Virus record (IMG/VR): IMGVR_UViG_3300011113_000415
Source of the DNA: a virus
Lineage: Duplodnaviria; Caudoviricetes
DNA: 64,000 bases
Direction: 5' to 3' (one strand)
Both the position numbers and the translations under genes were made by a program. Positions 1 through 64,000 of the stretch are shown here, in pieces. How positions within the stretch are numbered: the first letter of the stretch is position 1; every line of letters begins with the position of its first letter. The notes below the pieces were generated by a model. The model made no database searches and was not told where the DNA came from. It saw nothing but the letters and a program-made list of their open reading frames with translations.

Positions 1-1
1 C

Positions 2-835
2 GGGCAAGAGCACCCGGACCGTGACGAAGCCTGGGGTGAGAACATGCGGGCCCAACTGGGCGAAGATCGTTTCAGCAGAGAGATTGGTTGTGAGTTCATT
101 ATCAATGACGAAACACTTATTGCGCCCACCAAACTTCTAGATCTAGAACCTAGAGATCCGTGGAAACGCACAGGACATGTGCGTTGGTATGAAGCCATCC
201 GGCCTGACTCAATCTATGTGGTGGCATTAGACCCTAGCCTAGGCACAGGTGGAGACCCTGCGGCCATACAAATCTTTGAAGCCAACACCACACGCCAAGT
301 GGGTGAGTGGACACACAATCGCACACCCATTCCGGAACAGATACGCATCCTGTCAGACATCTGCAAGCACATCAATGAAACTGTGCAAAATGACAAGAAC
401 ATCTACTACAGTATCGAAAACAACACCATTGGCGAAGCAGGACTAATTTCTATTGCAGAATTTGGCGAAGAAAACATACAGGGCTACTTTTTGACAGATC
501 CGCACATGTCGGGCAGTAATCGCCGTATGCGCAAAGGGTTTAATACTACGCACAAGAGCAAACTCAGTGCCTGTGCCAAAGTTAAAAATCTAATAGAAAC
601 CAACAGAATGACTGTGTACAGCGCGGCACTAATAAGCGAACTCAAAACCTTTGTGGCTTCAGGCTTGAGTTTTGCGGCCAAAATAGGTGAAACAGATGAT
701 CTAGTAATGGCCATGTTGTTGGCTGTGCGTATGATGCAGGTTCTGCAGAGTTTTTACACAGAACTAGACAGCCAAATGAAAGATCACACAGACAACGTGA
801 TAGAGCCAATGCCCTTTATATCAACTATGTATTGA
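2..835 (+). CDS. terL: Terminase large subunit, C-terminal nuclease part (5' truncated by window edge)
   Basis: Frame is open from base 2 (..EHPDRDEAW..). Motifs REIGCEF, VVALDPSLGTGGD, SIENNTIG and DDLVMA match the T4 gp17-type RNase H-like domain. Confidence 0.92.
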   Translation, partial: GQEHPDRDEAWGENMRAQLGEDRFSREIGCEFIINDETLIAPTKLLDLEPRDPWKRTGHVRWYEAIRPDSIYVVALDPSLGTGGDPAAIQIFEANTTRQVGEWTHNRTPIPEQIRILSDICKHINETVQNDKNIYYSIENNTIGEAGLISIAEFGEENIQGYFLTDPHMSGSNRRMRKGFNTTHKSKLSACAKVKNLIETNRMTVYSAALISELKTFVASGLSFAAKIGETDDLVMAMLLAVRMMQVLQSFYTELDSQMKDHTDNVIEPMPFISTMY

Positions 836-841
836 TAAATA
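836..841 (+). promoter_or_regulatory. T4-like late promoter core TAAATA
   Basis: ATAAATA lies 7 nt before the ATG at 849; the same motif recurs before many structural genes. Confidence 0.7.
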
Positions 842-848
842 TAACACT

Positions 849-3134
849 ATGGCAGCCAACACACCCGGACAACAACTAAACGATTTATTGGTCACTAGAA
901 ACTTTGCCCCTGAAGCCCTGAGCGCAAAAACAGGCAAACCGCCCTTGGATGATCAAGGCGCACCTGATCCTGAAGCAGCCGACATGTTCACATTTGACTG
1001 GGTAGCAGATTCAGGCAAAAACTACGGCACAGTTGTGTGCCTGTTGGGTGCTGACAACAACTTTGAAGTTTACTTTGGCGACAACCTAGGCCGTGGCATG
1101 GACACAGATGACAAGAACGATTGGTATCAATTCCTGGATCAACTGCGTAACTTTGCCAAGCGCAATCTCTTGAGATATGACCTACAGAATCTACGCAGAT
1201 TGAAATACACCATGGCTGGTATGGCCGCCATCAAAGAGGGCCTGTTTGAAGGCTACTATGGCAATCGCAAGGTCAGTTATGCTGGTGAGCCCACTGAAGC
1301 CAGACTCATGATCCGTCACAGTCGACCCTTGGACGAGAACGATGCACGTTTTCGTCACGTGGAAAGCCTGTTCATTGAAACCGCAGATGGTGAGCGTTTC
1401 AAACTGCCATTCCGTAAACTAGCCGGTGGTAGAGCCATGCTGGAACATGTACGTCACGGCGGCACACCCTATGATGCACGTGGACAGCACATCTCAGAAA
1501 TGGTAGAACAGATCAACGTATTAAGCCAGTTCCGCAGAGCACATCAAGGTCGAGTGTTTGAAGGTGCTGCCGGCGAACTGGTAGCAGAAACAACTCAATA
1601 CCTTGATCAATTGCGACACAACCTCAAAACTGTGGCCAACGATCGCGGTTACACTCAATACTTTGAATCCTGGAGCCCGGCCTCAGTGTCGGAATCCGAT
1701 CTCATAGTGGAAGACCTGCGTGATCTATTTGTGGAAACTAGAATAGATCCCAGAATAGAACAAGCATTGCCCATGTTGGCACGTATACAAAAGGAAGCAC
1801 AAGCCATGAAAGAAGCAGAAATATTTGAATCCTGGGCCACACGTATCGTAGAAGGTACTTGGGCACTACCAGAAACTCCTGAGCAACAGGATGAACTCAA
1901 GGCGTTGATGAGTCAACCCTTGCCAGTGGGTGCCGACGGCATGAATGCCACAGAACAACTGTATGGCTTGATTGGCGATGATGAGTTGTTTGACATCATT
2001 GGCGATATTGCTGCCACAGATCCTGATGCCAACTGCTGGGATGATCCGCGTGTGCAAGATCGCTTGGAACAACTGGGTGTGTACATGGTAAGCCCTGCAG
2101 AACCAGCGGCCGCCACTGAGACACCCCCTGTGACAGAAGGTGAAGTATACGACTTGGGCAAGGAATACGGTGCACCTGCACCAGGCCGGAAACCACTGCC
2201 ACGTGGGGGTAGTATCCCAAGACGCCACGAAGATGATCCTGACTTCATGGATCCAGACCAACGTCGTATACGTGCTGACCAAGAACGTGTTCGTAAAGCA
2301 CAAGATGAATACCATGCCAAAAAAGGTGTAACAGAAGGCTATCAGTTAGATGAAGGTGCTGTTGAAACTATTACAGCATTGGTTAAGAAGATTCCGGGCA
2401 TTGGTAAGTATTATCAATTGGCACAGCAATACAAACCACAATTGATTCAGATTCTAAAGACCAGTAAGTCAGGTAAAGAAGTGAAACAAAAGATGGAACA
2501 ACTGGTTGCACAACAACCTGCTCCTGTTGCTGAATCAGGTCTACTCAAACAACTTGGCGGTTTGGCTGTAGGCGGCGGAAGTATTTTATCTACAATGTGG
2601 ATGAATGCCATGGGCATGATTGATGGTGTATTAGCACATGCCACAGCGGGCGAAATAGGCGGTGCAGTGGCGTCCGGTTCTATATTAGGTCTTATACCAG
2701 TAACACTAATGTTATTTGCGGCAATGTTGCTATTCAAAGGATCAAAACAAAGTAGTGATGAAAAGGCACAAGCAGTTCAAGCACAGCGTGGACAGCAAGG
2801 CATGGCAGAAGGCCACCAAGCCCCGGCACCGGGATGGTATGTTACTCACGAACTGAGATCTGGCGATCCAGATATTGTCAAAGGCCCTTTTGCAAGCCAA
2901 CAACAAGCACAAATATGGATGAATGGTAACATTCCAGATGCAGATGATCCCAGCGAGCGGTATGAAATAACACAGATGTTTGAAGGCGACAACTTGGCCA
3001 CATTTGAAGGTTCAGGTTGCAACATGACTGCAGAAGGCGAATACTGCCCAGAACACGGCCTGGCCGAGTGCGGCAACTACGGCATGTACGAATCGGAATT
3101 GGCAAGAATAAAATCATTGGCTTTGGTGCGTTAA
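849..3134 (+). CDS. Large virion (internal head) protein / modular polyprotein
   Basis: 761 aa after terL with a late promoter. Many hydrophobic-x-E|G/S motifs, a C-terminal Cys/His cluster (CNMTAEGEYCPEHGLAEC) and an ESELARIKSL tail. Confidence 0.6.
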   Translation: MAANTPGQQLNDLLVTRNFAPEALSAKTGKPPLDDQGAPDPEAADMFTFDWVADSGKNYGTVVCLLGADNNFEVYFGDNLGRGMDTDDKNDWYQFLDQLRNFAKRNLLRYDLQNLRRLKYTMAGMAAIKEGLFEGYYGNRKVSYAGEPTEARLMIRHSRPLDENDARFRHVESLFIETADGERFKLPFRKLAGGRAMLEHVRHGGTPYDARGQHISEMVEQINVLSQFRRAHQGRVFEGAAGELVAETTQYLDQLRHNLKTVANDRGYTQYFESWSPASVSESDLIVEDLRDLFVETRIDPRIEQALPMLARIQKEAQAMKEAEIFESWATRIVEGTWALPETPEQQDELKALMSQPLPVGADGMNATEQLYGLIGDDELFDIIGDIAATDPDANCWDDPRVQDRLEQLGVYMVSPAEPAAATETPPVTEGEVYDLGKEYGAPAPGRKPLPRGGSIPRRHEDDPDFMDPDQRRIRADQERVRKAQDEYHAKKGVTEGYQLDEGAVETITALVKKIPGIGKYYQLAQQYKPQLIQILKTSKSGKEVKQKMEQLVAQQPAPVAESGLLKQLGGLAVGGGSILSTMWMNAMGMIDGVLAHATAGEIGGAVASGSILGLIPVTLMLFAAMLLFKGSKQSSDEKAQAVQAQRGQQGMAEGHQAPAPGWYVTHELRSGDPDIVKGPFASQQQAQIWMNGNIPDADDPSERYEITQMFEGDNLATFEGSGCNMTAEGEYCPEHGLAECGNYGMYESELARIKSLALVR

Positions 3135-3144
3135 TAAGTATGGC

Positions 3145-3987
3145 GTGAACATTGATCGCATTGTTTTAACCACCTTTCCGGGATACTATTTTTCACAAAT
3201 ATTCTGTTTGCGTAGCATACAACAGTATGCCAGTGGATATCCTATTGATATTATTATAGATGACTTTGAAATTGATTATTGGCCATCTTATGTGCAGGAC
3301 TGTCAACAATTCATACAAACAAACTTTCCCAACTTAGACATTGTGTTTCATAGATTCAGCGACTTTGCTGGCATGCAACGTGTACAAACTGGTGGCTGGT
3401 TTAGACAACAATTGGTCAAACTGCATTTGAACAATTTTGTGCAAGGCCACAATTGGTTGGTGGTTGATGCAGATGTTGAATTTTTGGGACCGCCATGCCT
3501 AGACAAAATAAGAGCCACAGCAAGGCCTCAGTCGGATCCTATAGATATAGGTAATCGGTTGTATGTGCAACACATGCTGGATTGCAATAAACCTTGGGTA
3601 GTGGATGAACAGCAATTTTGGTGCGCAAGTATAGTGCCGTTTAGACACATTGAGAGAGACCTGTTGCAACAACTTCAACACAGAGTAGAAAGTGTACATC
3701 AACAGTCATTGTTTGAATTGCACTTGAGTTTGTTTGAATCTAATCAACTGGTTGCATACGACCCCCAAAGTCAAACCATGATCATGAGTGAATTTCAACT
3801 GATTGAGGTTTTTAGGCACAGATACTATCATACCCCATTGCCTATTGGTCAATTGCATGTGGGCAATTTCCACCACAGTTCAATCAAAGATTGGAAATTT
3901 GATCGAGATTATTTTGAACAACGCAATGTGGTGGTAAGCGATCAAGAGTGGGAATTGATTCAACTGTTTGGAAAACATCGTGCCTAG
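3145..3987 (+). CDS. GT-A-like glycosyltransferase (DUF6492-like)
   Basis: GWFRQQLVKL motif and DxD motif (LVVDADV); GTG start preceded by TAAGTA. Confidence 0.5.
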   Translation: MNIDRIVLTTFPGYYFSQIFCLRSIQQYASGYPIDIIIDDFEIDYWPSYVQDCQQFIQTNFPNLDIVFHRFSDFAGMQRVQTGGWFRQQLVKLHLNNFVQGHNWLVVDADVEFLGPPCLDKIRATARPQSDPIDIGNRLYVQHMLDCNKPWVVDEQQFWCASIVPFRHIERDLLQQLQHRVESVHQQSLFELHLSLFESNQLVAYDPQSQTMIMSEFQLIEVFRHRYYHTPLPIGQLHVGNFHHSSIKDWKFDRDYFEQRNVVVSDQEWELIQLFGKHRA

Positions 3988-4744
3988 ACTTTTTACTTTT
4001 GGATGCAGTTTCACACAATACTGGCGTTGGCCAACCTGGGCAGATGCACTGGGACAGCAGTTTAATCATTATCAAAATTGGGGCCTGTGTGGCGGCGGAA
4101 ACAGTTACATCCTATGGAGTTTGATAGAGTGCAACCAGCGAAATAAATTAAATCAAAATGATCAAATCTGGATCATGTGGACCAATACCAGTAGAGAAGA
4201 TCGTTATGTAGGTCGTAAATGGGTTGAAGGTGGCAATGTGTATTGGACAGCAGGCAGTCAATTGCCTGCTGAATACGTTAAAAATTTTGCATGCGAACGT
4301 GGATACCTCATAAGAGATATGGCCAACATTGCTGCCGCCAAACAACTGTTGGATCATTGGGGGTGTCAATATCACTTTCTAAGCATGGTTCCGCTGTCAC
4401 AAACCAATGAAGCAACAGGCTTGGGCTATAATCCCAATGATTCACGTGGAAGCGATCAAGATGTCAAAAGTCTTTACGGTGATATACTAAGCATGATTAA
4501 ACCCAGCGTGTTACAGATTGTTTTCAACGGCGAATGGTGGACTCGCCCTGGAGGTATACCACTCAGCCCCACCGACACAAAAAGAGATTTGCACCCAACT
4601 CCGCTAGAGCATGTGGAGTACATGGACCACGTTGTTCCAGGTTTGCTTTCGACTCAGGCAAAACAATACATGTCTGATTGGCAACAAACAATAATCAACG
4701 GATCAGGAAAATGGACCGAGCCCAATCGGCCTCAGAGGCTATAA
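3968..4744 (+). CDS. SGNH/GDSL-like hydrolase or acyltransferase
   Basis: FGCSFT block I, NWGLCGGGN block II and C-terminal DLHP block V. Start may be GTG at 3980. Confidence 0.6.
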   Translation: MENIVPRLFTFGCSFTQYWRWPTWADALGQQFNHYQNWGLCGGGNSYILWSLIECNQRNKLNQNDQIWIMWTNTSREDRYVGRKWVEGGNVYWTAGSQLPAEYVKNFACERGYLIRDMANIAAAKQLLDHWGCQYHFLSMVPLSQTNEATGLGYNPNDSRGSDQDVKSLYGDILSMIKPSVLQIVFNGEWWTRPGGIPLSPTDTKRDLHPTPLEHVEYMDHVVPGLLSTQAKQYMSDWQQTIINGSGKWTEPNRPQRL

Positions 4745-5382
4745 TGCATTTTGTGACTTCGGGACACAATAAATATCGTGTGCAGTACGACAGTTGGATG
4801 GACGGCGGTGGCACTTGGTTCGGACAAGAGTATGTGCATGTGATAGCCAAACTCTATCCCGATCGACAGTTTGAACGTTGTTACGAATGGTGTTCCGGGC
4901 CAGGCTTTATTGGCTTCAACATATTGGATCATGGCCTGTGTTCTAGTTTGTGCATGAGTGACATATATGGCCCTGCCATTGATCGAGTGAATGAAACAAT
5001 CAAAATGCACAAATTGACCAATGTTGCCGCCTACGCCACTGACGCGGTGTCAGACCTACCCCAGCATGAAAAATTTGATTTAGTTGTCAGCAACCCGCCA
5101 CATTTTTTGACATGCCCGGGGGATGACAACTACCAACGTATTGCAGTGGATCAAAATTGGACTGCTCACCGAGAATTTTTTGCTAACATTGGTCAATATC
5201 TTATGCCCGACGCAGTGATTCTTTTGCAAGAAAATCAAGCCGGGTCTTTGAAAAGAGAACAAGAGTTCGAAGGCTTGATTGATGCTGGCGGACTCGAAAT
5301 CACAGACGTATTCAACAGTCCAAATCACTACATTGCGGAACACCACACCCAGATTTACTATATCAAAATTAGGCAAAAATAA
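4744..5382 (+). CDS. Class I SAM-dependent N-methyltransferase (PrmC/HemK-like)
   Basis: EWCSGPG motif I and FDLVVSNPPH motif IV; ATG overlaps the previous stop (TAATG). Confidence 0.75.
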   Translation: MHFVTSGHNKYRVQYDSWMDGGGTWFGQEYVHVIAKLYPDRQFERCYEWCSGPGFIGFNILDHGLCSSLCMSDIYGPAIDRVNETIKMHKLTNVAAYATDAVSDLPQHEKFDLVVSNPPHFLTCPGDDNYQRIAVDQNWTAHREFFANIGQYLMPDAVILLQENQAGSLKREQEFEGLIDAGGLEITDVFNSPNHYIAEHHTQIYYIKIRQK

Positions 5383-5396
5383 ATTTGTCTTTTGTG

Positions 5397-5426
5397 TTGA
5401 CTATGCTAAATACATTCGCGTACAAT
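5397..5426 (+). promoter_or_regulatory. sigma70-type promoter with nested late promoter, upstream of gp32
   Basis: TTGACT-18 nt-TACAAT with TAAATA (5407-5412) inside the spacer. Confidence 0.6.
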
Positions 5427-5504
5427 GTACATTGTATGCACAGGCAACATCTAAAATCTAGATAAACAGGCATATAACATAGGCAACTTAAAGGAGAAAC
5501 AACT

Positions 5505-6494
5505 ATGGCATCACTAGCAGAAATTCGAGCAAGACTACAGGCAGCAGAATCAAAACAAGGTGGGCAATCCACCGGTGGGGACAATTCAATTTACCCACAT
5601 TGGAACATGGAAGAAGGCCAATCGGCTACAGTACGCTTCCTCCCAGATGGTAACTCAAAAAACACTTTCTTTTGGCAAGAACGAGCCATGATTCGTTTGC
5701 CATTCAATGGCATCAAAGGAGAGATGGAATCCAAACAAGTCATGGTACAAGTACCTTGCGTAGAAATGTGGGGTGAGGCCTGTCCCATCCTAGCAGAAGT
5801 ACGCACCTGGTTCAAGGACAAGAGTCTTGAAGACATGGGTCGTAAGTACTGGAAGAAACGTTCATACATCTTCCAAGGTTTTGTGAGAGAGAATCCTCTC
5901 GCAGATGACAAAACACCAGAGAATCCCATTCGCAGATTCATCATTGGACCTCAAATCTTTACCACTATCAAGGGTGCGTTGATGGATCCTGAACTGGAAG
6001 AATTACCAACAGACTATGTGCGTGGCTTGGACTTCCGCATCTCAAAAGGTGCCAAAGGCGGCTTTGCTGACTACAATGGATCAAAGTGGGCACGTAAAGA
6101 GTCAGCATTGACCGAAGCAGAACAAGCCGCAGTTGATGCACATGGTTTGTTTGACTTGAGCACATTCTTGCCCAAGAAACCAACCGATGTCGAACTCAAG
6201 GTTATCAAAGAAATGTTTGAAGCAAGTGTAGACGGACAACCATACGACACTGAGCGTTGGGGTCAATACTTCCGTCCTGCTGGTGTGCAAGCACCCGGTG
6301 GCAGTTCTGCGGCGGCACCTGCGGCCGACGATGACACACCTGCTCCTGCAGTCAAGGCAACAGCCAAACCAGCACCATCCAGTTTTGATGACGAAGATGA
6401 CACACCAGTGGCTTCTGCTCCTGTCACAAAACCTGCTGGTGGTCAAAAGGCCGAAGACATTTTGGCCATGATTCGCGCTAGACAAGCCAAGTAA
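5505..6494 (+). CDS. gp32: Single-stranded DNA-binding protein, T4 gp32 family
   Basis: VRFLP, YWKKRSY and DFRISK-type motifs, acidic/Ala-Pro-rich C-terminal tail, AAGGAG RBS. Confidence 0.9.
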   Translation: MASLAEIRARLQAAESKQGGQSTGGDNSIYPHWNMEEGQSATVRFLPDGNSKNTFFWQERAMIRLPFNGIKGEMESKQVMVQVPCVEMWGEACPILAEVRTWFKDKSLEDMGRKYWKKRSYIFQGFVRENPLADDKTPENPIRRFIIGPQIFTTIKGALMDPELEELPTDYVRGLDFRISKGAKGGFADYNGSKWARKESALTEAEQAAVDAHGLFDLSTFLPKKPTDVELKVIKEMFEASVDGQPYDTERWGQYFRPAGVQAPGGSSAAAPAADDDTPAPAVKATAKPAPSSFDDEDDTPVASAPVTKPAGGQKAEDILAMIRARQAK

Positions 6495-7120
6495 TGCGAA
6501 CTGCTCTGGACACAGAGTTGTTTCCAGATCTTTGTGAAGTGGTAGAAATACCACTTCACAGTCAATGGGTTTATCTAATTCAGAAAAACGGAAACAGCAG
6601 TTTGAGGCGTCAGCAAGCAAGAGACAATCTTAATGTGTTTGCCAATGACCAGATTCGAGCACTTGACTATGTGGATGTTTACATACGCAACCCTCGAGCC
6701 AGATACGTCAGTGGAGTTAACACATACCTGCAACATCTTCAACGCGATCACCCTGAATTAGACTTTTCTACAGCCTTTTGGTTTGCCAAACGCTATAAAT
6801 TTCTCAACACTCATTACCTACCACAATTTCATTGGTTGGCCAATCTCTCTCGGTACATGCATAGTGATGCAAAAATACGATTGAGAAATTTCAAAGACTT
6901 TGCTAAAATTGCAGATTACCATGATCGAGCCATGGTTTTGGACCCAACAAGTGAATTTGTTAATAGTTTGTTGAAAGACAATAACCACCTAGAGTTATGG
7001 CTGTTTTTGGATCAAATACTTTTAGATTTGGCAGGTCAAGAATTCTCATGGTCACAGTTGTTAGAGTATTACAAATGCAATCATATGAATATTATACAAA
7101 ATGTATTGCCCAAGACTTGA
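6494..7120 (+). CDS. Sulfotransferase family protein
   Basis: 5'-PAPS-binding-like IQKNGNSSL, 3'-phosphate-binding IRNPRARYVSG and a HYLPQ motif typical of the Sulfotransfer_2 type. Confidence 0.6.
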   Translation: MRTALDTELFPDLCEVVEIPLHSQWVYLIQKNGNSSLRRQQARDNLNVFANDQIRALDYVDVYIRNPRARYVSGVNTYLQHLQRDHPELDFSTAFWFAKRYKFLNTHYLPQFHWLANLSRYMHSDAKIRLRNFKDFAKIADYHDRAMVLDPTSEFVNSLLKDNNHLELWLFLDQILLDLAGQEFSWSQLLEYYKCNHMNIIQNVLPKT

Positions 7121-8066
7121 TCACTTTGTGAGATTCAATCCCAATGGCACCCTGAGTCGTTGTGGACACATGATCAATGCTCCACAGTTTGATAGTCTGG
7201 AGCAAATGGAATCAAGTGAATGGTTGGCCAGTATCAAAAGCATGCCCAACACATGGCCCAAAGAGTGTGTGAGATGTCAACAAACCGAACAAGTCAACAA
7301 TACAAGTATAAGACTAAATGCCATTGAATTTGACAAAGGACAAACTAGGACCGACTATCTCATAGTTGGCGGAGTGTTAGACAACATTTGTAACAGTGCT
7401 TGCCAATCCTGCAATCAAAATTTAAGCACAAAAATAGGTAGTTTGATATCGCGAGATTATCCTATTGTAGATAACTCTAATGCTTTTTGGCAATTGCCGT
7501 TGGATCGTGTGGTGCATTTGGACATCAACGGCGGCGAACCCAGTGCCAGCAAGAATTATCGCAATATACTGAAAAATATTCCGCCATCGGTGACCAGTGT
7601 CAGAATCAATACCAATTGTTCCACAGTAATAACAGAAATAGAGCATCTGCTAGATCGTGGTATACATGTGACTGTAACTGTGAGTTTGGATGGCATTGGT
7701 TTGATACATGACTATATACGCTGGCCTATAAAATGGCAAAATTTTGAACGCAATCTCTTGACCTATAAATCAATGAACATAACAGAATTAAATACATGGA
7801 CCACTGTGAGTGCATTGAATATTGGAGACTTAAAAAATATTTTTGCATACACTAGAGATCAAGGTATCAATCACTCGTGGGCATTGTTAGAACAACCTGA
7901 TGTGTTGAATGTAAAATACAACAATCATTTTACAAGAACGGCAGATGTACCAGATCGATTGAAATCTATAGTGGGTAACAATAAAGACAACACAGTAGAA
8001 CTACAGTTGTGGACCTATCAACAAGATCAGTTACGAGGAATTAAACTTTGGGATTATTATCGATGA
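7101..8066 (+). CDS. Radical SAM protein with N-terminal Cys-rich (twitch-like) domain
   Basis: CNSACQSC (CX3CX2C), GGEP, NTN, SLDG; N-terminal YCP and ECVRC. Confidence 0.8.
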   Translation: MYCPRLDHFVRFNPNGTLSRCGHMINAPQFDSLEQMESSEWLASIKSMPNTWPKECVRCQQTEQVNNTSIRLNAIEFDKGQTRTDYLIVGGVLDNICNSACQSCNQNLSTKIGSLISRDYPIVDNSNAFWQLPLDRVVHLDINGGEPSASKNYRNILKNIPPSVTSVRINTNCSTVITEIEHLLDRGIHVTVTVSLDGIGLIHDYIRWPIKWQNFERNLLTYKSMNITELNTWTTVSALNIGDLKNIFAYTRDQGINHSWALLEQPDVLNVKYNNHFTRTADVPDRLKSIVGNNKDNTVELQLWTYQQDQLRGIKLWDYYR

Positions 8067-8608
8067 AAATAGCAATCACAGGTGGCACTGCTGGAATAGG
8101 ACAGGCACTAGGCAATGAGTATGAAAGTCGTGGACACGAGGTTCTAAGATTGAGTAGAAGAACCGGGCACAACATACGTGTTTTGCCTAAGATTGCTGAT
8201 GTCATAGAACCCTGTGACGTATTTGTGAATAATGCTCAAGTTGGTTATGCTCAAACTGAACTACTGTTTGAAATGGCCAAACGGTGGTCAGGTACCAATA
8301 AACACATTTTGGTCATAAGCACCATGATGACTCGGGATCCCACGAGTGTGTTGCCTGGACTTGACATGACAGCCTATCGTGTGCAAAAACTTGCACTTGA
8401 GGAAGCAGTAAAGCAAATAAGACATCAGCGGCTGGGAGTCAAAATTTCCCTTGTGCGACCAGGCAACGTGGCAACCAGTGCAGACAAAACCGTGCCACCA
8501 GCGGCCGATGTCAGCATCTGGGCGTCAGTATTGATTAAAATACTGGAAATGGCCAACGCAAACAATTTGATTATTCCGGACATATCACTAGGACCAGCAT
8601 ATAAATGA
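8063..8608 (+). CDS. Short-chain dehydrogenase/reductase
   Basis: ITGGTAGIG Rossmann motif, FVNNA and YxxxK (YRVQK). Confidence 0.8.
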   Translation: MKIAITGGTAGIGQALGNEYESRGHEVLRLSRRTGHNIRVLPKIADVIEPCDVFVNNAQVGYAQTELLFEMAKRWSGTNKHILVISTMMTRDPTSVLPGLDMTAYRVQKLALEEAVKQIRHQRLGVKISLVRPGNVATSADKTVPPAADVSIWASVLIKILEMANANNLIIPDISLGPAYK

Positions 8609-9756
8609 CTCCACGTGATATGTTGACCAATCCATATTTCTGTCCCATGCCCTGGACAGGCATGATGTATAATTTTGACGGTAAAGTTAAAAATTGTATT
8701 CGCAGTACTGGACCGCTTGGCAATATCAAAGATCAACCTATTGGTCAAATTCTAGTTGATAACAATCGTGAAAGACAGCAAGAAATTGTTGATCAAATGC
8801 CAGTAAAAACTTGCTATACCTGTTACGACCTAGACCGTGGCAAAAAAGGATTTGATCATATCAGTGACCGCGTGTTTTACATACGAGAATTGAAAAGCAC
8901 ACCAATTGACACTTATCAAATTGGTCGCTTTGATTTACAAACAGTTGATGTGCGTTGGACCAACCTTTGCAATTTTGCATGCGTATATTGCGGTCCTGAA
9001 TTTAGTAGTCGATGGAGCGAAGAACTCAAAATCCAGCATGACATACCCAATCAACATCAGTTAACGGATTTTAAAAATTACATTTACGAACATGCGTCTC
9101 AACTCAAGCATGTGTACCTGGCCGGCGGTGAGCCGTTGTTGATGAAAGAAAATCTAACACTCTTGGAAAAATTGCGCCCTGACACCAATATTAGAATCAA
9201 CACCAACCTAAGCAAAGTCGATACCAGGGTGTTTGAGGCCATATGTAAATTTTCAAATGTGCATTGGACCGTCAGCGTTGAAACGCAAGCACAAGAATTT
9301 GAGTATGTACGACATGGCGGTAAGTGGACAGATTTTTTGGATAACCTAACCATTATCAAGCAGTTGGGTCACAAAATTTCTTTCAACATGTTGCATTTTT
9401 TATTAAACTACAACTCTATATTTGACTGTGTTGATTTTTTGAAATCTTTAGGATTTCACAACAACAGTTTTGTGATTGGAGCATTGTTGAATCCTGAATA
9501 CCTAAATATTAGACACTTACCAGAAAGTGTGCTAAACTCTGTAAAGAACAAGTTACAAGATAGGATCAGCCAAAAACCAGGTTATCTTCTTGAAGACAGT
9601 TATCAAAATTTGCTACACTATATTGATACTCCATTTGGAAAAAATATTCAACAGTCCATTGATCGGTTATCAGAATTGGATCGACGTAGGGGCGTAGATA
9701 GCAAGACAATTTTTAAAGATTTATATAAGGACATAAACTATGGCAAAACCATTTGA
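8605..9756 (+). CDS. Radical SAM protein with N-terminal twitch-like domain
   Basis: FCPMPW, TCYTC, CNFACVYC, AGGEP, INTN. Confidence 0.85.
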   Translation: MTPRDMLTNPYFCPMPWTGMMYNFDGKVKNCIRSTGPLGNIKDQPIGQILVDNNRERQQEIVDQMPVKTCYTCYDLDRGKKGFDHISDRVFYIRELKSTPIDTYQIGRFDLQTVDVRWTNLCNFACVYCGPEFSSRWSEELKIQHDIPNQHQLTDFKNYIYEHASQLKHVYLAGGEPLLMKENLTLLEKLRPDTNIRINTNLSKVDTRVFEAICKFSNVHWTVSVETQAQEFEYVRHGGKWTDFLDNLTIIKQLGHKISFNMLHFLLNYNSIFDCVDFLKSLGFHNNSFVIGALLNPEYLNIRHLPESVLNSVKNKLQDRISQKPGYLLEDSYQNLLHYIDTPFGKNIQQSIDRLSELDRRRGVDSKTIFKDLYKDINYGKTI

Positions 9757-10798
9757 CGTAAGCAAGTTCCGCAAGGAAATCACCAAAAGCATTGACGGCT
9801 TGTCAATCGGATTCAATGATCCCACAGACTGGATCTCCACAGGCAACTATGCCTTGAACTACCTAATTTCAGGAGACTTTAACCGAGGTATTCCCTTGGG
9901 AAAGGTAACTGTGTTTGCCGGTGAATCAGGAGCAGGTAAAAGTTATATCTGTTCAGGCAACATTATCAAGAACGCACAAGAACAAGGCATCTTTGTGGTG
10001 TTGATTGATACTGAAAACGCTCTTGACGAAGATTGGCTCAAAGCGTTAGGAGTTGATACATCAGAATCAAAGTTATTAAAACTAAGCATGGCCATGATTG
10101 ATGATGTGGCCAAAACTATTTCTACATTTATGAGTGACTACAAGGGCCTAGCAGATGGAGAACGCCCCAAAGTGTTGTTTGTGATTGATTCATTGGGCAT
10201 GTTGCTTACCCCCACAGATGTTAATCAGTTTGATGCAGGTGAAATGAAAGGCGACCTGGGTAGGAAGCCCAAGGCACTCACTGCATTAGTTCGCAACTGT
10301 GTCAACATGTTTGGCAGTTACAACGTGGGCTTGGTATGTACCAATCACACCTATGCCAGCCAGGATATGTTTGATCCTGATGACAAGATCTCCGGCGGTC
10401 AAGGTTTTATTTACGCCAGTAGTATTGTTGTTGCTATGAAGAAACTCAAACTCAAAGAGGACGAGGACGGCAACAAAGTGTCAGACGTCATGGGTATTCG
10501 CTCAGCCTGCAAGGTAATGAAAACACGTTATGCCAAACCCTTTGAAGGTGTGCAGGTCAAGATTCCTTACGAAACAGGCATGAATCCTTACTCAGGCTTG
10601 GTGGACTTGGCTGAAAAGAAAGGCTTCTTGAAAAAGGACGGCAATCGTTTGGCTTACACTACACTAGACGGTGAAATTCTCAAACACTTCCGCAAAGCCT
10701 GGGAGTCAAACGAAGGTGGTGTGCTTGACATTGTGATGTCAGAGTTTGGTCGACGCAAAGAAGAGGTAAGTACCCAGGAGGAAACACCAGATGAGTGA
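9740..10798 (+). CDS. uvsX: RecA-like recombinase UvsX
   Basis: Walker A GESGAGKS, IDTENALD, VIDSLG, NHTY and SGGQG motifs. Confidence 0.93.
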   Translation: MAKPFDVSKFRKEITKSIDGLSIGFNDPTDWISTGNYALNYLISGDFNRGIPLGKVTVFAGESGAGKSYICSGNIIKNAQEQGIFVVLIDTENALDEDWLKALGVDTSESKLLKLSMAMIDDVAKTISTFMSDYKGLADGERPKVLFVIDSLGMLLTPTDVNQFDAGEMKGDLGRKPKALTALVRNCVNMFGSYNVGLVCTNHTYASQDMFDPDDKISGGQGFIYASSIVVAMKKLKLKEDEDGNKVSDVMGIRSACKVMKTRYAKPFEGVQVKIPYETGMNPYSGLVDLAEKKGFLKKDGNRLAYTTLDGEILKHFRKAWESNEGGVLDIVMSEFGRRKEEVSTQEETPDE

Positions 10799-11048
10799 AA
10801 CAATAGCAAGTGAAATATGGTCTGAACTCAAGCGTTTTGTAAACACAGTGGACCGTGCGGAAGCCGCAGAAACTGTGATACAGATCTTGATGGACAATGA
10901 TTCGGACGTGGAAGATATTAGAAACGCCTTCAAAGGCGACGGTGACATCAAACGTGCTTTGACCACGTACCTTGACAATGACAAGGACTATGAGGAAGAT
11001 GAGTACGACGAAGATGAGTACGAAGAGGAAGAAGACTGGGAAAATTAA
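10791..11048 (+). CDS. Small acidic hypothetical phage protein
   Basis: 85 aa, translationally coupled to uvsX, Asp/Glu-rich tail. Confidence 0.65.
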   Translation: MSETIASEIWSELKRFVNTVDRAEAAETVIQILMDNDSDVEDIRNAFKGDGDIKRALTTYLDNDKDYEEDEYDEDEYEEEEDWEN

Positions 11049-12559
11049 TGAATCAATTGGATTTATTATTGGCCACACTACCACCAAATTATTTGAATGA
11101 ACCTCCTATAGCACCAGCCTTATTAAAATCAGCAGTAGAAAAGCAAGGATTTACTTGTCGAACACTGGATTTTTCACTGCATTGCTTACAAAAAATTTTC
11201 AAGGGACATTATGAGACTTATCTTGAGTGGGGAAACAGTTTGCCCAATCATGTGGATTATAACAAGGTAAGTGAGCAACATAAATTTCAACTGAATCAGG
11301 CAATCAATGAATTCTTAAACCTATTGGAAGAATTTAATCCACGGTTTTTGGCTTTGAGTGTTTTTAGTCTATGGCAACAGAGATTTTGTTACTTTCTTTG
11401 CCAGAAAATTAAAAATTCAAAATTTGAATGTAAAATTATTATTGGAGGCATGGGTTGTACACAGCCGCCAAAAGGACTGTATTCAATATCTAGTTTAAAT
11501 TATTTTGAAAAGAAAACTAGTTTTGCTAATTTTATGTTATCTAAGAAATTAACAGACTTTGCTATTGTTAACGATGGAGAACAAGAATTAGTAAATGTTC
11601 TAAGAAGTTCTGATAACTATTTGAGTTCTTTGATTTCCAACGAAACCAAATTTGATTATGACTACGTTCCTAGTTTTGATGATTACAAATTAGATCAATA
11701 TCTTTTTACTAATAATGAAAAAAAGTTATTGGTTCAAGGTTCCAAAGGTTGCATTCGTCAATGTGTCTTTTGCTCAGAACACAGTAACTATTCACAGTAT
11801 TATTTCAAAACTGGAATCAAAATTGCCAACGAAGTAATCTATTTGAGCAAAAAATATGGAATATATAAATTTCAATTTACAGACAGTTTGACCAATGGAT
11901 CTTTGAAAGAATTTAAAAATTTTGTTAGAATTTTAGCAGAGTACAATCAAACTAATCCGCAAAATCAAATTAAATGGCATGGTAATTATATATGCCGGAC
12001 TCAAAATCAAATGACCAATGATGATTTTCAATTGCTTAAATTGTCGGGTGCTCACGGACTAACTATTGGTGCCGAAAGCGGTAGTAATAGGGTGCTGGCA
12101 GAAATGAAAAAAAATACTACTGTAGAAGATTTGTTGTATGAAATAACAAAATTTCATCAATATAATATTGATTGTAATTTGCTTTTTTTAATAGGATTCT
12201 ATAATGAAACCTGGCAAGATTTCTTGTCAACATTAGATTTATTGAAAAAATTGCAAAGATATTTCTTTGATGGAACTATAAGCAATATTAGATTAGGGTA
12301 TACTTTGATGTTTGATGATGCCCAGCATTATCGTTTGAACGACTTTGAGTACACATCTGACAATCCTTATGACTGGATATGGCTCAAAAATTCTACTCTC
12401 ACTCTCCGAGAAAGAGTAAGAAGAAGAATTATTGCTCAGGAATTTTGTGACGCTCTGGGCATTCCGGTGGCTTTTGCAAGAGAAGACCTAATTGTTCTAA
12501 ATTCAATTTACAACAATATGTTATCGGCACTCGAGGAGTCAGCAGTTGGCACTCATTGA
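11048..12559 (+). CDS. Cobalamin-binding (class B-type) radical SAM protein
   Basis: N-terminal B12-binding-like domain (PPIAPALLK..KIIIGG), SKGCIRQCVFC, FTDSL, IGAESG, LIGF. Visibly AT-rich. Confidence 0.8.
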   Translation: MNQLDLLLATLPPNYLNEPPIAPALLKSAVEKQGFTCRTLDFSLHCLQKIFKGHYETYLEWGNSLPNHVDYNKVSEQHKFQLNQAINEFLNLLEEFNPRFLALSVFSLWQQRFCYFLCQKIKNSKFECKIIIGGMGCTQPPKGLYSISSLNYFEKKTSFANFMLSKKLTDFAIVNDGEQELVNVLRSSDNYLSSLISNETKFDYDYVPSFDDYKLDQYLFTNNEKKLLVQGSKGCIRQCVFCSEHSNYSQYYFKTGIKIANEVIYLSKKYGIYKFQFTDSLTNGSLKEFKNFVRILAEYNQTNPQNQIKWHGNYICRTQNQMTNDDFQLLKLSGAHGLTIGAESGSNRVLAEMKKNTTVEDLLYEITKFHQYNIDCNLLFLIGFYNETWQDFLSTLDLLKKLQRYFFDGTISNIRLGYTLMFDDAQHYRLNDFEYTSDNPYDWIWLKNSTLTLRERVRRRIIAQEFCDALGIPVAFAREDLIVLNSIYNNMLSALEESAVGTH

Positions 12560-13130
12560 TTCTATACCAGAAATTCAGTATCTAATAGCCGAGTCAGAAT
12601 CTCACACAATCAAAATGAGTTTGACAGGAGTACCTGTAGACACAAGATATCCTCATGTCAAACTCATAATAGATAATTGTATTCATTGGCAAAATACATT
12701 GATTGAACACAATGAATTACATTTTGAAAATTTAAAAATCAACAGTTCAGCATTAAATGTAGAATTGCATTATATCAACAAACAAGCACAAGATACCAAA
12801 GTCATTGACAATCAAATTATTGCCAATCAGTGTGTACACATTAACTGGATAGAAATAAATCAGGTAAAACTGCTACCTGATTTTTTGAGGCAATATAGTC
12901 TCACCACCTATCACTTGACAGAACAACAAAAAAATGCATATAATGCACAAGGCAATACTTGGAAAGATGTGCGAACAAATGTTTTGTACAACAATGGAAT
13001 CTGGCGTTTATCTTGCCAAAAACCAATCTTGACAAACTTGCTGAAACAAAAAACACTCACCAAGCATGTGTTTGAAACATCTCACTGCGATATTTTATTA
13101 CAGTTACAACAATATTTTAAAGAGTCATAA
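12546..13130 (+). CDS. Hypothetical protein, possible partner of the upstream B12 radical SAM
   Basis: 194-aa AT-rich ORF overlapping the upstream stop; no motif recognised. Confidence 0.55.
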   Translation: MALIDSIPEIQYLIAESESHTIKMSLTGVPVDTRYPHVKLIIDNCIHWQNTLIEHNELHFENLKINSSALNVELHYINKQAQDTKVIDNQIIANQCVHINWIEINQVKLLPDFLRQYSLTTYHLTEQQKNAYNAQGNTWKDVRTNVLYNNGIWRLSCQKPILTNLLKQKTLTKHVFETSHCDILLQLQQYFKES

Positions 13131-13132
13131 TC

Positions 13133-13585
13133 ATGTGGTACAGTAGAATAGTTGCCAGTCTTGCCGCAGTTCCAGATTTTATCAGTCACTACGAGCGCGA
13201 ACTTGAAGATGCCAAACGAGACTGTAAAATCTCTGGCATAGTAGAAAAAAATATCACAGCCTTGCCTGGAATAACCGAACATAGATTCAATCAACTGCAA
13301 GAGATTGAAGCAGTACTCAATTACCTCAACATACAATTGAGAAAAATACGCAGAAAGCACTTTCAAAAATATCTTGAAAATTATGCCCGTGCTCTTACAT
13401 CTAGAGATGCTGAAAAATACGTGGATGGCGAAGATGAAGTGATTGATTATGAAACCATCATTAACGAAGTGGCCTATCTCCGTAATCGTTGGCTAGGAGT
13501 CATGAAAGGCCTAGACTCCAAATCCTGGATGTCAGGACATGTGGTGCGGCTAAGAACTGCGGGCATGGAAGATATCCAGGTGTAA
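13133..13585 (+). CDS. uvsY: Recombination mediator UvsY-like protein
   Basis: 150-aa helical protein with YLENYARALTSRDAEKYVDGE and MKGLDSK, as in UvsY family members; lies near uvsX. Confidence 0.75.
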   Translation: MWYSRIVASLAAVPDFISHYERELEDAKRDCKISGIVEKNITALPGITEHRFNQLQEIEAVLNYLNIQLRKIRRKHFQKYLENYARALTSRDAEKYVDGEDEVIDYETIINEVAYLRNRWLGVMKGLDSKSWMSGHVVRLRTAGMEDIQV

Positions 13586-13593
13586 ATACCTGC

Positions 13594-14352
13594 ATGAAAA
13601 TCGTAATTGTTTCAGGCGGGTTCGACCCACTTCACTCCGGGCATATTTCCTATCTCAATCACGCCGACCATCTGGGCGATCATGTGGTCGTGGCATTGAA
13701 CTCAGATGCTTGGCTTACACGCAAAAAAGATCGTCCGTTTATGTCTTGGCGTGAACGTATGACTATACTAGACAATCTGCATATGGTTGGCGAAGTGATT
13801 GAATTTGACGATACAGATGGCACAGCCTGCGATGCTATTCGGCAGGTTAAACAAAAATATCCCAATGATGAAATTATTTTTGCCAATGGCGGAGATCGCA
13901 CGGCAGAAAATATTCCAGAAATGATATTTGATGATGTAGAGTTTGTGTTTGGTGTAGGCGGCGAGGACAAAGCCAACTCTAGTTCGTGGATACTTGAAGA
14001 CTGGAAGAAACCCCGGACAGAACGTGCTTGGGGTTACTATCGTGTGCTACACGAAGTAGGAAATCACGTCAAGTTAAAAGAACTCACAGTCAATCCCAAA
14101 ACATGCCTTAGTATGCAACGCCATGACCAACGTGCAGAGTTTTGGTTTGTAGCAGAAGGTGAAGCCACGGTGTACACAGTTGACCCGCATAGTACAGAAT
14201 ATGACTTGATGGCCAGTCCCTCAAAGCATCAGTCGACCTGGATCCGACTCAATGAATGGCATCAATTGTGCAATGAAACTGACAATCCTTTGAAGTTGAT
14301 TGAAATTCAATACGGCGAAAATTGTGTGGAAGAGGACATCGAACGTCGATGA
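13594..14352 (+). CDS. Bifunctional cytidylyltransferase-like (HIGH family) / type II mannose-6-phosphate isomerase cupin
   Basis: SGGFDPLHSGH, VALNSD, FANGGDR and SSS; C-terminal RAWGYY..LSMQRH..RAEFW cupin. TAAATA at 13583. Confidence 0.85.
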   Translation: MKIVIVSGGFDPLHSGHISYLNHADHLGDHVVVALNSDAWLTRKKDRPFMSWRERMTILDNLHMVGEVIEFDDTDGTACDAIRQVKQKYPNDEIIFANGGDRTAENIPEMIFDDVEFVFGVGGEDKANSSSWILEDWKKPRTERAWGYYRVLHEVGNHVKLKELTVNPKTCLSMQRHDQRAEFWFVAEGEATVYTVDPHSTEYDLMASPSKHQSTWIRLNEWHQLCNETDNPLKLIEIQYGENCVEEDIERR

Positions 14353-15038
14353 AAGACATTATACCAATCTTTATTGGGTATGATCCTCGAGAAGCCATTG
14401 CTTATCACACCTGTGTGAATTCGATCATCAGACATGCAACTTGCCCTGTGAGCATTGTGCCAGTGGCCTTGAACTTGTTTCAAGACTATAGTGAAACACA
14501 CACCGACGGATCAAATCACTTTATCTACACACGTTTCCTAGTGCCATATCTAATGAACTATGTAGGTCATGCCATCTTTATCGATGGCGACATGATCTTG
14601 AGAGATGACATTTCAAAGTTATGGGCCCTACGTGAATACAGCAAAGATGTGCAAGTGGTCAAACATGATTATCAAACCCGGATGACAGAAAAATATTTAG
14701 GTGCAAAAAATGAAAATTACCCGAGAAAAAATTGGTCTAGTGTTATTCTATGGAATTGCGGCACTTATCCTAATAGGAAACTTACACCTGACTTTATCCA
14801 GCGATCTACCGGCGCTGAACTTCATCGCTTTACCTGGATAGAAGACGATCGTATTGGGGAGTTGCCAAGAGAGTGGAACTGGTTGCCTGATGAATACGGG
14901 CCTAACCCAGATGCTAAGTTATTGCATTACACCTTGGGCACACCTTGCTTTCATGAATTTGCTGATACTCCTCAAGCCGATGAATGGCACCGAGAACGCA
15001 TACTAACTGAATATTGTCAGCAAAGGTTGATAGAATGA
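14349..15038 (+). CDS. Glycosyltransferase (GT8-like)
   Basis: IFIGYDPRE, FIDGDM, YPRKNWSS, WNWL, HYTLGTP. Confidence 0.8.
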   Translation: MKDIIPIFIGYDPREAIAYHTCVNSIIRHATCPVSIVPVALNLFQDYSETHTDGSNHFIYTRFLVPYLMNYVGHAIFIDGDMILRDDISKLWALREYSKDVQVVKHDYQTRMTEKYLGAKNENYPRKNWSSVILWNCGTYPNRKLTPDFIQRSTGAELHRFTWIEDDRIGELPREWNWLPDEYGPNPDAKLLHYTLGTPCFHEFADTPQADEWHRERILTEYCQQRLIE

Positions 15039-16027
15039 TTTGGGAACAGGAAGATGAATCATCATATATCCCACCTGCACCTCCTGCACCACCAGAACCG
15101 CATGTGTTAGATCAAGTTGTACCTGAGATTCGAGACATATTTGATAACATATTAAAGTATCGCGTGGATTCCGCAGGATCAGTCTATGGCATTACACTGC
15201 AAACATTGTATGCGCAAATTGCCGCATTGCCAGTTAATAACATAGTAAGCACTGACAGCGAATATAGATACGAAAGAAAAGGACACATGTACGATCCTAT
15301 CCTACAAAGTTTTGTGCAAGGTGCTGGAGGACAGATCAGCACATGGTCAAAAGAAGAATTTACCACAACTCCTGTGGTGTTGCGAGGTATTACCAAACGC
15401 AAGCAAATGGAAGCATGTCGTGCAGCCGGCAGAGATTTCTTTTATATCGACACTGGTTATTTTGGTAATGGTAAAAAGAAACTGTACCATAGAATCACAC
15501 GCAATGATGTACAGTGGTTTGGGCCTGTAATAGAACGTCCTGGGGATAGACTAAGCAAAATCGGAGTACAACTCAAAAAGTTTAGACGTGGTCGTAATAT
15601 CTTGTTGGCTCCGCCTAGCCAAAAATTATTGAACAATTATGATATCAATCTTAAAGAATGGTTGGCCAATGTACAAGAAGAAATCGCTCAATACACTGAC
15701 AGACCCGTGGTAATTAGAACCAAGCAAGGACGCAGTACCAGAGTCAACGACGATACCATGGAAATGGCCTTGGATCGCGATGTACATTGTTTGGTTACAT
15801 TTTCCAGCATTGCCGCAGGCGAAGCCTTGCTACATGGCAAACCTGCAATCACACTGGGACCAAATGCAGCCGCGCCACTGTGCAGTCAGAGTTTGTCAGA
15901 AATTGAAAATCTCAAAGTCCCTACATTGGACGAAGTTGAGGCCTGGGCCCGCCACATAGCATATTGTCAATTTACTGAAGCGGAAATGCGTGATGGTACC
16001 GCCTGGCGCATATTAAACAATGCTTGA
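15035..16027 (+). CDS. Capsule-biosynthesis (KpsS/KpsC-like) GT-B protein
   Basis: YIDTGY, LLAPPS, VTFSSIAAGEALLHGKP, W..HIAYCQF..E. Confidence 0.6.
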   Translation: MIWEQEDESSYIPPAPPAPPEPHVLDQVVPEIRDIFDNILKYRVDSAGSVYGITLQTLYAQIAALPVNNIVSTDSEYRYERKGHMYDPILQSFVQGAGGQISTWSKEEFTTTPVVLRGITKRKQMEACRAAGRDFFYIDTGYFGNGKKKLYHRITRNDVQWFGPVIERPGDRLSKIGVQLKKFRRGRNILLAPPSQKLLNNYDINLKEWLANVQEEIAQYTDRPVVIRTKQGRSTRVNDDTMEMALDRDVHCLVTFSSIAAGEALLHGKPAITLGPNAAAPLCSQSLSEIENLKVPTLDEVEAWARHIAYCQFTEAEMRDGTAWRILNNA

Positions 16028-16946
16028 TTGTGTTGTGTACATTTCCAGTGTGGCCAATGTCAAAAAACACAGCCGCAAACAGCAATGTCTTGAGAGTTTT
16101 GCCACCGGTGTTGCCAACTGTGGAGGCCAAGTTAGGCTGGAACATGATTACGTATACACACCCAGTAGATTGGCAGTGATGCTGGGTTGGGCAACCACCA
16201 ACACCGGCGGTCGTAACATTGCCTTGCGCAAAGAAATCATATCTGAACAACACAGACGTGGACTTGATACCATGTGCATTGATGCCAGTTGTTTCAAGTA
16301 CCAGGATCAATCAGGTACCTATCTGCGCTATAGTTTAGGTGGTCCATTTTATGATCGTGCGGAGTACGCAAATCGCAACAGTGATTCTACCAAGTGGCAA
16401 GAAATTCAAAACAGATTGCATATCCAACTCAAGCCTGATCAATCAAGAGATGGTTATATCTTGATTGGTATGCAACGTGATGGTGGATTTAGTATGAAAA
16501 CTTTGAGCCCTTTGTTGTGGCTTGAACGTAAAATACAAGAAATCAGAAAATACACCAATCGAGCAATTGTTGTACGTCCACACCCTGGCAAGTTTGATAT
16601 GAGAGAGTTTGCGCAGTTTCACAACAAACTGAATGTTCGGGTGATTGATCCCACACAATCTACGTTGTTGGAAAATTTACAACAGGCACATTCCTCGGTG
16701 TTTTTTAACAGCAGTGCAAGTGTGGCTGCGGTGTTGGAAGGTGTACCGGTGTTTGTTGATGACGCCAGCGCAGTCACTTGGTCAGTGGCACATCACACTA
16801 TCTCACAAATAGAATCAAGTCGGGTGTTTGAAAGAGAACAATGGTTATGGGATTTGGCCACCGCACACTGGAGTGATGCAGACGCACAGGCCGGGCGTAT
16901 CTGGCAAAAGTTTCTGCCTTACTTGACTTCTACCACAACGTCGTAA
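16020..16946 (+). CDS. Capsule-biosynthesis (KpsS/KpsC-like) GT-B protein
   Basis: VRPHP, FFNSSASVAAVLEGVP, W.WDLATAHW. Confidence 0.6.
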   Translation: MLDCVVYISSVANVKKHSRKQQCLESFATGVANCGGQVRLEHDYVYTPSRLAVMLGWATTNTGGRNIALRKEIISEQHRRGLDTMCIDASCFKYQDQSGTYLRYSLGGPFYDRAEYANRNSDSTKWQEIQNRLHIQLKPDQSRDGYILIGMQRDGGFSMKTLSPLLWLERKIQEIRKYTNRAIVVRPHPGKFDMREFAQFHNKLNVRVIDPTQSTLLENLQQAHSSVFFNSSASVAAVLEGVPVFVDDASAVTWSVAHHTISQIESSRVFEREQWLWDLATAHWSDADAQAGRIWQKFLPYLTSTTTS

Positions 16947-17476
16947 TTCCAGCCTCGAACTTCAGGCCACTTTTGGCTTTTGTCAAATATAGAAATATCT
17001 TCTGAAACAATATCAACGTTCATGTTGGCCAACAACTGTTCACGCCACCATTCTGGCTTCTCCACAATCAAGTGAGCATTGCGTCCATCTGGTAACTGTT
17101 TCTTCGCAGGATAGCAGGCAATTCTAAACCATCCAGCCACTAGCATCTTGCTACCAATCAACTGTAAAGTTGCAGCCAAATGCTCGGGCTCAATGTGTTC
17201 AAATACATCTGCACTGACTATGACATCAAATGAGCGTTTGGGTATACGACTGTGTTCCACATTGCCTGGATCATAACCTTCCACACGCATGTTGGGATAA
17301 GTTTCTTGCAAGGAGTTGACCAACGCACCTACACCGCATCCAAAATCCAACACACTTGTGGGATTATAACGTTCAATTATTGAACGTACAACCTTGGCGG
17401 TTTTGGCACCATTTACGAATCTACCCTGCTGGTGCATAGTAATCAATTGCTCTTGGTATTTGGGATCTATAATCAT
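16919..17476 (-). CDS. Class I SAM-dependent methyltransferase
   Basis: VLDFGCGVG, GYDPG, DVFEHIEP, NAHLIV. Confidence 0.85.
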   Translation of the reverse strand: MIIDPKYQEQLITMHQQGRFVNGAKTAKVVRSIIERYNPTSVLDFGCGVGALVNSLQETYPNMRVEGYDPGNVEHSRIPKRSFDVIVSADVFEHIEPEHLAATLQLIGSKMLVAGWFRIACYPAKKQLPDGRNAHLIVEKPEWWREQLLANMNVDIVSEDISIFDKSQKWPEVRGWNYDVVVEVK

Positions 17477-18147
17477 CTGTGATTTACCTCTATGTATTCA
17501 TACTTGCCACTGAAAGTATCAGGCACATCCTTCCACGTTGCGTTTAATTGGTCTTCTAGCCAAGTGTTGTAGTAAGGACGATCTTTCCACCACCAGAACA
17601 AATCACCCGAGTTCCAGTCAGTATAGTGACTGCGAAAGAAGTCACGTGTTCTAGGCTGTTGAAAGTGTGCAGGATCGTACATGCTCTTTTTGCCTTTGGC
17701 TTTGCGTTGAAAATTTATGCCAATGAAACAAAACTTTTCAGCGTAGGATTCCAAACGTTTCCGCACCCACGGCATGTCATCGTCGGGTATGCTGTTCAGC
17801 ACCTGTGTACATATTACCCCATCAAACTTTGTGCCGTCAGCGGGCAGTTGTTCAAAGCCTGCCACACAAGGATCGTAACAATAGACATTGACACCAAGGT
17901 ATTTGTCAAACGTTTGCCATTGATCCGGGGGCAATTCAATTCCAGCACCGCCACCATAAGGTAAACGTTCTTTATATTGTAATCCTTTGCCGCATCCATA
18001 ATCGAGTATGGTACGGGCGCCATACCAATCCACAAGGTCTTTGATGCACTTCTGATACTTTACAACATCGTATCCAGCCCAACTCTTGTTGTTCTCTTGG
18101 AACTCACGCCCTAGTCTAACTGATTCTTGGTAATAAGAACTTGTCAT
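17473..18147 (-). CDS. Class I SAM-dependent methyltransferase
   Basis: ILDYGCGKG, YDP, FDGVICTQVL. Confidence 0.85.
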   Translation of the reverse strand: MTSSYYQESVRLGREFQENNKSWAGYDVVKYQKCIKDLVDWYGARTILDYGCGKGLQYKERLPYGGGAGIELPPDQWQTFDKYLGVNVYCYDPCVAGFEQLPADGTKFDGVICTQVLNSIPDDDMPWVRKRLESYAEKFCFIGINFQRKAKGKKSMYDPAHFQQPRTRDFFRSHYTDWNSGDLFWWWKDRPYYNTWLEDQLNATWKDVPDTFSGKYEYIEVNHR

Positions 18148-18770
18148 AATAACTTGATCTCCACAGTGGCACGTTTTTTACCGCCAGCATTTGAAATCAC
18201 ACGAACAACTTCAAATCCATCTACTCCAATGAAATTTGTTTCTGTGCCTTTGCATCTAATGTCCAACACAATTCTGGTACCAGGGTGTGAATGTCGTTTC
18301 ATTAGGTCTATATAGGTGGCCACAGGATAGTGATGCCCACAACTGAGCCAACTGGTGATGACATCAAACTTTACATCACTGGGTATGTTGATCATGCTGG
18401 CATCAACAAGATGGTAGTTTTTTGTGCCTAGTTCTTGCAATTTTGAATCTAAGAATTCAAAAGTGTGATAAAACTTCAATTCACTAGAATCTGTGTTCCA
18501 ATTACCATAACTAGCACTTTCAGGTTTGGCTGTGTTGTTACTGGCATCACCATCCAACAACCAAAGTTCTGTGCCGTACTTTTCATTGAACCATCTTGAG
18601 TCCCAGGCAAAACCACAACCGATGTCCAGCAATCGCCCTACAGGCTGATTCAAGTAAGCATCTACGGTTTCAAAGTTTGCTCTGCGTTTGGCAATGTATT
18701 TGTCAGTGGTCCACTTGCGTGACCATTGTGCCGAATCAGCGGCTCCTTTGTCAGGATCTTCTATCGCCAT
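18144..18770 (-). CDS. Class I SAM-dependent methyltransferase
   Basis: LLDIGCGFA, LLDGD, FDVITSWLSCGHHYP. Confidence 0.8.
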   Translation of the reverse strand: MAIEDPDKGAADSAQWSRKWTTDKYIAKRRANFETVDAYLNQPVGRLLDIGCGFAWDSRWFNEKYGTELWLLDGDASNNTAKPESASYGNWNTDSSELKFYHTFEFLDSKLQELGTKNYHLVDASMINIPSDVKFDVITSWLSCGHHYPVATYIDLMKRHSHPGTRIVLDIRCKGTETNFIGVDGFEVVRVISNAGGKKRATVEIKLL

Positions 18771-19408
18771 CCCATGATCCAATCATCTTTGACTTGGTCT
18801 AGTCGAACCATGCCCCAATCCTCCAATAAACAAATGGCAGCAAACTGTCCATAGTCTTTTGAGTACATATCGTGAGGCTTTTGTTCTATTACCACAACAG
18901 GCCGACAGCGTTGAATAGTATCTTTGGCACCTTGAAGCACACGGTATTCAAAGCCTTCGCAATCAATTTTGATGTAGTCAACTTTTTGCAAATTTAATGT
19001 GTCTAATTTTACTATAACTGTGGAGCCAGTCTTGCTGTCGGGATCAACATGAGTATGACCAGTGTTGCCTTCAGTTATAATCATGTTTACCAGCCCATCT
19101 GAATCGCCTAAGGCCACAGGTTTAATAGAGATGTTTGACGCAAGCACATTCTTTTCCAAGCACTCTCTAAACATCTCAACAGGTTCAAATGCTACCACAT
19201 GTTCAAAATGTTGCACAAGATCGCGTGACCATAGTCCTACATTAGCACCAATATCCAGTGCGGTTCTTTTGTTGCGAACATGTTGCAAACTTCGTAGTCT
19301 CACTGGTTGTTGATATTCAGCAGGTCCTCCTTTGCTGATATTCTTGGCCAGCATTTGGGGAAAGTGTTGTTCGATGTCTGGGAAGAACCATCCGTATTGT
19401 TCACGCAT
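18761..19408 (-). CDS. FkbM-family methyltransferase
   Basis: ALDIGANVG, AFEP, LDTL, IKIDCEGFE..VLQGA. Confidence 0.88.
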   Translation of the reverse strand: MREQYGWFFPDIEQHFPQMLAKNISKGGPAEYQQPVRLRSLQHVRNKRTALDIGANVGLWSRDLVQHFEHVVAFEPVEMFRECLEKNVLASNISIKPVALGDSDGLVNMIITEGNTGHTHVDPDSKTGSTVIVKLDTLNLQKVDYIKIDCEGFEYRVLQGAKDTIQRCRPVVVIEQKPHDMYSKDYGQFAAICLLEDWGMVRLDQVKDDWIMGWR

Positions 19409-20204
19409 GAGCAGTCTCCTTGAGTATTGCGGCAGCGGTACCATTGGCCAATTCATCAATATGAAATTGCCCATAAGCCAAATGACATGCCCATTTATAT
19501 ATCTGGTCCGAATCAGGGAACCACGGCTGTTCAATGGCACACAAATTTGTATTGCTCATGGGCCGGGCGGCATTGGAAGGCGCTGTAACAAAAACAGGTA
19601 CACCAGACAATATCGATTCAGTAGCCGCTGTACTGTTAAAAGTTACCACAGCATGCACATCTTCCAGCCAATCTTGTGCCACCTGTGTTTTACGATCCCA
19701 TCTACTGGCCGGACGATCACGCACACGTATGGGGCGATCAGTATGTTGTTGAAGCAGATTTACTGTGGTTTCCATCCACGACTCGAGTGTGGTATCATAA
19801 AATGCACAAGGCTTTTGATCTGGAGCGACCAACAATATGTCACGGCCTCCTGTTTGTCGTGAGTTGATTTTTATGTCTAGTCTTTCAAATCTATCTGCTG
19901 GTCTGTCAATCACTGATCCATGCTGTAGATCGTTGGGCACTATTCTATGCCAATGTTTCCACCCTCCAGGATTTTTTTTGCTGGGTCTATTGCCCAAATA
20001 GCCCGAATCCATGTAGTAAAACTGCCGGCCATCCCCCCAACAGCGTTTGATAATTTTGTGTTTCATAATGCCACGTATAATCAGTGGATCTGTGCTGTCT
20101 TCGTAGCGCCAGGTTTCCAAACAAGTGGGTGCTGTATTACAGCCAGCCGCAAACATTTCAATGTATTCGTCACAGTTGTTTTTGTTGAGAAATATCCAGG
20201 TCAT
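19401..20204 (-). CDS. Capsule-biosynthesis (KpsS/KpsC-like) GT-B protein
   Basis: YMDSGYL, LLVAP, VTFNSTAATESILSGVP, WACHLAYGQF..E; paralog of the gene at 15035. Confidence 0.6.
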   Translation of the reverse strand: MTWIFLNKNNCDEYIEMFAAGCNTAPTCLETWRYEDSTDPLIIRGIMKHKIIKRCWGDGRQFYYMDSGYLGNRPSKKNPGGWKHWHRIVPNDLQHGSVIDRPADRFERLDIKINSRQTGGRDILLVAPDQKPCAFYDTTLESWMETTVNLLQQHTDRPIRVRDRPASRWDRKTQVAQDWLEDVHAVVTFNSTAATESILSGVPVFVTAPSNAARPMSNTNLCAIEQPWFPDSDQIYKWACHLAYGQFHIDELANGTAAAILKETAHA

Positions 20205-21001
20205 TGCCAGTATGCTTCTGTGCGTTTTACCTTTAGATCCACTCTCTTGCTACGTCCTAGATCTTTTCTGGCACCTTTAAGGTGATCCAGATACGCACCC
20301 CATTCCGAATTGATCAAAGGATGCCCTTCTCCGGTAATCAAATGTCCAGACCAATCCAGTTCGTCCAGTTGATGATTTCGACGAACAGCATCAAACACAA
20401 ATGAGTCATGCCATTCTACCAATCTAAAAATACCATTCTCGGCGTCATCGTACATGTGTTGGAAGTCCCATAAGAAACGTTCCATGATGGCATGATTTAG
20501 GTTCATAGCATACAGCCCACATTCAGTGTAGTTGTGTCTGCGTCCTAAAAAGCACAGATCATGATGACTGGGGCAGAGCCTGTCAAGATCAGACAGGGTG
20601 ATGGGACTATGACACACAGTATCCCCATCCATCCAGATCAACCAATCAGTCTTGATATTTTGAGCACAATGAAAGATGCTATAGACCTTATGGGCAAATC
20701 TCACAGCGTCCCACTTAAATCCTTTGCCAGCATCTCGGCGTTGAGCCAGCACAGGATTATCACTGACATCGCCATTGGCTCGGGGAACTCCTTGCCATCT
20801 TTGTTTAAATGCTGTCAATGCATAAACCAGGGCAATATCAATTACGGCAAGATTGTCAGCAGATTCTTCTACACAGCAGTTTTCGGCATAGACCACAAGA
20901 TCAACTGATGCTGGCCAGTTTTGCAAAAAGGTCTGGATCATGCGTTGGCCATACTTCTCATAACCAGCCGCATTGAAAGTGGTAACTACTGTGTATTTCA
21001 T
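20201..21001 (-). CDS. GT-A-like glycosyltransferase
   Basis: VVTTF, RFAHKV, IWMDGDT (DxD), EWHDS, HLKG. Confidence 0.65.
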   Translation of the reverse strand: MKYTVVTTFNAAGYEKYGQRMIQTFLQNWPASVDLVVYAENCCVEESADNLAVIDIALVYALTAFKQRWQGVPRANGDVSDNPVLAQRRDAGKGFKWDAVRFAHKVYSIFHCAQNIKTDWLIWMDGDTVCHSPITLSDLDRLCPSHHDLCFLGRRHNYTECGLYAMNLNHAIMERFLWDFQHMYDDAENGIFRLVEWHDSFVFDAVRRNHQLDELDWSGHLITGEGHPLINSEWGAYLDHLKGARKDLGRSKRVDLKVKRTEAYWQ

Positions 21002-21011
21002 CGCAATACTT

Positions 21012-21863
21012 ATGATCAAAAACATAGCCTATTTTCCTTCTCAATGCGCCCTTAACAGCAAACCTGTTATAAATGCAGTTCTTGATTGTTTACAAGCACG
21101 TGGTATTGAAACACAAGAAAACAGCCTGGACTCTGATGCCGCTGTTATTTGGTCTGTGCTTTGGTCGGGCCGGATGGCCGCCAATCAACAGGTGTATGAA
21201 CATTATCGTGCGCAAGGTCGACCTGTGATTGTGATTGAGATCGGTGCATTGTATCGTGGCAACACTTGGAAGATTGCAGTAAACAACATCACTGCCGAAG
21301 GCTACTATGGTCATTTGAACAATTTAGATTGGGATAGACCAAAAAAACTCAAGATCAGTTTGGCTCAACAACTCAGCAACAAACCCAACATCGTTGTGGC
21401 CATGCAACATGAACGCAGTCTACAAGTTGCAGGTGTTGACCTACAAGCCTGGTTGCTCAACACACTGGCAATTCTCAAAAAACATACTGATCGTCCTGTC
21501 ATTGTAAGACCACATCCACGTGGACGGTTGCGGTTAGATAATCTACCACCTGATGTGGTTGTTGAGCAACCTAACAAAGTCAAAAATACCTACGACAGTT
21601 TTGACATGCATTATGATTGCCATGCTGTGATAAATTACAATTCGGGTATAGGCATCCAGGCCGCTATTGCAGGCTCAAGACCTGTGGTTGAAACCAGCAG
21701 TCTGGCATACCCAGTTGGCGTGGGACTTGCAGATATAGAACAACCGTATATAAAAGATCGGGAACTATGGCTCACGCAAATCTGTCATACAGAGTACACT
21801 GTAGATGAACTACGTCGAGGTATTTGGCTTAGCAGAATTGCCCCTGCATTAGAAAGCAGTTAA
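21012..21863 (+). CDS. Capsule-biosynthesis (KpsS/KpsC-like) GT-B protein
   Basis: IEIG, VRPHP, INYNSGIGIQAAIAG.P, W..QICHTEY..E. Confidence 0.6.
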   Translation: MIKNIAYFPSQCALNSKPVINAVLDCLQARGIETQENSLDSDAAVIWSVLWSGRMAANQQVYEHYRAQGRPVIVIEIGALYRGNTWKIAVNNITAEGYYGHLNNLDWDRPKKLKISLAQQLSNKPNIVVAMQHERSLQVAGVDLQAWLLNTLAILKKHTDRPVIVRPHPRGRLRLDNLPPDVVVEQPNKVKNTYDSFDMHYDCHAVINYNSGIGIQAAIAGSRPVVETSSLAYPVGVGLADIEQPYIKDRELWLTQICHTEYTVDELRRGIWLSRIAPALESS

Positions 21864-22597
21864 TGTCAGTAGAAACTGATCTCAACGCACACATTGACTG
21901 CGCCTGTGTAATACATGGCGATGTTTACAGTTGGAAATATGTAGACACTTTGTACAGCATGCTCTCACGCAATCTGTCATCGCCTGTTAGATTGCATGTG
22001 TACACCGAACATGATAGATCAGTTCCGCCACACATGATCAAACATATATTAACTGAATGGCCTGGTATAAAAGGTGCTCGACAATCCTGGTGGTATAAAA
22101 TGCAGTTGTTCAACCCCCAACATCATTCAGGACAGTTGTTGTATCTAGATCTAGACACTGTGATAGTGAATAACTTGGATTGGATAACGCAACTGAGTAC
22201 GGCTTATTTTTGGGCCATAAGAGATTACAAAACACTCTGGAAGCCTGATTTTCAAGGTATCAATTCCAGCGTGATGTATTGGCATACCAAAAAGTTTGCT
22301 GGAATTTGGACTGAGTTTGTCAAACAAGATATCCCCAAATTGTGTGCAAAATATCATGGCGATCAAGAATATTTGTCTGCTGTTTTAAAACCCACACAAC
22401 GTAGGTTTTTACCCGAAAAATCCGCAGTCAGTTGGCGCTGGCAAGCACTTGATGGAGGCATAGATCCTTACACACGTAAACATTTGGTGCCAGGACAGGG
22501 CACGAGATTTGGACCTGAAACAAGCCTACTGATTTTTCATGGACAGCCCAAACCTGATCAAGTGCGGGATCCCCTTGTTTTGAATCATTGGCAATGA
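21863..22597 (+). CDS. Glycosyltransferase (GT8/GT-A-like)
   Basis: WWYKMQLF, LYLDLDTVI, NSSVM, GDQEY, FHGQPKP. Confidence 0.75.
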   Translation: MSVETDLNAHIDCACVIHGDVYSWKYVDTLYSMLSRNLSSPVRLHVYTEHDRSVPPHMIKHILTEWPGIKGARQSWWYKMQLFNPQHHSGQLLYLDLDTVIVNNLDWITQLSTAYFWAIRDYKTLWKPDFQGINSSVMYWHTKKFAGIWTEFVKQDIPKLCAKYHGDQEYLSAVLKPTQRRFLPEKSAVSWRWQALDGGIDPYTRKHLVPGQGTRFGPETSLLIFHGQPKPDQVRDPLVLNHWQ

Positions 22598-22625
22598 TAA
22601 ATAAAAATATCAACGGAGAATACCT

Positions 22626-23108
22626 ATGACTACTCGTACTTTTAAACAATTTGGTATAGCATTTGGATCCCAGATTGCAAATATAACAGCAAAAATTGAC
22701 AATACTGTAATCTACCAGGGTCCAGTCACCACATTGAATGAGTCTTATCCAACATTACCAAATCTGGATTATACTGTAACAAATGAATTGTTTACATGGA
22801 CCACTGATGTGAATTTTTCAGGACAACAAACATTAGAAATCTCAATTGACGAACACGCTGTTTTGTTGTTGGCATCTATAAAAGCAAATTACAGTCCGGT
22901 TCCTATTGGCAATACGTATGTGCAGTCATCAGGACCTGATGGATATGTTGCATTAAAATCCGACCAGTTTGGCAATACCTATGTCAATGGTGACTTGGTA
23001 CCGTCGGCAAGCATTGATCACAGTACCTTACCCGGGCTATGGTGGTTTCAGGTACCCAATGGCGGAAATTTTGTTGAAAACTTCACAGTGTTGCCAGGGA
23101 TCGCATAA
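22626..23108 (+). CDS. Hypothetical, probably structural (beta-rich) late protein
   Basis: TAAATA at 22598, GGAG RBS, downstream terminator. Confidence 0.55.
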   Translation: MTTRTFKQFGIAFGSQIANITAKIDNTVIYQGPVTTLNESYPTLPNLDYTVTNELFTWTTDVNFSGQQTLEISIDEHAVLLLASIKANYSPVPIGNTYVQSSGPDGYVALKSDQFGNTYVNGDLVPSASIDHSTLPGLWWFQVPNGGNFVENFTVLPGIA

Positions 23109-23129
23109 ACACCTGTTGATAAGAAAAAC

Positions 23130-23154
23130 AACCCTGCCTTGTGCAGGGTTTTTT
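23130..23154 (+). terminator. Rho-independent terminator
   Basis: AACCCTGC-cttgt-GCAGGGTT followed by a T run; near-identical copy at 58732. Confidence 0.75.
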
Positions 23155-23162
23155 ATTTGTAC

Positions 23163-23191
23163 TTGATCAATAATTTACCATGTGCTATAAT
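23163..23191 (+). promoter_or_regulatory. sigma70-type early promoter
   Basis: TTGATC-17 nt-TATAAT. Confidence 0.7.
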
Positions 23192-23219
23192 CAAGGCTAC
23201 AAACAAAAAGGAAATCAAA

Positions 23220-23441
23220 ATGACTCTAAATCAAAAAGCCGCTCTCCAAACCTTTGCCATTGTTCTCGCAATGGTGGCAGGTTCAGTAGGTACTACTTTT
23301 GTATTAAATTTCTTAGGACCCCAGGCTCCTGCAATAGCAGGATGTACATTATTGTTCGGCATGTTTGTTTACTTGACATTTACAATAGTGAAGAACCGTT
23401 TAGAATACAATCAAAAACTTGACGAAATTACAAAAAAGTAA
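23220..23441 (+). CDS. Small two-TM membrane protein (early)
   Basis: AAGGA RBS; two hydrophobic segments. Confidence 0.6.
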   Translation: MTLNQKAALQTFAIVLAMVAGSVGTTFVLNFLGPQAPAIAGCTLLFGMFVYLTFTIVKNRLEYNQKLDEITKK

Positions 23442-23477
23442 TACTTTTTATACAAAAAAGTAATACTTTTGTAATAC
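23431..23477. repeat. Tandem palindromic AAAAGTAATACTTTT repeats (operator-like)
   Basis: CAAAAAAGTAATACTTTT at 23431 and 23453; third GTAATAC core at 23471, directly upstream of a -35. Confidence 0.7.
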
Positions 23478-23506
23478 TTGACCAATAATTGGTATTTTGC
23501 TATAAT
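23478..23506 (+). promoter_or_regulatory. sigma70-type early promoter
   Basis: TTGACC-17 nt-TATAAT. Confidence 0.8.
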
Positions 23507-23553
23507 ATTGACATAGACAGTAAATTTTAACCCGCACAAAAAAGGAGCCAACC

Positions 23554-24576
23554 ATGAGTGCAATTCGTGTAGTAAACGGTACATACCGTAATAAACCCGT
23601 CCATAATCAAGAATTTGTTCTTGTGAGCGGTTTCCAAACCGGGGCCCGAGGTAACTATGTTACTGTAAAAAATAACGGTGCTTTCCCAAACTGCCCTGAT
23701 ACGATTCGTATCAGTGTAGACAACATCTCAGATATAGAGTATACTAATGGCATGACACAAGACAATACCGTAAAATTTGACAAGCAGGTGGCTGTGACTG
23801 AAACAGATGAACAGGCCATGGACCGTATTCGTGAGCGTTTTGACATTCTTACAGAAATGACCAAAGCCACTGTATCAGGTGACATCCGTGCCATGATTGT
23901 ATCTGGTCCCCCGGGTGTTGGTAAAAGTTTTGGCGTTGAAACAGAAATTGAAAAGGCCTGCTTGTTTGATAAACTGGCTGGCAAACGCCTCCGTGCCGAA
24001 GTTGTTAAAGGTAGTGCAACACCCATTGGTTTGTTTCAAACACTTTACAAATACTCAGATGAGAATTGTGTGGTTGTGTTTGACGACTGTGACTCAATCT
24101 TGCTTGACGATGTTGCCTTGAACTTGCTAAAAGGTGCCTTGGACTCAGGCAAGAAACGCACTATCTCCTGGTTGAGCGAATCCAGTGCCCTGCGTCGCGA
24201 AGGTATTCCGGATCGTTTTGAATTCAAAGGCTCGGTAATCTTTATTACCAACCTCAAGTTTGACAAAATGAAAAGCCAAAAATTGCGTGACCATTTGGAT
24301 GCATTGCAATCACGCTGTCACTATTTGGACCTAACACTTGATACCATGCGTGACAAGTTGTTGCGTATCAAGCAGATTGCCAAAGATGGTGTGTTGTTCC
24401 AAGACTACGAATTTGATGAGGCTGTGCAAGACGACATCATTGACTTCATGCACACCAACAAAGATCGCCTGCGCGAAGTGTCGTTGCGCATGGCGCTGAA
24501 GATTGCAGACTTGCGCAAGATGTCAGTTGTAAACTGGAAGCGTCTCGCAGAAACCACTTGCATGAAGGTGGCCTAA
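23554..24576 (+). CDS. AAA+ family ATPase
   Basis: Walker A GPPGVGKS, Walker B VVFDDCD, FITN sensor-1 and a probable arginine finger (ALQSRC). Confidence 0.8.
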   Translation: MSAIRVVNGTYRNKPVHNQEFVLVSGFQTGARGNYVTVKNNGAFPNCPDTIRISVDNISDIEYTNGMTQDNTVKFDKQVAVTETDEQAMDRIRERFDILTEMTKATVSGDIRAMIVSGPPGVGKSFGVETEIEKACLFDKLAGKRLRAEVVKGSATPIGLFQTLYKYSDENCVVVFDDCDSILLDDVALNLLKGALDSGKKRTISWLSESSALRREGIPDRFEFKGSVIFITNLKFDKMKSQKLRDHLDALQSRCHYLDLTLDTMRDKLLRIKQIAKDGVLFQDYEFDEAVQDDIIDFMHTNKDRLREVSLRMALKIADLRKMSVVNWKRLAETTCMKVA

Positions 24577-24584
24577 TTGTGCAA

Positions 24585-24613
24585 TAACCCTGTCTAGTAC
24601 AGGGTTACTTTTT
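24585..24613 (+). terminator. Rho-independent terminator
   Basis: TAACCCTGT-ctagt-ACAGGGTTA followed by CTTTTT. Confidence 0.7.
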
Positions 24614-24617
24614 ACAG

Positions 24618-24646
24618 TTGACTAGTAATTTCTAATTTGCTAAACT
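24618..24646 (+). promoter_or_regulatory. sigma70-type early promoter
   Basis: TTGACT-17 nt-TAAACT. Confidence 0.6.
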
Positions 24647-24678
24647 GTAGTCTCAGTAACACACAAAAAGGAATCTAT

Positions 24679-25137
24679 ATGAGTAGTACATCAGTTGATG
24701 GTTGGTATGATCACATTACATACGAGGCAGAAACCTGGGCCTACACATACAAAAATGATGACTACAAGGAAGGCAACGGTCGTCGTACTGTGTATCTGAC
24801 TGCTCAAGACTGTGCAGAGATTGCAGAAATAATGGGACACCCTGATGTGGCCAGTGCCATAATGAAACGATTTAGGTTGCGACAACTTAACCTGCCAGGC
24901 AACGTGGGATTTAAAATTGGCGACAAGGTAATAGAAACTACCGATAAACGTGCGTACAATACCATAATTAAAAACGGTAAAATACACAAAGATGAGGTGG
25001 GTGAGGTTTTTGCGATCAAGGGCAAAACAATATATGTATGTTATCCTGATACCGGGTGTTTTAAGGTCGCAGAAACAAACCTCACTCTAATTGGTACAAT
25101 TACCATCACAAGTTCTGATCAATTTAGAACATATTAA
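24679..25137 (+). CDS. Hypothetical early protein
   Basis: AAGGA RBS and its own promoter; C-terminal half could be SH3/KOW-like (weak). Confidence 0.55.
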   Translation: MSSTSVDGWYDHITYEAETWAYTYKNDDYKEGNGRRTVYLTAQDCAEIAEIMGHPDVASAIMKRFRLRQLNLPGNVGFKIGDKVIETTDKRAYNTIIKNGKIHKDEVGEVFAIKGKTIYVCYPDTGCFKVAETNLTLIGTITITSSDQFRTY

Positions 25138-25149
25138 TAGGAGTTTGAT

Positions 25150-25239
25150 ATGGCCTGGATTGGTGTTCTAATGTTGTTGATGTTAGGACACCTGGGTTGG
25201 GCACTGTTTTTTGCTCTAATAATTTTATGGTTTGAATAG
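25150..25239 (+). CDS. 29-aa hydrophobic micro-protein
   Basis: TAGGAG RBS; MAWIGVLMLLMLGHLGWALFFALIILWFE; below the ORF-track length cutoff. Confidence 0.55.
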   Translation: MAWIGVLMLLMLGHLGWALFFALIILWFE

Positions 25240-25278
25240 TTTTCCTGGGCATTGGTTGGCTCCGGCTCAGGCTTAGTA

Positions 25279-25310
25279 CAGATACCCCTAAAAAGGTGTC
25301 TGTTTTTTTT
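25279..25310 (+). terminator. Rho-independent terminator
   Basis: CAGATACC-loop-GGTGTCTG (one G-U pair) followed by T8. Confidence 0.7.
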
Positions 25311-25326
25311 GATTCTTAAATATGTC

Positions 25327-26130
25327 ATGCAGATAGTTTTTTCCAATGACAAAACAGTTGATTTAATACTAAATCCAACTCCACTGACTTCTGTTTACCA
25401 AACTGCATACAAACATTTAAGACATGTTTCAATTCCGTTTCGAGACTGGGACAATCCTTTTTATCTAAGCAATTTGACTCACCAGGCGTTAGTAGAAAAA
25501 TTAATCGTTTATGCAGATAAAGTACAAGTTACAATTGATAGAAACAAGTGTCTAGCACAAGATCAAAACTACTTTAATCACGTACACAAAATTTATGAAA
25601 AAAACTATGATGGAAATCCTGACTGGTTAGATTTCCATCAACATATTCATTTTTGCGAACAGAATCATATGTTCCCAAAATTTTTTATTATTGACTACAG
25701 AGAAAAATTTGGATTATTGCAAAACAAATTGCTATTCAAACACGAATGGTTGAAAAGTTGCACTACAGTGATCAGAACAGGTGACGTTTTTATAGAATGG
25801 TCCGAATTAGGAAAATCGCCCTATCGATATTGGAAAGATGGTGAGCCTAATCTTACCGGACGTGTTTGTACCTTGGCCAAACCTTGGATAACTTTGTGGC
25901 CCAAAATACAAGTTGCTATGGAAGATTTAGACCTCATGCAAAATGTAAAGAATGCAGAGTTTGAATCCTGGTGGGCCCAACACAGCGATTCCTGGTGCGA
26001 ACATTGGAATATACCCTCGTGGACTATAAGAGATATGCACTCAGTTTTAGTAATTGGCCGAGTGCCAAAGGTTGAAATGTTGCGTAGTCTATTAAATAGC
26101 GACCAAAAACCTATCAAAGTAAAACTGTAA
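25327..26130 (+). CDS. Hypothetical AT-rich accessory protein
   Basis: TAAATA 4 nt before the ATG; Trp/His-rich; no family recognised. Confidence 0.55.
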   Translation: MQIVFSNDKTVDLILNPTPLTSVYQTAYKHLRHVSIPFRDWDNPFYLSNLTHQALVEKLIVYADKVQVTIDRNKCLAQDQNYFNHVHKIYEKNYDGNPDWLDFHQHIHFCEQNHMFPKFFIIDYREKFGLLQNKLLFKHEWLKSCTTVIRTGDVFIEWSELGKSPYRYWKDGEPNLTGRVCTLAKPWITLWPKIQVAMEDLDLMQNVKNAEFESWWAQHSDSWCEHWNIPSWTIRDMHSVLVIGRVPKVEMLRSLLNSDQKPIKVKL

Positions 26131-26181
26131 TTGTTACCAGTTTGGTTGTAAATTCATTCTTAATTATATACAATACACACA

Positions 26182-27651
26182 ATGAAAAGATGTACAATAC
26201 AAATTAGAGATGAAGTCAATATCAAGTTAGAAGGCCTTGATTTGGATGTGCGCCGGGCTTTGGTTACCGCTTTTAAATATGATGTGCCTTATGCTAGATA
26301 TCTTCCAGCAGTGAGACTTGGACGTTGGGACGGCAAAGTAAGTTATTTCCAGTTAGGCGGATCAACTTATACCAATCTCTTGCCTGAAATCGTTCCTATT
26401 TTGGAACGATTTGATTATGATATTGAAATAGATGATCAAAGAGATTACTCAACCTCATTCTCTTTTGCTCAAGTTAATGAAGATTCGTTTGCACACATTG
26501 CCTGGCACAAAGGTCATCCTGAAGCAGGCAAACCCATTCGCATGCGAGACTACCAAGTGGAGATTGTGAACAACTTCTTAGCCAACCCACAGTGTCTACA
26601 AGAAGTGGCCACCGGCGCGGGCAAGACCATAATGACAGCCGCACTGTCAAATGCAGTGACGCCATATGGTAGATCAATTGTGATTGTGCCCAACAAGAGT
26701 CTAGTTACACAGACTGAAAAAGACTACATCAACATGCAACAGGATGTGGGTGTGTATTTTGGCGACCGCAAAGAGTGGGGACGGCAGCACACCATATGCA
26801 CCTGGCAGAGTTTGAATGTGTTATTAAAAAACACCAAGGCCGGCGTGGGCGACTGTACCATTGGTGAGTTCTTGGAAGGTGTGGTTTGTGTTATTGTGGA
26901 CGAAGTACACATGGCCAAAGCAGATGCGCTCAAAACTCTCCTAACAGGGGTGATGTCAAGAGTGCCAATTCGCTGGGGTTTGACTGGAACCATACCCAAA
27001 GAGAAATTTGAAAGCCAGGCTCTACTGGTTGGACTAGGACCTGTGATTGGAAGGCTCAGTGCAAACGAACTGCAACAGCAGGGAGTACTTGCAAACTGTC
27101 ACGTCAACATTGTGCAGTTGGTGGATCACGTGGAGTATAAAGAGTACCAAACAGAACTTAAATACCTACTTGAAGAGTCAGGCCGCTTGGATACCATGGC
27201 CCAACTCATAAAGCGAGTAAATGAAACAGGCAACACACTGGTGCTTGTGGATAGGGTAGCCGCAGGACATGCCTTAGTAGAACGCTTGGGTGATCGTGCT
27301 GTGTTTGTGTCTGGGGCAACCAAAGCAAAGGATCGCCAAGATGAATACGACGAAGTTGCAGAATCCTCAGACAAAATTATCGTGGCCACGTATGGTGTGG
27401 CGGCGGTTGGAATTAACATTCCGCGAATCTTTAATCTTGTGCTCATTGAGCCTGGCAAGAGTTTTGTTAGGGTTATCCAGTCGATTGGCCGAGGTATCCG
27501 AAAAGCAGAGGATAAAGATCATGTGCAAATTTGGGACGTCACCTCAACCTGCAAGTTCGCCAAGCGACACCTGACCAAACGAAAACAGTTCTATAAAGAA
27601 GCCAACTATCCCTTTAGTTCAGAGAAACTGGAGTGGATGAAAATCGCTTGA
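26182..27651 (+). CDS. uvsW: SF2 DNA helicase UvsW
   Basis: ATGAGKT, VDEVH, GLTGT and QSIGRGIR motifs; TTGTAA-17 nt-TACAAT promoter. Confidence 0.92.
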   Translation: MKRCTIQIRDEVNIKLEGLDLDVRRALVTAFKYDVPYARYLPAVRLGRWDGKVSYFQLGGSTYTNLLPEIVPILERFDYDIEIDDQRDYSTSFSFAQVNEDSFAHIAWHKGHPEAGKPIRMRDYQVEIVNNFLANPQCLQEVATGAGKTIMTAALSNAVTPYGRSIVIVPNKSLVTQTEKDYINMQQDVGVYFGDRKEWGRQHTICTWQSLNVLLKNTKAGVGDCTIGEFLEGVVCVIVDEVHMAKADALKTLLTGVMSRVPIRWGLTGTIPKEKFESQALLVGLGPVIGRLSANELQQQGVLANCHVNIVQLVDHVEYKEYQTELKYLLEESGRLDTMAQLIKRVNETGNTLVLVDRVAAGHALVERLGDRAVFVSGATKAKDRQDEYDEVAESSDKIIVATYGVAAVGINIPRIFNLVLIEPGKSFVRVIQSIGRGIRKAEDKDHVQIWDVTSTCKFAKRHLTKRKQFYKEANYPFSSEKLEWMKIA

Positions 27652-27676
27652 CATTTACAACAAAATACTGTATTAT
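27648..27676 (+). promoter_or_regulatory. sigma70-type promoter overlapping the uvsW stop
   Basis: TTGACA-17 nt-TATTAT; ATG 6 nt downstream. Confidence 0.6.
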
Positions 27677-27682
27677 TCAAAC

Positions 27683-28183
27683 ATGCGCATACTAACACTT
27701 GACAACGCTCCTTACGATCTTGATCACCTACCTGAACAGGTAGAAGACATGAGATTTGCAATCTTGGACAATTCAGATCCTGCCAATCCAGACTATCATT
27801 ACATACCACTTATCTTTTTGGAAAGTTTCAATGCACCTGCTCTGGTACTGCAAATAGGAACCAACAGAATCCGAATGCCTGTGGACTGGCAGATCCTTAT
27901 TGGCGAACCTGATGTGGGCGATTTAGAAATACTACCACTCACAAGTATTAATGATCGTGGATTTAGAGCATTTCAATTCAATCCACTTAGCAGTTTCCGT
28001 CCATCCTTCCCCAACATAGAAATTGTGGATGTGTATCAGGAAGTGGCTTGGTATGCACCCAAACTCAAGAATGGTCAAATGCTGTGTGTGCCCATAGACG
28101 ACAGTGCAACTCCGGACTGTGTTTATTTTGTGAAAGACATCAGTCGCAACTGTGAAATAGTTGATTACAACAGGGCATGGTAA
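27683..28183 (+). CDS. Conserved hypothetical phage protein (beta-rich)
   Basis: 166-aa ORF following uvsW in a compact operon. Confidence 0.6.
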   Translation: MRILTLDNAPYDLDHLPEQVEDMRFAILDNSDPANPDYHYIPLIFLESFNAPALVLQIGTNRIRMPVDWQILIGEPDVGDLEILPLTSINDRGFRAFQFNPLSSFRPSFPNIEIVDVYQEVAWYAPKLKNGQMLCVPIDDSATPDCVYFVKDISRNCEIVDYNRAW

Positions 28184-28470
28184 TGGGAACACTTACTCCA
28201 GGCGCTACATACATTTACGAACGTGCCAATGGTGTAGTATATGCCAGAGAGTTTAATGCACATCCTAGTACCAGAAAAGTAGTGGGTTATGATGATCCCA
28301 AAGCCTATGATCCTATAACAGGACACAAAATCGACACAATCATGGGCATGGACATGCGCCGTGTGGCCAACCTGGTTGGCATGGCCCAAGCGGCAGAAAC
28401 CAATCCCGCTTTACAAGATGCACTAGAACGTGCTATAATGATCTATCAATTGAGCAAACCAAATGAGTGA
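28177..28470 (+). CDS. Hypothetical protein
   Basis: 97-aa ORF overlapping its neighbours in the operon. Confidence 0.55.
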   Translation: MVMGTLTPGATYIYERANGVVYAREFNAHPSTRKVVGYDDPKAYDPITGHKIDTIMGMDMRRVANLVGMAQAAETNPALQDALERAIMIYQLSKPNE

Positions 28471-28909
28471 TAAACTAAACATTGCCAACGAGATGCGTAT
28501 GTTTGACCGCAAGGTTAGGTCATTCTACGACGACCTCACTGCTGAAGAAAAGAAAAAGTTTTCAAACTATCTCATGATACGTTGGGGATCAGCAGTGGAA
28601 GGATCAAGAGAACTGCAAGAGTTTTATGTTATTGCCACCAATGAGCGATTGAACAAACATTTTTTTGACGTGGCCAAACATCCTCAACTGCAATGGCTCA
28701 TGGCCACAAGTGTGAGCCCAGGACTGGGTACGCCTAGACATCCTTGGATTGCGCCCCGAAAGAAAGAAGCAGGACTAAGTGCCAAACGCCGTGCCATGAT
28801 GGAAGTATATCCCAATTATAAAGATGATGAAATAGATGTCATGTGTGCTATAACCACACAACGAGAAATAGACGAGTACAACAAGCAAGCAGGCAATGAC
28901 AAGAAATGA
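28463..28909 (+). CDS. gp62: Clamp loader small subunit-like (T4 gp62 family)
   Basis: FSNYLMIRW, HPQLQW and helical C-terminus resemble gp62-type proteins; replication context. Confidence 0.6.
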   Translation: MSDKLNIANEMRMFDRKVRSFYDDLTAEEKKKFSNYLMIRWGSAVEGSRELQEFYVIATNERLNKHFFDVAKHPQLQWLMATSVSPGLGTPRHPWIAPRKKEAGLSAKRRAMMEVYPNYKDDEIDVMCAITTQREIDEYNKQAGNDKK

Positions 28910-29580
28910 CATTCCGGTGTGAGTATTGCAAGAAAGAATTTTCAAGAGAAACATCAATAGCAGTTCATGCATGTGAACCCAAACGTAGACGTTTAGCCCG
29001 AGATGAAGCAGGTGTGCGCATGGGATTTCAAGCCTATATTCGGTTCTATGAAACCATGCAGGGTAGTGCAAAGAACAAAACACACGATGACTTTTGTGAC
29101 TCGCCGTACTATCGAGCGTTTGTAAAGTTTGGTAACTATTGTGTAAACACTAGAGTCATAGCACCCGATCGTTTCATGGCATGGCTGCTCAAAAACCAAA
29201 AGAAAATTGATCACTGGTGCAGTGATTCTGTCTACACAGAGTATCTTGTGGAATACTTGCGGCAGGAAGCAGTAGCAGATGCCCTGGCTCGAGCAATAGA
29301 ACACAGCATGAGATGGGCAGAAGAAACAGGCAATCCGGCCCATGACTGGTTGCGTTATGGCAACACCAATGCACTATGCTATGCTGTCACAGCCGGACGT
29401 ATCTCACCCTGGGTTATCTACAATTCAGAATCAGGGCAAAAGTTCTTGACTGAACTCTCAACAGAACAAGTGGCCATGGTTTGGCCTTACATTGACTCAG
29501 ACGCTTGGCAAAAGAAGTTCTCAAACTATCCAGCGGATCAAGAGTATGTAAAAGACATATTGAGCAAAGCAGGATGGTAA
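28906..29580 (+). CDS. Zinc-finger-containing conserved phage protein
   Basis: N-terminal CEYC..F......H.C motif. Confidence 0.6.
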   Translation: MTFRCEYCKKEFSRETSIAVHACEPKRRRLARDEAGVRMGFQAYIRFYETMQGSAKNKTHDDFCDSPYYRAFVKFGNYCVNTRVIAPDRFMAWLLKNQKKIDHWCSDSVYTEYLVEYLRQEAVADALARAIEHSMRWAEETGNPAHDWLRYGNTNALCYAVTAGRISPWVIYNSESGQKFLTELSTEQVAMVWPYIDSDAWQKKFSNYPADQEYVKDILSKAGW

Positions 29581-29581
29581 C

Positions 29582-29938
29582 ATGATCAAAGCAATTCATA
29601 CTCTAGGCAAGTACATGCAGGTAGTTGGCGGTAGCACCAGCACCTATGTCAACGCCGGTTATGGGACACAAGGGGTTGGCAACTTGCGTTTCAATACCAG
29701 TGGTCAGCGACTGGAAGTTTATGATGGTACATGCTGGCAAGAACTGAACACGCCACATGCCAGCATAGGACTCAATGCCGAAGCCGAACAAGCCATTGAC
29801 TGGGTGCGTCAACAGATGGAACGAGAGCATAGGCTCGAAGTGTTGGCCCAGAAGCATCCTGGTGTGGCAGACGCACTAGCGGCAGTTCAGCAAGCCCAAG
29901 AACAACTACGTATTGTCACAGCATTGGTGCAAGAATGA
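29582..29938 (+). CDS. Hypothetical protein
   Basis: 118-aa ORF with a coiled-coil C-terminus, in the operon. Confidence 0.55.
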   Translation: MIKAIHTLGKYMQVVGGSTSTYVNAGYGTQGVGNLRFNTSGQRLEVYDGTCWQELNTPHASIGLNAEAEQAIDWVRQQMEREHRLEVLAQKHPGVADALAAVQQAQEQLRIVTALVQE

Positions 29939-30492
29939 GCGCAGACATTGATTTAGATTTTGCCAATCGCGAAGATGTACTGAAACTGATCAAGTACACC
30001 CCGGCACGACAAAGCAACGGGCGACGACACAACTCAGGAATCTATGTCACAAACATACCACGAGATCCTGTTAACAATTGTGCCGCGTTGGATTACGAAA
30101 CAGCCGAAGCAAGAGGATACTTTAAATTGGATTTTTTAAACATGAGAGTGTATCAGTTGATTCGTGATCCTGCACACTATGATGAAATGTTGACTGCCAT
30201 ACCACCTTGGCAACGATTATGGACTGATCCGGGATGGGCTAAACAACTGGTACACGTGGGCAATTATACAGATTTGTTGAAGAGCATGCGACCAGATAGC
30301 ATACCCAGGATGGCTGCCTTTATCTCCGTTATTCGTCCAGGCAAGGCGCACTTGCAAACACGCCCGTGGGCAGAAGTATTTGCATCAGTGTGGGACGGAG
30401 ATGATAGCCAAGGATATACATTCAAGAAAAGTCACAGTATTTCCTATGCGGCGCTGGTAGCACTACATATGAATCTTTTGAATCAGAATTAA
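29935..30492 (+). CDS. Minimal DNA polymerase III alpha (DnaE, C-family)-like catalytic domain
   Basis: Colinear motifs DIDLDF, RHNSGIYV, EARGYFKLDFL, ISVIRPG and GYTFKKSHSISYA. Confidence 0.75.
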   Translation: MSADIDLDFANREDVLKLIKYTPARQSNGRRHNSGIYVTNIPRDPVNNCAALDYETAEARGYFKLDFLNMRVYQLIRDPAHYDEMLTAIPPWQRLWTDPGWAKQLVHVGNYTDLLKSMRPDSIPRMAAFISVIRPGKAHLQTRPWAEVFASVWDGDDSQGYTFKKSHSISYAALVALHMNLLNQN

Positions 30493-30866
30493 TCTACTCT
30501 TCTTACGAGTGTAATACTCTTTCTTTTGCTCTTCTTGCGAGCAATGTCATTTAAACTGCACACTGGGCCGTGCAGGATTTCTAAATCTTTGTTGGCAAAT
30601 GTTCTTAGTGTAGGACGGAACTGTTCCCACTCACCACGTAGGAATATGTTTATGGGTATGCTACGATTGCTCTCCCACCACCAAGTGTTGGCCAAATCTA
30701 TAAACCTACGCTTTGAATCTTGATCTTGTACTGCTCCAAAGTCGTAGATGGTGGTAATTGCGTCATCTCGATTTTGCACTATGCCCACATATTCGTTGCT
30801 GGCGTAGATGCACAAGGTTATAAATGGATATTTCTCTGCTAATTTTTGAAACAAATCACTGCCCAT
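30489..30866 (-). CDS. Conserved hypothetical phage late protein
   Basis: WWWESNRSIPINIFL motif; full TATAAATA on the minus strand at 30883-30890. Confidence 0.7.
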   Translation of the reverse strand: MGSDLFQKLAEKYPFITLCIYASNEYVGIVQNRDDAITTIYDFGAVQDQDSKRRFIDLANTWWWESNRSIPINIFLRGEWEQFRPTLRTFANKDLEILHGPVCSLNDIARKKSKRKSITLVRRVD

Positions 30867-30882
30867 AATTTTTGGTTCGGTT

Positions 30883-30911
30883 TATTTATACGCAGATATT
30901 TTAGGTAAATA
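30883..30911. promoter_or_regulatory. Divergent pair of late promoters
   Basis: TATAAATA (minus, 30883-30890) and TAAATA (plus, 30906-30911). Confidence 0.7.
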
Positions 30912-30920
30912 TTTGGAACT

Positions 30921-32012
30921 ATGTACTCAACCACCGCCTACATTTATCAGCAGATTCAAAGAATTTTATTAATAGACACTTCGGGCGAGGGTGAGGTATT
31001 TGTCCGGAGGTGGGAACCAGTGTACGCAAAAAAACTAACAATCAACAAGGGCGTGGACAACGTGATCTTGTTTGAATTCATAAATCAAGATCAAAAGCCT
31101 GTGAACATCACCGGTAGCACACTTATGTTTAGATTGATCAATCTACAAGGCGATGCTCAGTTGCTGGAAAAAGAAATGGTAATATTGAGTGCGCTATATG
31201 GCCGTGCCAAGGTCACACTATCTGCAGCCGAAACAACAGAACTGCCTACAGAACCTGCCAGTTACTCCATAGACCGTACCAGTGGCAATCTCACAGAAGC
31301 AGTGTTTGTGGATGCACAAGCACAGGCTCGTGCTGATGTTGATATTCAAGATAGTGTACTACCAGAGTTTGTGCCCAGCCACACTGTGACAGTGCCTACC
31401 ATCTACGGTCCAGAAATTTATGTTAACCCTGTGTATGCTGGCAACTATCCTGATTGGGCACTAAATCCGCCTCCTGTGGGCAACGTGCAACCCAATCCTG
31501 AACGCTACTCAAGTTTTATTCCCACAAACGGTTCAAGTTTAACTACATTTCAATTGACCTTTGATCACTACACTGGCAACATCAAGGCTCAGGCCGCTGA
31601 GAATTATGAAAGCACTTGGTATGATGTTACTGACATCTACAGTTTCTACAACAAAACTGGCGTGGACTATATCAATGTGTTGGGTTACCATCCCCTATTG
31701 CGATTGGACCTGAACAGTTATTCAGGGGCAGAAATTGTGGGGCCTGCCACTGCCAATGCTCAAGCAGCCAATGGCGTGATCACAGGCATTACAGTGACCA
31801 ATTCAGGCAATGGCTACCTAGCACCGCCCAAGGTTTCAATTGTGGGGCTGGGTGCTGGCGCGGTAGCAGAAGCAGAAATTACTGGCGGCCAGGTGAGTGC
31901 CATAAATGTAATAAACGGAGGTCAAGGCTACACCCCCTCGCCGGCGCAGCCAACAGTGCCCGCCGCAGTATTCATCACAACCGGGGCTGTAACAGACATA
32001 ATTTGTAGATGA
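30921..32012 (+). CDS. Virion structural protein (baseplate/tail-associated)
   Basis: BppU-like N-terminal region (NQDQKPVNITG); C-terminal ITGITVTNSGNGY..PP.V.I.G repeats typical of phage tail/baseplate proteins. Confidence 0.6.
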   Translation: MYSTTAYIYQQIQRILLIDTSGEGEVFVRRWEPVYAKKLTINKGVDNVILFEFINQDQKPVNITGSTLMFRLINLQGDAQLLEKEMVILSALYGRAKVTLSAAETTELPTEPASYSIDRTSGNLTEAVFVDAQAQARADVDIQDSVLPEFVPSHTVTVPTIYGPEIYVNPVYAGNYPDWALNPPPVGNVQPNPERYSSFIPTNGSSLTTFQLTFDHYTGNIKAQAAENYESTWYDVTDIYSFYNKTGVDYINVLGYHPLLRLDLNSYSGAEIVGPATANAQAANGVITGITVTNSGNGYLAPPKVSIVGLGAGAVAEAEITGGQVSAINVINGGQGYTPSPAQPTVPAAVFITTGAVTDIICR

Positions 32013-32740
32013 CATTTAAAAAAATTGTAGGATTTGGTGACTCCTGGATGTATGGAGATGAGTTACTGGATCCTGCACTGATTCAACAGCATGCTGACGC
32101 ACACTGTTGTTGGCACCAAAATGATCAATATCGCAACAGTCACAATTTTTTGGGACTAGTGGGCCAACACTATAACGTGCCTACAGAAAATTTTGGCATC
32201 GCCGGCGGAAGCATGCAGAGTTCCATTTGGACTTTTCTTTGGTGGTTAGAACACGAATCCTGTCCTCAAGACTGTTTGGTATTAATTGGTCACACTGATT
32301 CGGACCGTCTGAGTTTTTACAATCCCAATCATCGCAGTTATGCCAATGACCCACCTTGGAACAAATTCATACACTCAACCTGGGTGCAATATGGATCCAG
32401 TGTTGTACCAGAAGACTTTCGTCATATGGTCAAACAACAGTTGGTTCTGACCAATTGCTCAGAATTGGCCAGACTCAATCATATGCAAACTCTTTTATTT
32501 TTTGATGGAGTGGCGGCTAGGCAAAAAATACCCATGATGCAGTTTCATATCATGCCCGCAGACAATCAGTTGGATCTGCCAACTGAAATTTGGTCAGGAT
32601 TTTCAACAACCATATGGTTTAGAGATCATCCAGGCAACCAAAAGCGAGAACTGATCTGTCCAGGAGGCCATCCTAACGAAATTGGGCATCAAATGATTGC
32701 TGACAAGTTGATTTTGACCATAGATTCTGCTACAATGTAG
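32009..32740 (+). CDS. SGNH/GDSL-like hydrolase or acyltransferase
   Basis: FGDSWMYG, NFGIAGGS, GGHPNEIGH. Confidence 0.7.
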   Translation: MTFKKIVGFGDSWMYGDELLDPALIQQHADAHCCWHQNDQYRNSHNFLGLVGQHYNVPTENFGIAGGSMQSSIWTFLWWLEHESCPQDCLVLIGHTDSDRLSFYNPNHRSYANDPPWNKFIHSTWVQYGSSVVPEDFRHMVKQQLVLTNCSELARLNHMQTLLFFDGVAARQKIPMMQFHIMPADNQLDLPTEIWSGFSTTIWFRDHPGNQKRELICPGGHPNEIGHQMIADKLILTIDSATM

Positions 32741-32742
32741 CA

Positions 32743-33732
32743 ATGCTTGATATACTGCAATACTTGCCTGCGAAACGACGACCCAGTCCACAAGGCTGGT
32801 TGAGTTTCAATGCGGTATGTTGTAGCCACAATGGACAAAGTGCGGATCGGCGAGGTCGCGGTGGTATCAAGGTCACAGAACAGGGTTGGGGCTATCACTG
32901 CTTCAACTGCTCATACACAGCCAATTTTGTTTTAGGACGCACACTAGGATTCAAGGCCCGGCGATTGTTGTCGTGGATAGGCGTGCCAGACACAGAAATT
33001 GACTTGCTCAATCTCGAAAGCCTGCGGTATCGTAGCATTCACGGCATACTAGAGGATCGACAACGAGTATTCAACACACTCAGTGATATCAAGTTTGAAG
33101 AACTAGACGATTTTCCGCCATTCTCAGAAGTGATCACTCCCGAGTTTCCACGATACTGGGATTACATTCGTCAGCGAGGTGTGCCAGAAGATTTTCCTGT
33201 GATGACTGCTATCAAAAATGATGGGGTTCATTGGACCAGACCTTTTGTGCTAGTGCCGTTTACCTATGACAATCAAGTAGTGGGTTGGACTGCTAGATTC
33301 TTGGATGACAAAACGCCCAAATACATCAATCACTCGCAACCAGGTTATGTGTTTGGCACAGACCTCCAACATGCTGACTGGCAACATGTGCTTGTGATGG
33401 AAGGTATATTTGATGCACTGAGTATAGGTGGACTTGCTGTGATGCACAATACTATCAGTGATGCACAAGCAAGATTAATTCGCAGTCTGGGACGCGAAGT
33501 CACAGTGGTGCCAGATCAAGATTCTGCTGGTTTAGAACTGATTGACCGTGCTGTGGAACTGGGCTGGGCTGTGAGCATGCCCGAGTGGCCCGAGGGTTGC
33601 AAAGACGTCAATGACGCTGTGATAAAACTGGGCAGATTGGGAACCTTGCTAACTATAATGCAAGCACGTGAAACATCAAAAATAAAAATTGAAATAAGGA
33701 AAAAGCAACTTGTTAAAAGACTACGGACTTGA
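32743..33732 (+). CDS. gp61: DNA primase (T4 gp61-like)
   Basis: Zn-binding CCSH..YHCFNC; TOPRIM VMEGIFD, PDQD, KDVND. Confidence 0.88.
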   Translation: MLDILQYLPAKRRPSPQGWLSFNAVCCSHNGQSADRRGRGGIKVTEQGWGYHCFNCSYTANFVLGRTLGFKARRLLSWIGVPDTEIDLLNLESLRYRSIHGILEDRQRVFNTLSDIKFEELDDFPPFSEVITPEFPRYWDYIRQRGVPEDFPVMTAIKNDGVHWTRPFVLVPFTYDNQVVGWTARFLDDKTPKYINHSQPGYVFGTDLQHADWQHVLVMEGIFDALSIGGLAVMHNTISDAQARLIRSLGREVTVVPDQDSAGLELIDRAVELGWAVSMPEWPEGCKDVNDAVIKLGRLGTLLTIMQARETSKIKIEIRKKQLVKRLRT

Positions 33733-35155
33733 TGTCCAGCGATTATTTCTAGAAATGATGTTGGAAGACGCACAAAGTTATGTGCGTGTTCAAAACATCT
33801 ATAACCCGCAAAACTTTGACCGGAGTTTGCGACCAGCGGCTGAGTTCATCAAAGAACACACAGACAAACACAAAACCATGCCTGACCGCACACAGATTGC
33901 GGCCACCACAGGCATCAAGTTGCAACTAGTGCCAGATTTGAATGAGGGACACTTTGACTGGTTCATGGGCGAGTTTGAAGCGTTTACTCGGCGTCAAGAA
34001 CTTGAGCGTGCAATTTTAAAATCAGCAGACTTGCTGGAGAAAGGTGAATTTGAACCTGTTGAAAAACTTATCAAGGATGCAGTCCAAATATCACTCACTA
34101 AAGACATGGGTACGGATTACTTTGCTGATCCTAAGGCTCGCATTGAGAAATACTTCAACTCGGGCGGACAAGTAAGCACAGGATGGCCGCAATTGGATCG
34201 ACTGCTGTACGGCGGATTCAGTCGCGGAGAACTAAACATTTTTGCAGGTGGATCAGGATCAGGCAAATCACTTGTGATGATGAACATAGCATTAAACTGG
34301 TTGCAACAAGGACTAAGTGGGGTATACATTACACTTGAACTGTCAGAAGAACTTACCAGTCTACGTACTGATGCTATGCTGACAAACATGAGCACAAAAG
34401 ATATCCGTCGAGACATGGATACCACAGAACTCAAGGTCAAACTTGTGGCCAAGAAGTCGGGCAGTTATCAGGTCAAAGGTTTGCCAGCACAGAGCAACAT
34501 CAATGACATTCGTGCTTACTTGAAAGAATATCAAATTCAAACTGGCAAACGAGTAGACTTTGTGATGATTGACTACTTGGACTTGCTGATGCCAGTGAGT
34601 GCCAAAGTTAGCCCTAACGATTTGTTTGTCAAAGACAAGTATGTGAGTGAAGAATTGCGTAACTTGGCCAAAGAATTAGGAGTGTTGATGGTAACTGCGT
34701 CGCAGTTGAATAGATCGGCTGTGGAAGAAGTTGAATTTGACCATTCGCATATTTCGGGCGGTATTTCAAAGATCAACACCGCAGACAATGTGTTTGGTAT
34801 CTTTACAAGCCGAGCAATGAAAGAACGTGGCAAGTATCAGATACAATGTATGAAGAGTCGAAGTAGTACCGGCGTTGGACAAAAGATTGATTTGGAATAC
34901 AACATTGAAACCATGCGTATCACAGACGAGGGCGGCGACGAACGAGACAACTTCCGCGGTGGCGCCAAGCCCAGTATCATGGATTCAATCAAGGCCCGGA
35001 GCCAGGTCAAGCCCTCGGAAGAAGGTGAGTCTAGTACGCCACCTTGGGAACGGGCTCAGCCACGCGAAGGTTTTGACCTAGAAGAACCCAAAGTCACAGC
35101 AGATGTTCAAAGTGCCAAACTCAAACAGTTGCTCGGGCAAATTAAAAATGCATAG
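33710..35155 (+). CDS. gp41: Replicative DNA helicase (DnaB/gp41-like)
   Basis: AGGSGSGKS, ITLELSE, IDYLDL, TASQLNR, KSR. Confidence 0.92.
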   Translation: MLKDYGLDVQRLFLEMMLEDAQSYVRVQNIYNPQNFDRSLRPAAEFIKEHTDKHKTMPDRTQIAATTGIKLQLVPDLNEGHFDWFMGEFEAFTRRQELERAILKSADLLEKGEFEPVEKLIKDAVQISLTKDMGTDYFADPKARIEKYFNSGGQVSTGWPQLDRLLYGGFSRGELNIFAGGSGSGKSLVMMNIALNWLQQGLSGVYITLELSEELTSLRTDAMLTNMSTKDIRRDMDTTELKVKLVAKKSGSYQVKGLPAQSNINDIRAYLKEYQIQTGKRVDFVMIDYLDLLMPVSAKVSPNDLFVKDKYVSEELRNLAKELGVLMVTASQLNRSAVEEVEFDHSHISGGISKINTADNVFGIFTSRAMKERGKYQIQCMKSRSSTGVGQKIDLEYNIETMRITDEGGDERDNFRGGAKPSIMDSIKARSQVKPSEEGESSTPPWERAQPREGFDLEEPKVTADVQSAKLKQLLGQIKNA

Positions 35156-36308
35156 TTTATCGGATTTTTATTGCCCATTGTACAATCAAGGTTTATATTT
35201 GGAAAAATTAAACCAAACAGAAACTTTGGTTTCAATGTGTTGCTATCAAAAGTCCAGTGATAAATCATATTCAGATGTGGATTTTGTTCACAATGATTAT
35301 TTGTTGAATATTAGGAAAAAGTACGCAAATGGTAAGGCGCCTGTGGAATGTAATGCTTGTTGGAAACTTGAAAATTTGCATTATCAAAGTTATCGCCACG
35401 GCGAAATATTGGCTCAAGAGACTCATCAGCAGTCAAAGTATTCTACTCCGGTTCTTACCAACCTAACGTATAATTGCGAAAATATTTGCAATTTAAAATG
35501 CATAATCTGTGGACCAAGATATAGCAGTTTATGGAAAGAAGATTATAAAAAATTAGGGTATCCAATTGTTAACATAGCCGAATCCAAAATAAAAACCAAG
35601 CGTAATGATATTTTTTTGCAATTAGATTTTTCAAAATTAGAAAAAATACATTTTCAAGGCGGCGAACCTTTTTTAACCGCAGATCACAAAAAAATACTTC
35701 AAAAGGCCTGTGATGACGGATCCATTGGCAATTGCGTCGTGAGTTACAATACCAATGGCACCGTGCTACCTGATCAAGAAACTATTGAACTTTGGAAACA
35801 AGCCAAGTTGATCAAGATTTACTTCAGCATTGATAGCATTGGTGATAGTTTTAACTATGTGAGATTTCCAGCAGATTGGCAACAGGTTGAGAACAATATT
35901 GTAAATGGTTTTTTCACAATTGCTGATCCCAATATTGTTTTTTCCATTGGTCCAACAGTAAACATCACTAATATTTTCTACCTTGGGGATATTATTAATT
36001 GGGTTCAAGACAAGATTGCATACAATATTCAAGGAGATCCAACAAACATTTATATCAATCCCGTCGGCGAATTAAGTTATGGTGGCAAAATCTTGGATCT
36101 TAAAAATTTCAGTTACTCTATGCAACAAAGGGCTTTGGAATACCTTGACAGACTGCAATATCACAAAGCAATATCCCCAATCATAAATTCATTGAGTTCT
36201 ATCTCGCCAAATCCAGGAGACTGGATTGAATATTTAAATAAAATAGATCAAATAAGGGGCACCAATTGGCGAGAATCACTTGTCCATCTCAGTCAACAAA
36301 TTGTATAG
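35148..36308 (+). CDS. Radical SAM protein with N-terminal twitch-like domain
   Basis: FYCPL, MCC, ECNACW, CNLKCIIC, QGGEP, NTNG, SIDS. Confidence 0.85.
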   Translation: MHSLSDFYCPLYNQGLYLEKLNQTETLVSMCCYQKSSDKSYSDVDFVHNDYLLNIRKKYANGKAPVECNACWKLENLHYQSYRHGEILAQETHQQSKYSTPVLTNLTYNCENICNLKCIICGPRYSSLWKEDYKKLGYPIVNIAESKIKTKRNDIFLQLDFSKLEKIHFQGGEPFLTADHKKILQKACDDGSIGNCVVSYNTNGTVLPDQETIELWKQAKLIKIYFSIDSIGDSFNYVRFPADWQQVENNIVNGFFTIADPNIVFSIGPTVNITNIFYLGDIINWVQDKIAYNIQGDPTNIYINPVGELSYGGKILDLKNFSYSMQQRALEYLDRLQYHKAISPIINSLSSISPNPGDWIEYLNKIDQIRGTNWRESLVHLSQQIV

Positions 36309-37352
36309 GTCGGGCAGATATTCTTGCCAGTTGATTCCTTTGGCTATGTCTTGTCTTGCAATTTGTTTGAGGCAAATTTCCCAATTTTGTTGATCCACCT
36401 GGGTATGCTGGGTACCAATGTAGGTCAGGTAATCTGACTCACACATTGCTGTTTTCAAATGTTGTTTGATATGCTGTGGCAATGCACGAGGCTGTAACCA
36501 AGCAGGCTGATAAATGGGGTTGTTGCTGAAATCAATATTGTTTTGTTTGAACCAATCAACAGTCCGACCATGGTACAATATATTTAGATTACTGAGTGTG
36601 TAGTTTGCACTCACATTGTCAGTTATCTCTCGGAAAAATTTCAAATTGTCTACAAGATCCTGCCACTTTAATGGAAATCTAAGATATTCAAACACCGGTC
36701 CAGTTCCATCAATGCTGACACAAAAATTTAAATTTTTAAATTTGCCAAGCACTTGTTTTTGATGTTCACTGAGAACCACACTGCCATTGGTCACCATGCT
36801 TAAAAATACTGTGTTGTTGCCCTGTTCCAACAGATGTTCAAGCAAGGCAAAATTGCGTTTTTCATAAAGCGGCTCACCACCGATGAGACTTAACGTCTTG
36901 AGTTCTTTGAAATCAACTTTTTGTTTTATTGTGTCAACATTTACAAATCTTGAGGGTTGAATTGGAAAAGAAGGATTCATTCGATGATTCAATTGACTCC
37001 AACTGCTACTACTGCCTGCATTGCAACTCACACAGGTGGCATTGCAAGTGTAACTGGTTATCAATTTCAACATCAGTATGCTGGTCAGACCTTGTTTGGC
37101 ATCTTGTTTGATAAGTTCTAAATCTTTATCCCAGTACCAATCCAAAGCAGAGTTTTTCAGTTGCCTATCACTCTGTAGGTTTTGTTGTTCTAGGTTCCAA
37201 CATTTTTGACATTCATTGGGTTGTTTGCCCTCTAACATGTCCGATTTTATTTTTTCTATATCATAATAATCAGGCAACAAACAACAATGTGTTTCTTTTT
37301 GATTCCAGTCTATTTCTCGGCCAAACCAGGGCAATACGCAAAATGTATCCAT
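36276..37352 (-). CDS. Radical SAM protein with N-terminal twitch-like domain
   Basis: FCVLPW, HCC, ECQKCW, CNATCVSC, GGEP, TNG, SIDG; TAAATA 4 nt upstream. Confidence 0.85.
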   Translation of the reverse strand: MDTFCVLPWFGREIDWNQKETHCCLLPDYYDIEKIKSDMLEGKQPNECQKCWNLEQQNLQSDRQLKNSALDWYWDKDLELIKQDAKQGLTSILMLKLITSYTCNATCVSCNAGSSSSWSQLNHRMNPSFPIQPSRFVNVDTIKQKVDFKELKTLSLIGGEPLYEKRNFALLEHLLEQGNNTVFLSMVTNGSVVLSEHQKQVLGKFKNLNFCVSIDGTGPVFEYLRFPLKWQDLVDNLKFFREITDNVSANYTLSNLNILYHGRTVDWFKQNNIDFSNNPIYQPAWLQPRALPQHIKQHLKTAMCESDYLTYIGTQHTQVDQQNWEICLKQIARQDIAKGINWQEYLPDLYNLLTEMDK

Positions 37353-37411
37353 TCATTATTTAAGTTTAAAAGGGTCAAGATCAAATAAATAACTCAAAGG
37401 TCACCGCCGCA

Positions 37412-37660
37412 ATGCAGAAAAAAACACGCAGTTTGCTAGAAGAATTAGATGCAATGTATATCGAGCGCGAGCGCCATCTAGTGATAGAGAGCCGTGCCAG
37501 CAATATCATAGCCAGTGCTATTAACTTGTTGGAGCAAATTGATGCCACTTTCCCGCCCGAGCAAGCAGAAAATCTCACTAGAAAACTGCTGAATGCTATT
37601 CGCACCCGAGATGCTGGCCGTTTTGAAAGAACAGTGAGACGTACACATGCAGATTCATGA
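37412..37660 (+). CDS. Small conserved late protein
   Basis: TAAATA at 37386; helical 82 aa. Confidence 0.6.
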   Translation: MQKKTRSLLEELDAMYIERERHLVIESRASNIIASAINLLEQIDATFPPEQAENLTRKLLNAIRTRDAGRFERTVRRTHADS

Positions 37661-38765
37661 ATTGACTAGATCTCAACTGAACGAAGTGGACATTGTTGGA
37701 CCCGGTGGATTATTGTCTAAAATAGGCGCCGCTGGCCGCGCTCTAGTGCAACCGGGTGGAGTAAAAGACGCACTGAGAACAATCACCCCCGGTGCTGGCC
37801 AAGGTGCTTTAAGCACTCATGATCTAACACAGAGTGATTTTGCCAAGCGCATGCAAGCAGTCAAAAACACAGCGGCCATGAAACAAGTGGCAGCCAATCT
37901 ACAGGCACAGTGGAAACAGGTCAGTAAAAGTCTTCGAGCCGCGCAGACTCCTGCCGCTCCGTCTCAAACAACAACTGCTCCAGGTTATAGTTCTGTAAAG
38001 ACTAATGCTCCGGCTGGTATTCCCACAGTTGGTGGCTCAAAATTACCACAACCAGCAGTGGCTACGTCACCTGAATCTAACAAATCTAGAAATGAACTTG
38101 CATTACTAAAAAAAGCAACTGCAAGTTTACAAGGTGGCCCTGCATTATCACCACAAGAATTACAGAAAGTAAATGCAATTCGGGCAAGTAATAGTCAACC
38201 GCCAATACCAACACCAAAAATCGAACCAATAGTAGTTGGCAAAGGACAAAAACCATTGGATCCTAAAAATCCAGCAGATGCCGCATTGATAGGAAAAATT
38301 CAAGCGGCAGGAAAAAAATCACCTATAACTGAAGCGGCTTCACTTGGTCAACTTACCGACTGGTACAAAAAATCAGTGATTCCACAATCAATGGCAGCGC
38401 ACTCAGCCACGTACTTGGCCAATTCTGTTATCAAAAATGCTTTGGCTCAAATTTCAGCCACTGAAAACAACCCTAGCGAACAAGAGAAAGCGTTTCAAGA
38501 TCTTGTGGCTGCCACCAGTGTAGAAAGTCAACAGATCACAGCAGCCAATCCACAGACCACAGCCGCATCGGGTGGTGCTGTTGGACAAACAAAAAGATTG
38601 TCAGGTGGTGCATCTGTGGCTGCCACCGATATTACCAAAGCAGCCGGTATCAGTGCCAGTCAGTTGGAAGCAATTAAAAAAATTACCAGTGCTCTGTCTC
38701 CAGTACGCAGTGCTGACGCCACTACCACAGCCTATCTAGAGGCGTTGGGATTCACAGTATCATGA
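37647..38765 (+). CDS. Probable internal head / virion protein
   Basis: MQIHE..LNE leader; Ala/Gln/Pro-rich, low complexity. Confidence 0.5.
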   Translation: MQIHELTRSQLNEVDIVGPGGLLSKIGAAGRALVQPGGVKDALRTITPGAGQGALSTHDLTQSDFAKRMQAVKNTAAMKQVAANLQAQWKQVSKSLRAAQTPAAPSQTTTAPGYSSVKTNAPAGIPTVGGSKLPQPAVATSPESNKSRNELALLKKATASLQGGPALSPQELQKVNAIRASNSQPPIPTPKIEPIVVGKGQKPLDPKNPADAALIGKIQAAGKKSPITEAASLGQLTDWYKKSVIPQSMAAHSATYLANSVIKNALAQISATENNPSEQEKAFQDLVAATSVESQQITAANPQTTAASGGAVGQTKRLSGGASVAATDITKAAGISASQLEAIKKITSALSPVRSADATTTAYLEALGFTVS

Positions 38766-40687
38766 AATTGTTTGAAGGTGGTAATGTATTCAAAGATGCT
38801 GATGGCCGTCCACTTACTCAACGCATCAACCAAACTGATGTGCCCAGCACCGTAACCTGGCTAGAACAACTCACAGGACTAGAATTTCCGCGTGAGCGTT
38901 GGTTAGGTTCCACCGGCAAAGCCGCCACGTCTGGTGACCTGGACCTAGCAGTTGATGCCAGCAAAATTTCCAAAGATGAACTGGCCGCACGACTAGAAGC
39001 CTGGGCCAGAAGTCATGGTCAAGATCCCAAGACCTGGGTCAAGAAGTCGGGGGAAGTACACTTGCGTACTCCCATAACAGGAAGACCCGATCTTGGATAC
39101 GTACAAACAGACTTTATGTTCTTCCCCAATCTTGACTGGGGCACATTCTTCTACAATCAAGTCACACCGTCCTCCTACAAAGGCATGGTCCGTGCTGTGC
39201 TCATGAGTTCGATTGCCAAGCAACTGGGACTCCGAATAGGCGCCAATGGCATGTTCAGCCGTGCCACAAATGAACTGGTGAGTCAAGATCCAGACTACGT
39301 GGCCAGGGCCATACTAGGACCCAAGGCCACTAGAGGTGACTTGGGCAACGTAGAGAGTATCTACGCCTTTTTGGCACGTGATAAAGACCGTGACAGCAAG
39401 TTAGCAGACTTCCGTGAGTACTTGACTCGGGAAGGTCTCAAAGAACCCACACAATTAGAAGAAAGCGGTGATGTTTACTTCCTGGCACGATTGCGTGATC
39501 GTATTGTAAATCAAGGCATGTATGCTCTAGTAGAGGCTGCCAAACCTGCACCTGCTGCCGCACCAGTAGGCGGCCGGGCCAAGGGCATTGAGCACCTGGA
39601 AGATTATGTGTTTAGAAATGGCACAGCCGGCGTCAAAACAGCCCTGGCTATCGTGGATGCATTCAAAGAAAACAGCAAAGTGGCATCGGTGAAATGGGAT
39701 GGCAAACCTGCTGTGGTATTTGGTCGCAAACCTGACACAGGCGAATTTGTTTTAACAGACGGATCAGGATTTGAAGCAGTGGGCTATGACGGTTTGTTTA
39801 CCAGTCCCCAAGCCATTGCAGACAACATGGCACAGCGTGATGCCAATGCGGCTGCCAAAGGAAATGTGGCCAATCGAGTGGAACAACTGTTACCTGTGTA
39901 TCAAGCCATATGGCCATACTTAGAGGCTGCCACTCCCAAAAACTTTAGGGGTTATGTCAAGGGTGATTTGTTGTACATCACAACACCGCCTGTGGTAGCA
40001 GGCAATTTGGAGTTTAAACCCAACACTGTAGAATATCGTATTCCTGTTAAAAGTCGACTAGGCACAGCCATTGCCAACAGCAAAATTGGCGTGGCAGTAC
40101 ATACCATGTATGAAGATGCAGGCGGCGCCAAACAACCATTGGCCAGAGTCAAATTCAACCCTGTGCCTGGCCTATTGTTGATTGAACCCATCTATGCTCA
40201 GCCAGTAGAACTTGAAAATCAGTACGTTAAAAAAATCAAGAGCCTGTTGCGAACCATGGGTCCTGCCATTGACACACTTTTCAATCCTGCAGAACTACGA
40301 GCCATGAAAATCACAGACCTGGCAAAATTGTGTGTTGATTATATCAACCGGCGTATCAATCCCAACTATCCTGCCTACACAGGCGATTTTAGTGATCTAG
40401 TGCCAGGTTTTATGGATTATTTGAAGGCCACACAAACTCCACAAAAGTTTCGCAACATTACTGAATATCTGCGTAGTCCCAGTTCCAACGAAGGCGCATT
40501 AGCCGCTGCCTTTGTGTTGTTTGAATTGCTACATGATTTGAAACTGGATTTGTTGGGCAAACTAGACACCCAAGTGCCCGGCAACGAGGGCTGGGTGTTT
40601 GCAACCCCTGCAGGCTATGGCAAAGCAGTGAGTCGTTTTGATTTTACTGCTAGAAATATCCAGCGAAACAACCCACCAAAAGCCTAA
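38762..40687 (+). CDS. Fusion of Pol-beta-type nucleotidyltransferase and ligase-like (DUF6267-like) domains
   Basis: GSTGK..SGDLDLAVD and QTDF in the N-half; HLED, SVKWDGKPAVVFG and KGD in the C-half; joined by an LEES linker. Confidence 0.6.
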   Translation: MKLFEGGNVFKDADGRPLTQRINQTDVPSTVTWLEQLTGLEFPRERWLGSTGKAATSGDLDLAVDASKISKDELAARLEAWARSHGQDPKTWVKKSGEVHLRTPITGRPDLGYVQTDFMFFPNLDWGTFFYNQVTPSSYKGMVRAVLMSSIAKQLGLRIGANGMFSRATNELVSQDPDYVARAILGPKATRGDLGNVESIYAFLARDKDRDSKLADFREYLTREGLKEPTQLEESGDVYFLARLRDRIVNQGMYALVEAAKPAPAAAPVGGRAKGIEHLEDYVFRNGTAGVKTALAIVDAFKENSKVASVKWDGKPAVVFGRKPDTGEFVLTDGSGFEAVGYDGLFTSPQAIADNMAQRDANAAAKGNVANRVEQLLPVYQAIWPYLEAATPKNFRGYVKGDLLYITTPPVVAGNLEFKPNTVEYRIPVKSRLGTAIANSKIGVAVHTMYEDAGGAKQPLARVKFNPVPGLLLIEPIYAQPVELENQYVKKIKSLLRTMGPAIDTLFNPAELRAMKITDLAKLCVDYINRRINPNYPAYTGDFSDLVPGFMDYLKATQTPQKFRNITEYLRSPSSNEGALAAAFVLFELLHDLKLDLLGKLDTQVPGNEGWVFATPAGYGKAVSRFDFTARNIQRNNPPKA

Positions 40688-40749
40688 AATTTTGCTGATT
40701 CGATAAATAAGTGTAGGGCGAAAAGCCTACTTATTAAGGAGATTTTAAA

Positions 40750-41181
40750 ATGGCAGGATTTACAAAAACCAACGGTACCACCCAACCAGTATTCCACATG
40801 GACACTGGCAATGGCAACATTGGCGGTACAGCAAACATCGCGGCAACAGGTAGTGTTAACTTCCAAGGTCCAAAACTAGACTTTTTCTCAGTTGTGGCCA
40901 ATGGTTCTTTGACAACATCTGGCAACGTTAACGGTTACATCAACAATTTGTTGCAAGCAATTCAACAAACTGCAACAGTTGCTATGTATCAAGTTAGCCC
41001 AGCAGCCCCAACAATCTTGAACTTGGCTGTATACCCAACAGGCGCATACACAGCCACAACATTGTTGGCCACTGCTAACACAAGTTCTACAGTTGCTTCT
41101 GGTGGTCAAAACCTACAGTTGAACTCATGTGCAGGTAACGCTGTGTTCACTACAAGCGCAACAAATTTTGCTCCGGTCTAA
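40750..41181 (+). CDS. Small virion structural protein
   Basis: Late promoter 40704, leader hairpin, AAGGAG RBS, terminator; Thr/Asn/Ala-rich. Confidence 0.6.
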   Translation: MAGFTKTNGTTQPVFHMDTGNGNIGGTANIAATGSVNFQGPKLDFFSVVANGSLTTSGNVNGYINNLLQAIQQTATVAMYQVSPAAPTILNLAVYPTGAYTATTLLATANTSSTVASGGQNLQLNSCAGNAVFTTSATNFAPV

Positions 41182-41205
41182 TCAGTCTTAGATTGTGGTA
41201 TGTTG

Positions 41206-41236
41206 ACCCTGGACGTAAAAAATCCAGGGTTTTTTG
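41206..41236 (+). terminator. Rho-independent terminator
   Basis: ACCCTGGA-loop-TCCAGGGT followed by a T run. Confidence 0.75.
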
Positions 41237-41254
41237 TTGGCTGTAAATACAGCC

Positions 41255-41668
41255 ATGACTACTAGGATTCGTGTGACCACCCACTTTGATTGTACAGTCA
41301 CAGGAGTTACTGGACATTTTAGAGCCACGGCCTTGCCATTTGAAGATCGCGAAGGTCAACCTATTCAAGATCACGCAGCCTGGAACCGATCTAGAAATCA
41401 ACAACGCAACTGGGAAACGCTGTTACAGATCATTGGCTTGTATACACAGGCTCAGGACATTTCACCTACCGCACGTACATCGCAAGGTTGGACATTTGAA
41501 TTCTCCACAGACTTTGATGATGTTTTTGCTGATCGTGGCGATCCATTGGGACTGCTGAAAAAAGCCTGCCACGGCGTTCCTATGTTTGCCGACCTTGACA
41601 ATGCTCCTACTACTGGTATGTTGGATCCTAACAGCAACATTGAGTTTGAGATAGTAGACCATAAATAG
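41255..41668 (+). CDS. Conserved hypothetical late protein
   Basis: TAAATA at 41244; DCTVTGVTGHF and QQRNWETL motifs. Confidence 0.6.
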   Translation: MTTRIRVTTHFDCTVTGVTGHFRATALPFEDREGQPIQDHAAWNRSRNQQRNWETLLQIIGLYTQAQDISPTARTSQGWTFEFSTDFDDVFADRGDPLGLLKKACHGVPMFADLDNAPTTGMLDPNSNIEFEIVDHK

Positions 41669-41683
41669 TGCATTGGAGCAATC

Positions 41684-41947
41684 ATGGCCGACACCACCGA
41701 TATCGAAAAGAAAAGTCTAGAAGCACATGTGGAACTGTGTGCTGAACGTTATCGCGCCTTGGAGGCCCGAATAGATGACGTCAAACAGGACACAGCAGAA
41801 CTCAAAACAAGTATCCATGATGTGCATCGAGCAGTGGTACAAATGTCAAACAATCGTAACGCACAATTGATTGGTTGGGGCATAGGACTTATTGGATTTT
41901 TAACAGCCGCCCTGGGCTACATGGTCAGTCACTTTGTTCTAAAATGA
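41684..41947 (+). CDS. Coiled-coil protein with a C-terminal TM helix
   Basis: HVELCAERY, heptads, hydrophobic tail; TAAATA at 41662. Confidence 0.6.
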   Translation: MADTTDIEKKSLEAHVELCAERYRALEARIDDVKQDTAELKTSIHDVHRAVVQMSNNRNAQLIGWGIGLIGFLTAALGYMVSHFVLK

Positions 41948-42435
41948 AACCCAGTCAAAAACTTGCGGCACTTGCCGAGCAAGAATTACCCAAATTATTG
42001 AATCATGTGATTGTGGCCGATGGTGACAAATATAGGGTGTTTGGATCATATGTATTACGTCAAACACCACGCGGTTACACAGTGACCTATCAAGATCAGC
42101 CAGTGGGCACATTTACCAGCACCAGAAGTGCCATGGCTTGGTGTGTAGCCGATCGAAATCGTCAGTACAATCTAGCACAAGAAATACAACACCTAGATTT
42201 TGCCCTGCTGAGACTACGCAATGATATAGAAATTCGTGGTCAACAGGCTCAAAAAGCCAGCGGAACATTTTGGGAAACAGTCACAGCCAAAACCCAACAC
42301 AAACAAGCACACAGTCAGCACCTACAAAATGAATTGACAAAATGCGTAAATCGGGCTAAATACCTACAACTTCGAGGAAGCAACAATGAAACTGCAAGAA
42401 CTGGCCGTAACACGCCCCACAAAACAAGTCGCTAA
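41944..42435 (+). CDS. Hypothetical protein
   Basis: ATG overlaps the previous stop; coiled-coil C-terminus. Confidence 0.55.
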   Translation: MKPSQKLAALAEQELPKLLNHVIVADGDKYRVFGSYVLRQTPRGYTVTYQDQPVGTFTSTRSAMAWCVADRNRQYNLAQEIQHLDFALLRLRNDIEIRGQQAQKASGTFWETVTAKTQHKQAHSQHLQNELTKCVNRAKYLQLRGSNNETARTGRNTPHKTSR

Positions 42436-43273
42436 AGTATTTGAAAGTCATTTTGACCAACGTGTGTCTTTTGACTCCATGAATCCCCGCCAAGTGCGTC
42501 ACATGCTACAACGTGTGCGTGGCCTAGTCAATGAGCATAGATCCAGTGCCGACTTCCACCACAGCGAAAAAAATCCTGCCTATCTCAAACTGATCATGAT
42601 GGAGCAGGCATTAGCACAGCAGTTGCGTGAGTATGGTGCTTCAGCCGCCGATGCAGATCCTGCCAAAACTGCTGCCTTGGCCACTGCTCAACAGCAACAG
42701 AAAAAGAAACAAATTCAAGACGAAATCAAACAAAAGCAAAAAGAAATACAAGACTTGCAAAAAGCCATGATGAATCCTACCTTGGGTATGACTGAAAACA
42801 ACACTGGCAACTTCTTGAAAGAATCAGAAATACAACAAGCACAAGTGGTATTGGCCGCTCAAGACATGGTAGACCGTGTGCAGAAAATGTTAGAAGACAC
42901 AACAGAAATGCAATTCAAAGAATTGCCTGCCTTGATTGATTCAATCAAGAATGAAGTTGGTGCTGATCAAGCCGCACAGTTCAATGCCGACGCTGCCGCT
43001 GCCTTGTCAGGCTTGGTGCAAAACTTACAGGCCAGCAAAGGTCAACTGGAGGCCGCACTGGGTGTGGTAACAGGTCAAGGTGGTGCTCCTGTGGTTCCTG
43101 GTGCCGAAGCCGGAGCCGACATTGGTGCCGAAATGGGTGCTGACCTAGGTGCAGACCTAGGAGCCGACATGGGTGCTGGTGCAGAACTTGATGCCGCGGC
43201 TGCCGCCGCCGGTGCCGAACCAGAACCCGAGCCTGCCACACCAGCAGCCAGTTTGGGTCGCGGACGTAGATAA
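42386..43273 (+). CDS. Probable prohead scaffold / internal head protein
   Basis: MKLQE leader, coiled coils, FLKES site, GAxxG pentapeptide repeats; TAAATA at 42357. Confidence 0.55.
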   Translation: MKLQELAVTRPTKQVAKVFESHFDQRVSFDSMNPRQVRHMLQRVRGLVNEHRSSADFHHSEKNPAYLKLIMMEQALAQQLREYGASAADADPAKTAALATAQQQQKKKQIQDEIKQKQKEIQDLQKAMMNPTLGMTENNTGNFLKESEIQQAQVVLAAQDMVDRVQKMLEDTTEMQFKELPALIDSIKNEVGADQAAQFNADAAAALSGLVQNLQASKGQLEAALGVVTGQGGAPVVPGAEAGADIGAEMGADLGADLGADMGAGAELDAAAAAAGAEPEPEPATPAASLGRGRR

Positions 43274-43611
43274 TGCGCATTGACGAAGTTGGTCATGGTC
43301 ACGATCATGGCACAGCCGCAAAACTCCTGGCCTTGGCCGAATTCTTGTTGGGACGGGCCCGAGACACAGGTGGTCAAAAACAAATCAGCATGCAGAGTTT
43401 TTTAAACCTGGCCAAAGGCATGCAGATTGATCTCACGCCAGACACACTGCAAACCTTGGCCGGTCAACCTCCACTAGATGGTGTGTTTCTGCCTATTGAA
43501 CCCAATTCGGGTGTGATCAAATTCAAAGGCAACAGTTCAGAGCCGGTGGCCATGCCGGTAAACAAAGCACAAGACATTGTGGCTGCCGCGGCCAAACGGG
43601 CAATGAAATAA
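43273..43611 (+). CDS. Hypothetical late protein
   Basis: MRIDE leader; coupled to the upstream gene. Confidence 0.55.
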   Translation: MRIDEVGHGHDHGTAAKLLALAEFLLGRARDTGGQKQISMQSFLNLAKGMQIDLTPDTLQTLAGQPPLDGVFLPIEPNSGVIKFKGNSSEPVAMPVNKAQDIVAAAAKRAMK

Positions 43612-43631
43612 CCAAATCAGTCAACCAAAGA

Positions 43632-43660
43632 TTGACACAAAACGTTAAATATAGTATACT
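43632..43660 (+). promoter_or_regulatory. sigma70-type promoter with nested late promoter
   Basis: TTGACA-17 nt-TATACT with TAAATA (43646-43651) in the spacer. Confidence 0.65.
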
Positions 43661-43678
43661 GTCTACAAGGAGAGTACT

Positions 43679-43987
43679 ATGAAAAGACTCATCGCTCTAG
43701 TTCTAATGGCATTCAGTGTGTCAGCAATGGCACAATATCCACATCACAATCATCGCTATGGTGGTTACAACAGTTGGGGCTGGGTGGCGCCTGCTGTGAT
43801 CAGTGGTGCTGTGGTTTATGCCGCAACACGCCCTCAGGTGGTGGTTCAACAACCTCCTGTGATAGTACAACAGCCTCCTGTGGTGATGCAACAGCCCACA
43901 GACATTGTGTATCTTGATGGCATTGCTTATCGCCGACAGTTGATGTTGGTGAATGGTGCCTATCAAGAAGTTTTGATAAGAATGTAA
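43679..43987 (+). CDS. Secreted Pro/Val/Gln-repeat (PxPV-like) protein
   Basis: Sec signal peptide (MKRLIALVLMAFSVSAMA) and VVQQPP repeats. Confidence 0.6.
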   Translation: MKRLIALVLMAFSVSAMAQYPHHNHRYGGYNSWGWVAPAVISGAVVYAATRPQVVVQQPPVIVQQPPVVMQQPTDIVYLDGIAYRRQLMLVNGAYQEVLIRM

Positions 43988-43988
43988 T

Positions 43989-44375
43989 ATGGCCTACTCA
44001 GACAAAGTTATAGATCATTATGAAAATCCCCGAAATGTGGGCAGTTTTGCTACTACTGACGATACCGTTGGCACTGGAATGGTCGGGGCACCTGCTTGCG
44101 GGGATGTGATGCGATTGCAGATCAAAGTTGAAGATGGGATCATAACAGATGCAAGATTCAAAACATACGGTTGTGGGTCGGCCATTGCCAGCAGTAGCCT
44201 CGTTACAGAATGGGTCAAAGGTCGAACTCTTGAGGAAGCAGGATCCATACGCAATAGCGAGATTGCTGAAGAACTTGCTCTCCCCCCAGTCAAAATCCAC
44301 TGCTCCATCCTGGCCGAGGATGCCATAAAAGCCGCTGTAGCAGATTATCGCAAGAAGCATGATCTCGCTCACTGA
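43989..44375 (+). CDS. iscU: Fe-S cluster scaffold IscU
   Basis: YSDKVIDHYENPRNVG, GAPACGD, FKTYGCGSAIASSS, LPPVKIHCS. Confidence 0.95.
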   Translation: MAYSDKVIDHYENPRNVGSFATTDDTVGTGMVGAPACGDVMRLQIKVEDGIITDARFKTYGCGSAIASSSLVTEWVKGRTLEEAGSIRNSEIAEELALPPVKIHCSILAEDAIKAAVADYRKKHDLAH

Positions 44376-44682
44376 CACAGCAAGAAACAAAATACAACGA
44401 TTAGTCACAGCCAAAGGCTACGCTGGCATCCGCCTTGGCGTCAAAACTACTGGTTGCTCTGGGCTTGCTTATGTGTTAGAATATGTTAAAGAATACACTG
44501 ACGAACCCTACACAATAAATTACGCACAACCAGGCTTTGTAGTGTTAGTGAACCAAAAAGATGATGTATATCTACGTGGAATGACCGTAGACTATGTGCG
44601 TCAAGGCCTTAACGAGGGATTTGAATTCTCAAATCCCAATGAACGTGACCGTTGCGGTTGCGGAGAAAGTTTTCGAGTGTAA
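44359..44682 (+). CDS. iscA: Fe-S carrier IscA/HesB
   Basis: RLGVKTTGCSGLAY, FSNPN, CGCGESF. Confidence 0.93.
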   Translation: MISLTDTARNKIQRLVTAKGYAGIRLGVKTTGCSGLAYVLEYVKEYTDEPYTINYAQPGFVVLVNQKDDVYLRGMTVDYVRQGLNEGFEFSNPNERDRCGCGESFRV

Positions 44683-46343
44683 TGAAAATAAAATTTTGTT
44701 CCTTGGGTCCTGGACCAAAAACACGTTCTAAAGATAACTTTGCCTCGGTAGCAATTAACCCATCATTTTTTTTCTTTAAAAAGTACTACGAACTGCATGG
44801 TCTAAATCCCAAGGTTGATTGGTTATATCCTGAATTGGTAAAACTTGAACCGGCCCAAGATATTATCCAAAGAATTATTAATGAAAAACCAAATCTGTTG
44901 GGGTTGGGAGTTTATGTTTGGAACAATGATCTACAGTTTTTGATTGCTCAATCAGTGAAAAAACACTTGCCCAACACAATTATAGTGCTAGGGGGTCCTG
45001 ATTTGTCTGTGCATAAAGAGTTAGAACAGGACAATGATTTTTTCAATCAGCATCCATATGTGGACTATGTGGTATATGGTGATGGCGAAAAAGCATTTCA
45101 ACAGATCATTGATTATCATTCAGGCTACATGCCCGATAAACAGACGTTGATAAACACTATTGAAAATTTCAATGGCCACAAAATAGTCTATCCTTATGAA
45201 ATACTCGACGACAAATTGTATTTGAGTCAAAGTCCATTTGTAAGCAATGAGTCATTGATAACGCAAATTAGAGATGATCTAGTCCAGCAAGGCATATCCC
45301 GACGGGAACAAAAATGGTCGATTGAATTTGCTCGTGGTTGCATGTACAGTTGTAGTTTTTGTGATTGGTCTCAAAATCTTACCAAGAAAGTCAAACGAAG
45401 AAGTCATGACTGGAAAGAAGACATTGATTTATTCTGGCGATTAGATGTTCCTGTAAGAGAAACTGATGCCAATTTTGGACAATGGCCGGATGACATTAAG
45501 GCCTACGATTATGCCTGTTCACTGTATGATCCCAAACGGAATTTTTCTTTTGTTGTGGGTAACACTCCAAAACTCAAAAAGCACATTACAGAATATATAA
45601 TATACAAAAATTGCATGGTATATCATAATACAGGACACAGGCCAGCAATAAGTTTTCAGGATACCAATGATGACGTATTATCAGCCGTTGATCGTCCTAG
45701 TGTTTCCTGGGCTGAGATTGTCAAAATGATCAATAATCTCAAAGCAAAATTGAGCCCCGAAGTTTTTGGGTCAATAGAAGCAGAGATGATTCTGGGATTG
45801 CCGGAACAGACCATTGACAAAATAATTCACTCCTGCGTGACATTGTTTGACCTGGGTATCACAAAATATAGATATGATAACTGGTATATGTTGAGCAATA
45901 GTCCAGGTGCTGATCCTACCTATCAAAAAATGTGGGGATTGCAAATACACAATGTATATCAACTGCAAACACCCAAAGCATCAATACTAGACTTAGAATC
46001 GACTTATCAAAATCTAGCACTCAACCAAAGACAGGATAACACCCAGTTGTATGACATGTTTCACAAGGTATCTTTTGTTACAGGTCATAAAAAAATGTCA
46101 CTTATTGAACTTTTAACTGCAAAAATTATGCTGAGAAAATGGAACGAACTCAACCAAATTAAAAATACAGTAGAAAAATACGATTCAACACAGATTAAAA
46201 AAATCTTCAGACGATTGTTGATAGAGGCCATGATAGAATCCAAAAAACAATACAAAATTCATCAACAATATATTGACAAGTACAATATTATAGTTTGGGG
46301 ACACTACGACATCAATCAGAAAATACTTTATGAAGATTTTTGA
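44682..46343 (+). CDS. Cobalamin-binding (class B-type) radical SAM protein
   Basis: LGLGVYVWN..IVLGGP B12-domain features, GDGE, RGCMYSCSFC, DANFG, ILGLP. AT-rich; coupled to iscA (TAATG). Confidence 0.8.
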   Translation: MKIKFCSLGPGPKTRSKDNFASVAINPSFFFFKKYYELHGLNPKVDWLYPELVKLEPAQDIIQRIINEKPNLLGLGVYVWNNDLQFLIAQSVKKHLPNTIIVLGGPDLSVHKELEQDNDFFNQHPYVDYVVYGDGEKAFQQIIDYHSGYMPDKQTLINTIENFNGHKIVYPYEILDDKLYLSQSPFVSNESLITQIRDDLVQQGISRREQKWSIEFARGCMYSCSFCDWSQNLTKKVKRRSHDWKEDIDLFWRLDVPVRETDANFGQWPDDIKAYDYACSLYDPKRNFSFVVGNTPKLKKHITEYIIYKNCMVYHNTGHRPAISFQDTNDDVLSAVDRPSVSWAEIVKMINNLKAKLSPEVFGSIEAEMILGLPEQTIDKIIHSCVTLFDLGITKYRYDNWYMLSNSPGADPTYQKMWGLQIHNVYQLQTPKASILDLESTYQNLALNQRQDNTQLYDMFHKVSFVTGHKKMSLIELLTAKIMLRKWNELNQIKNTVEKYDSTQIKKIFRRLLIEAMIESKKQYKIHQQYIDKYNIIVWGHYDINQKILYEDF

Positions 46344-47089
46344 TTGCAATTCATCTTTTCAGAAAGTTACATTTGTACAATCCACGATTTAATTATCAAC
46401 CCATACCCAGGGTCACAATAGAGGGTCGGCGTTACTACGCCACCCCAGATGGCAACAACTTGCCGTCAGTGACCACAATCCTTGATCGAACCAAGCCTCC
46501 AGAAAAAGTTGAGGCATTGAATCAATGGCGTCGGCGTGTGGGCACAGAACGAGCACAACAAATCACCACAGAAGCCGCCAATCGTGGCACAAGAATGCAC
46601 ACATATCTTGAACACTATGTGCGAACAGGTGAAATCAAAGAGCGTGGATCAAACCCATTCTCATGGCCCAGTCACGCCATGGCTCAAACGGTAATTGAAC
46701 AAGGCCTCAAAAACGTTAGTGAATTCTGGGGCATTGAAGTTCCCTTGTATTTCCCTGCCATTTATGCAGGAACCACAGACGGTGCGGGCATACATTTGAA
46801 TGAAGAAGCCATCCTGGACTACAAGCAAACCAATCGCCCCAAGCGGCGCGAGTGGATTGACGATTATTTTGTACAGTTGTGTGCTTACGCAGAAGCACAC
46901 AATGAACTGCATGGTACCCGGATTCGAAAAGGTGTGGTTTTGATGTGCGTAAAGCCGGACCTAGATGAGCAATACAATATCATAGGACAGACACAGTACC
47001 AGGAATTTGTGCTGGAAGGCGCAGAATTCGACCGATATCGTGACTTGTGGTGGCGAAAGGTCGAGCAGTACTACATGCTAAATACATGA
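46340..47089 (+). CDS. PD-(D/E)XK (RecB/Cas4-like) exonuclease
   Basis: PSVTTIL, GT.MH, YAGTTD, LDYKQ, QLCAY. True start may be TTG at 46373. Confidence 0.8.
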   Translation: MIAIHLFRKLHLYNPRFNYQPIPRVTIEGRRYYATPDGNNLPSVTTILDRTKPPEKVEALNQWRRRVGTERAQQITTEAANRGTRMHTYLEHYVRTGEIKERGSNPFSWPSHAMAQTVIEQGLKNVSEFWGIEVPLYFPAIYAGTTDGAGIHLNEEAILDYKQTNRPKRREWIDDYFVQLCAYAEAHNELHGTRIRKGVVLMCVKPDLDEQYNIIGQTQYQEFVLEGAEFDRYRDLWWRKVEQYYMLNT

Positions 47090-47108
47090 TAGCAAGAGGA
47101 CGACCACC

Positions 47109-47669
47109 GTGGCAATTGTACAAGTATCCCGAATCACAAACCGTAAAGGTCTAGCAGAAAATGTGCCGCAATTGGCCGGCGCAGAACTTGGCTGGGCAAT
47201 TGATGAACGTAGACTGTTTATCGGCAATGGCACCCTGCAAGAAGGTGCTCCAGTAATCGGCAACACAGAAGTACTCACAGAGTATTCAGATGTGTTCTCG
47301 GGTCGCACACAATTCTCATTTGGTGACTACATTGTAAATGCAGGAACCACTGCCACCTTGGACAACAATGCCACCACTCAAACAGTGTTTACCATTGACG
47401 CCAACACAATCCCAGCATTTGAAGTAAAATACATGATACGCCGTGGTGTGTACACTAGAACTGGCACTTACATTGTGGTAGGCAGTACAGACGGTACAGG
47501 TGGAACATTGACAACTTCTGATGCCAATGCAGTACAAAACGGATCAACCGGGGTCACCTTCACAGTGACTGAAAGCGCCAGCACAATCACATTTGCTTAC
47601 TCCAGCACCAATACTGGTATCACTGGAACTCTTTATTACTCCATCAGTTACTTTTTACCTACAGTTTGA
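47109..47669 (+). CDS. Virion structural protein (tail/neck fibre-type N-terminus)
   Basis: LAGAELGWAIDERRLFIGNG motif; beta-rich; TAAATA at 47079. Confidence 0.6.
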   Translation: MAIVQVSRITNRKGLAENVPQLAGAELGWAIDERRLFIGNGTLQEGAPVIGNTEVLTEYSDVFSGRTQFSFGDYIVNAGTTATLDNNATTQTVFTIDANTIPAFEVKYMIRRGVYTRTGTYIVVGSTDGTGGTLTTSDANAVQNGSTGVTFTVTESASTITFAYSSTNTGITGTLYYSISYFLPTV

Positions 47670-48094
47670 TGTGGCCTGCTACCTTTGAACAACGCCTGCA
47701 TGCGTGGGGTGTTCTTCGTGAAAGTGTTCAACACGCACCTCTTGAACAAGTCCTTGCTGAAGTCAACACCTGGTGGTTTCAAACTCCTTGGCGAGTGTAT
47801 CATTTGCACTGGGATGATCGGACAAAATGGCCTGATCCCTGGGAACTTTTGAGCGACAATATCTATTGCGATCTTGCTCGCGGGCTAGGAATCCTGTATA
47901 CTATAACTTTGCTGGATCGTGCGGATCTGCAAGATTCGGCACTGGTGGAATCAGATCAGGGCAATTTAGTCCTGGTCGAACAAGGGAAATATATATTGAA
48001 TTGGGACTCGCAACAAGTGTTAAATATCAATCCAGGGCAGATCAAAGCCCAGCACAGCGTGACGCAACAACAAATAAAACAACAACTCGGGTAA
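47666..48094 (+). CDS. Conserved hypothetical protein, weakly transglutaminase-like
   Basis: WPDPWELL..N.YCD motif. Confidence 0.5.
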   Translation: MMWPATFEQRLHAWGVLRESVQHAPLEQVLAEVNTWWFQTPWRVYHLHWDDRTKWPDPWELLSDNIYCDLARGLGILYTITLLDRADLQDSALVESDQGNLVLVEQGKYILNWDSQQVLNINPGQIKAQHSVTQQQIKQQLG

Positions 48095-48096
48095 CA

Positions 48097-50415
48097 ATGA
48101 AGCAGATAACAGTACAAAAACGTGACGGAACTCGCGAGCCATTGGCATTGGAAAAATGGCAAGCACAAATAGCCAAGGTGTGTGCAGGCACCGCAGATGT
48201 AAGTCAAAGCATGATTGAAATCAAGGCACAACTGCATTTTTATGATGGCATTACAACAAAAGAAATTGATGGCATTACTTTACGTGCTATTGTAGATTTG
48301 ATTGACGTAGAGTCAAATCCTGATGTGGGCCATACCAACTATCAGTATGTGGCAGGTAAACAACGACTATCAATGTTGCGTAAAGATGTGTACGGTTCAT
48401 ATGATCCACCTCACTTGTATGACATTGTAAAGCGAAATGTGGACACTGGCCTGTACACTCCTGAATTGTTGGAGTGGTATTCTGAAGAAGACTGGAATCG
48501 CATGAATGACATGATTGATCATGCCAAAGACGAACAGTATTCCTATGCCGCAGTGGAACAGTTGATTGAAAAGTATCTTGTGCGTAATCGCTCCACCAAG
48601 GAAATTTATGAAACACCACAAGTCAGATACATGGTTGCCGCAGCCACAGTATTCCACAGCGAAGAACCCAACACAGCCAGAATGCGCTACATCCGAGAGT
48701 ACTATAATGCCGCAAGTGATGGCCTGTTTACTCTTGCTACTCCTGTGCTTGCCGGTCTTGGTACTCCTACAAAGCAGTTTTCAAGTTGTGTGCTTATTCG
48801 CAGTGATGATGATTTGGATAGTATTTTCGCATCAGGTGAGATGATGGCCAAGTATGCCTCAAAGCGAGCAGGCATTGGCTTGGAGATTGGTCGACTACGT
48901 CCCTTAGGCTCGCCCATACGTGGTGGAGAAATCATGCACACCGGCATGATACCATTTTTAAAAAAATGGTTCGGTGATTTACGCTCATGTTCACAAGGTG
49001 GTATTCGTAATGCAAGTGCAACTGTTTTTTATCCCATATGGCATCATCAGTTCGATGACCTTATTGTTCTCAAGAACAATCAAGGTACAGAAGAAACCCG
49101 TGTGCGGCACATGGACTATGGGGTTGTTCTTTCCGCATTTTTCTGGAGACGATTCAAGAACCGAGAAAACATAACATTCTTTGACCCTAACGAAGTACCC
49201 GATCTCTACGAAGCATTCTACGCCAACACTGAACGCTTTGAAAAACTTTATACGGAATACGAGAAGCGTCGAGACCTACGTACCAAAGTAATGAGTGCTG
49301 AAGAAGTGTTCAAGTCAGGCATACTCAAAGAGCGCACTGACACTGGACGCATCTATCTTGTGTTCATTGACAACGTTCAGAATCAAGGACCCTTTGACAC
49401 TGAATATCATACCATTTACCAGAGTAACCTTTGCTGTGAAATTCTGTTACCTACCAAACCGTTTAAAAGACTGGACGATGAAACAGGTCGCATTGCACTA
49501 TGCACCTTGGGATCCATCAACTGGGGTGCGTTCCGTAATCCTGAAGACATGCGTCGTGCTTGCAGGATTCTGCAACGCAGTCTCTGTAACATTCTCGATT
49601 ACCAAGACTTCCTCTCGATCCAGAGCCAACTCTCGAATGACGAAATTCAGCCGCTTGGCATCGGCATTACTAACCTTGCTTACTGGCATGCCAAGCGCGG
49701 ACTGCAATATGGTGATAAAGACGCTCTTGCCGAGGTTAAGTCTTGGATGGAGCACCAGGCCTATTACCTTACCGAAGCAACAGTTGAATTGGCAAAGGAA
49801 CGAGGCCGTTGCAAAGATTCTGACCGGACCTGGTACGGTAAAGGTGTCTTTCCTTGGGAGAGACGTAGCGCCGGGGTCAATGAACTCACGGACTTTACAC
49901 CTGAACTGAACTGGGAAGCCCTACGTGCAGAAATGCGATCCTACGGAGTCAGAAATGCTACACTTATGGCCATTGCTCCTGTTGAAAGTAGTAGTGTGGT
50001 TATTAATAGTACCAATGGTATTGAAATGCCCATGAGTCTTATTTCAGTCAAAGAATCAAAAGCAGGTAGCCTTACACAAGTTGTGCCCGAGTATCACAAA
50101 CTCAAGAACAAGTATCAACTGATGTGGGCACAACGAGACTGTGACGGTTATTTGAAAACTGCGGCTGTGTTGGCAGCCTATGTTGATCAATCAATCTCAA
50201 CAAACACATTCTACAATCCAGCACACTTTGCTGAACGTAAAGTTCCAACAACACTAATTGCCAAGAACTTGATGCAAGCACACTATTGGGGATTGAAAAC
50301 ATTCTACTACAGCCTGATCAACAAGCAAGGTAGCAAACAAAAAGATGAAGAAGCGGCGCCACTTGAAATCATTGATTTTGACGATGCGGAAGACTGCGAA
50401 GCATGTAAGTTATAG
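48097..50415 (+). CDS. nrdA: Ribonucleotide reductase class Ia alpha subunit
   Basis: ATP-cone (VQKRDG), SSCVL, NLCCEI, IAPVESSS, FYYS and C-terminal CEAC. Confidence 0.95.
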   Translation: MKQITVQKRDGTREPLALEKWQAQIAKVCAGTADVSQSMIEIKAQLHFYDGITTKEIDGITLRAIVDLIDVESNPDVGHTNYQYVAGKQRLSMLRKDVYGSYDPPHLYDIVKRNVDTGLYTPELLEWYSEEDWNRMNDMIDHAKDEQYSYAAVEQLIEKYLVRNRSTKEIYETPQVRYMVAAATVFHSEEPNTARMRYIREYYNAASDGLFTLATPVLAGLGTPTKQFSSCVLIRSDDDLDSIFASGEMMAKYASKRAGIGLEIGRLRPLGSPIRGGEIMHTGMIPFLKKWFGDLRSCSQGGIRNASATVFYPIWHHQFDDLIVLKNNQGTEETRVRHMDYGVVLSAFFWRRFKNRENITFFDPNEVPDLYEAFYANTERFEKLYTEYEKRRDLRTKVMSAEEVFKSGILKERTDTGRIYLVFIDNVQNQGPFDTEYHTIYQSNLCCEILLPTKPFKRLDDETGRIALCTLGSINWGAFRNPEDMRRACRILQRSLCNILDYQDFLSIQSQLSNDEIQPLGIGITNLAYWHAKRGLQYGDKDALAEVKSWMEHQAYYLTEATVELAKERGRCKDSDRTWYGKGVFPWERRSAGVNELTDFTPELNWEALRAEMRSYGVRNATLMAIAPVESSSVVINSTNGIEMPMSLISVKESKAGSLTQVVPEYHKLKNKYQLMWAQRDCDGYLKTAAVLAAYVDQSISTNTFYNPAHFAERKVPTTLIAKNLMQAHYWGLKTFYYSLINKQGSKQKDEEAAPLEIIDFDDAEDCEACKL

Positions 50416-50424
50416 TAGGAACCA

Positions 50425-50607
50425 ATGAGCAAGAGAAACAACTCAAAAAAGAAAAAAAGGTATACCCCTGATGAAATTGCAGAATTTAATAGACTTCATG
50501 ATTTAAAAAATCCTGATCCACTTAGCGGTCTTAATTTTCAAACAAGTTATAATTCAAGCGCAGGGCCTGTCAATGCAAAAGTTAGTAAATTTTTTAAGGG
50601 AAAATAA
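50425..50607 (+). CDS. Small basic hypothetical protein
   Basis: AGGA RBS; fills the gap between nrdA and aceA. Confidence 0.45.
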   Translation: MSKRNNSKKKKRYTPDEIAEFNRLHDLKNPDPLSGLNFQTSYNSSAGPVNAKVSKFFKGK

Positions 50608-51816
50608 ATGAAAAAACGAAATTACACACAAGACACTGTTTGCAAACTACAAGGTAGCGTACAGATTGAACACACACTAGCCAAGCGTGGCGCATATAAA
50701 TTGCGTGAACTATTAGCCAACGAACCATACATCAATACACTGGGTGCATACAATGGACAAATGGCTGTACAACACGCCAAGGCAGGATTGAAAGCAATTT
50801 ATTTGTCAGGCTGGCAAGTGGCCGCAGCCAACAACACAGCCAATCAAACTTATCCTGACCAAAGTCTATATCCAGTGGATTCAGTGCCCAAGGTTGTTCG
50901 AGGCATCAATAATGCTTTCCGCCGTGCTGATCAAATTGAATACCTAGAAGGCAAGGTAACAACTGATTACTTTTTGCCTATTGTAGCAGATGCGGAAGCC
51001 GGCTTTGGTGGTGCATTGAACAGTTATGAACTAATGATGGCAATGATCGAAGCCGGAGCCGCCGGTGTACACTTTGAAGACCAATTGAGTTCAGAAAAGA
51101 AATGTGGCCACTTGGGTGGCAAGGTATTAATCCCTACAGGGCAAATGATCCGCACACTCAATGCCGCACGTTTGGCTGCAGATGTTGCAGGAGTAGATAC
51201 AGTTATTATGGCACGTACAGACGCAGAGAGTGCTACACTTATTACTAGCGACCATGATCCATTAGACCGGGAATTTATTATTGATGAACGCACCGAAGAA
51301 GGATTCTACAAATTTAAAAACGGCATTGATGCTTGCATTAGCCGAGGTCTTGCTTATGCCCCTTACGCTGATCTCTTATGGTTTGAAACTTCAACACCTG
51401 ATATTGCACAGGCTAAAAAATTCGCTGATGCTATACACGCACAGTACCCTGATCAAATGCTGGCTTATAATTGCAGTCCTAGTTTTAATTGGCGTAAGTT
51501 TTTAAGCGAAGACGAGTGCGAAACATTCCAACGCGAACTAGGCGAACTAGGATTCAAGTTTCAATTTATCACATTGGCTGGTTTCCACTCAGTGAACCTT
51601 GCCACATTTGAACTTGCTGAAGCATATAAGGCTCGTGGCATGGCGGGTTACGCTGAAATGCAACAACGTGAGTTTGCGGCACAGGCTCGTGGCTTTACTA
51701 CTGTGAAACATCAACGCGAAGTCGGCGTTGGATACTTTGACTTGATCAGCGAAGCAGTGGGTGCTACATCAACAGTGGCCAACAAATCATCAACTGAAGC
51801 GGATCAATTCCATTGA
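50608..51816 (+). CDS. aceA: Isocitrate lyase
   Basis: [26 protein letters not shown], catalytic [34 protein letters not shown]. Confidence 0.95.
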
Positions 51817-52004
51817 ACAGTTTTGAAAGAATATGGGCTCGGGCCACCGGGCACTTGATGGGCAAGTCAGATCATGACCGCCCAGATGTGCCCATACTCA
51901 CACTGAAGGAGGCCCGAATAGCCTTGTTCTTCAAAACGTTTTGGGTTATAATACATGTCATCACCTGTGGTTTTATTATAGCAAATACAATCAGACACTG
52001 GTGA
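51813..52004 (+). CDS. Small membrane protein
   Basis: 63 aa with a C-terminal hydrophobic segment; coupled to aceA. Confidence 0.55.
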
Positions 52005-52019
52005 AACTGAGTAAAATTT

Positions 52020-53159
52020 ATGAATTCAAAAACTTTTTGTTTGGCTCCTTGGGTCAATACCTGTGTTCTGCCTTCGGGACATTTGACGCCGTGTTGTGTT
52101 TGGCAAGAAACGTCAGATGCAACTTTTAAAGATTTTGATACTTGGCATAATTCGGACTATTTGAAAAACATTAGAAAGCGCATGTATCAAGGCGAAAAAA
52201 TTTCAGCCTGTGCCACATGTTGGCATGATGAAAGTATTGGAAAAGAAAGTCTAAGACAAATTTATAACCAAGAATGGTCAAAATTCTCTGTGAGAGATAT
52301 TATCAATAAAAATTGGCATGCTTCACACGGCGTTTGTGCGTTGGATTTAAAATTAGGAAATTTGTGCAATTTAAAATGTGTCATGTGTTCTCCTTCATCA
52401 AGTAGCCAATTGCTTTCTGAATACAAAACAAATACTACAAAATTTAACAATTTGAAATATTATGCTGTCAACTTTTTGGAAAAAGATTTTTCGTGGCCAT
52501 TGACTGATGATTTCAAAGATTTTTTAAAAAAATTCCAAAATCAATTACGGTGGATTAAATTCACTGGAGGTGAACCTACAATTATACCACATGTATTAGA
52601 TGTATTGGACAACTTGAATTGCGATAAAGTCACAGTGACCTTGGCAACCAATGGTACCAGACTTGATCAGCAATTTGTAGACAAGATTAAAAAATTTCAA
52701 ACAGTTTGGCTGACTGTGAGTCTTGAAGGTATACAAGAACATAATGATCAAATTAGATTTTTATCCCAATGGGAAGAGATTGAAAAAAACATTTTATCTG
52801 TTTATAATTTGCCAAACATCTATTTTAGCATTAATCATGTTTTGCAATGTTTTAGTGTGAATACCTTTATACCTTTGTTACAATGGTGTGAAAAATATCA
52901 AATTAAATTAGATGTAAATGTATTATCAAAACCTGAGTATCTAAGCATAAATGCAGTAGGTGTAAATATCATTGAGAAGTTTATAAATCAATTAAAGCAA
53001 ACGCATGTGACAACTAACCACCAGGTTATTCCGCATGTGCTTGGACATTTGAGTAATTATTCATACCGTCCTGATCTTGAAAAACAGCGACACGAATATT
53101 TGCAATTGTTAGATTCAATTAGGCATACAAATACAGATAATATTATTGAGGGTAAATAG
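52020..53159 (+). CDS. Radical SAM protein with N-terminal twitch-like domain
   Basis: FCLAPW, PCC, ACATCW, CNLKCVMC, TGGEP, TNG, SLEG. AT-rich. Confidence 0.88.
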   Translation: MNSKTFCLAPWVNTCVLPSGHLTPCCVWQETSDATFKDFDTWHNSDYLKNIRKRMYQGEKISACATCWHDESIGKESLRQIYNQEWSKFSVRDIINKNWHASHGVCALDLKLGNLCNLKCVMCSPSSSSQLLSEYKTNTTKFNNLKYYAVNFLEKDFSWPLTDDFKDFLKKFQNQLRWIKFTGGEPTIIPHVLDVLDNLNCDKVTVTLATNGTRLDQQFVDKIKKFQTVWLTVSLEGIQEHNDQIRFLSQWEEIEKNILSVYNLPNIYFSINHVLQCFSVNTFIPLLQWCEKYQIKLDVNVLSKPEYLSINAVGVNIIEKFINQLKQTHVTTNHQVIPHVLGHLSNYSYRPDLEKQRHEYLQLLDSIRHTNTDNIIEGK

Positions 53160-53162
53160 ATA

Positions 53163-54263
53163 ATGAGTCAAGCACAATACAATTTAAAACAAAAAACAGA
53201 TTATCTCAGTCGCAAGATGTTCTTGGATCCAGCAGGTCCAGTAACAGTACAACGATTTGAAGAAGTCAAGTACAACAAACTGGTCAAGTACGAACAAGAA
53301 GCACGTGGCTTCTTTTGGGTGCCAGAAGAAATCTCTTTGACCAAAGACGCACAAGACTTTAAAGATGCATCAGAAACTGTACGTCATATCTTTACATCAA
53401 ACTTGTTGCGGCAAACGGCCTTGGATAGTTTGCAAGGTCGAGGACCCAGTCAAATCTTTACACCTGTGATTTCGATTCCTGAACTGGAAAGTCTTGTGTA
53501 CAACTGGACATTCTTTGAAACCAACATTCACAGTCGCAGTTACAGCCACATCATTCGCAACATCTACAATGTGCCCAAGGATGTGTTCAACACAATCCAT
53601 GACACACAAGAAATCGTTGACATGGCGTCAAGTGTGGGCAATTACTATGATCGACTACACATGATCAACTGTCGCAAAGAGTTACTGGAAGAGTTTCCAG
53701 AACGTGAACACATCAAGGCAGTTTGGTTGGCACTCAATGCCTCCTATGCTTTAGAAGCGTTCCGCTTTATGGTTAGTTTTGCTACAAGTTTGGCAATGGT
53801 TGAGAACAAGATCTTTATTGGCAACGGCAACATTATTCAGTTGATCTTGCAAGATGAACTGCTACACAAAGAGTGGACTGGGTGGTTGATCAATCAAGTA
53901 GTCAAAGAGGACACACGTTTTGCGGCCGTTAAGACTGAATGTGAAGCGGAAGTATACCAAATGTATCTAGATGTGATTCGCGAGGAAAAAGCCTGGGCTG
54001 ACTATTTGTTCAACAAAGGTCCTGTGATTGGTCTTAATGCAAACATTCTCAAAGACTTTGTGGACTTCACAGCATTCAACGCTCTCAAAGAGATTGGAAT
54101 CAAGTACACAGAAGAACACCCACGTTCAACACCCATTCCTTGGTTTACCAAACACGTGGACACCAGCAAGAAACAAACTGCACTCCAAGAGTCAGAATCG
54201 ACTAACTATGTTATTGGAGTGATGTCCGATCAACTGGATTACGAGGAGTTACCTGATCTATGA
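53163..54263 (+). CDS. nrdB: Ribonucleotide reductase class Ia beta subunit
   Basis: FFWVPEE, LDSLQ, ETNIHSRSY, LEAFRF, DELLH, QESE..NY. Confidence 0.95.
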   Translation: MSQAQYNLKQKTDYLSRKMFLDPAGPVTVQRFEEVKYNKLVKYEQEARGFFWVPEEISLTKDAQDFKDASETVRHIFTSNLLRQTALDSLQGRGPSQIFTPVISIPELESLVYNWTFFETNIHSRSYSHIIRNIYNVPKDVFNTIHDTQEIVDMASSVGNYYDRLHMINCRKELLEEFPEREHIKAVWLALNASYALEAFRFMVSFATSLAMVENKIFIGNGNIIQLILQDELLHKEWTGWLINQVVKEDTRFAAVKTECEAEVYQMYLDVIREEKAWADYLFNKGPVIGLNANILKDFVDFTAFNALKEIGIKYTEEHPRSTPIPWFTKHVDTSKKQTALQESESTNYVIGVMSDQLDYEELPDL

Positions 54264-54691
54264 GAAACTTAATTAATTTAATGGAAGACCAAGGAGTTAC
54301 TGACGCTTGGTTTCAAGATGGCGGCTTTGAAACATACAAAAAAGACTTGCCTGTGATATATGCTACTGCGGAAACTCCTGGTATAATAAACACTCTAGAA
54401 AATCCTGTAGGGTATCAAGCAGGATACAAAATTATAACAGGACCCAACGGTGAACAGTATCCGATACCTCCAGAGAAATTTGCCGGCCTGTATGATGACA
54501 ACAAGGATGGCACAGCCACTCCTAAGAAGATCATCAAGATGGCCAAGTTAGCAGATAACAGTGGATCAGTTAAAACCTCATGGGGTGAGACTTTGAACTA
54601 CACTCGAGGTAATGACTACATTGTGCGTCATGGCCCTGGAGACTATGGCGTGGTCAAAAAAGATATCTTCCCTAAGACATACCAAACATAA
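54260..54691 (+). CDS. PGDYG-motif protein
   Basis: HGPGDYG motif near the C-terminus, TSWGE; N-terminal MRNLINLME leader. Confidence 0.6.
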   Translation: MRNLINLMEDQGVTDAWFQDGGFETYKKDLPVIYATAETPGIINTLENPVGYQAGYKIITGPNGEQYPIPPEKFAGLYDDNKDGTATPKKIIKMAKLADNSGSVKTSWGETLNYTRGNDYIVRHGPGDYGVVKKDIFPKTYQT

Positions 54692-54710
54692 CAACTATAA
54701 GGAGAACATT

Positions 54711-54941
54711 ATGAAAGCCATTGTATGGTCAAAGAATCACTGCCCCTATTGCGATCAAGCCAAGAACTTGCTCAAACTAAAAGGCATTGAATATGAAGAA
54801 CGCAACATCAACGACGGTTGGGACAAAGAAGATTTGCTGGCGGCTGTACCAGGCGCGAGAACAGTGCCACAAATTTTTCTAGACGAGGAATTGGTGGGCG
54901 GATTTACAGAACTAAAGAAAAGGTTAACAGATGCTACTTGA
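54711..54941 (+). CDS. Glutaredoxin
   Basis: CPYC active site, TVPQIF, GG; AAGGAG RBS; next to nrdB. Confidence 0.92.
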   Translation: MKAIVWSKNHCPYCDQAKNLLKLKGIEYEERNINDGWDKEDLLAAVPGARTVPQIFLDEELVGGFTELKKRLTDAT

Positions 54942-55227
54942 AATTGACAAAGGACTCGCCGAAGGCGACGTGGTCACACTCAAACTCACATCCGGTGAGG
55001 AGATTGTGGCAAGACTGGACAAAGAAACTGACACGCACTACAGGTTGACCAAACCCATGGTCATTGCTATGGGACCAAACGGCCCCGGGCTTTTGCCCTA
55101 CTTGTTCACAGTGAGTCCGGACAAGACCATTGGCTTATCCAAAGGTACTGTGACTGTGGCGGTGACTTCAGACAAGCAGTTTGCAAGCCAGTACATGCAG
55201 AGCACAACCAACATACAAATGGTTTAA
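54931..55227 (+). CDS. Conserved small phage protein (Sm-like fold, tentative)
   Basis: VVTLKLTSGEEIVAR motif. Confidence 0.55.
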   Translation: MLLEIDKGLAEGDVVTLKLTSGEEIVARLDKETDTHYRLTKPMVIAMGPNGPGLLPYLFTVSPDKTIGLSKGTVTVAVTSDKQFASQYMQSTTNIQMV

Positions 55228-55258
55228 AACACCGGCTTTTCTTTTCCATAAATAATCA

Positions 55259-55474
55259 ATGGGACATCGCTTTGTGATCATGCAGGATGATACGTTGTAT
55301 GAATACACAGAATATGATCAGATTCCTAATGAATTTGATCATGTGATTGAATTTGCTCCTGAAATTCCGCCCGGTCCTCATACTGACGAACAGCATGATG
55401 AAATTGATCAGTGGCAAGTTAAGTTTAGTAGATTAATGGAAATAGAATATGCCAGCAGCCGCAAGAAAGAATGA
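55259..55474 (+). CDS. Hypothetical late protein
   Basis: TAAATA 4 nt upstream. Confidence 0.55.
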   Translation: MGHRFVIMQDDTLYEYTEYDQIPNEFDHVIEFAPEIPPGPHTDEQHDEIDQWQVKFSRLMEIEYASSRKKE

Positions 55475-55832
55475 TAAATGTGTGCCTCACTGTTCACCTT
55501 TTAACATAAAAGGCGCCAGCACCAGTGTGTTCGTAAACAACAAAGGGGCATCTCGTGTGGGAGATCCAGTTGTGCCACACAAAGAAGGCGGAGGTGCCGC
55601 TGGAGCAGCCGGAACAGCGGCATCCATAGGATCAAGTTTTGCACCGCCACCATACAGCGTTGCAATTGCAGTTGTTGGAAAATTAGTAAAGTGTAAAAAT
55701 CACGCTCCAAGCATTGCAACAGGATCAAGTTCAGTTTTTATCAACGGAAAAGCAGCCGCGTTTGTTGGCAGTAGTATAACTGGATGCACCAGTGTTGCGG
55801 CCGGTAGCACAACTGTTTTTATTGGTAAGTAA
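55449..55832 (+). CDS. PAAR-repeat spike-tip protein (T4 gp5.4-like)
   Basis: MPAAAR, SVFVNNK.ASRVGD, GSSSVFINGK, AAGSTTVFIG; Cys/His metal ligands. Confidence 0.85.
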   Translation: MPAAARKNDKCVPHCSPFNIKGASTSVFVNNKGASRVGDPVVPHKEGGGAAGAAGTAASIGSSFAPPPYSVAIAVVGKLVKCKNHAPSIATGSSSVFINGKAAAFVGSSITGCTSVAAGSTTVFIGK

Positions 55833-55834
55833 CC

Positions 55835-57124
55835 GTGCCTTCAATATTGACCCCACTGCAGATGATTGCCGGAGCCACGCTCAGTAACAATCAAGGTGTG
55901 GCCATTGCTACAAATTTTACCAATGCTATCTCCTCTTATACCGGTACTACACTACTGACACCATTGTTTGGGGCCCTTGGAAATAGTGCAAGTGCAAATC
56001 TAACTCCCACAACTCTTATCAGTTTAGAGACCATGGCAGCCAACAGTTGCCCTGCTTTAGCAGATAGCACACCCGAAGCGTATGCCAGCAATATAGGTAA
56101 CATACTAGGCCCTAGAGTAATTGCAAATTTCACCACCAACTATACCACATTTAGTGGCAGTATTGCTGGAAACACGTTGACGGTGACTACAGTTCCTGAA
56201 CCAAATTTGATATATGTTAGTCTACAACTTGGTGCTGTTGGCCTTACTGCAAATACTTTTATCACTGCTGATCTAACAGGTGGTGGCGGAGTCGGAGATT
56301 ACGAAGTAACACCTGAACAGACTATTCCTTCCTCTACCATAGTTGCCAACCCATCGCTGGCTTCTTATGGTAACAGTATCAATGGATTCACCGGAGTTAT
56401 TACCGACATTGGTAATACCTATCTTGGTCAAGGTAACACCACAGTTTTTGCACAAGTGTTTACAGGAGCACAGAGTTATATAAATCAGAACAATGATTTT
56501 ATTAACACCGCCTACAATAGTCAAACCTACTTGGGTAGTACATTTACCTCCATGAACAGTTTGATCACCGGCAACTTGACTGACGTAAACTTGGCACTAC
56601 CTGCATTTGGTAGCGATTTAGCACGACTTGGTTTTCTTATTGATTTAAATAATCTTGGCAACTTTGGCCTACCTAGTTCGGTATTCCGACAATTAGCCAC
56701 AGTGACCAACTTGACTCCTAGAATTACTGTGGCACTCAAACAGGTAGGATTCACCACGGCTCAAATTGAAAGCATTACCGATCCTGATGCTACGTTAACT
56801 GATACACTAGAGGCCAAGTTGTATCGAGCCATGCTGTTGATCACAGGCCAGGCACTCCAGCAGGTTTGCAACATCCTTGGAGTCACGTTACCAGTGTTTG
56901 GGGTCAACACAACCCAACCTCAGAGTCCTGGGCTCGAAACAATGGCTGATCTGTTGAATCCTGTAAAAATATTCCCTACCAGTTTTGCCAGCCTCACGGT
57001 AAGGACCTACAATCAAAACACAACCAGTGAGTTGAGAGCAATCTATCTAGACTCAATTGGTACTATCAACAGCAAGTTGTTACAGTACTTGCCAAGATAT
57101 GTTCTAACAGTGGTGCCAGCATGA
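55835..57124 (+). CDS. Virion structural protein (tail/baseplate region)
   Basis: Follows PAAR; Thr/Asn/Gly-rich; 429 aa. Confidence 0.55.
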   Translation: MPSILTPLQMIAGATLSNNQGVAIATNFTNAISSYTGTTLLTPLFGALGNSASANLTPTTLISLETMAANSCPALADSTPEAYASNIGNILGPRVIANFTTNYTTFSGSIAGNTLTVTTVPEPNLIYVSLQLGAVGLTANTFITADLTGGGGVGDYEVTPEQTIPSSTIVANPSLASYGNSINGFTGVITDIGNTYLGQGNTTVFAQVFTGAQSYINQNNDFINTAYNSQTYLGSTFTSMNSLITGNLTDVNLALPAFGSDLARLGFLIDLNNLGNFGLPSSVFRQLATVTNLTPRITVALKQVGFTTAQIESITDPDATLTDTLEAKLYRAMLLITGQALQQVCNILGVTLPVFGVNTTQPQSPGLETMADLLNPVKIFPTSFASLTVRTYNQNTTSELRAIYLDSIGTINSKLLQYLPRYVLTVVPA

Positions 57125-58062
57125 TTACCTATGAACGTCTAAGTAGAATTATACCCGCAGATCAAGCCTTGGCTTGCAAGGCCATGAGTGTGAGTTTACA
57201 ACAAGTAAAAAACATCGATACGTTGAGTTTGCCACAATTGGCCGCTGCCTTTGTCGACACAGTGACTACCAAAGACCTAGATCAAATCAATGCGCTTACT
57301 ACAGCAGTGCCACCTGATGTGGCACAATTTTATACTGATTACTATGCTACAGGAACAGGTACAGGAAACACACTGGTATTAACTGACCTGTTGGGTGCCG
57401 CTGTCGGAGTGACTTATATTGATCAGTTGAACAACGTTGTGACCACGCTTAATTCAATAGGCAATGGTTTATCAAATCTCACAACCATTTACACTAGAAT
57501 GGAAAACACAGTGAATGGTGTGTATGGCAATGCAGTAACAGGACCAGTTGTGATTCCTGCAGGATATGCCGCTGGTACCTATGCCAATGCAGACGCGGCA
57601 TTTAGCAACGCATTGATTTCTAATGCAGTGATTGAAATTGGCAACATTGTCACTGCCTACCCGACACAGACCACGTCACTCAACTCAGAATTCAATACCA
57701 TGGCGCAAAAGATCATCAGTGAAACTGATAATTTAACTTTGGCCACTATAAACATAGCCGAATTAAACACTGACGATCGTAGTCCTGTAATGAGTTTTGT
57801 TGAAAGTCTACCCGAATATGGAGTCAACAAAGAAGAAAACGGGCCCACATGGTTCCTGGAACAAGTGGCCGATCTTACCACACTAGGCGGGCAAGCCATT
57901 GTGGGTTGTTTGAGAGAAGGGCAAAATCTAGCAGTGCTCAACAACGTAGGAATTGGTGTAGATACCAACATTCCAAGCGAGCCCAGTTCGCCCAATCCGG
58001 TTGCAAATCTCATTCCGGCCACGTATACTGAGTCACAAGCAGCCAATTTAGTGGTGATTTAA
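57121..58062 (+). CDS. Virion structural protein (tail/baseplate region)
   Basis: Coupled to the previous gene; similar composition. Confidence 0.55.
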   Translation: MITYERLSRIIPADQALACKAMSVSLQQVKNIDTLSLPQLAAAFVDTVTTKDLDQINALTTAVPPDVAQFYTDYYATGTGTGNTLVLTDLLGAAVGVTYIDQLNNVVTTLNSIGNGLSNLTTIYTRMENTVNGVYGNAVTGPVVIPAGYAAGTYANADAAFSNALISNAVIEIGNIVTAYPTQTTSLNSEFNTMAQKIISETDNLTLATINIAELNTDDRSPVMSFVESLPEYGVNKEENGPTWFLEQVADLTTLGGQAIVGCLREGQNLAVLNNVGIGVDTNIPSEPSSPNPVANLIPATYTESQAANLVVI

Positions 58063-58138
58063 TCACGTAAAGCGTGATTCCGCTAAATATTATTCTGTGT
58101 TTGTAACAAGACACTATCTTTTTAAAAGGAAAAACTAA

Positions 58139-58681
58139 ATGAAGAAAATCTTCGCAATCTTGGCCGTGGCCATCTCCGGTACTGCTTTTGCAGCCGATTA
58201 CGTATCAGTTGACGTTGACCACGTCAAGAGCAATCAAGGCTATGCCAACAGCACCGTTCAGTATGTTCGTGCTGGTAAAGAAATTGGTGGCATCCAAGCC
58301 GGCCTACAAAGCCGTACTGCCGTATCCAGTTCTGGTGGCATGTACAATAGTCTTGAATTAACTGGTGGCAAGGCAATTAGCGGATTCACACCATTCGTTG
58401 GTATGGGTTTTGACAATGGTGCTAGTGGTGCCAAGAACGGTGACTATCGTTACACATTGGCTGGCGTAACAACTGGTACTCCAGTGTTAGGCGGATATGG
58501 GTTGGTAGGTTTGAAAACCCGCTTGACCAGTTCAGAAGCAAACATGACTCATCAAACAGTCGCATTTGGTACATATTCGTATCCAGTGTTAAAAGGTGTT
58601 GCAGTCAATTTGAACTTGAGCAAATCATATCAAGACATCAAGGAAAACACTTGGGGTCTAGGAGTTGGCTTTGCATTCTAA
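58139..58681 (+). CDS. Outer-membrane beta-barrel protein
   Basis: Signal peptide (..SGTAFA), alternating amphipathic strands and C-terminal WGLGVGFAF (terminal Phe). Confidence 0.75.
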   Translation: MKKIFAILAVAISGTAFAADYVSVDVDHVKSNQGYANSTVQYVRAGKEIGGIQAGLQSRTAVSSSGGMYNSLELTGGKAISGFTPFVGMGFDNGASGAKNGDYRYTLAGVTTGTPVLGGYGLVGLKTRLTSSEANMTHQTVAFGTYSYPVLKGVAVNLNLSKSYQDIKENTWGLGVGFAF

Positions 58682-58731
58682 AAAGTAACACTTTTTTGTT
58701 ACCCTAAAAAGGTAATACTTTAGTACTATAA

Positions 58732-58755
58732 AACCCTGCCATGTGCAGGGTTTTT
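58732..58755 (+). terminator. Rho-independent terminator
   Basis: AACCCTGC-catgt-GCAGGGTTTTT, near-identical to 23130. Confidence 0.75.
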
Positions 58756-58797
58756 CTTTTGGTTGACTCGAAATATCCAAAATGTTATAATCATAAT

Positions 58798-59031
58798 ATG
58801 AAGTTAGAAATCAATGAAATACTACAGTGGACCGGAGCGGTGTTTATCATTGCAGGCCACAGTCTCAATGCTGTGGGTCCTAGTGTGTACCCTTACAACA
58901 TTCTTGCATTTTTCCTAGGAACAATTTTGTTCATGGGCTGGAGCATTCGTGTTGCAAATAAACCACAGTTGATGGTGAACATTGTGGCCCTGTGCATTGG
59001 AGCATCAGGACTAGTAAAAGCATTTGGTTGA
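58798..59031 (+). CDS. Small membrane protein (leaderless)
   Basis: ATG 6 nt after TATAAT; three hydrophobic segments. Confidence 0.6.
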   Translation: MKLEINEILQWTGAVFIIAGHSLNAVGPSVYPYNILAFFLGTILFMGWSIRVANKPQLMVNIVALCIGASGLVKAFG

Positions 59032-59087
59032 CTCGAAATAGCCGATTTGCTATAATATAGGCATAGTAAGACAAAAAGGAATCCAAA

Positions 59088-59243
59088 ATGAAAGATGAGA
59101 TACTTACAAAGTTGGCAGAAGTTGAAGCCATGCTGTTAGAGGCTACACAAGATGGCCGCCAACTGGCAGAACTAGATTGTTTTAAAGACGTAGAGGATGC
59201 TATGAGCACCCTAATACAAACAGTTGACTATTACGTTGATTGA
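59088..59243 (+). CDS. Small acidic early protein (51 aa)
   Basis: AAGGA RBS and its own promoter; stop lies inside the next -35. Confidence 0.6.
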   Translation: MKDEILTKLAEVEAMLLEATQDGRQLAELDCFKDVEDAMSTLIQTVDYYVD

Positions 59244-59297
59244 CTCGAAATTACCGATTTGTTATAATACTTGTATAGAAACTAACAGGAGCCCACA

Positions 59298-59558
59298 ATG
59301 ACAGAGCAAGAAAACCGTGAAGTCCGTATGTACGGTACCACTGAAGCCGCATTGCGTGAAAGTATTGAGCGTTCAATGACATTCAAAGTCTCTGGGCCTA
59401 CAATGATTGTAGCCGGCATGTTGAGCGATGTACAAGAAATGATGGCATATGGTCCGTATGATAGCGATACACTTGCTAACATCCAGGAAGACCAGCGTCA
59501 ACAACTTAACCGTGCCAAGTGGGTTTTATTTGAATACATGAGCGAGGAAAGAGTATGA
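59298..59558 (+). CDS. Early hypothetical protein
   Basis: CAGGAG RBS and its own promoter. Confidence 0.6.
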   Translation: MTEQENREVRMYGTTEAALRESIERSMTFKVSGPTMIVAGMLSDVQEMMAYGPYDSDTLANIQEDQRQQLNRAKWVLFEYMSEERV

Positions 59559-59704
59559 GCAAAATGAGCGATATCGAAATACAAATCGAAGAACTATTAG
59601 ACCAAGGGCAAACCCCTTTCATGATTGCACAGATGCTGGACATTCCAATTGCATGGGTCTATAGTGTAGAAGAAAATAGCCCTTTTGCAACATCAAACAG
59701 TTGA
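59555..59704 (+). CDS. Small early protein (49 aa, HTH-like)
   Basis: ATGA overlap with the upstream gene; IAQMLDIP..WV pattern; stop lies inside the next -35. Confidence 0.5.
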   Translation: MSKMSDIEIQIEELLDQGQTPFMIAQMLDIPIAWVYSVEENSPFATSNS

Positions 59705-59760
59705 CCAGAAATTCATTTTCGGTTATAATACATTTTTAATTCATCAACTTAGGAGATTTT

Positions 59761-60129
59761 ATGTCTTATTCTTTTGCAGGTACTTCTGTACTAAAAGGTG
59801 AACTCAAAGTTCGTTTTGCTAACTCAGACGCTCGTGCCAAGCAATTGGCCAAACTGGGCGACACTGATGTAAACATTGTTCAGTTGCCACGTGCAATGGA
59901 CAAGGCCGAAGCCGTTGCATACTTGCTAGAGTCTGGCTTTGCCAAAGATGTACTAGTTCGTGCTGTGCTGGAGGCAGAAGTGGCTCCTAAGACCAAAGCC
60001 AAGGCACCTCGTACTGTTCGAGTACGTGCAAAGTCAGTCAAGCCCAAAGCAAAGTCCAAGGTAGATCGCACTGACGCTACTGAAGCCGAAGTAGATGCCT
60101 TGTATGAGGCAGTTTACGGCAACCAGTAA
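59761..60129 (+). CDS. Early protein with a Lys/Arg-rich tail
   Basis: AGGAG RBS and its own promoter; KVRFAN motif. Confidence 0.65.
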   Translation: MSYSFAGTSVLKGELKVRFANSDARAKQLAKLGDTDVNIVQLPRAMDKAEAVAYLLESGFAKDVLVRAVLEAEVAPKTKAKAPRTVRVRAKSVKPKAKSKVDRTDATEAEVDALYEAVYGNQ

Positions 60130-60278
60130 TGATCGTCAACGCCTTTTTTGTTTGGCTCAATTGGCGTATTGCCGATTGGTGCTTTGAAAACAACAGCCCC
60201 GGTTGGGGCTGGGCCAACATCTTTTTCAGTGCCTACAATGGTGCTATAATTGCCTATCAATTGTTTGGTAACATATGA
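60129..60278 (+). CDS. Small hydrophobic protein (49 aa)
   Basis: TAATG coupling; Trp/Phe-rich. Confidence 0.45.
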   Translation: MIVNAFFVWLNWRIADWCFENNSPGWGWANIFFSAYNGAIIAYQLFGNI

Positions 60279-60439
60279 AAATGTCTTTTAGATCTTGGTT
60301 GCAGGAACGCTGGTATGCCCACTGCCTTGAAGTAGAAGAATGGACAGGGCGATTGCCAACTTATCCCATGCAAGAATATTTTGCCAAGTACAAATATTGG
60401 CTCAAACGTGAATATCGTCATCAACAAGGAGAACAGTAA
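60275..60439 (+). CDS. Small hypothetical protein (54 aa)
   Basis: ATGA and TAATG coupling on its two sides. Confidence 0.5.
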   Translation: MKMSFRSWLQERWYAHCLEVEEWTGRLPTYPMQEYFAKYKYWLKREYRHQQGEQ

Positions 60440-60882
60440 TGGGTCTTGACATGTATGCTTACACTGCCGCTCGCGCAGGCCAACAAAATGAATTCTATGA
60501 AGGCGCGGAGTGGGACGCCGAACGCAAAGAGAGTGTGAATCCTGATGTTGCTAAACCACGTGAAATTGCCTACTGGCGCAAGCATCCTAACCTGCATGGT
60601 TGGATGAAACAACTGTGGGAAGACCGTTTGGCCGCCCAGGGCCGAACGCCGGGTCAAAGCCATTTTGGTAGCACCTTTAATGGTGTTGAATTAGAACTCA
60701 CCAGAGAGGATATAGATGCACTTGAGGCGGATATACTTAAAAAACGACTGCCCTCCACATCGGGTTTTTTCTTTGGCGAAGACGCAGATGATTACTACCG
60801 AGAACAAGATCTTGAATTTGTCAAGAAAGCCCGTACAGAATTGTTTATGGGCTTAAAAGTGTTTTATAACTCGTCATGGTAA
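60439..60882 (+). CDS. Conserved phage protein (MGLDMY family)
   Basis: MGLDMY, YWRKHPNLHGWM, GFFFG, YNSSW. Confidence 0.7.
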   Translation: MGLDMYAYTAARAGQQNEFYEGAEWDAERKESVNPDVAKPREIAYWRKHPNLHGWMKQLWEDRLAAQGRTPGQSHFGSTFNGVELELTREDIDALEADILKKRLPSTSGFFFGEDADDYYREQDLEFVKKARTELFMGLKVFYNSSW

Positions 60883-60892
60883 TGCAGTAAAT

Positions 60893-62263
60893 ATGATAGA
60901 CTATACACAAGAAAGGTTCGTGAGAACTGTGAGTTCAGGTTGGATTCGCGATCTTGAATCAAGCGACAGCCGGATTCACAAAGAAAAAACTATCGAAAAG
61001 GCCTTGATGGCCTCTAGGCTGGGTAGTGCCGACGCACAGGCTTTTTTGTTCAACTGCTATCAAGCCTACAATCCTTTCTACACATTCCATGTGAAACAAG
61101 TTCCTGAAGTGTCGGCACAAACAAATCGATCCAATGACTGGCCCAAGTTCTGGGGCTTGTTGGAAAGTTTGCGCACCCGTAGTGTGACAGGTGATGCGGC
61201 TCGACTGGCCATTGAAGAATGCTCCAAGTTGTTTGATACTGATGAATGGAACATGGTATGCCGTCGAGTGATCATTAAAGATCTGCGTTGCGGCATTTCA
61301 GAAAAGACCTTGAACAAAATACTGAGCAATACAGATTGGAAGATTCCGGTGTTTACTTGCCAACTGGCTCAAGACTCCACAGACCAACCTCGCAAACTGC
61401 TAGGTGTCAAACGACTAGAACCCAAATTGGATGGTGTGCGTGTGCTGGCAATGGTACAAGGCATGAACGTGAGTTTGTTCAGTCGCAACGGCAAAGAATT
61501 TGCAAATTTTCCGGAGATTGCTCGAGACATCATGAGACACAGAGATGTGTTTCAACGAAATCTTGGATCCGGTGGCCGCTTTGTGCTGGATGGCGAAGTC
61601 ACCGGAGAAAGTTTCCAGAAACTCATGCGGCAGGCACATCGTAAAAGCGATGCCAAAACCGAGGACATGGTGTACAACATTTTTGACATCATACCCTTGG
61701 ATGACTTTCAACGTGGTTACTGGAATGCACAACAGTACAAACGATTTGAAATTTTGGAACAAGCCTGGGGTCGACTGCAAGACAATCCTTGCAGTTTGAA
61801 AGTGGTCTCAGGCCTGGAAGTGAATTTGGACACAGCAGAAGGTCATGACATCATGCAACGCTATGCTGAAGATTGTGTGGCTGAAGGTTTTGAAGGCATC
61901 ATGATCAAAACTGTGGATGCGCCTTATATCTGCAAACGTTCAGACTATTGGATGAAATGGAAACCGGTTATATCGGTTGATTTGGAAATTGTGGGTTTTG
62001 AACAAGGTACTGGTCGCAATGCCGACCGGTTGGGTGCTATAATTTGTGAAGGAGAAGACAATGACCGTAGAATTCGTGTTAATGTTGGTAGTGGGTTTAG
62101 TGATACTGTTCGTGATGAGTATTGGGCCAATAGGGATCAGTTACTTGGTCACTTGGTTGAAGTCCAAGCGGACGCAGTTACCCAAAACCAAGACGGAACC
62201 TACAGTCTCCGATTCCCAAGGTTCTTGAGATTCCGTGACTTTGAAGCAGGGGAGAAAGTGTGA
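60893..62263 (+). CDS. ATP-dependent DNA ligase
   Basis: EPKLDGVR (motif I), LDGEV, FDII, EGIMIK, KWKP, SLRFPRF. Confidence 0.92.
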   Translation: MIDYTQERFVRTVSSGWIRDLESSDSRIHKEKTIEKALMASRLGSADAQAFLFNCYQAYNPFYTFHVKQVPEVSAQTNRSNDWPKFWGLLESLRTRSVTGDAARLAIEECSKLFDTDEWNMVCRRVIIKDLRCGISEKTLNKILSNTDWKIPVFTCQLAQDSTDQPRKLLGVKRLEPKLDGVRVLAMVQGMNVSLFSRNGKEFANFPEIARDIMRHRDVFQRNLGSGGRFVLDGEVTGESFQKLMRQAHRKSDAKTEDMVYNIFDIIPLDDFQRGYWNAQQYKRFEILEQAWGRLQDNPCSLKVVSGLEVNLDTAEGHDIMQRYAEDCVAEGFEGIMIKTVDAPYICKRSDYWMKWKPVISVDLEIVGFEQGTGRNADRLGAIICEGEDNDRRIRVNVGSGFSDTVRDEYWANRDQLLGHLVEVQADAVTQNQDGTYSLRFPRFLRFRDFEAGEKV

Positions 62264-62454
62264 TGACACCTTTACATGATATTGTACTAGTAGCGGTCAT
62301 GGTAGCACATAGTGCTTTTGGCCCGGCACAACTGGAATACCAATCAGTTGATTATTATAATTCTTGGGCTCGATGTAACCAAGAACAAAAACGATTGAGT
62401 CAAAACAAAGATAAAAAAACTGCATATATTTGTCTAAAAGTTGATAGGTCATAA
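62260..62454 (+). CDS. Small hypothetical protein
   Basis: Coupled ORF; hydrophobic N-terminus, two Cys. Confidence 0.45.
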   Translation: MMTPLHDIVLVAVMVAHSAFGPAQLEYQSVDYYNSWARCNQEQKRLSQNKDKKTAYICLKVDRS

Positions 62455-62682
62455 ATGACAGCACAATCAGCCAATGGTGTTCGCGGACATCTACTAAACT
62501 TGATCGACGGAACTGTAGTGTTTCGTGTGTATGATGCTGAACACAACTTTGTGGACTATGATCTGCATCACAGTGATTTGTGTGTGACCATCGACGATCC
62601 TGATGCATATTTTTATCATCGGGATGGTCAGGACATACTGGATCATGCTCCTATGACATTAGGAATTGAAAATGATACTTGA
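62455..62682 (+). CDS. Small hypothetical protein
   Basis: Abuts the previous stop. Confidence 0.55.
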   Translation: MTAQSANGVRGHLLNLIDGTVVFRVYDAEHNFVDYDLHHSDLCVTIDDPDAYFYHRDGQDILDHAPMTLGIENDT

Positions 62683-62791
62683 AATATTTTTAGCAGGAAT
62701 GATCACTGCCTTTGGGTGGTGGACCAGCACACACTATATTATTGAACCTTATTTTCCACCACCCATTGAAAAGAAAGTGGAACAAAAATGA
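62672..62791 (+). CDS. 39-aa membrane micro-protein
   Basis: AGGA RBS; N-terminal TM; ATGA overlap with the next gene. Confidence 0.45.
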   Translation: MILEIFLAGMITAFGWWTSTHYIIEPYFPPPIEKKVEQK

Positions 62792-63228
62792 AAATCGGAC
62801 TCAGTTACAGTCGTTGTGTTCGTGACATTGTGGACGGTACAGTAGACATCGATGATGTTCTTGTATTAATCACTCGTACAGATTTTGATCCGCATGATGA
62901 CAAGCAATGGTCGGGCATTTGGATTGGTTACGGCGGTGGCACGGACAATGGATACACTACAGGATTCTTTAGTCAGAGCAATCCTGAATGGGCTGGTTAC
63001 CACGACGAAGACCGTTTCCGTAGTGTCAGTATCGAACTTTGGGAAACAGGTAAGTTGCACCAACCACGTAAGTTTGGTGTAAAGCCTGCTCGTCGTCCTG
63101 AAATATGGTTGGAAACTGTGTTACCTGATTCAGAGATGATGAATCGTCCCGCAGTGAAAGATGCCTGGGACCAGTTCCAGACCATTGCAGGTTTGACCAA
63201 CACCAAACTGGATCGAGAATACAGATGA
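62788..63228 (+). CDS. Conserved hypothetical phage protein
   Basis: MKIGLSYSRCVRDIV and KLHQPR motifs. Confidence 0.6.
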   Translation: MKIGLSYSRCVRDIVDGTVDIDDVLVLITRTDFDPHDDKQWSGIWIGYGGGTDNGYTTGFFSQSNPEWAGYHDEDRFRSVSIELWETGKLHQPRKFGVKPARRPEIWLETVLPDSEMMNRPAVKDAWDQFQTIAGLTNTKLDREYR

Positions 63229-63240
63229 AGGAGAACAAGA

Positions 63241-64000
63241 GTGCCTAAAAAACCCAAAACAGCAAAAGTAGAAACTGTAAATCCTGAGCATGACAAACTC
63301 CTGGAGGTGCTAAAGTTTACTCCACGTACCTACAAGATCAGCATGTGGGGTTATGGTGGCGAAAAAGTCATGGGCACAGTGGATAAGAAAGTTTGGGACT
63401 ACTGCATGGAGCATCAAGTTGACTTGTCTGACATTGCCTGGGGCGATGAAGATACAGTTACGAGCATGGGTCTTGATCCTGACATGTTGCCATTCTCTGC
63501 AGGGTCATGGTATGAGTGTGACGACCTAGCGCACACCAATGGTGTAAGTCGCGATGCTGGCACATTAGAAATTCAAGACGAGCATGGCAATACAGTTTTC
63601 CAGAGAAGTCTAGAAGATTGTAACAACGACGACGAAGATAACCCGGAGTGGTCATGTAGTGACGAAGTATGGGTTGGTCGAGCCGAAGCAGGTAAGGTTG
63701 TGTTTGTTGGTAGCAGTAACGAAAAAGGCACATTCTATGAGTCGGATGTTGAACTTCGACAACCATTTGATATTACCAAATTAACACTATGCTACGAAGA
63801 AATCGACGGTGAAGAAATTGTCAATGGTGTAATATACGATGGCGAAGAACTTGACAACTGGGGTGGTAGCACAGATGGTAAGAGTTCAGACTTTACCATG
63901 TGTTTGGTCAAAGAAAATGGCGAGTGGGATCGTTACGAACCAGAAGAAAAAGACTGGGGTCATCCTCCACATGGTACTAGTCCAAGTACCTGGGAAAGTT
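63241..64000 (+). CDS. Acidic hypothetical protein (3' truncated)
   Basis: AAGGAG RBS and GTG start; frame stays open to the window end (absent from the track because it has no stop). Confidence 0.6.
   Translation, partial: MPKKPKTAKVETVNPEHDKLLEVLKFTPRTYKISMWGYGGEKVMGTVDKKVWDYCMEHQVDLSDIAWGDEDTVTSMGLDPDMLPFSAGSWYECDDLAHTNGVSRDAGTLEIQDEHGNTVFQRSLEDCNNDDEDNPEWSCSDEVWVGRAEAGKVVFVGSSNEKGTFYESDVELRQPFDITKLTLCYEEIDGEEIVNGVIYDGEELDNWGGSTDGKSSDFTMCLVKENGEWDRYEPEEKDWGHPPHGTSPSTWES

Follow-up and report, generated by a model that had tools for sequence, protein, structure and literature searches.

Five divergent radical SAM genes with N-terminal twitch-like domains in three slots of a freshwater jumbo phage genome

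A 335-kb freshwater jumbo phage carries five radical SAM genes, rSAM1 to rSAM5, whose products place an auxiliary Fe-S domain before the catalytic barrel. We analyzed a 64,000-nucleotide stretch of this genome (the window). The five proved to be a real case, but of a catalogued, never characterized family that is common in large phages and predatory bacteria. As a whole, the best explanation, to which we give a probability of about 0.45, is that they are separate, anciently diverged members of this family, that each binds two Fe-S clusters, that they make up three independent modules and that their substrates are, at a guess, sugars. The genes concerned are as follows.

6494..7120, plus strand: 208-aa ORF, first gene of the cassette; overlaps the rSAM1 start by 20 nt
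7101..8066, plus strand: rSAM1, 321 aa, divergent N-terminal-twitch radical SAM; C3, C21, C56 and C59, with CNSACQSC at residue 97
8048..8608, plus strand: mini-SDR, about 181-186 aa, with a Rossmann NAD(P)-binding N-terminus
8605..9756, plus strand: rSAM2, 383 aa, N-terminal-twitch radical SAM; matches NF033640, Pfam SPASM and Radical_SAM
11048..12559, plus strand: second radical SAM with a weak B12-binding match (Radical_SAM 52.5 bits; B12-binding, PF02310, 19.4 bits, below cut-off)
33710-35155: dnaB (DnaB_C), upstream of rSAM3
35148..36308, plus strand: rSAM3, N-terminal-twitch radical SAM directly after dnaB; overlaps the convergent rSAM4 by 33 nt
36276..37352, minus strand: rSAM4, 358 aa, N-terminal-twitch radical SAM; matches NF033640, Radical_SAM and Fer4_12
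43989-44375, plus strand: iscU, Fe-S scaffold (NifU_N 177.7 bits); overlaps iscA
44359-44682, plus strand: iscA, A-type carrier (Fe-S_biosyn 67.7 bits); overlaps the next gene
44652..46343, plus strand: B12-binding-type radical SAM coupled to iscA (B12-binding 31.5 bits, cut-off 32.1; Radical_SAM 26.1 bits)
52020..53159, plus strand: rSAM5, 379 aa, N-terminal-twitch radical SAM; followed after 3 nt by nrdB
53163..54263, plus strand: nrdB, class Ia R2 type (Ribonuc_red_sm 138.6 bits)

Family membership and the N-terminal domain

The first-pass annotation had attributed one architecture to the five ORFs; all of them were present where it placed them, and its motif list was matched by a 54-sequence family alignment. 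Every one contains CX3CX2C (CNSACQSC, CNFACVYC, CNLKCIIC, CNATCVSC and CNLKCVMC, in order), a motif that also occurs in the two B12-type-like ORFs. Upstream of it lies an N-terminal four-cysteine block of the form Cys...Cys(Cys)...CxxC, and GGEP, TN, S and R..W motifs are further common to all five. Across the alignment, six cysteines (C7, C64, C67, C116, C120 and C123) and S128, G183-G184-E185, N211, S234 and R246 are invariant, and C25/C26, T210 and W251 nearly so. When an HMM built from the five was run against the 313 ORFs of the window, no sixth copy was found (next E-value 0.64). Pairwise identity among the proteins is only 21-29%, at E-values of 1e-11 to 1e-33 that mark the similarity as sequence homology rather than chance. 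By profile, the set belongs to the radical SAM superfamily (PF04055, cut-off 29.5 bits): rSAM2 scores 54.7, rSAM3 41.7, rSAM4 30.5 and rSAM5 49.5, and rSAM1, at 18.4 bits, falls under the cut-off with CX3CX2C and GGEP retained.

The same layout defines a curated family, NCBIfam NF033640 (N_Twi_rSAM, "twitch domain-containing radical SAM protein"), and is also covered by PHROG 14086. Four of the five pass the NF033640 cut-off of 170 bits over nearly their full length (rSAM2, 227.0; rSAM3, 227.5; rSAM4, 210.6; rSAM5, 277.9). With 119.4 bits (E 2e-34, profile positions 12-326 of 398), rSAM1 is below the cut-off but keeps all the motifs, and on this profile evidence is best called a divergent relative. 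The family comprises at least 7,258 clusters, counted at 50% identity and E<=1e-30. Other large phage contigs have 4-23 matches each and Bdellovibrionota genomes 4-13, and some phages have arrays of up to 7 copies within 20 kb; among cultured relatives, KVP40-type vibriophages and Ralstonia phage RsoM2USA have members. Searches of the PDB and the Swiss-Prot AFDB found no known reaction, solved structure or reviewed entry for any member, and we found no characterization of NF033640, or of an N-terminal twitch or SPASM domain, in the literature. The earlier statement that the proteins have no known substrate is borne out to this extent, and when compared with characterized housekeeping radical SAM enzymes the five fall apart from them. 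The proposal that they form an undescribed system does not stand: the architecture is already catalogued and abundant in phages, and a 2017 paper (PMC5332604) had described T4-like phages in which many radical SAM genes accompany IscU/A-type carriers. At the DNA level, 24 kb of the window had no match among 50,697 phage records.

The assignment of the N-terminal block as twitch-like is upheld by three lines of evidence. Pfam SPASM (PF13186) matches rSAM2 residues 13-74 with 25.3 bits (cut-off 21.5) and is precomputed on the N-terminal domain of many family homologues; NF033640 is named for the layout; and the best structural match, although weak, is to a twitch domain. In the predicted model, a hairpin at 13-23 is followed by helices, with CxxC at 64-67. 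Among 48,161 chains, the isolated domain model best matched BtrN twitch residues 164-249 (Z 3.6; rmsd 4.4 Å over 80 residues; Foldseek E 2.8), and the sequence profile of the domain alone had no significant PDB match. The family alignment contains four conserved auxiliary cysteines, without the seven-/eight-cysteine two-cluster motif of SPASM proteins and without conserved C-terminal cysteines. Together, the SPASM/twitch sequence models support a twitch-like block with a single auxiliary cluster site. The accompanying generalization that such domains typify peptide modifiers suits SPASM better than twitch, given that BtrN, the sole structural match of the N-domain, was crystallized with the small molecule 2-DOIA. 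To our knowledge, other twitch enzymes of known substrate likewise act on small molecules.

We infer that each enzyme binds two [4Fe-4S] clusters. The CX3CX2C cluster would cleave SAM to give the 5'-deoxyadenosyl radical, and the auxiliary cluster would be held by the four cysteines of the N-terminal domain. Because all four of these ligands are cysteine, the auxiliary cluster would most likely serve as an electron conduit. Such a role would suit two-electron radical chemistry: dehydrogenation, epimerization, dehydration or decarboxylation.

Three slots and a phage-encoded Fe-S supply

The five were originally described as divergent and dispersed, and both descriptions fit: they are spread over 46 kb in three slots, and in a 166-row family tree they never form one group. 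Given their low pairwise identity and separate tree positions, they are by phylogeny anciently diverged members of different old subfamilies rather than recent duplicates.

The first slot has the order SSB-[208 aa-rSAM1-mini-SDR-rSAM2]-UvsX, and its four bracketed genes form a translationally coupled cassette between gp32-like SSB and UvsX-like genes. The probable start of the mini-SDR (8063) overlaps the rSAM1 stop, its own stop overlaps the rSAM2 start, and the 3' end of rSAM2 overlaps the start of the UvsX-like recA by 17 nt. The same cassette recurs in two other loci (L192/L193), with rSAM1 at 81-82% and rSAM2 at 82-84% identity and with a 208-aa gene and a 181-aa gene in equivalent positions. 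More than 120 orthologue clusters of rSAM1 exist at 65-86% identity, and C3, C21, C56 and C59 are invariant among its orthologues. Although one gene call begins at M24, alignment identifies the long rSAM1 start as genuine, because residues 1-24, with C3 and C21 among them, hardly vary across 14 orthologues (66-86% identity). The mini-SDR has partial Pfam matches to Epimerase and adh_short and falls among viral short-SDR clusters of 170-187 aa in the Atlas, where its sequence is present from residue 6 on. For the 208-aa ORF there was no Pfam or PHROG match; its nearest Atlas clusters are 100% viral, Sulfotransfer_2 appears in 14% of one of them, and NKWYS scores 0.93. This points to a virus-only family, with faint sulfotransferase or capsular-polysaccharide-like hints.

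In the second slot, rSAM3 follows dnaB and converges on rSAM4. ATG codons at 35148 and 35103 are both open as starts of rSAM3, the latter giving 401 aa; we favor 35148 because, in the long form, the NCBIfam match covers residues 21-397 and leaves out the first 20. A convergent pair in KVP40-type phages was considered as a counterpart of rSAM3/rSAM4 and set aside as not specifically orthologous.

The third slot has the order nrdA-...-rSAM5-nrdB. The rSAM5-nrdB pair recurs in eight contigs besides this one. In most of the related contigs L001-L003 and L011-L015, with L003 as the exception, an rSAM5 orthologue (45-69% identity) precedes nrdB by 1-9 nt. Alignment with E. coli R2 shows an insertion of one residue in the phage NrdB: its first ExxH metal-ligand motif reads ETNIH, in an otherwise canonical helix adjoining the radical tyrosine. 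The insertion is present in all contigs with the rSAM5-nrdB pair and in 120 further homologues of >=87% identity; NrdB is canonical in two relatives that are more distant and have no rSAM5-type gene beside it. The AF2 model of rSAM5 has a pLDDT of 91.5, and a predicted complex with NrdB scored 0.01, which counts neither for nor against binding. Among the listed datasets that contain the stretch, none is recorded as RNA. Fragments 0-2 letters off rSAM5 were present in three runs guessed to be RNA-Seq, which are metagenomic libraries, two of them flagged as probably DNA.

Conservation in relatives was examined for two slots, the SSB-UvsX cassette and the rSAM5-nrdB pair, and both are kept. A more distant, collinear phage (G001) is without all three insertions and has 12 family matches elsewhere. 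Its example had suggested that all five genes are hypervariable "morons", an idea that we rejected as closer relatives keep the cassette and the rSAM5-nrdB pair. The genes would instead constitute three independent accessory modules: the coupled cassette, the convergent rSAM3/rSAM4 after dnaB, and rSAM5 coupled to nrdB.

As first noted, iscU and iscA accompany the five. The pair is kept in G001, L011, L012, L015 and L032, and probably helps to load the clusters of these radical SAM enzymes. The B12-binding-type gene that follows iscA is missing at that place in L012, and in L032 an N-twitch radical SAM takes its place, directly after iscU-iscA. The other ORF of this kind (11048-12559) sits downstream of the UvsX-like gene. 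Both are B12-type-like: each matches Radical_SAM together with B12-binding, but the B12-binding scores are just or well below the Pfam cut-off.

Candidate substrates

At least for the rSAM1/rSAM2 cassette, we tentatively suggest small sugar or nucleotide-sugar substrates that feed phage glycan-building genes, a reading for which the odds are somewhat under even. Consistent with this, a mini-SDR lies between rSAM1 and rSAM2, the region adjoining the cassette contains DUF6492, a cytidylyltransferase-cupin fusion, GT8 and five methyltransferases, and a small molecule was co-crystallized with BtrN, the sole structural match to the N-domain. In other genomes, NDP-sugar epimerase/dehydratase genes adjoin family members in 9 viral loci, GT1 is found near them in L009/L010, and GT2 lies beside a Bdellovibrionota array. 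Against it, the cassette stands among, and is apparently co-transcribed with, replication and recombination genes, and rSAM3/4 and rSAM5 are without adjoining sugar genes. A neighbor census of 81 loci found no single partner family. Across viral loci, family members most often adjoin further radical SAMs and proteins without an assigned function; sugar genes are equalled in frequency by GMP-reductase-like and phosphoribosyltransferase genes, and the Bdellovibrionota arrays are flanked mostly by housekeeping genes. The radical SAM core is about equally like SkfB, MoaA and viperin.

Modification of virion or host proteins, the leading idea of the first-pass annotation, is unlikely; here the enzymes would install crosslinks, epimerizations or other marks of radical chemistry, in the manner of SPASM/twitch RiPP maturases. 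The best whole-chain sequence and fold matches do include SkfB, CteB-type sactisynthases, SuiB and anSME, but a whole-chain fold search of the PDB and Swiss-Prot AFDB gave matches confined to the radical SAM core, at TM about 0.4. Among the window ORFs of 50 aa or more, no precursor-like small ORF, shared N-terminal tag or Ser-rich leader adjoins the five; no RRE, peptidase or exporter occurs among the neighbors, and Pfam finds no RRE. The single auxiliary cluster motif also means that the domain is not a full SPASM.

We consider it equally doubtful that the proteins act on NTPs, dNTPs, base precursors or DNA in the manner of MoaA, viperin or QueE, an idea that applies above all to rSAM5 and the SSB-UvsX cassette. 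All three slots fall within a replication and nucleotide-metabolism block (SSB/UvsX, DnaB, nrdA/nrdB), the rSAM5-nrdB coupling is kept in relatives, and the core resembles MoaA, viperin and QueE models (E 1e-7 to 1e-11). Moreover, family members in L009/L010 accompany GTP cyclohydrolase I, an IMPDH/GMP-reductase-like gene, a PRTase and a Vut_1 transporter, and IMPDH-like and PRTase neighbors occur in 8-9 loci. However, the core similarity is generic, hallmarks of a base-hydroxymethylase, a DpdA-like protein or a DNA glycosyltransferase were not detected in the window, large phages often have accessory genes between core replication genes to which they are functionally unlinked, and G001 has nrdA-nrdB and SSB-UvsX without the radical SAM genes.

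The first-pass annotation had proposed one dedicated pathway, in which all five, the two B12-type enzymes and IscU/IscA would yield a single product. A shared genome and Fe-S supply, and the arrays of other phages, speak for this, but it is improbable: the genes are dispersed, the two slots examined were gained, lost and conserved independently, the five are not mutually closest relatives but belong to different old subfamilies, and the B12-type gene after iscA is missing in L012 and replaced in L032. Least probable of all is a functional link between the rSAM5 lineage and the phage ribonucleotide reductase, in which rSAM5 would mature or repair the variant R2 or act on the ribonucleotide pool of the reductase.

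The highly conserved four-gene cassette, the conserved rSAM5-nrdB pair and the direct coupling of phage IscU/IscA to radical SAM genes are anchors for experiments, and the cultured carriers make the chemistry testable. In a family of this size, found mainly in large tailed phages and predatory Bdellovibrionota, one solved member would annotate thousands of phage genes and show what oxygen-sensitive radical chemistry phages carry into aerobic freshwater hosts.

Comparison with known systems

The closest counterpart is NF033640 itself, with the same order of four-cysteine twitch block, CX3CX2C barrel and helical C-terminal part; rSAM1 differs in scoring under its cut-off and in being shorter. 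NF033640 has been defined by bioinformatics alone, and neither a reaction nor a substrate or structure goes with it. A parallel in gene content is offered by T4-like marine environmental phage genomes, in which an IscU/A-type carrier is found together with up to 12 radical SAM genes; their authors inferred, as we do, that such phages help to sustain Fe-S enzymes of their own (Nishimura et al. 2017, mSphere, PMC5332604). These too are large tailed phages whose Fe-S scaffold or carrier genes occur alongside numerous radical SAM genes, but their radical SAMs were neither classified by architecture nor given substrates, and they are marine, whereas the phage studied here is from freshwater.

SPASM-type maturases (SkfB, 6EFN; anSME, 4K36-39; SuiB, 5V1Q; CteB, 5WGG) give the best sequence-profile and Foldseek matches to the core, and the Pfam SPASM model recognizes the phage N-terminal block. 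Unlike them, the phage proteins have four auxiliary cysteines for one cluster rather than two, a reversed domain order, and neither an RRE nor a neighboring precursor; the structural match stays at the TM noted above. BtrN (PDB 4M7S/4M7T, crystallized with AdoMet and 2-DOIA) has, like the phage proteins, one auxiliary-cluster domain beside the radical SAM barrel. In BtrN the matched domain is C-terminal, whereas in the phage proteins it is N-terminal, about 40 residues before CX3CX2C; outside the core there is no detectable sequence similarity between the two, and the structural match is weak. The one N-terminal auxiliary cluster that we found described in the literature is that of GDGT-MAS, or Tes (PDB 7TOL; core match E 9e-8), which also precedes the radical SAM core. 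It is of a different kind: it is held by C73/C77/C80 and a histidine after a rubredoxin domain and is not of twitch fold, and the enzyme, which has an extra C-terminal cluster, acts on a lipid.

Five radical SAM genes and their N-terminal auxiliary domain

The first-pass annotation had described five paralogous radical SAM ORFs in the window, each with a Cys-rich, twitch-like block in front of the barrel:

7101-8066, plus strand: rSAM1
8605-9756, plus strand: rSAM2
35148-36308, plus strand: rSAM3
36276-37352, minus strand: rSAM4
52020-53159, plus strand: rSAM5

All five proved real. Each carries CX3CX2C preceded by a four-Cys block (C-x17-18-C(C)-x34-44-CxxC) and followed by S, GGEP, TN, S and R..W, at positions that are invariant or nearly so in an alignment of 54 sequences. 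Pairwise identity among the copies is 21-29%, and an HMM built from the five found no sixth copy among the 313 ORFs of the window. The shorter gene call for rSAM1 gives 298 amino acids; the long start stands because residues 1-24, including C3 and C21, are almost invariant in 14 orthologues. In L192 (3299-4426) and L193 (3054-4184), two contigs from close relatives of this phage, an extra N-twitch radical SAM gene lies on the upstream flank of the terminase gene or close to it, which suggests that a further family copy is probably present just left of the window start.

The set had been put forward as the best candidate for an undescribed system; its architecture is already catalogued in NCBIfam as NF033640, 'twitch domain-containing radical SAM protein', and is also covered by PHROG 14086. 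rSAM2-5 score 211-278 bits against NF033640, above its cut-off of 170 bits, and rSAM1 falls below it at 119 bits. The twitch-like assignment of the N-terminal block is supported by a Pfam SPASM match above cut-off to residues 13-74 of rSAM2, and SPASM matches are on record for many homologues. A confident AlphaFold model of rSAM5 (pLDDT 91.5) places a hairpin, helices and then the CxxC, all before the barrel. Because only four auxiliary Cys are conserved, this domain is predicted to hold one cluster and not to be a full SPASM.

When the N-terminal domain was folded alone and compared exhaustively with 48,161 chains, the top match was the C-terminal region of BtrN (residues 164-249), a weak one at Z 3.6. 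Foldseek with the same domain also put BtrN at the top, and radical SAM entries (BtrN, TigE, SuiB) made up five of the six rows it gave. Whole-chain searches of the PDB and reviewed AlphaFold entries matched the radical SAM core only (SkfB, MoaA, BlsE, anSME and viperin, TM ~0.4) and returned no family member with a structure or known reaction.

Three genomic slots and a probable common Fe-S supply

The window is part of a 334,901-bp contig from a phage of freshwater lakes and rivers that recurs in several independent studies. It encodes terminase, gp32-like SSB, UvsX-like RecA, primase, DnaB, nrdA, nrdB, DNA ligase and a PAAR protein. The five genes occupy three slots among these:

Slot 1: SSB (5505-6494), 208-aa ORF, rSAM1, mini-SDR, rSAM2, UvsX (9740-10798), with overlapping stops and starts
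Slot 2: DnaB, then rSAM3, convergent with rSAM4
Slot 3: nrdA, isocitrate lyase, rSAM5, nrdB

The slot 1 cassette is kept at 81-84% identity in L192 and L193, and over 120 clusters of rSAM1 orthologues, 65-86% identical to it, are on record. Eight further contigs carry an rSAM5 orthologue (45-69% identity); in most of them 1-9 nt separate it from nrdB downstream, with a longer gap in one (L003), while what stands between nrdA and rSAM5 changes from contig to contig. The isocitrate lyase found there in the window (50608-51816) is intact (ICL family, 340 bits); in related contigs its place is empty or taken by other genes. In G001, a more distant collinear IMG/VR contig of 260 kb, SSB-UvsX, the DnaB region and nrdA-nrdB are all kept without any of the insertions, and its 12 family matches all fall outside the three slots.

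IscU and IscA, named in the first-pass annotation, were confirmed, and the pair is conserved in relatives. Both radical SAMs that it had called B12-type match Radical_SAM and B12-binding, the latter below the Pfam cut-off in each. The gene after iscU-iscA varies: a B12-type radical SAM in the window, nothing in the related contig L012 and an N-twitch radical SAM in a third contig, L032. All these components had been assigned to one dedicated pathway. Because slots 1 and 3 are kept in closer relatives and all three insertions are missing from G001, and because the gene after iscU-iscA changes, the five genes do not look like one pathway and are rather independent accessory modules, probably with a common Fe-S supply.

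The NrdB beside rSAM5 (53163-54263, class Ia-type) reads FFETNIHSRSY at about residues 116-126, where E. coli R2 has FSET-IHSRSY. One residue is thus inserted (E-T-N-I-H) in the first ExxH motif, between its Glu and its His. In E. coli R2 these two positions are metal ligands, shortly ahead of the radical tyrosine. The insertion is common to all NrdBs adjoining rSAM5 orthologues and to 120 homologues that are at least 87% identical; it is missing from the NrdBs of G001 and L032. Tracking of the insertion with the rSAM5 neighbour could suggest a link between the two, but the correlation is confounded by phylogeny and such a link has a low probability.

Two further genes were seen in the window. 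A PAAR-motif protein (55449-55832) lies downstream of the nrdB block and is conserved in L012 and L013, with a PAAR gene also in L011. A 295-aa ORF (42386-43273), kept in L012 at 75% identity, matches DUF2009, a family of non-canonical ubiquitin-conjugating E2 proteins, below threshold (E 5e-5; 23 bits, cut-off 25).

Distribution and phylogeny of the family

When 1.84 billion cluster representatives were searched with a profile, at least 7,258 family proteins scored E<=1e-30, many of them fusions of ~800 aa with two units. Nearest clusters in the ESM Atlas are 97-100% viral, and more than 574 IMG/VR relatives are among the matches listed. In five large viral contigs the matches number 4, 8, 12, 16 and 23, and up to seven copies occur within 20 kb (81 loci). 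Many proteins of ~770-1,400 aa (P0245-P0249, P0254 and others) carry two complete N-twitch radical SAM units one after the other, which shows that paralogues do fuse in nature. Cultured carriers are KVP40-type vibriophages and Ralstonia phage RsoM2USA; members in cultured jumbo and T4-like phages include pp2_255/pp2_256 of Vibrio phage phi-pp2 (L190) and RsoM2USA_349 (L191). The KVP40-type phages have theirs as a convergent pair beside nadV, under the annotation 'moaA/nifB/pqqE family'. Nishimura et al. 2017 (PMC5332604) described marine T4-like phages whose genomes combine Fe-S carrier genes with as many as 12 radical SAM genes.

Among cellular genomes, Bdellovibrionota MAGs supply most of the 80 best loci; this list is biased by its single back-translated search pattern. 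Five Bdellovibrionota genomes have 4-13 matches each, often in tandem and on chromosome-scale contigs. The 166-sequence tree mixes viral and bacterial rows throughout (39 label changes), and the five window proteins nowhere come together as a group. Several virus-bacterium sister pairs in the tree are well supported (Bdellovibrionota MAGs within L106-L189, IMG/VR loci within L013-L091). Such mixing would be explained by repeated exchange, by phages that infect these bacteria or by contigs binned wrongly.

Predicted chemistry and known relatives

Family membership, motifs and conservation are directly observed. By analogy with established radical SAM enzymes, SAM would be cleaved reductively at the CX3CX2C cluster and a hydrogen then abstracted from the substrate, while the auxiliary cluster with its four Cys ligands would carry electrons. 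In BtrN, the auxiliary cluster is close enough to the active site for electron transfer. For the substrate, our favoured guess, at a probability of about 0.4, is small sugar or nucleotide-sugar molecules. We base it on the mini-SDR inside the rSAM1/rSAM2 cassette; weak sulfotransferase and capsular-polysaccharide-like hints in the 208-aa ORF; a glycan-type block at 3.1-21 kb (DUF6492, cytidylyltransferase-cupin fusion, GT8, five methyltransferases); the recurrence elsewhere of NDP-sugar epimerase/dehydratase and glycosyltransferase genes as family neighbours; and BtrN, sole structural match of the N-terminal domain, which was crystallised with a small-molecule substrate. Against it, two of the three slots are without sugar genes.

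Nucleotide-metabolism genes are as frequent as sugar genes among the neighbours, which also weakens the sugar reading and would fit a nucleotide or DNA substrate as an alternative, but no hallmark modification gene was found in the window. A further point against sugars is that the core is as much like peptide-modifying as like nucleotide-modifying enzymes; a peptide or protein substrate would fit the former likeness, yet no precursor or tag adjoins the five genes.

Within 13489-19540, GT8 comes after a fusion of a cytidylyltransferase with a mannose-6-P-isomerase-type cupin, and the minus strand carries four consecutive methyltransferases, one FkbM-type. Together they make up a methyl-rich glycan-building block, with which no export gene was detected.

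Overall, the initial observation was upheld and its interpretation supported in part: the five proteins belong, as new members, to a family that is catalogued, very large and uncharacterised. To this family the window adds a conserved cassette, the rSAM5-nrdB pair and a radical SAM directly coupled to iscU-iscA, concrete starting points for its chemistry, for which cultured carriers exist (KVP40-type, RsoM2USA). Whereas the likeness in BtrN lies in its C-terminal region, the matched domain in the five proteins is N-terminal.

Follow-up and report, generated by a model that had tools for sequence, protein, structure and literature searches.

The 64,000-nt stretch of uncultured jumbo-phage DNA analyzed here (the window) encodes a 185-aa protein that is very probably the C-terminal unit of a two-gene, minimal DnaE-like polymerase with a likely accessory role. 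Within a family that has already been described, the gene is intact and unremarkable; it does not represent a new type of polymerase. In this respect, the novelty implied by the original prediction was overstated: Iyer et al. 2021 (Viruses 13:63, PMC7824862) described, by computation, a minimal Pol III alpha that is specific to phages and divided between two distant genes in jumbo phages of group 2.2, and members carry DNA polymerase or DnaE-like labels in GenBank/RefSeq phage records. To the published description, our analysis adds where the break point falls at the residue level, how much has been deleted, strong purifying selection, a controlled prediction of the complex, and rare natural fusions.

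The polymerase gene and its motifs

The ORF at 29935–30492 on the plus strand was confirmed, and its translation bears out the claim that five DnaE motif blocks occur in order within 185 residues: ADIDLDF (3–9), RHNSGIYV (31–38), EARGYFKLDFL (58–68), RPDS (119–122) with AFISVIRPG (128–136), and GYTFKKSHSISYA (160–172). The gene and its principal motifs are as follows.

29935..30492, plus strand: probable C-terminal unit (C-unit) of a split minimal DnaE-like (C-family) polymerase, 185 aa, approximately E. coli DnaE 398–778
29944..29958, plus strand: DxDxD strand (D4, D6, D8), with D4/D6 equivalent to catalytic D401/D403 of E. coli DnaE
30028..30039, plus strand: H32-N-S-G35 (HxxG) palm motif, H32 and G35 in at least 90% of homologs
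30124..30132, plus strand: K64-L-D66, corresponding to K553-F-D555 of E. coli DnaE; D66 is the equivalent of the third catalytic Asp
30334..30342, plus strand: R134-P135-G136, the RPG finger motif, corresponding to E. coli R639-P640-G641
30427..30435, plus strand: K165-S166-H167, corresponding to K758-S759-H760 of E. coli DnaE

In E. coli DnaE, D401, D403, and D555 are the catalytic residues and H760 is the steric gate (PMC8485763). HMMER alignments located all three Asp equivalents in the phage protein, as had been claimed. D4 and D6 were assigned to D401 and D403 using a natural fusion homolog that aligns over the junction to E. coli DnaE 319–417, while residues 52–76 align to DnaE 541–565, pairing K64 with K553 and D66 with D555. 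Residues 111–137 align to 616–642, and residues 147–174 align to 739–767, which matches S166 to S759 and H167 to H760. H167 is the presumptive steric-gate histidine and, judged from this alignment, would exclude rNTPs. The HxxG motif can be likened, by motif resemblance only, to the KHAGG block of DnaE.

A lack of conservation of the catalytic Asp residues had been named beforehand as a refuting condition. Across 80 homologs (25–66% identity), D4, D6, K64, D66, R134, and P135 are invariant, and D8, H32, G35, and H167 are each present in at least 90%.

Homology, fold, and extent of deletion

The PHROG 11778 profile ("DNA polymerase") matches ORF residues 3–184 over positions 7–193 of 197 (E=3.9e-47), and a profile built from the 80 homologs matches only Pol III alpha chains in the Protein Data Bank (E=3e-6). 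A Pfam scan of the ORF returned nothing even at E≤10, and the threshold of PF07733 (DNA_pol3_alpha) was not reached; this family spans the region of the N-terminal partner described below, not the 185-aa ORF. The AF2 model of the C-unit (pLDDT 95.6) was also compared with known structures. All 14 of the best Foldseek matches are Pol III alpha, and VIA-align superposed 181–182 of the 185 residues with Z 9.4 against Taq DnaE 460–835 and Z 8.6 against E. coli DnaE 399–778, whereas the highest-scoring unrelated chain reached Z 3.6. Such resemblance to DnaE greatly exceeds chance. Structure prediction with superposition, proposed earlier as a check, yields a modeled fold that is the DnaE palm plus fingers.

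The absence of the PHP and OB domains was correctly anticipated. The ORF begins at the D401 equivalent, with just three residues preceding the first catalytic Asp, and the N-terminal PHP domain is missing; nothing in the C-unit extends beyond E. coli DnaE 778, and the clamp-binding/HhH and OB domains are likewise missing. Internally, approximately 92 residues within E. coli DnaE 404–540, including the thumb, and approximately 87 finger residues within 643–738 have no counterpart in the C-unit. The deleted 643–738 finger segment of E. coli DnaE holds a conserved basic motif that contacts the incoming dNTP. Because this segment and the thumb are missing, full polymerase activity is not assured.

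The loss of such large parts of DnaE, together with the lack of recognition by Pfam, could be taken to indicate that a captured dnaE is decaying here, or that the protein is a decoy with no catalytic function that titrates partners of the host replisome. We give this explanation very little credence. The homologs have a median dN/dS of 0.09, which answers the concern about neutral decay and places the C-unit under strong purifying selection, and the catalytic residues are invariant in 80 sequences down to 25% identity. Intact homologs number in the thousands and are uniform in length. Furthermore, the modules for host interaction (clamp-binding, tau-binding) are exactly what is missing.

C-unit homologs form 5,765 metagenome clusters, and among uncultured jumbo phages both halves of the polymerase are abundant, each represented by thousands of sequence clusters. 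The identical protein was found on contigs up to 334,901 bp, and metagenomic relatives 69–90% identical to the C-unit form a large uncultured clade. Among isolates, 96 jumbo-phage records contain orthologs with 35–38% identity, several of them labeled DNA polymerase or DnaE-like. When 6 kb of the window was compared with 50,697 phage records by megablast, no nucleotide match emerged, and a search of IMG/VR for an exact 39-mer likewise found nothing.

A partner encoded elsewhere in the genome

The C-unit carries the DxD motif and the third Asp but no G[GS] (GRGS) element of the Pol-beta-like palm. In related genomes, this triphosphate-binding element is encoded by a separate gene of approximately 172 aa (the N-unit). 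Two readings had been offered for the 185-aa protein. The one that treats it as a subunit of a split polymerase agrees with the location of the GRGS element on its own gene; the other, a stand-alone minimized polymerase, is disfavored by the absence of the GRGS nucleotide-binding strand and helix from the ORF. Because the GRGS element is missing, the C-unit cannot by itself complete an active site of the Pol-beta-like type.

In E. coli DnaE, the N-unit profile covers residues 318–392, and the N-unit model, folded alone (pLDDT 74.6), aligns to 271–386. The N-unit is approximately equivalent to E. coli DnaE 271–392 plus a phage-specific head of approximately 64 aa. Its GVGRGSS sequence is invariant across the N-unit alignment. 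In the Sinorhizobium phage Phosso, the N-unit is 177 aa long, matches PF07733 (46.5 bits), and stops at the FERFL equivalent; the loop that links the FERFL block to the PDFDVDF block contains the break point between the two units.

An N-unit was found in every related genome searched except two contig fragments that are 27–37% complete, with one apiece in relatives G002, G004, G005, and G006. In G002 and G004, the latter 99% complete, the N-unit follows the C-unit at a distance of approximately 96 kb downstream; the C-units of these two relatives share 83% and 73% identity, respectively, with that of the window. A tblastn search of the 64,000-nt window with the Phosso N-unit produced chance matches only (E>1), and, going by these relatives, the N-unit of the window's phage probably lies approximately 95–96 kb downstream, outside the window. 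The halves are 31–44 kb apart in Rak2-/PA5oct-like phages and 224 kb apart in Phosso. The same phages are returned in the tblastn lists for the N-unit and for the C-unit, such that both halves co-occur.

Natural N–C fusions of 375–376 aa occur rarely, in 3 clusters, with a linker of approximately 11 residues, and the fusion protein aligns unbroken to E. coli DnaE 319–417. These fusions favor a joint function of the two units. The predicted complex of the G002 N- and C-units scored 0.90 versus 0.07 for the best control; 58 of 80 solved complexes attained that mark, as did 2 of 110 mismatched pairs. The score may partly echo the intramolecular DnaE palm as learned by the model. The G002 runs had at least 84% of contacts in common, with a partner pLDDT of at least 88, and N-unit residues 133–146 (GVGRGSS) were predicted to contact C-unit residues 2–10. 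The complex prediction, the rare fusions, and the co-occurrence of the halves support assembly in trans.

These data also bear on whether the 185-aa protein could be a self-sufficient, radically minimized polymerase with no partner. It does keep all three catalytic Asp equivalents and is predicted to fold confidently alone; against this, the ORF starts three residues ahead of the D401 equivalent and contains no GRGS element. A matching N-unit that ends just before the C-unit start is present in the relatives searched, save for the two 27–37%-complete fragments; rare proteins in nature join the two units in one chain, and the predicted interface rebuilds the palm sheet. We regard a partnerless enzyme as highly improbable.

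In the two-gene polymerase that we favor, the C-unit would supply the strand with the two metal-binding Asp residues (D4, D6), the strand with K64 and D66, and a trimmed finger subdomain bearing the RPG motif and the steric-gate H167. The separate N-unit would supply the GRGS triphosphate-binding element, and pairing of its GRGS strand with the C-unit's DxDxD strand would rebuild the palm sheet. The outcome would be a polymerase core of approximately 360 aa that lacks the PHP, thumb, clamp-binding, and OB domains. We infer that such a heterodimer forms in vivo, with the two polypeptides probably associating non-covalently because the break leaves no room for an intein.

Intein trans-splicing was considered and rejected: only 3 residues precede the catalytic strand, N-units terminate at ...EFL(R/N), and the linker of the fusions spans approximately 11 aa.

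Genomic neighborhood

The C-unit gene lies within a replication block and has the following neighbors.

26182..27651, plus strand: UvsW-type SF2 helicase, first gene of the conserved replication block; Pfam ResIII, DEAD, Helicase_C, and weak UvsW_N; phrog_16
27683..29580, plus strand: small-gene block from the helicase to the polymerase unit; phrog_11279, a 97-aa ORF, phrog_11758, and phrog_11058 (C2H2 zinc-finger)
29582..29938, plus strand: upstream 118-aa ORF, with weak matches to PHROGs of unknown function only; context
30489..30866, minus strand: convergent 125-aa ORF (phrog_11637, function unknown), sharing 4 bp at its 3′ end with the polymerase unit
32743–33732, plus strand: DnaG/Toprim-type primase; phrog_47, Pfam Toprim_2
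33710–35155, plus strand: DnaB/gp41-type replicative helicase; phrog_19, E=2e-71

The primase and helicase labels that the original prediction gave to the neighbors stand on PHROG and Pfam evidence. The gp62-like label lacks such support: the small upstream genes match no Pfam family and only PHROGs without an assigned function. These small genes (27683..29580) are candidate accessory factors. The TGA stop of the 118-aa ORF overlaps the ATG of the polymerase unit (ATGA), an arrangement that suggests translational coupling. The window further holds a ribonucleotide reductase (RNR) and an ATP-dependent ligase.

Gene order in Phosso, Paride, and 121Q runs from the helicase through small genes, the C-unit, a minus-strand small ORF, and a structural protein to the primase and the DnaB-type helicase. 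Atu_ph07 follows this layout, except that its first gene is unnamed; the helicase is at the same place in the other three phages, and the Atu_ph07 gene there is annotated as hypothetical. All four phages (Phosso, Paride, Atu_ph07, and 121Q) also have small unnamed genes at the position between the helicase and the C-unit, and each has, at the place of the 125-aa ORF, a minus-strand ORF comparable in size; the likeness is one of position for the former and of position and size for the latter.

Other polymerase functions were sought across the relatives. A family B polymerase (PolB) of 886 aa is encoded in the 99%-complete G004, and PolB is also present in G006 and Phosso. PolB was not found in fragments G001–G003 and G005, which is uninformative because these are 27–61% complete. 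A search for the PHP domain (PF02811) found none anywhere in G004 or Phosso, and a DnaQ-type exonuclease was absent from G004 and represented by one sub-threshold match only in Phosso. The C-unit profile detected no further DnaE-like gene in Phosso, Paride, or G001–G003, nor did searches with phrog_12219 and phrog_11165 in G004.

Probable function

The most likely role of the mini-DnaE is an accessory one beside the primase and helicase, in short primer extension, gap filling, or repair. Such a role is likely given that a T4-like family B replicase is also encoded by close relatives. Both catalysis and biological function are inferred; a literature search for biochemical or genetic data on any split mini-DnaE member found none and returned only Iyer et al. 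2021.

A bolder proposal, which we advance tentatively and with more doubt than conviction, is that the N- and C-units, approximately 360 aa together, form a heterodimer with full activity as a templated polymerase selective for dNTPs, dedicated to primer extension or gap filling and physically coupled to the adjacent primase and helicase. If true, it would be by far the smallest C-family polymerase core, operating without thumb, PHP, clamp-binding, or OB domains. One or more of the small proteins encoded ahead of it (phrog_11279, phrog_11758, and the zinc-finger phrog_11058) might then provide the missing DNA-gripping functions as further subunits.

Alternatively, the heterodimer could be a nucleotidyltransferase of the Pol-beta fold and not a templated polymerase, acting in untemplated 3′ tailing, in nucleotide addition to a primer or protein, or in making a small nucleotide product. 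The deletion of the thumb and approximately 87 finger residues, the missing clamp-binding, HhH, and OB domains, the complete PolB replicase in close relatives, and the lack of activity data on mini-DnaE in the literature searched are all compatible with such an enzyme. We nevertheless judge it unlikely. The DnaE-specific RPG motif and FKKSH block are kept, with the steric-gate His in at least 90% of homologs, and both sequence and fold match C-family polymerases only. In addition, the C-unit gene lies in a replication block, close to the primase and DnaB-type helicase genes, in the distant phages examined.

Comparison with known systems

The accessory mini-DnaE that we favor belongs to a family characteristic of "group 2.2" jumbo phages, those resembling Rak2, PA5oct, and Atu_ph07. 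Iyer et al. 2021 (PMC7824862) proposed their split minimal Pol III alpha as a model for the Pol III module in its ancestral form. Isolate C-units include those of Phosso (XYS97594), the Pseudomonas phage Paride (Paride_0017), the Escherichia phage 121Q (gp16), and the Agrobacterium phage Atu_ph07 (gp074). Like them, the window protein belongs to the 183–212 aa class, starts at the DxDxD strand, and carries the same invariant residues. It also sits between a helicase-led block of small genes and a primase/DnaB pair, and in the isolates the N-unit is encoded far off. It differs in being just 35–38% identical to any isolate C-unit and in the approximately 96 kb that separates the halves in its clade.

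A functional analogy can be drawn with B. subtilis DnaE, which is proposed to work beside PolC by briefly extending primase products before hand-off (PMC5627055, PMC5737612). The phage gene similarly lies next to primase and helicase genes, and its relatives encode a PolB replicase; B. subtilis DnaE is full-length and clamp-using, unlike the phage mini-enzyme.

With bacterial DnaE (E. coli, 1160 aa, PDB 2HNH and 5FKU; Taq, 2HPI and 3E0D), the phage protein shares the equivalents of D401, D403, K553, and D555, the RPG motif, and the KSH block. In contrast to the bacterial enzymes, the C-unit is devoid of the PHP domain, thumb, distal fingers, clamp-binding/HhH domain, OB domain, and C-terminal tau-binding domain, and the palm of the phage enzyme is divided over two polypeptides. 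Cyanobacterial DnaE is also encoded by two distant genes, dnaE-n and dnaE-c, whose products are joined by a split intein. The phage system resembles it in building a C-family polymerase from two distant genes, but the phage break lies inside the palm and not after the polymerase core, with no room for an intein. Set beside these systems, the family shows how little of DnaE a C-family core may need: approximately 360 residues in two chains.

Homology to DnaE

Translation of the C-unit gene recovered all five DnaE motif blocks of the original prediction, in the order proposed there.

29935-30492, + strand: C-unit ORF (ATG start, 185 codons; ORF listing and translation)
C-unit residues 3-9: motif block 1, ADIDLDF
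C-unit residues 31-38: motif block 2, RHNSGIYV
C-unit residues 58-68: motif block 3, EARGYFKLDFL
C-unit residues 119-136: motif block 4, RPDS...AFISVIRPG
C-unit residues 160-172: motif block 5, GYTFKKSHSISYA

The ATG is shared with the TGA stop of an upstream 118-aa ORF (ATGA overlap), and a convergent 125-aa ORF overlaps the 3' end by 4 bp. A Pfam scan of the C-unit returned zero matches. Against PHROGs, the protein matched phrog_11778 ("DNA polymerase") over its full length (E = 3.9e-47) and, more weakly, phrog_405, a DnaE family of 1190 positions (2e-6). A single-sequence PDB search gave weak but collinear matches to E. coli DnaE 541-565, 616-642, and 739-767, while the profile of an alignment (A1) of 80 diverse homologues (25-66% identity) matched only Pol III alpha chains (E. 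coli, Thermus aquaticus, M. tuberculosis), down to E = 3e-6. The AlphaFold2 model built from A1 had a mean pLDDT of 95.6, and its best 14 Foldseek matches in the PDB were all Pol III alpha (14/14). VIA-align placed 181-182 of the 185 residues on both Taq DnaE 460-835 (Z 9.4) and E. coli DnaE 399-778 (Z 8.6), versus Z 3.6 for the top unrelated chain. Because the PHROG, PDB-profile, Foldseek, and VIA-align results agree, the resemblance is homology and not chance; the proposed C-family identity and superposition on the DnaE palm both hold.

Conserved and Missing Elements

Residue correspondences with E. coli DnaE were taken from HMMER alignments.

C-unit D4: E. coli DnaE D401
C-unit D6: E. coli DnaE D403
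C-unit K64: E. coli DnaE K553
C-unit D66: E. coli DnaE D555
C-unit R134-P135-G136: E. coli DnaE R639-P640-G641
C-unit S166: E. coli DnaE S759
C-unit H167: E. coli DnaE H760

Catalysis by the E. coli enzyme depends on D401, D403, and D555, and H760 is the enzyme's presumptive steric gate against ribonucleotides (PMC8485763). D4, D6, K64, D66, R134, and P135 are invariant across the 80 sequences of A1, with D8, H32, G35, K164, and H167 present in at least 90%, so that all three catalytic Asp equivalents are retained, as first suggested. Between D403 and residue 541, E. coli DnaE has 138 residues and the C-unit 46; the ~92 missing are enough to include the thumb, which we take to be residues 433-510 from published domain limits. 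From 642 to 739, 97 residues are reduced to 10, leaving ~87 finger residues without a counterpart. DnaE past residue 778 also has no counterpart. Residues 643-738 presumably hold a conserved basic finger motif that touches the incoming nucleotide, and its absence is the chief reason for caution over full activity.

Such losses could also be read as decay. In codon alignments of the window gene with 35 usable IMG/VR homologues, the median dN was 0.137 and the median dS 1.53, with a dN/dS of 0.09 (range 0.05-0.13) that is approximate, as dS is near saturation, yet plainly well below 1. Purifying selection therefore acts on the gene, which is no decaying fragment, and a remnant or decoy is a highly improbable account of the C-unit.

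A Separately Encoded N-Terminal Half in Relatives

A Pfam DNA_pol3_alpha search of Sinorhizobium phage Phosso found one 177-aa ORF (46.5 bits), annotated DnaE-like, which carries GVGRGSS and ends in ...DFDEFLN. This N-unit lies 224 kb from the Phosso C-unit, and no counterpart of it was found within the 64-kb window. Among close uncultured relatives, the IMG/VR contig G002 (142.9 kb; C-unit 83% identical) encodes an N-unit of 172-178 aa 96 kb downstream, G004 (345,154 bp, CheckV 99% complete; C-unit 73% identical) has one in the same orientation, 95.5 kb downstream, and G005 and G006 have one apiece. A GroES-like ORF lies ~240 bp downstream of the G002 N-unit gene (L089:1968-2369), and an annotated co-chaperonin GroES (98241-98591) lies two genes downstream in Phosso.

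The N-unit profile aligned to E. coli DnaE 318-392 (E = 4e-5). Residues 65-165 of its AF2 model (pLDDT 74.6) match 271-386, and 15/15 among the fold-search matches listed were C-family polymerases. Since the profile and model alignments end at E. coli ~386-392, the gene break lies in the short loop that separates PDFDVDF from the FERFL block. N-unit residues 1-64 (L089:1207-1398) have no DnaE counterpart by sequence or fold search; model ma4c98bfefd05 places a small alpha/beta head there with moderate confidence, then a low-confidence linker (residues 53-71). The halves are comparably abundant (at least 7,995 N-unit and 5,765 C-unit clusters), and their tblastn lists contain the same phages.

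Proposed Assembly of the Two Halves

To our knowledge, every Pol-beta-fold transferase requires a G[GS] nucleotide-binding element. The C-unit holds the catalytic Asp residues and has no G[GS] element, and of these elements the N-unit has G[GS] only; the C-unit is very unlikely to be a self-sufficient mini-polymerase. Complex prediction used the G002 N-unit and C-unit with purpose-built alignments, three runs, and three controls. The pair reached a median ipSAE of 0.90 over the three runs versus 0.07 for the best control, a score that may echo memory of the intramolecular palm of solved DnaE and thus indicates likeness rather than proof of binding. Among solved complexes, 58 of 80 reach this mark, against 2 of 110 among mismatched pairs. 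At least 84% of contacts recurred across the runs, and partner pLDDT was at least 88. In the model, the most confident contacts, between N-unit 133-146 (strand and GVGRGSS loop) and C-unit 2-10 (DxDxD strand), rebuild the palm sheet.

Rare natural N-C fusions of 375-376 aa, with a ~11-residue linker, occur in three clusters of metagenomic proteins (P0287, P0395, P0396; locus L096:1066-2193) from independent ENA and Logan samples and align unbroken over the junction to E. coli DnaE 319-417. Their nearest relatives, of 206-222 aa, match the C half only (51-59% identical). Joining of the halves by an intein is ruled out because just three C-unit residues precede the catalytic strand.

The N-units of relatives, the fusions, and the predicted complex support the second of the two original readings, one subunit of a split polymerase. 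Most likely, the N-unit and C-unit associate without a covalent link to give a C-family polymerase core of ~360 aa, in which the palm would be whole and the fingers, bearing the steric-gate His, shortened. In vivo, the pair may bind and catalyze short, non-processive, dNTP-selective synthesis near the replisome, in primer extension, gap filling, or repair. A nucleotidyltransferase with a non-templated role is an unlikely identity for the pair, if less so than a self-sufficient C-unit. The split polymerase core would work alongside a PolB replicase. The family B polymerase sought under the original prediction is present in G004 (886 aa) and Phosso; in these phages the mini-DnaE is therefore an extra polymerase-like enzyme, not the sole one. 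The PHP domain sought with it was not found in G004, where a clear DnaQ-type exonuclease was also lacking. A third DnaE-like gene was not found in G004 with phrog_12219 or phrog_11165, nor in Phosso or Paride. The split mini-DnaE family is an attractive target for biochemistry.

Genomic Context and Known Relatives

The source is an uncultured ~335-kb jumbo phage, the longest contig with an identical C-unit protein being 334,901 bp. The distant phages Phosso, Paride, Atu_ph07, and 121Q keep the gene order of helicase, several small genes, C-unit, convergent small ORF, virion-type protein, primase, and DnaB/gp41-type helicase; the first gene is a UvsW-type helicase in the window and 121Q and is unnamed in Atu_ph07.

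27683-29580, + strand: small-gene block (phrog_11279, phrog_11758, phrog_11058) between the UvsW-type helicase and C-unit
30489-30866, - strand: 125-aa ORF (phrog_11637), convergent to the C-unit
30921-32012, + strand: 363-aa protein between C-unit and primase, its C-terminal part resembling virion, baseplate, and tail-fibre repeat proteins
47866-50415, + strand: class I ribonucleotide reductase large subunit (phrog_84, E = 4e-266), downstream
60893-62263, + strand: ATP-dependent DNA ligase (phrog_114, E = 2e-90), downstream

The small-gene products are candidate accessory factors; one, of 224 aa, has an N-terminal C2H2-type zinc finger and falls in virus-only ESM Atlas clusters. Phosso, Paride, Atu_ph07, and 121Q have a minus-strand ORF like that at 30489-30866 in position, orientation, and size, and in 121Q, Atu_ph07, and Phosso the gene at the position of 30921-32012 bears the label "virion structural protein". 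The reductase and ligase genes fit a T4-like group 2 jumbo-phage replication/nucleotide module.

By tblastn, C-unit orthologues (35-38% identity, >97% coverage) occur in 96 sequenced jumbo phages, including Phosso, the PA5oct group, Agrobacterium phage Atu_ph07, and the Rak2/121Q/GAP32/CBB group, and database entries label several of them "DNA polymerase", "DNA polymerase III alpha", or "DnaE-like". A split minimal DnaE entity was already described by Iyer et al. 2021 (PMC7824862, section 3.4.1). The C-unit gene in the window encodes the C-terminal part of that entity and is a divergent new example of a published, database-annotated kind.

Follow-up and report, generated by a model that had tools for sequence, protein, structure and literature searches.

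Why does a giant phage carry a gene for isocitrate lyase (ICL) between the two genes of its ribonucleotide reductase (RNR), and does that position reveal what the enzyme does for the virus? The question is raised by a 64,000-nucleotide stretch of DNA (here referred to as the window) from a 334,901-bp contig of an uncultured freshwater giant phage (IMG/VR record IMGVR_UViG_3300011113_000415). A first-pass annotation had reported that ICL, two micro-ORFs and a radical SAM gene together split the nrdA-nrdB pair, and every one of these elements was found at the position given for it.

Gene order at the locus

The genes of the locus lie on the plus strand in the order nrdA, m1, ICL, m2, radical SAM and nrdB, with intergenic gaps of -4 to 15 nt from nrdA to nrdB. 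Directly 5′ of nrdA is a conserved 142-aa ORF (cluster c6; 47666..48094) to which no function is assigned and which has no Pfam family match; its stop codon is 2 nt before the nrdA ATG, and it is found 5′ of nrdA in 30 related loci. The nrdA gene (48097..50415) encodes the 772-aa large subunit of a class I ribonucleotide reductase with ATP-cone, Ribonuc_red_lgN and lgC domains (Pfam, 1.5e-108). Its start is most likely the ATG at 48097, and the listed ORF from a TTG at 47866 is probably an over-extension; the N-terminus MKQITVQK agrees with relatives of 771-774 aa. Next come micro-ORF m1 (50425..50607), a lysine-rich orphan of 60 aa, and the ICL gene (50608..51816), which encodes an aceA-type protein of 402 aa in a virus-specific form that lacks the N-terminal α1 helix. 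Micro-ORF m2 (51813..52004; 63 aa, with a C-terminal hydrophobic helix) has a TTG start that overlaps the ICL stop codon (cATTGA). The gene for a Twitch-domain radical SAM protein of the NF033640 family (52020..53159) is followed by nrdB (53163..54263), which encodes the RNR small subunit (Pfam Ribonuc_red_sm, 3.5e-40).

The same packed run continues, again on the plus strand, with a gene for a PGDYG-domain protein (54260..54691; PF14083, 4.4e-07), which is located 3′ of nrdB in several relatives, and with a glutaredoxin gene (54612..54941; PF00462, 3.3e-15, domain at residues 37-95), which probably starts at an internal ATG close to 54690. Glutaredoxin is a usual partner of RNR genes and stands 3′ of nrdB in nearly all relatives. 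The window also contains iscU and iscA, two genes for Fe-S assembly, at 43989-44682, and its phage genes include those for helicases, DnaB, a ligase and a virion protein. A megablast search of 44-58 kb against deposited phages returned no match.

Identity and intactness of the isocitrate lyase

The protein matches the NCBIfam equivalog NF011645 at 681.4 bits (cut-off 562), TIGR01346 at 543 bits (cut-off 276) and Pfam PF00463 at 339.6 bits (cut-off 26; 3.9e-101). It is ~65% identical to solved ICLs over its full length, and its top PDB match, 6lrp (5e-168), aligns query residues 4-402 with residues 36-436 of the chain, the alignment extending to the final residue (...STEADQFH). The active-site cysteine motif KKCGH, the metal- and substrate-binding motifs, QREV and the C-terminal tail are all carried; which motif serves which function is taken by us to follow the M. 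tuberculosis and E. coli structures. Each of the 59 distinct viral ICL sequences compared retains all nine signature and catalytic motifs. KKCGH is also kept in 19 of 19 cellular ICLs, and NCSPSFNW is likewise invariant in the viral clade. The earlier description of an intact 402-aa AceA with KKCGH thus holds. The gene is real, intact and under selection, and its product is predicted to be functional; its place in a phage genome, its RNR flanks and an ω of about 0.04 mark it as a phage auxiliary metabolic gene.

The first-pass annotation had named two ways in which this identification might fail, namely a methylisocitrate lyase or PEP mutase in place of ICL, and an assembly chimera with host DNA. 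That the protein belongs to the ICL/PEP-mutase superfamily with another function, for example that of a 2-methylisocitrate lyase, is very unlikely. Models for prpB and PEP mutase do give weak secondary hits, and a side activity on methylisocitrate is described for some ICLs in the accessible part of one source (PMC11982470). However, the prpB models TIGR02317 and NF008455 reach 111.7 bits (cut-off 354) and 94.2 bits (cut-off 353), far below the threshold that the ICL equivalog exceeds, and the prpB match is limited to residues 30-209. Moreover, the ICL-type motifs, including KKCGH and NCSPSFNW, are invariant, and the full-length alignment is to solved ICLs rather than to methylisocitrate lyases of roughly 295 aa. 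The chance that a bacterial ICL was mis-joined into a phage contig is negligible, even though ICL is typically cellular and several database matches labelled as phage are bacterial contigs. A chimera is refuted by the recurrence of the order nrdA-ICL-nrdB in dozens of independent viral contigs; in addition, the stop and start codons of the neighbouring phage genes abut or overlap ICL, and the cellular genomes searched hold no ICL more than 68% identical. The 6.4-kb stretch was also recovered at 0.95-0.99 of sampled words in four runs from two studies (three of these runs possibly being source samples), and two other studies contain it in part, at 0.32-0.65.

A virus-only lineage with a short N-terminus

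The N-terminus had been described as shorter than that of E. coli AceA, and the shortening is real. The phage ICL lacks both the N-terminal α1 helix and the W..NPRW segment that are present in 17 of 17 cellular ICLs compared; the cellular enzymes have roughly 16-45 extra N-terminal residues, and the phage protein begins where they read ...K/R-R-P-Y-S/T. Viral ICLs begin with MKKR(N/D)Y and share two substitutions, W33R and L48Y. Since α1 and W..NPRW are a common cellular feature and not a catalytic requirement, their absence marks a variant and does not exclude the protein from the ICLs. Micro-ORF m1 was considered as a split-off ICL N-terminus and rejected, as it has no W..NPRW segment and the ICL of relatives starts 10-13 nt after nrdA.

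Thirty jumbo-phage ICLs and that of Phage C48C1 form one clade in the tree (SH-aLRT 99, stem 0.54), separate from the ICLs of Actinomycetota, Alpha-, Beta- and Gammaproteobacteria, Bacillota, Chloroflexota and Bacteroidota. This phylogeny against cellular ICLs, which the first-pass annotation had suggested as a check, thus yields a distinct virus-only clade. The tree gives the viral clade no sister cellular group that would point to a donor or host. The closest cellular identity to the phage ICL is 60-68% among the cellular genomes searched, a comparison that contains no Polynucleobacter ICL and draws on a pattern-based genome scan biased towards Streptomyces; plasmid and chromid ICLs from many phyla are all 60-67% identical. 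A second tree took in divergent 50%-cluster representatives; its backbone collapsed, and monophyly of all short-N forms was neither established nor rejected (AU p = 0.46). Genes for ThyA, DHFR and FolD are found near a distant short ICL in one locus (L250).

In the E. coli enzyme, acetylation of K13 within α1 destabilises the tetramer (PMC13140717), and by analogy the α1-less form may differ from E. coli ICL in its assembly or kinetics.

Selection and divergence

In IMG/VR, 192 contigs were matched for ICL, of which 80 loci were kept for comparison. Across these loci the ICL is 89-95% identical in amino acid sequence, and the flanking proteins are 67-94% (nrdA) and 72-92% (nrdB) identical, which places ICL among the most conserved proteins of the neighbourhood, above the ribonucleotide reductase. 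Nucleotide identity of ICL to the 80 relatives is 75-83%, with pS of 0.57-0.79 and ω of 0.03-0.06. Because synonymous sites are nearly saturated and ω is about 0.04, ICL is under strong purifying selection and its spread is not recent; recent horizontal spread as the cause of the high identity was rejected on the same ground of synonymous saturation. The divergence of nrdA tracks that of nrdB (Spearman 0.86), and ICL divergence shows no correlation with either (rho about 0.2). Part of this non-correlation with nrdA could be due to constraint rather than exchange, given the narrow ICL range of 89-95%.

The nrdA-nrdB gap as a cargo slot

An unbiased sample of the 72 closest relatives, picked by nrdA alone, has ICL beside RNR in 5 cases and lacks it there in the other 67. 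The nrdA-nrdB gap in these relatives holds nothing, m2, a radical SAM gene or other cargo, such as a methyltransferase, IscA/IscU and genes of no assigned function. Among the 80 ICL-bearing loci, about 50 have ICL within an RNR run, and about 27 have no RNR within 10 kb, ICL there being paired with a DesA-like desaturase. ICL is found in three settings: in the nrdA-nrdB gap, after nrdB, and in a desaturase module, where it has its own late-type ATAAATAC motif. In a 97%-complete relative with an nrdA 88% identical to that of the window, ICL lies about 23 kb away beside the desaturase, and it is absent from two relatives that are 72-75% complete.

The other occupants of the slot differ in their distribution. 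A search of 2.09 Mb of related viral loci gave no homologue of m1 up to an E value of 1, nor is there any family match, and the same junction in other relatives holds unrelated small ORFs or nothing; m1 is an orphan and may not be a real gene. Copies of m2 that are 79-95% identical follow ICL or stand straight after nrdA, including in the closest relatives that lack ICL, and by this distribution m2 belongs to the slot as a resident. By contrast in composition, the radical SAM gene (278 bits to NF033640) has a GC content of 0.318 against about 0.44 nearby and is missing from all 80 ICL-bearing loci, including the closest (L020); a contig of run X22 joins 52002 to 53163 with the gene left out. 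Its homologues, at 67-69% identity, occur in nrdA-rSAM-nrdB loci without ICL, and it is separate cargo with no link to ICL.

The coupling of ICL to RNR is positional and has weak support: the slot is a general cargo site and no sign of a special partnership. The earlier proposal that ICL is functionally tied to RNR for nucleotide precursors fares poorly, given its presence in 5 of the 72 relatives and its position beside a desaturase elsewhere. Exchange at the slot is inferred to proceed by recombination between the conserved 3′ end of nrdA and the conserved 5′ end of nrdB. As the nrdA-nrdB gap takes general cargo, function is not to be read from position.

Evidence on expression

Consensus scans of 46-56 kb found promoter- and terminator-like sites to be no commoner than chance, the top promoter-like site falling within the radical SAM gene, and the T4 late box TATAAATA was not found in the region. 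Together with the gaps of -4 to 15 nt, this lack of excess sites makes co-transcription of ICL with RNR plausible here. To that extent the first-pass view of ICL as co-expressed with RNR stands; the specific functional coupling that it implied does not.

None of the runs found to contain the 6.4-kb stretch is recorded as RNA, and a gene-level RNA search gave small shares only (0.06-0.07). A freshwater metatranscriptome (X23) has contigs 80-95% alike, mostly under 90%, over nrdA, ICL and nrdB; an RNA library can contain DNA, and these contigs are relatives present in such a library, no proof of transcription. In the run contigs m1 and the radical SAM gene are without cover, an observation that carries no weight.

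Malate synthase and the glyoxylate shunt

No malate synthase had been seen in the window, and tblastn with three cellular queries found none there or in 2.09 Mb of related viral loci, the positive control having worked. PF01274 (malate synthase) was not found in relatives that are 100% and 97% complete. By comparison, malate synthase is present in 5 of 5 cellular ICL genomes tested. A complete glyoxylate shunt module (aceB or glcB with aceA, with or without aceK) was not found in the window and the related loci searched, and no aminotransferase or glycine-cleavage gene was seen adjoining ICL. The accessible part of a 2025 preprint gives a similar picture: among 98 huge phages with ICL only 22 have malate synthase, none of them freshwater (bioRxiv 10.1101/2025.02.27.640493).

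Proposed role of the enzyme

The reading preferred here, and as a whole considered probable, is that a competent ICL of a virus-only lineage is made during infection from a mobile accessory cassette, with no malate synthase from the phage. The enzyme would split host isocitrate into succinate and glyoxylate and so let the glyoxylate bypass begin regardless of how the host controls its own aceA. As the phage appears to supply no malate synthase, completion of the bypass (glyoxylate and acetyl-CoA to malate) would need the host enzyme, which this reading assumes to be there; if the bypass is not completed, glyoxylate would go by another host route. The enzyme lineage is old, and the cassette moves among related freshwater T4-like jumbo phages between at least three settings. 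In this genome it occupies a cargo slot that is prone to recombination and has conserved gene ends on either side, with m1 and the radical SAM gene as unrelated cargo and m2 as native to the slot. Its transcription probably comes by read-through within the long plus-strand run to which RNR belongs.

What the products are for can be seen in other ways. ICL might be part of a dedicated nucleotide-supply module, as the first-pass annotation had proposed in a less specific form for carbon-limited cells, and be placed with RNR as its products feed dNTP synthesis. This could work either through succinate and malate, by topping up the oxaloacetate and aspartate from which pyrimidine and purine rings are built, or through amination of glyoxylate to glycine for purines and for the folate one-carbon units of dTMP. 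Consistent with this are the location of ICL in an RNR run, both in this genome and in about 50 of the 80 ICL-bearing loci, a gene spacing that permits co-transcription, an SHMT gene 2.7 kb 3′ of ICL in one locus (L065), and a distant short-N ICL (P0137, 54% identical) that lies amid ThyA, DHFR, FolD and formyltransferase genes on a phage-like contig; such neighbours give weak hints of a nucleotide or C1 link. This explanation is nevertheless unlikely, as the slot is generic, lacking ICL in 67 of 72 nrdA-matched relatives and taking other cargo, some 27 ICL loci have no RNR in 10 kb and carry the gene after a late-type motif, paired with a DesA-like desaturase, and neither aminotransferase nor glycine-cleavage genes are seen beside it. 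Bypass of isocitrate dehydrogenase is also known to lower NADPH, which RNR ultimately needs.

Still less likely is a rewiring of redox, iron or signalling state rather than a saving of carbon, whereby a lone ICL consumes isocitrate that would otherwise pass through isocitrate dehydrogenase to 2-oxoglutarate. The effect would be less NADH and respiratory oxidative stress, or less 2-oxoglutarate as a signal of nitrogen status, and malate synthase would be unneeded. Oxidative and iron stress are known inducers of the glyoxylate shunt. For Polynucleobacter, induction by UV is reported (PMC7522526). ICL is solitary, and malate synthase is missing from complete relatives; iscU and iscA lie nearby in the window and between nrdA and ICL in three loci (L002, L036 and L060), and NifU-like and peroxiredoxin genes lie near the Phage C48C1 ICL. 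This neighbourhood evidence is circumstantial, however, and unconsumed glyoxylate is toxic.

A broader possibility, also doubtful, concerns the missing helix. The α1-less ICL may be an old virus-adapted enzyme common to several T4-like lineages (those of jumbo freshwater phages and Kyanoviridae, and more distant short forms, among them P0161 and perhaps P0137). It would have lost the helix by which host ICL is regulated, the E. coli enzyme being inactivated when K13 in α1 is acetylated, and would act alone as an unregulated drain on isocitrate instead of as half a shunt, with product use set by the module in which it sits (early dNTP and C1 genes as against a late lipid desaturase).

Strong conservation, an optional mobile cassette and the constant lack of malate synthase argue for a fitness effect in some hosts or lakes. 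A 402-aa enzyme, natural ICL+ and ICL- variants, and early as against late contexts together provide a testable object for the role of a lone ICL for a virus.

Comparison with known systems

T4-type phages carry variable genes between nrdA and nrdB, such as the homing-endonuclease gene mobE in T4. The likeness to the present phages is that the nrdA-nrdB gap gains and loses extra genes between related genomes; the loci examined, however, showed no homing-endonuclease gene next to ICL.

Compared with AceA/ICL1 (E. coli 1IGW, M. tuberculosis 1F61 and 6LRP), the phage ICL belongs to one family, falls in their length class and is about 60-68% identical across the whole catalytic body, yet it is without the first roughly 16-45 residues, has W33R and L48Y, and falls in its own virus-only clade. 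It also has no adjacent aceB or aceK, whereas aceB adjoins aceA in 4 of 10 fetched cellular loci.

The first-pass view of ICL as an uncommon phage auxiliary gene is accurate for deposited phages, with one genuine match in 50,697 records, and does not extend to uncultured phages, in view of the 192 IMG/VR contigs and the 98 huge phages. Phage-borne ICL has already been published. According to the accessible parts of the respective sources, ICL occurs in those 98 huge phages, with freshwater members that, as here, carry it without malate synthase (bioRxiv 10.1101/2025.02.27.640493); a Tara viral genome carries an aceBA operon (PMC5332604), and Pacific viromes contain aceAB (PMC4053976). In the Tara genome aceB adjoins aceA, a neighbour that the present lineage lacks. 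Those parts of the earlier reports catalogue presence and do not mention an α1-less lineage, its selection or its shifting position. These features, together with the absence of malate synthase in the lineage, are new here, and phage ICL, until now a catalogue entry, becomes in freshwater jumbo phages one coherent lineage with a defined structural difference.

The closest parallel to that lineage is CDS0055 of Phage C48C1 (OQ984149, Kyanoviridae), a T4-like phage of 156 kb. Annotated as 'hypothetical protein', it is a 64% identical ICL with the same truncation (MKKRDY...), W33R and L48Y, and the tree places it with the jumbo-phage clade, at the end of a long branch (1.09), albeit in another neighbourhood with no RNR beside it. 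By these sequence comparisons the virus-only, α1-less ICL lineage, described here as new, extends to a T4-like phage of the Kyanoviridae.

Isocitrate lyase and its gene neighbourhood

The isocitrate lyase (ICL) gene of the window (50608-51816, plus strand) encodes a protein of 402 aa that is a genuine and intact ICL. It scores 681 bits with the NCBI ICL equivalog model (cut-off 562) and aligns end to end with the solved ICL 6lrp (5e-168; query 4-402 to chain 36-436). The catalytic KKCGH and eight further signature motifs are all present, in line with the first-pass annotation, and are invariant in 59 of 59 distinct viral sequences. Methylisocitrate lyase, an alternative named there, is very unlikely, as prpB-type models score 94-112 bits against a cut-off of about 354.

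Between 47.6 and 55 kb the plus strand carries a densely packed gene run, with intergenic spacing of -4 to 15 nt in its ribonucleotide reductase (RNR)/ICL part. A conserved ORF of unknown function (47666-48094) lies upstream of nrdA, the RNR large-subunit gene (48097-50415; 772 aa from the ATG at 48097, as in relatives), for which a start at TTG 47866 is probably an over-extension. There follow the 60-aa micro-ORF m1 (50425-50607), ICL, the 63-aa micro-ORF m2 (51813-52004), whose TTG start overlaps the ICL stop, a twitch-domain radical SAM gene (52020-53159), the small-subunit gene nrdB (53163-54263), a PGDYG-domain protein (54260-54691) and a glutaredoxin (54612-54941), all on the plus strand; the order, coordinates and domain assignments originally read between nrdA and nrdB are borne out. 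Consensus scans of the ICL/RNR region found promoter- and terminator-like sites no more often than in shuffled sequence. After the run comes a PAAR-motif protein (PF05488, 5.8e-15; 55449-55832; cluster c5) that is kept in relatives, and 4 kb upstream of nrdA the Fe-S scaffold gene iscU and the carrier gene iscA are followed by a B12-binding radical SAM gene (43989-46343).

The window also holds phage genes for helicases, DnaB, a ligase and a virion protein, its parent contig is 334,901 bp long, and the isolates nearest in nrdA (54-60% identity) are T4-like phages that infect Xanthomonas, Ralstonia and Stenotrophomonas. Four viral and lake-water metagenome runs from two studies contain 0.95-0.99 of the words sampled from a 6.4-kb stretch, and three of these runs may be the source samples; in river and freshwater runs from two other studies the share is 0.32-0.65. 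The stretch is not an assembly chimera with host DNA, which had already been thought unlikely.

A virus-only, shortened lineage

ICLs of the window type occur on 192 viral contigs in IMG/VR, from which 80 loci were kept (ICL 89-95% identical), and in a large protein collection in over 120 clusters, 91-96% identical, on contigs of up to 339 kb. Among deposited phage genomes the sole genuine match is Phage C48C1 (Kyanoviridae, OQ984149), at 64% identity; its ICL (CDS0055; L001:8001-9242) is annotated 'hypothetical protein', and NifU-like and peroxiredoxin genes lie a few kb away. Several of the INPHARED matches H2-H9 were rejected as bacterial contigs or fragments; the non-phage records comprise Salmonella WGS contigs, 'Acinetobacter phage MD-2021a' contigs with aceA and prpB, and 'phage' entries of 1.8-4.5 kb, 60% identical, that resemble enterobacterial aceA.

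The best cellular ICLs found, among species-representative genomes and among plasmids and chromids from a wide range of phyla, are at most 68% identical. A maximum-likelihood tree unites 30 jumbo-phage ICLs with that of C48C1 in one clade (SH-aLRT 99, stem 0.54), to which no cellular group is sister, and which shares the clade-specific substitutions W33R and L48Y. Every viral ICL opens with MKKR(N/D)Y at the exact position of the cellular ...GI(K/E)RPY(S/T), whereas all 17 cellular ICLs compared carry about 16-45 additional N-terminal residues that include helix alpha1 and mostly also a W..NPRW motif; the short N-terminus reported at first reading thus holds. Further short-N clusters are 54-86% identical, and one of them (P0161) groups with C48C1. 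Once these long branches enter the tree its backbone collapses, and an AU test does not reject monophyly of the short forms as a whole (p = 0.46). In E. coli ICL, acetylation of K13 in alpha1 destabilises the tetramer and inhibits the enzyme (PMC13140717); the viral form lacks this acetylation-site element, which is a lead and not a result.

Constraint on the viral enzyme

Against the 80 relatives, ICL DNA identity is 75-83%, pS is 0.57-0.79, near saturation, and omega is 0.03-0.06. ICL amino-acid identity holds at 89-95% where nrdA drops to 67% and nrdB to 72%. In L003, ICL is 95% and nrdA 67% identical; in L020, nrdA is 94% identical (dS 0.53) and ICL 91% (dS 1.09). Divergence of nrdA follows that of nrdB (Spearman 0.86); ICL divergence shows no significant correlation with either (about 0.2). 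Recent spread of ICL is ruled out by the near-saturated synonymous sites, and substitution patterns point to selection as the source of its high identity.

The nrdA-nrdB gap as a cargo slot

ICL-bearing loci show three settings: nrdA-ICL-nrdB in the majority, nrdA-nrdB-ICL in six, and ICL lacking any RNR gene within 10 kb in about 27. In L002, L036 and L060, iscA-iscU lies between nrdA and ICL. In most loci without nearby RNR, ICL is coupled to a DesA-family desaturase that is truncated (NF049918; 399 bits, cut-off 400), and a conserved late-type motif, ATAAATAC, stands upstream of ICL in these loci. The desaturase (L006:6442-7152, L019:11209-11910 and 26 further loci) is about 236 aa long, spans model positions 11-241 of 385 and is translationally coupled to ICL. 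In a 338-kb relative (97% complete) with nrdA 88% identical, ICL lies about 23 kb from RNR.

As a control, relatives were picked by nrdA alone (86-95% identity), and 72 of 80 loci held both RNR genes. Four of the 72 were nrdA-ICL-nrdB and one nrdA-nrdB-ICL; the others lacked ICL, with a gap of <300 nt in 31, a gap of 300-1000 nt in 21 and more than 1 kb of other cargo in 15. Two relatives, 72-75% complete, had no ICL. Since slot contents vary in this way, the nrdA-nrdB gap is a cargo slot, and in the window genome it holds three cargo items.

The radical SAM gene is absent from 80 of 80 ICL loci; its nearest homologues (67-69%) sit in nrdA-rSAM-nrdB loci without ICL, and an X22 contig (a lake-sample run) joins 52002 to 53163, the window arrangement minus this gene. 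It is therefore independent presence/absence cargo of the NF033640 type. In three IMG/VR loci (L164:1-3470, L165:1-3550 and L166) this ICL-less order accompanies an nrdA 83% identical. For m1, 2.09 Mb of related DNA gave no homologue. The relatives closest by nrdA (L167-L172) have no ICL and read nrdA-m2, a short stretch, then nrdB where the locus includes it, which makes m2 a slot resident and not an ICL companion. There m2 directly follows nrdA with overlapping stop and start; members of its family (also in L175, L179 and L182) are 53-65 aa long, share the conserved pattern W(R)xWAKALGEK...IRHW and have a hydrophobic helix at the C-terminus. It is predicted to be a small, conserved membrane protein encoded in the RNR operon.

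Possible roles during infection

The safest mechanism, as read from sequence, is that the phage would make an active ICL during infection, which would open the glyoxylate branch at isocitrate free of host control and leave glyoxylate consumption to host-supplied enzymes. Polynucleobacter possesses aceA, iclR and glcB (PMC7522526).

Co-expression with RNR toward nucleotide precursors had been proposed from gene order. Co-transcription is plausible in the window genome, but a specific coupling is doubtful, as the slot is generic and the presence of ICL beside RNR is its minority state; many relatives place ICL in a late module with lipid-related content, which speaks against a special partnership. 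There are hints at a connection of ICL to nucleotide or C1 metabolism: serine hydroxymethyltransferase near ICL in L065, and ThyA, DHFR, FolD and formyltransferase around a distant short ICL on the phage-like contig L250. A redox or iron role is a reading from neighbour genes only, namely iscU-iscA and peroxiredoxin.

In L065 (11219-15077 of a 167-kb viral contig), one of the loci without RNR near ICL, a full-length BoxB (benzoyl-CoA epoxidase subunit; 875 bits against a cut-off of 499) comes after ICL, and a class II aldolase and one further gene then precede the hydroxymethyltransferase. L250 (8001-16199 of a 19.9-kb JGI metagenome contig, genes on one strand) carries a short-N ICL of 382 aa, 54% identical, and glycosyltransferases beside the folate-related genes.

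Comparison with known systems

Malate synthase, noted as missing from the window at first reading, was not found when tblastn was run on the window and on related viral loci totalling 2.09 Mb (the positive control worked), nor was its family PF01274 found in relatives of 374 kb (100% complete) and 338 kb (97% complete). It is present in five of five cellular ICL genomes tested; aceB adjoins aceA in 4 of 10 cellular loci fetched, unlike in the phage ICL loci. Viral aceA and aceB have been reported from ocean viromes (PMC4053976), and an aceBA operon from a Tara viral genome (PMC5332604). A 2025 preprint describes 98 ICL genes in 98 huge phages, and finds malate synthase in 22 phages, of which none is freshwater (bioRxiv 10.1101/2025.02.27.640493); the window-type phages fit this picture. 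Phage ICL as such is known, and its occurrence in freshwater huge phages that lack malate synthase has been reported before. In the literature searched, the alpha1-less, virus-specific lineage, the very strong constraint on it and the movement of ICL between early and late modules appear to be undescribed, and the features of this alpha1-less variant merit enzyme assay.
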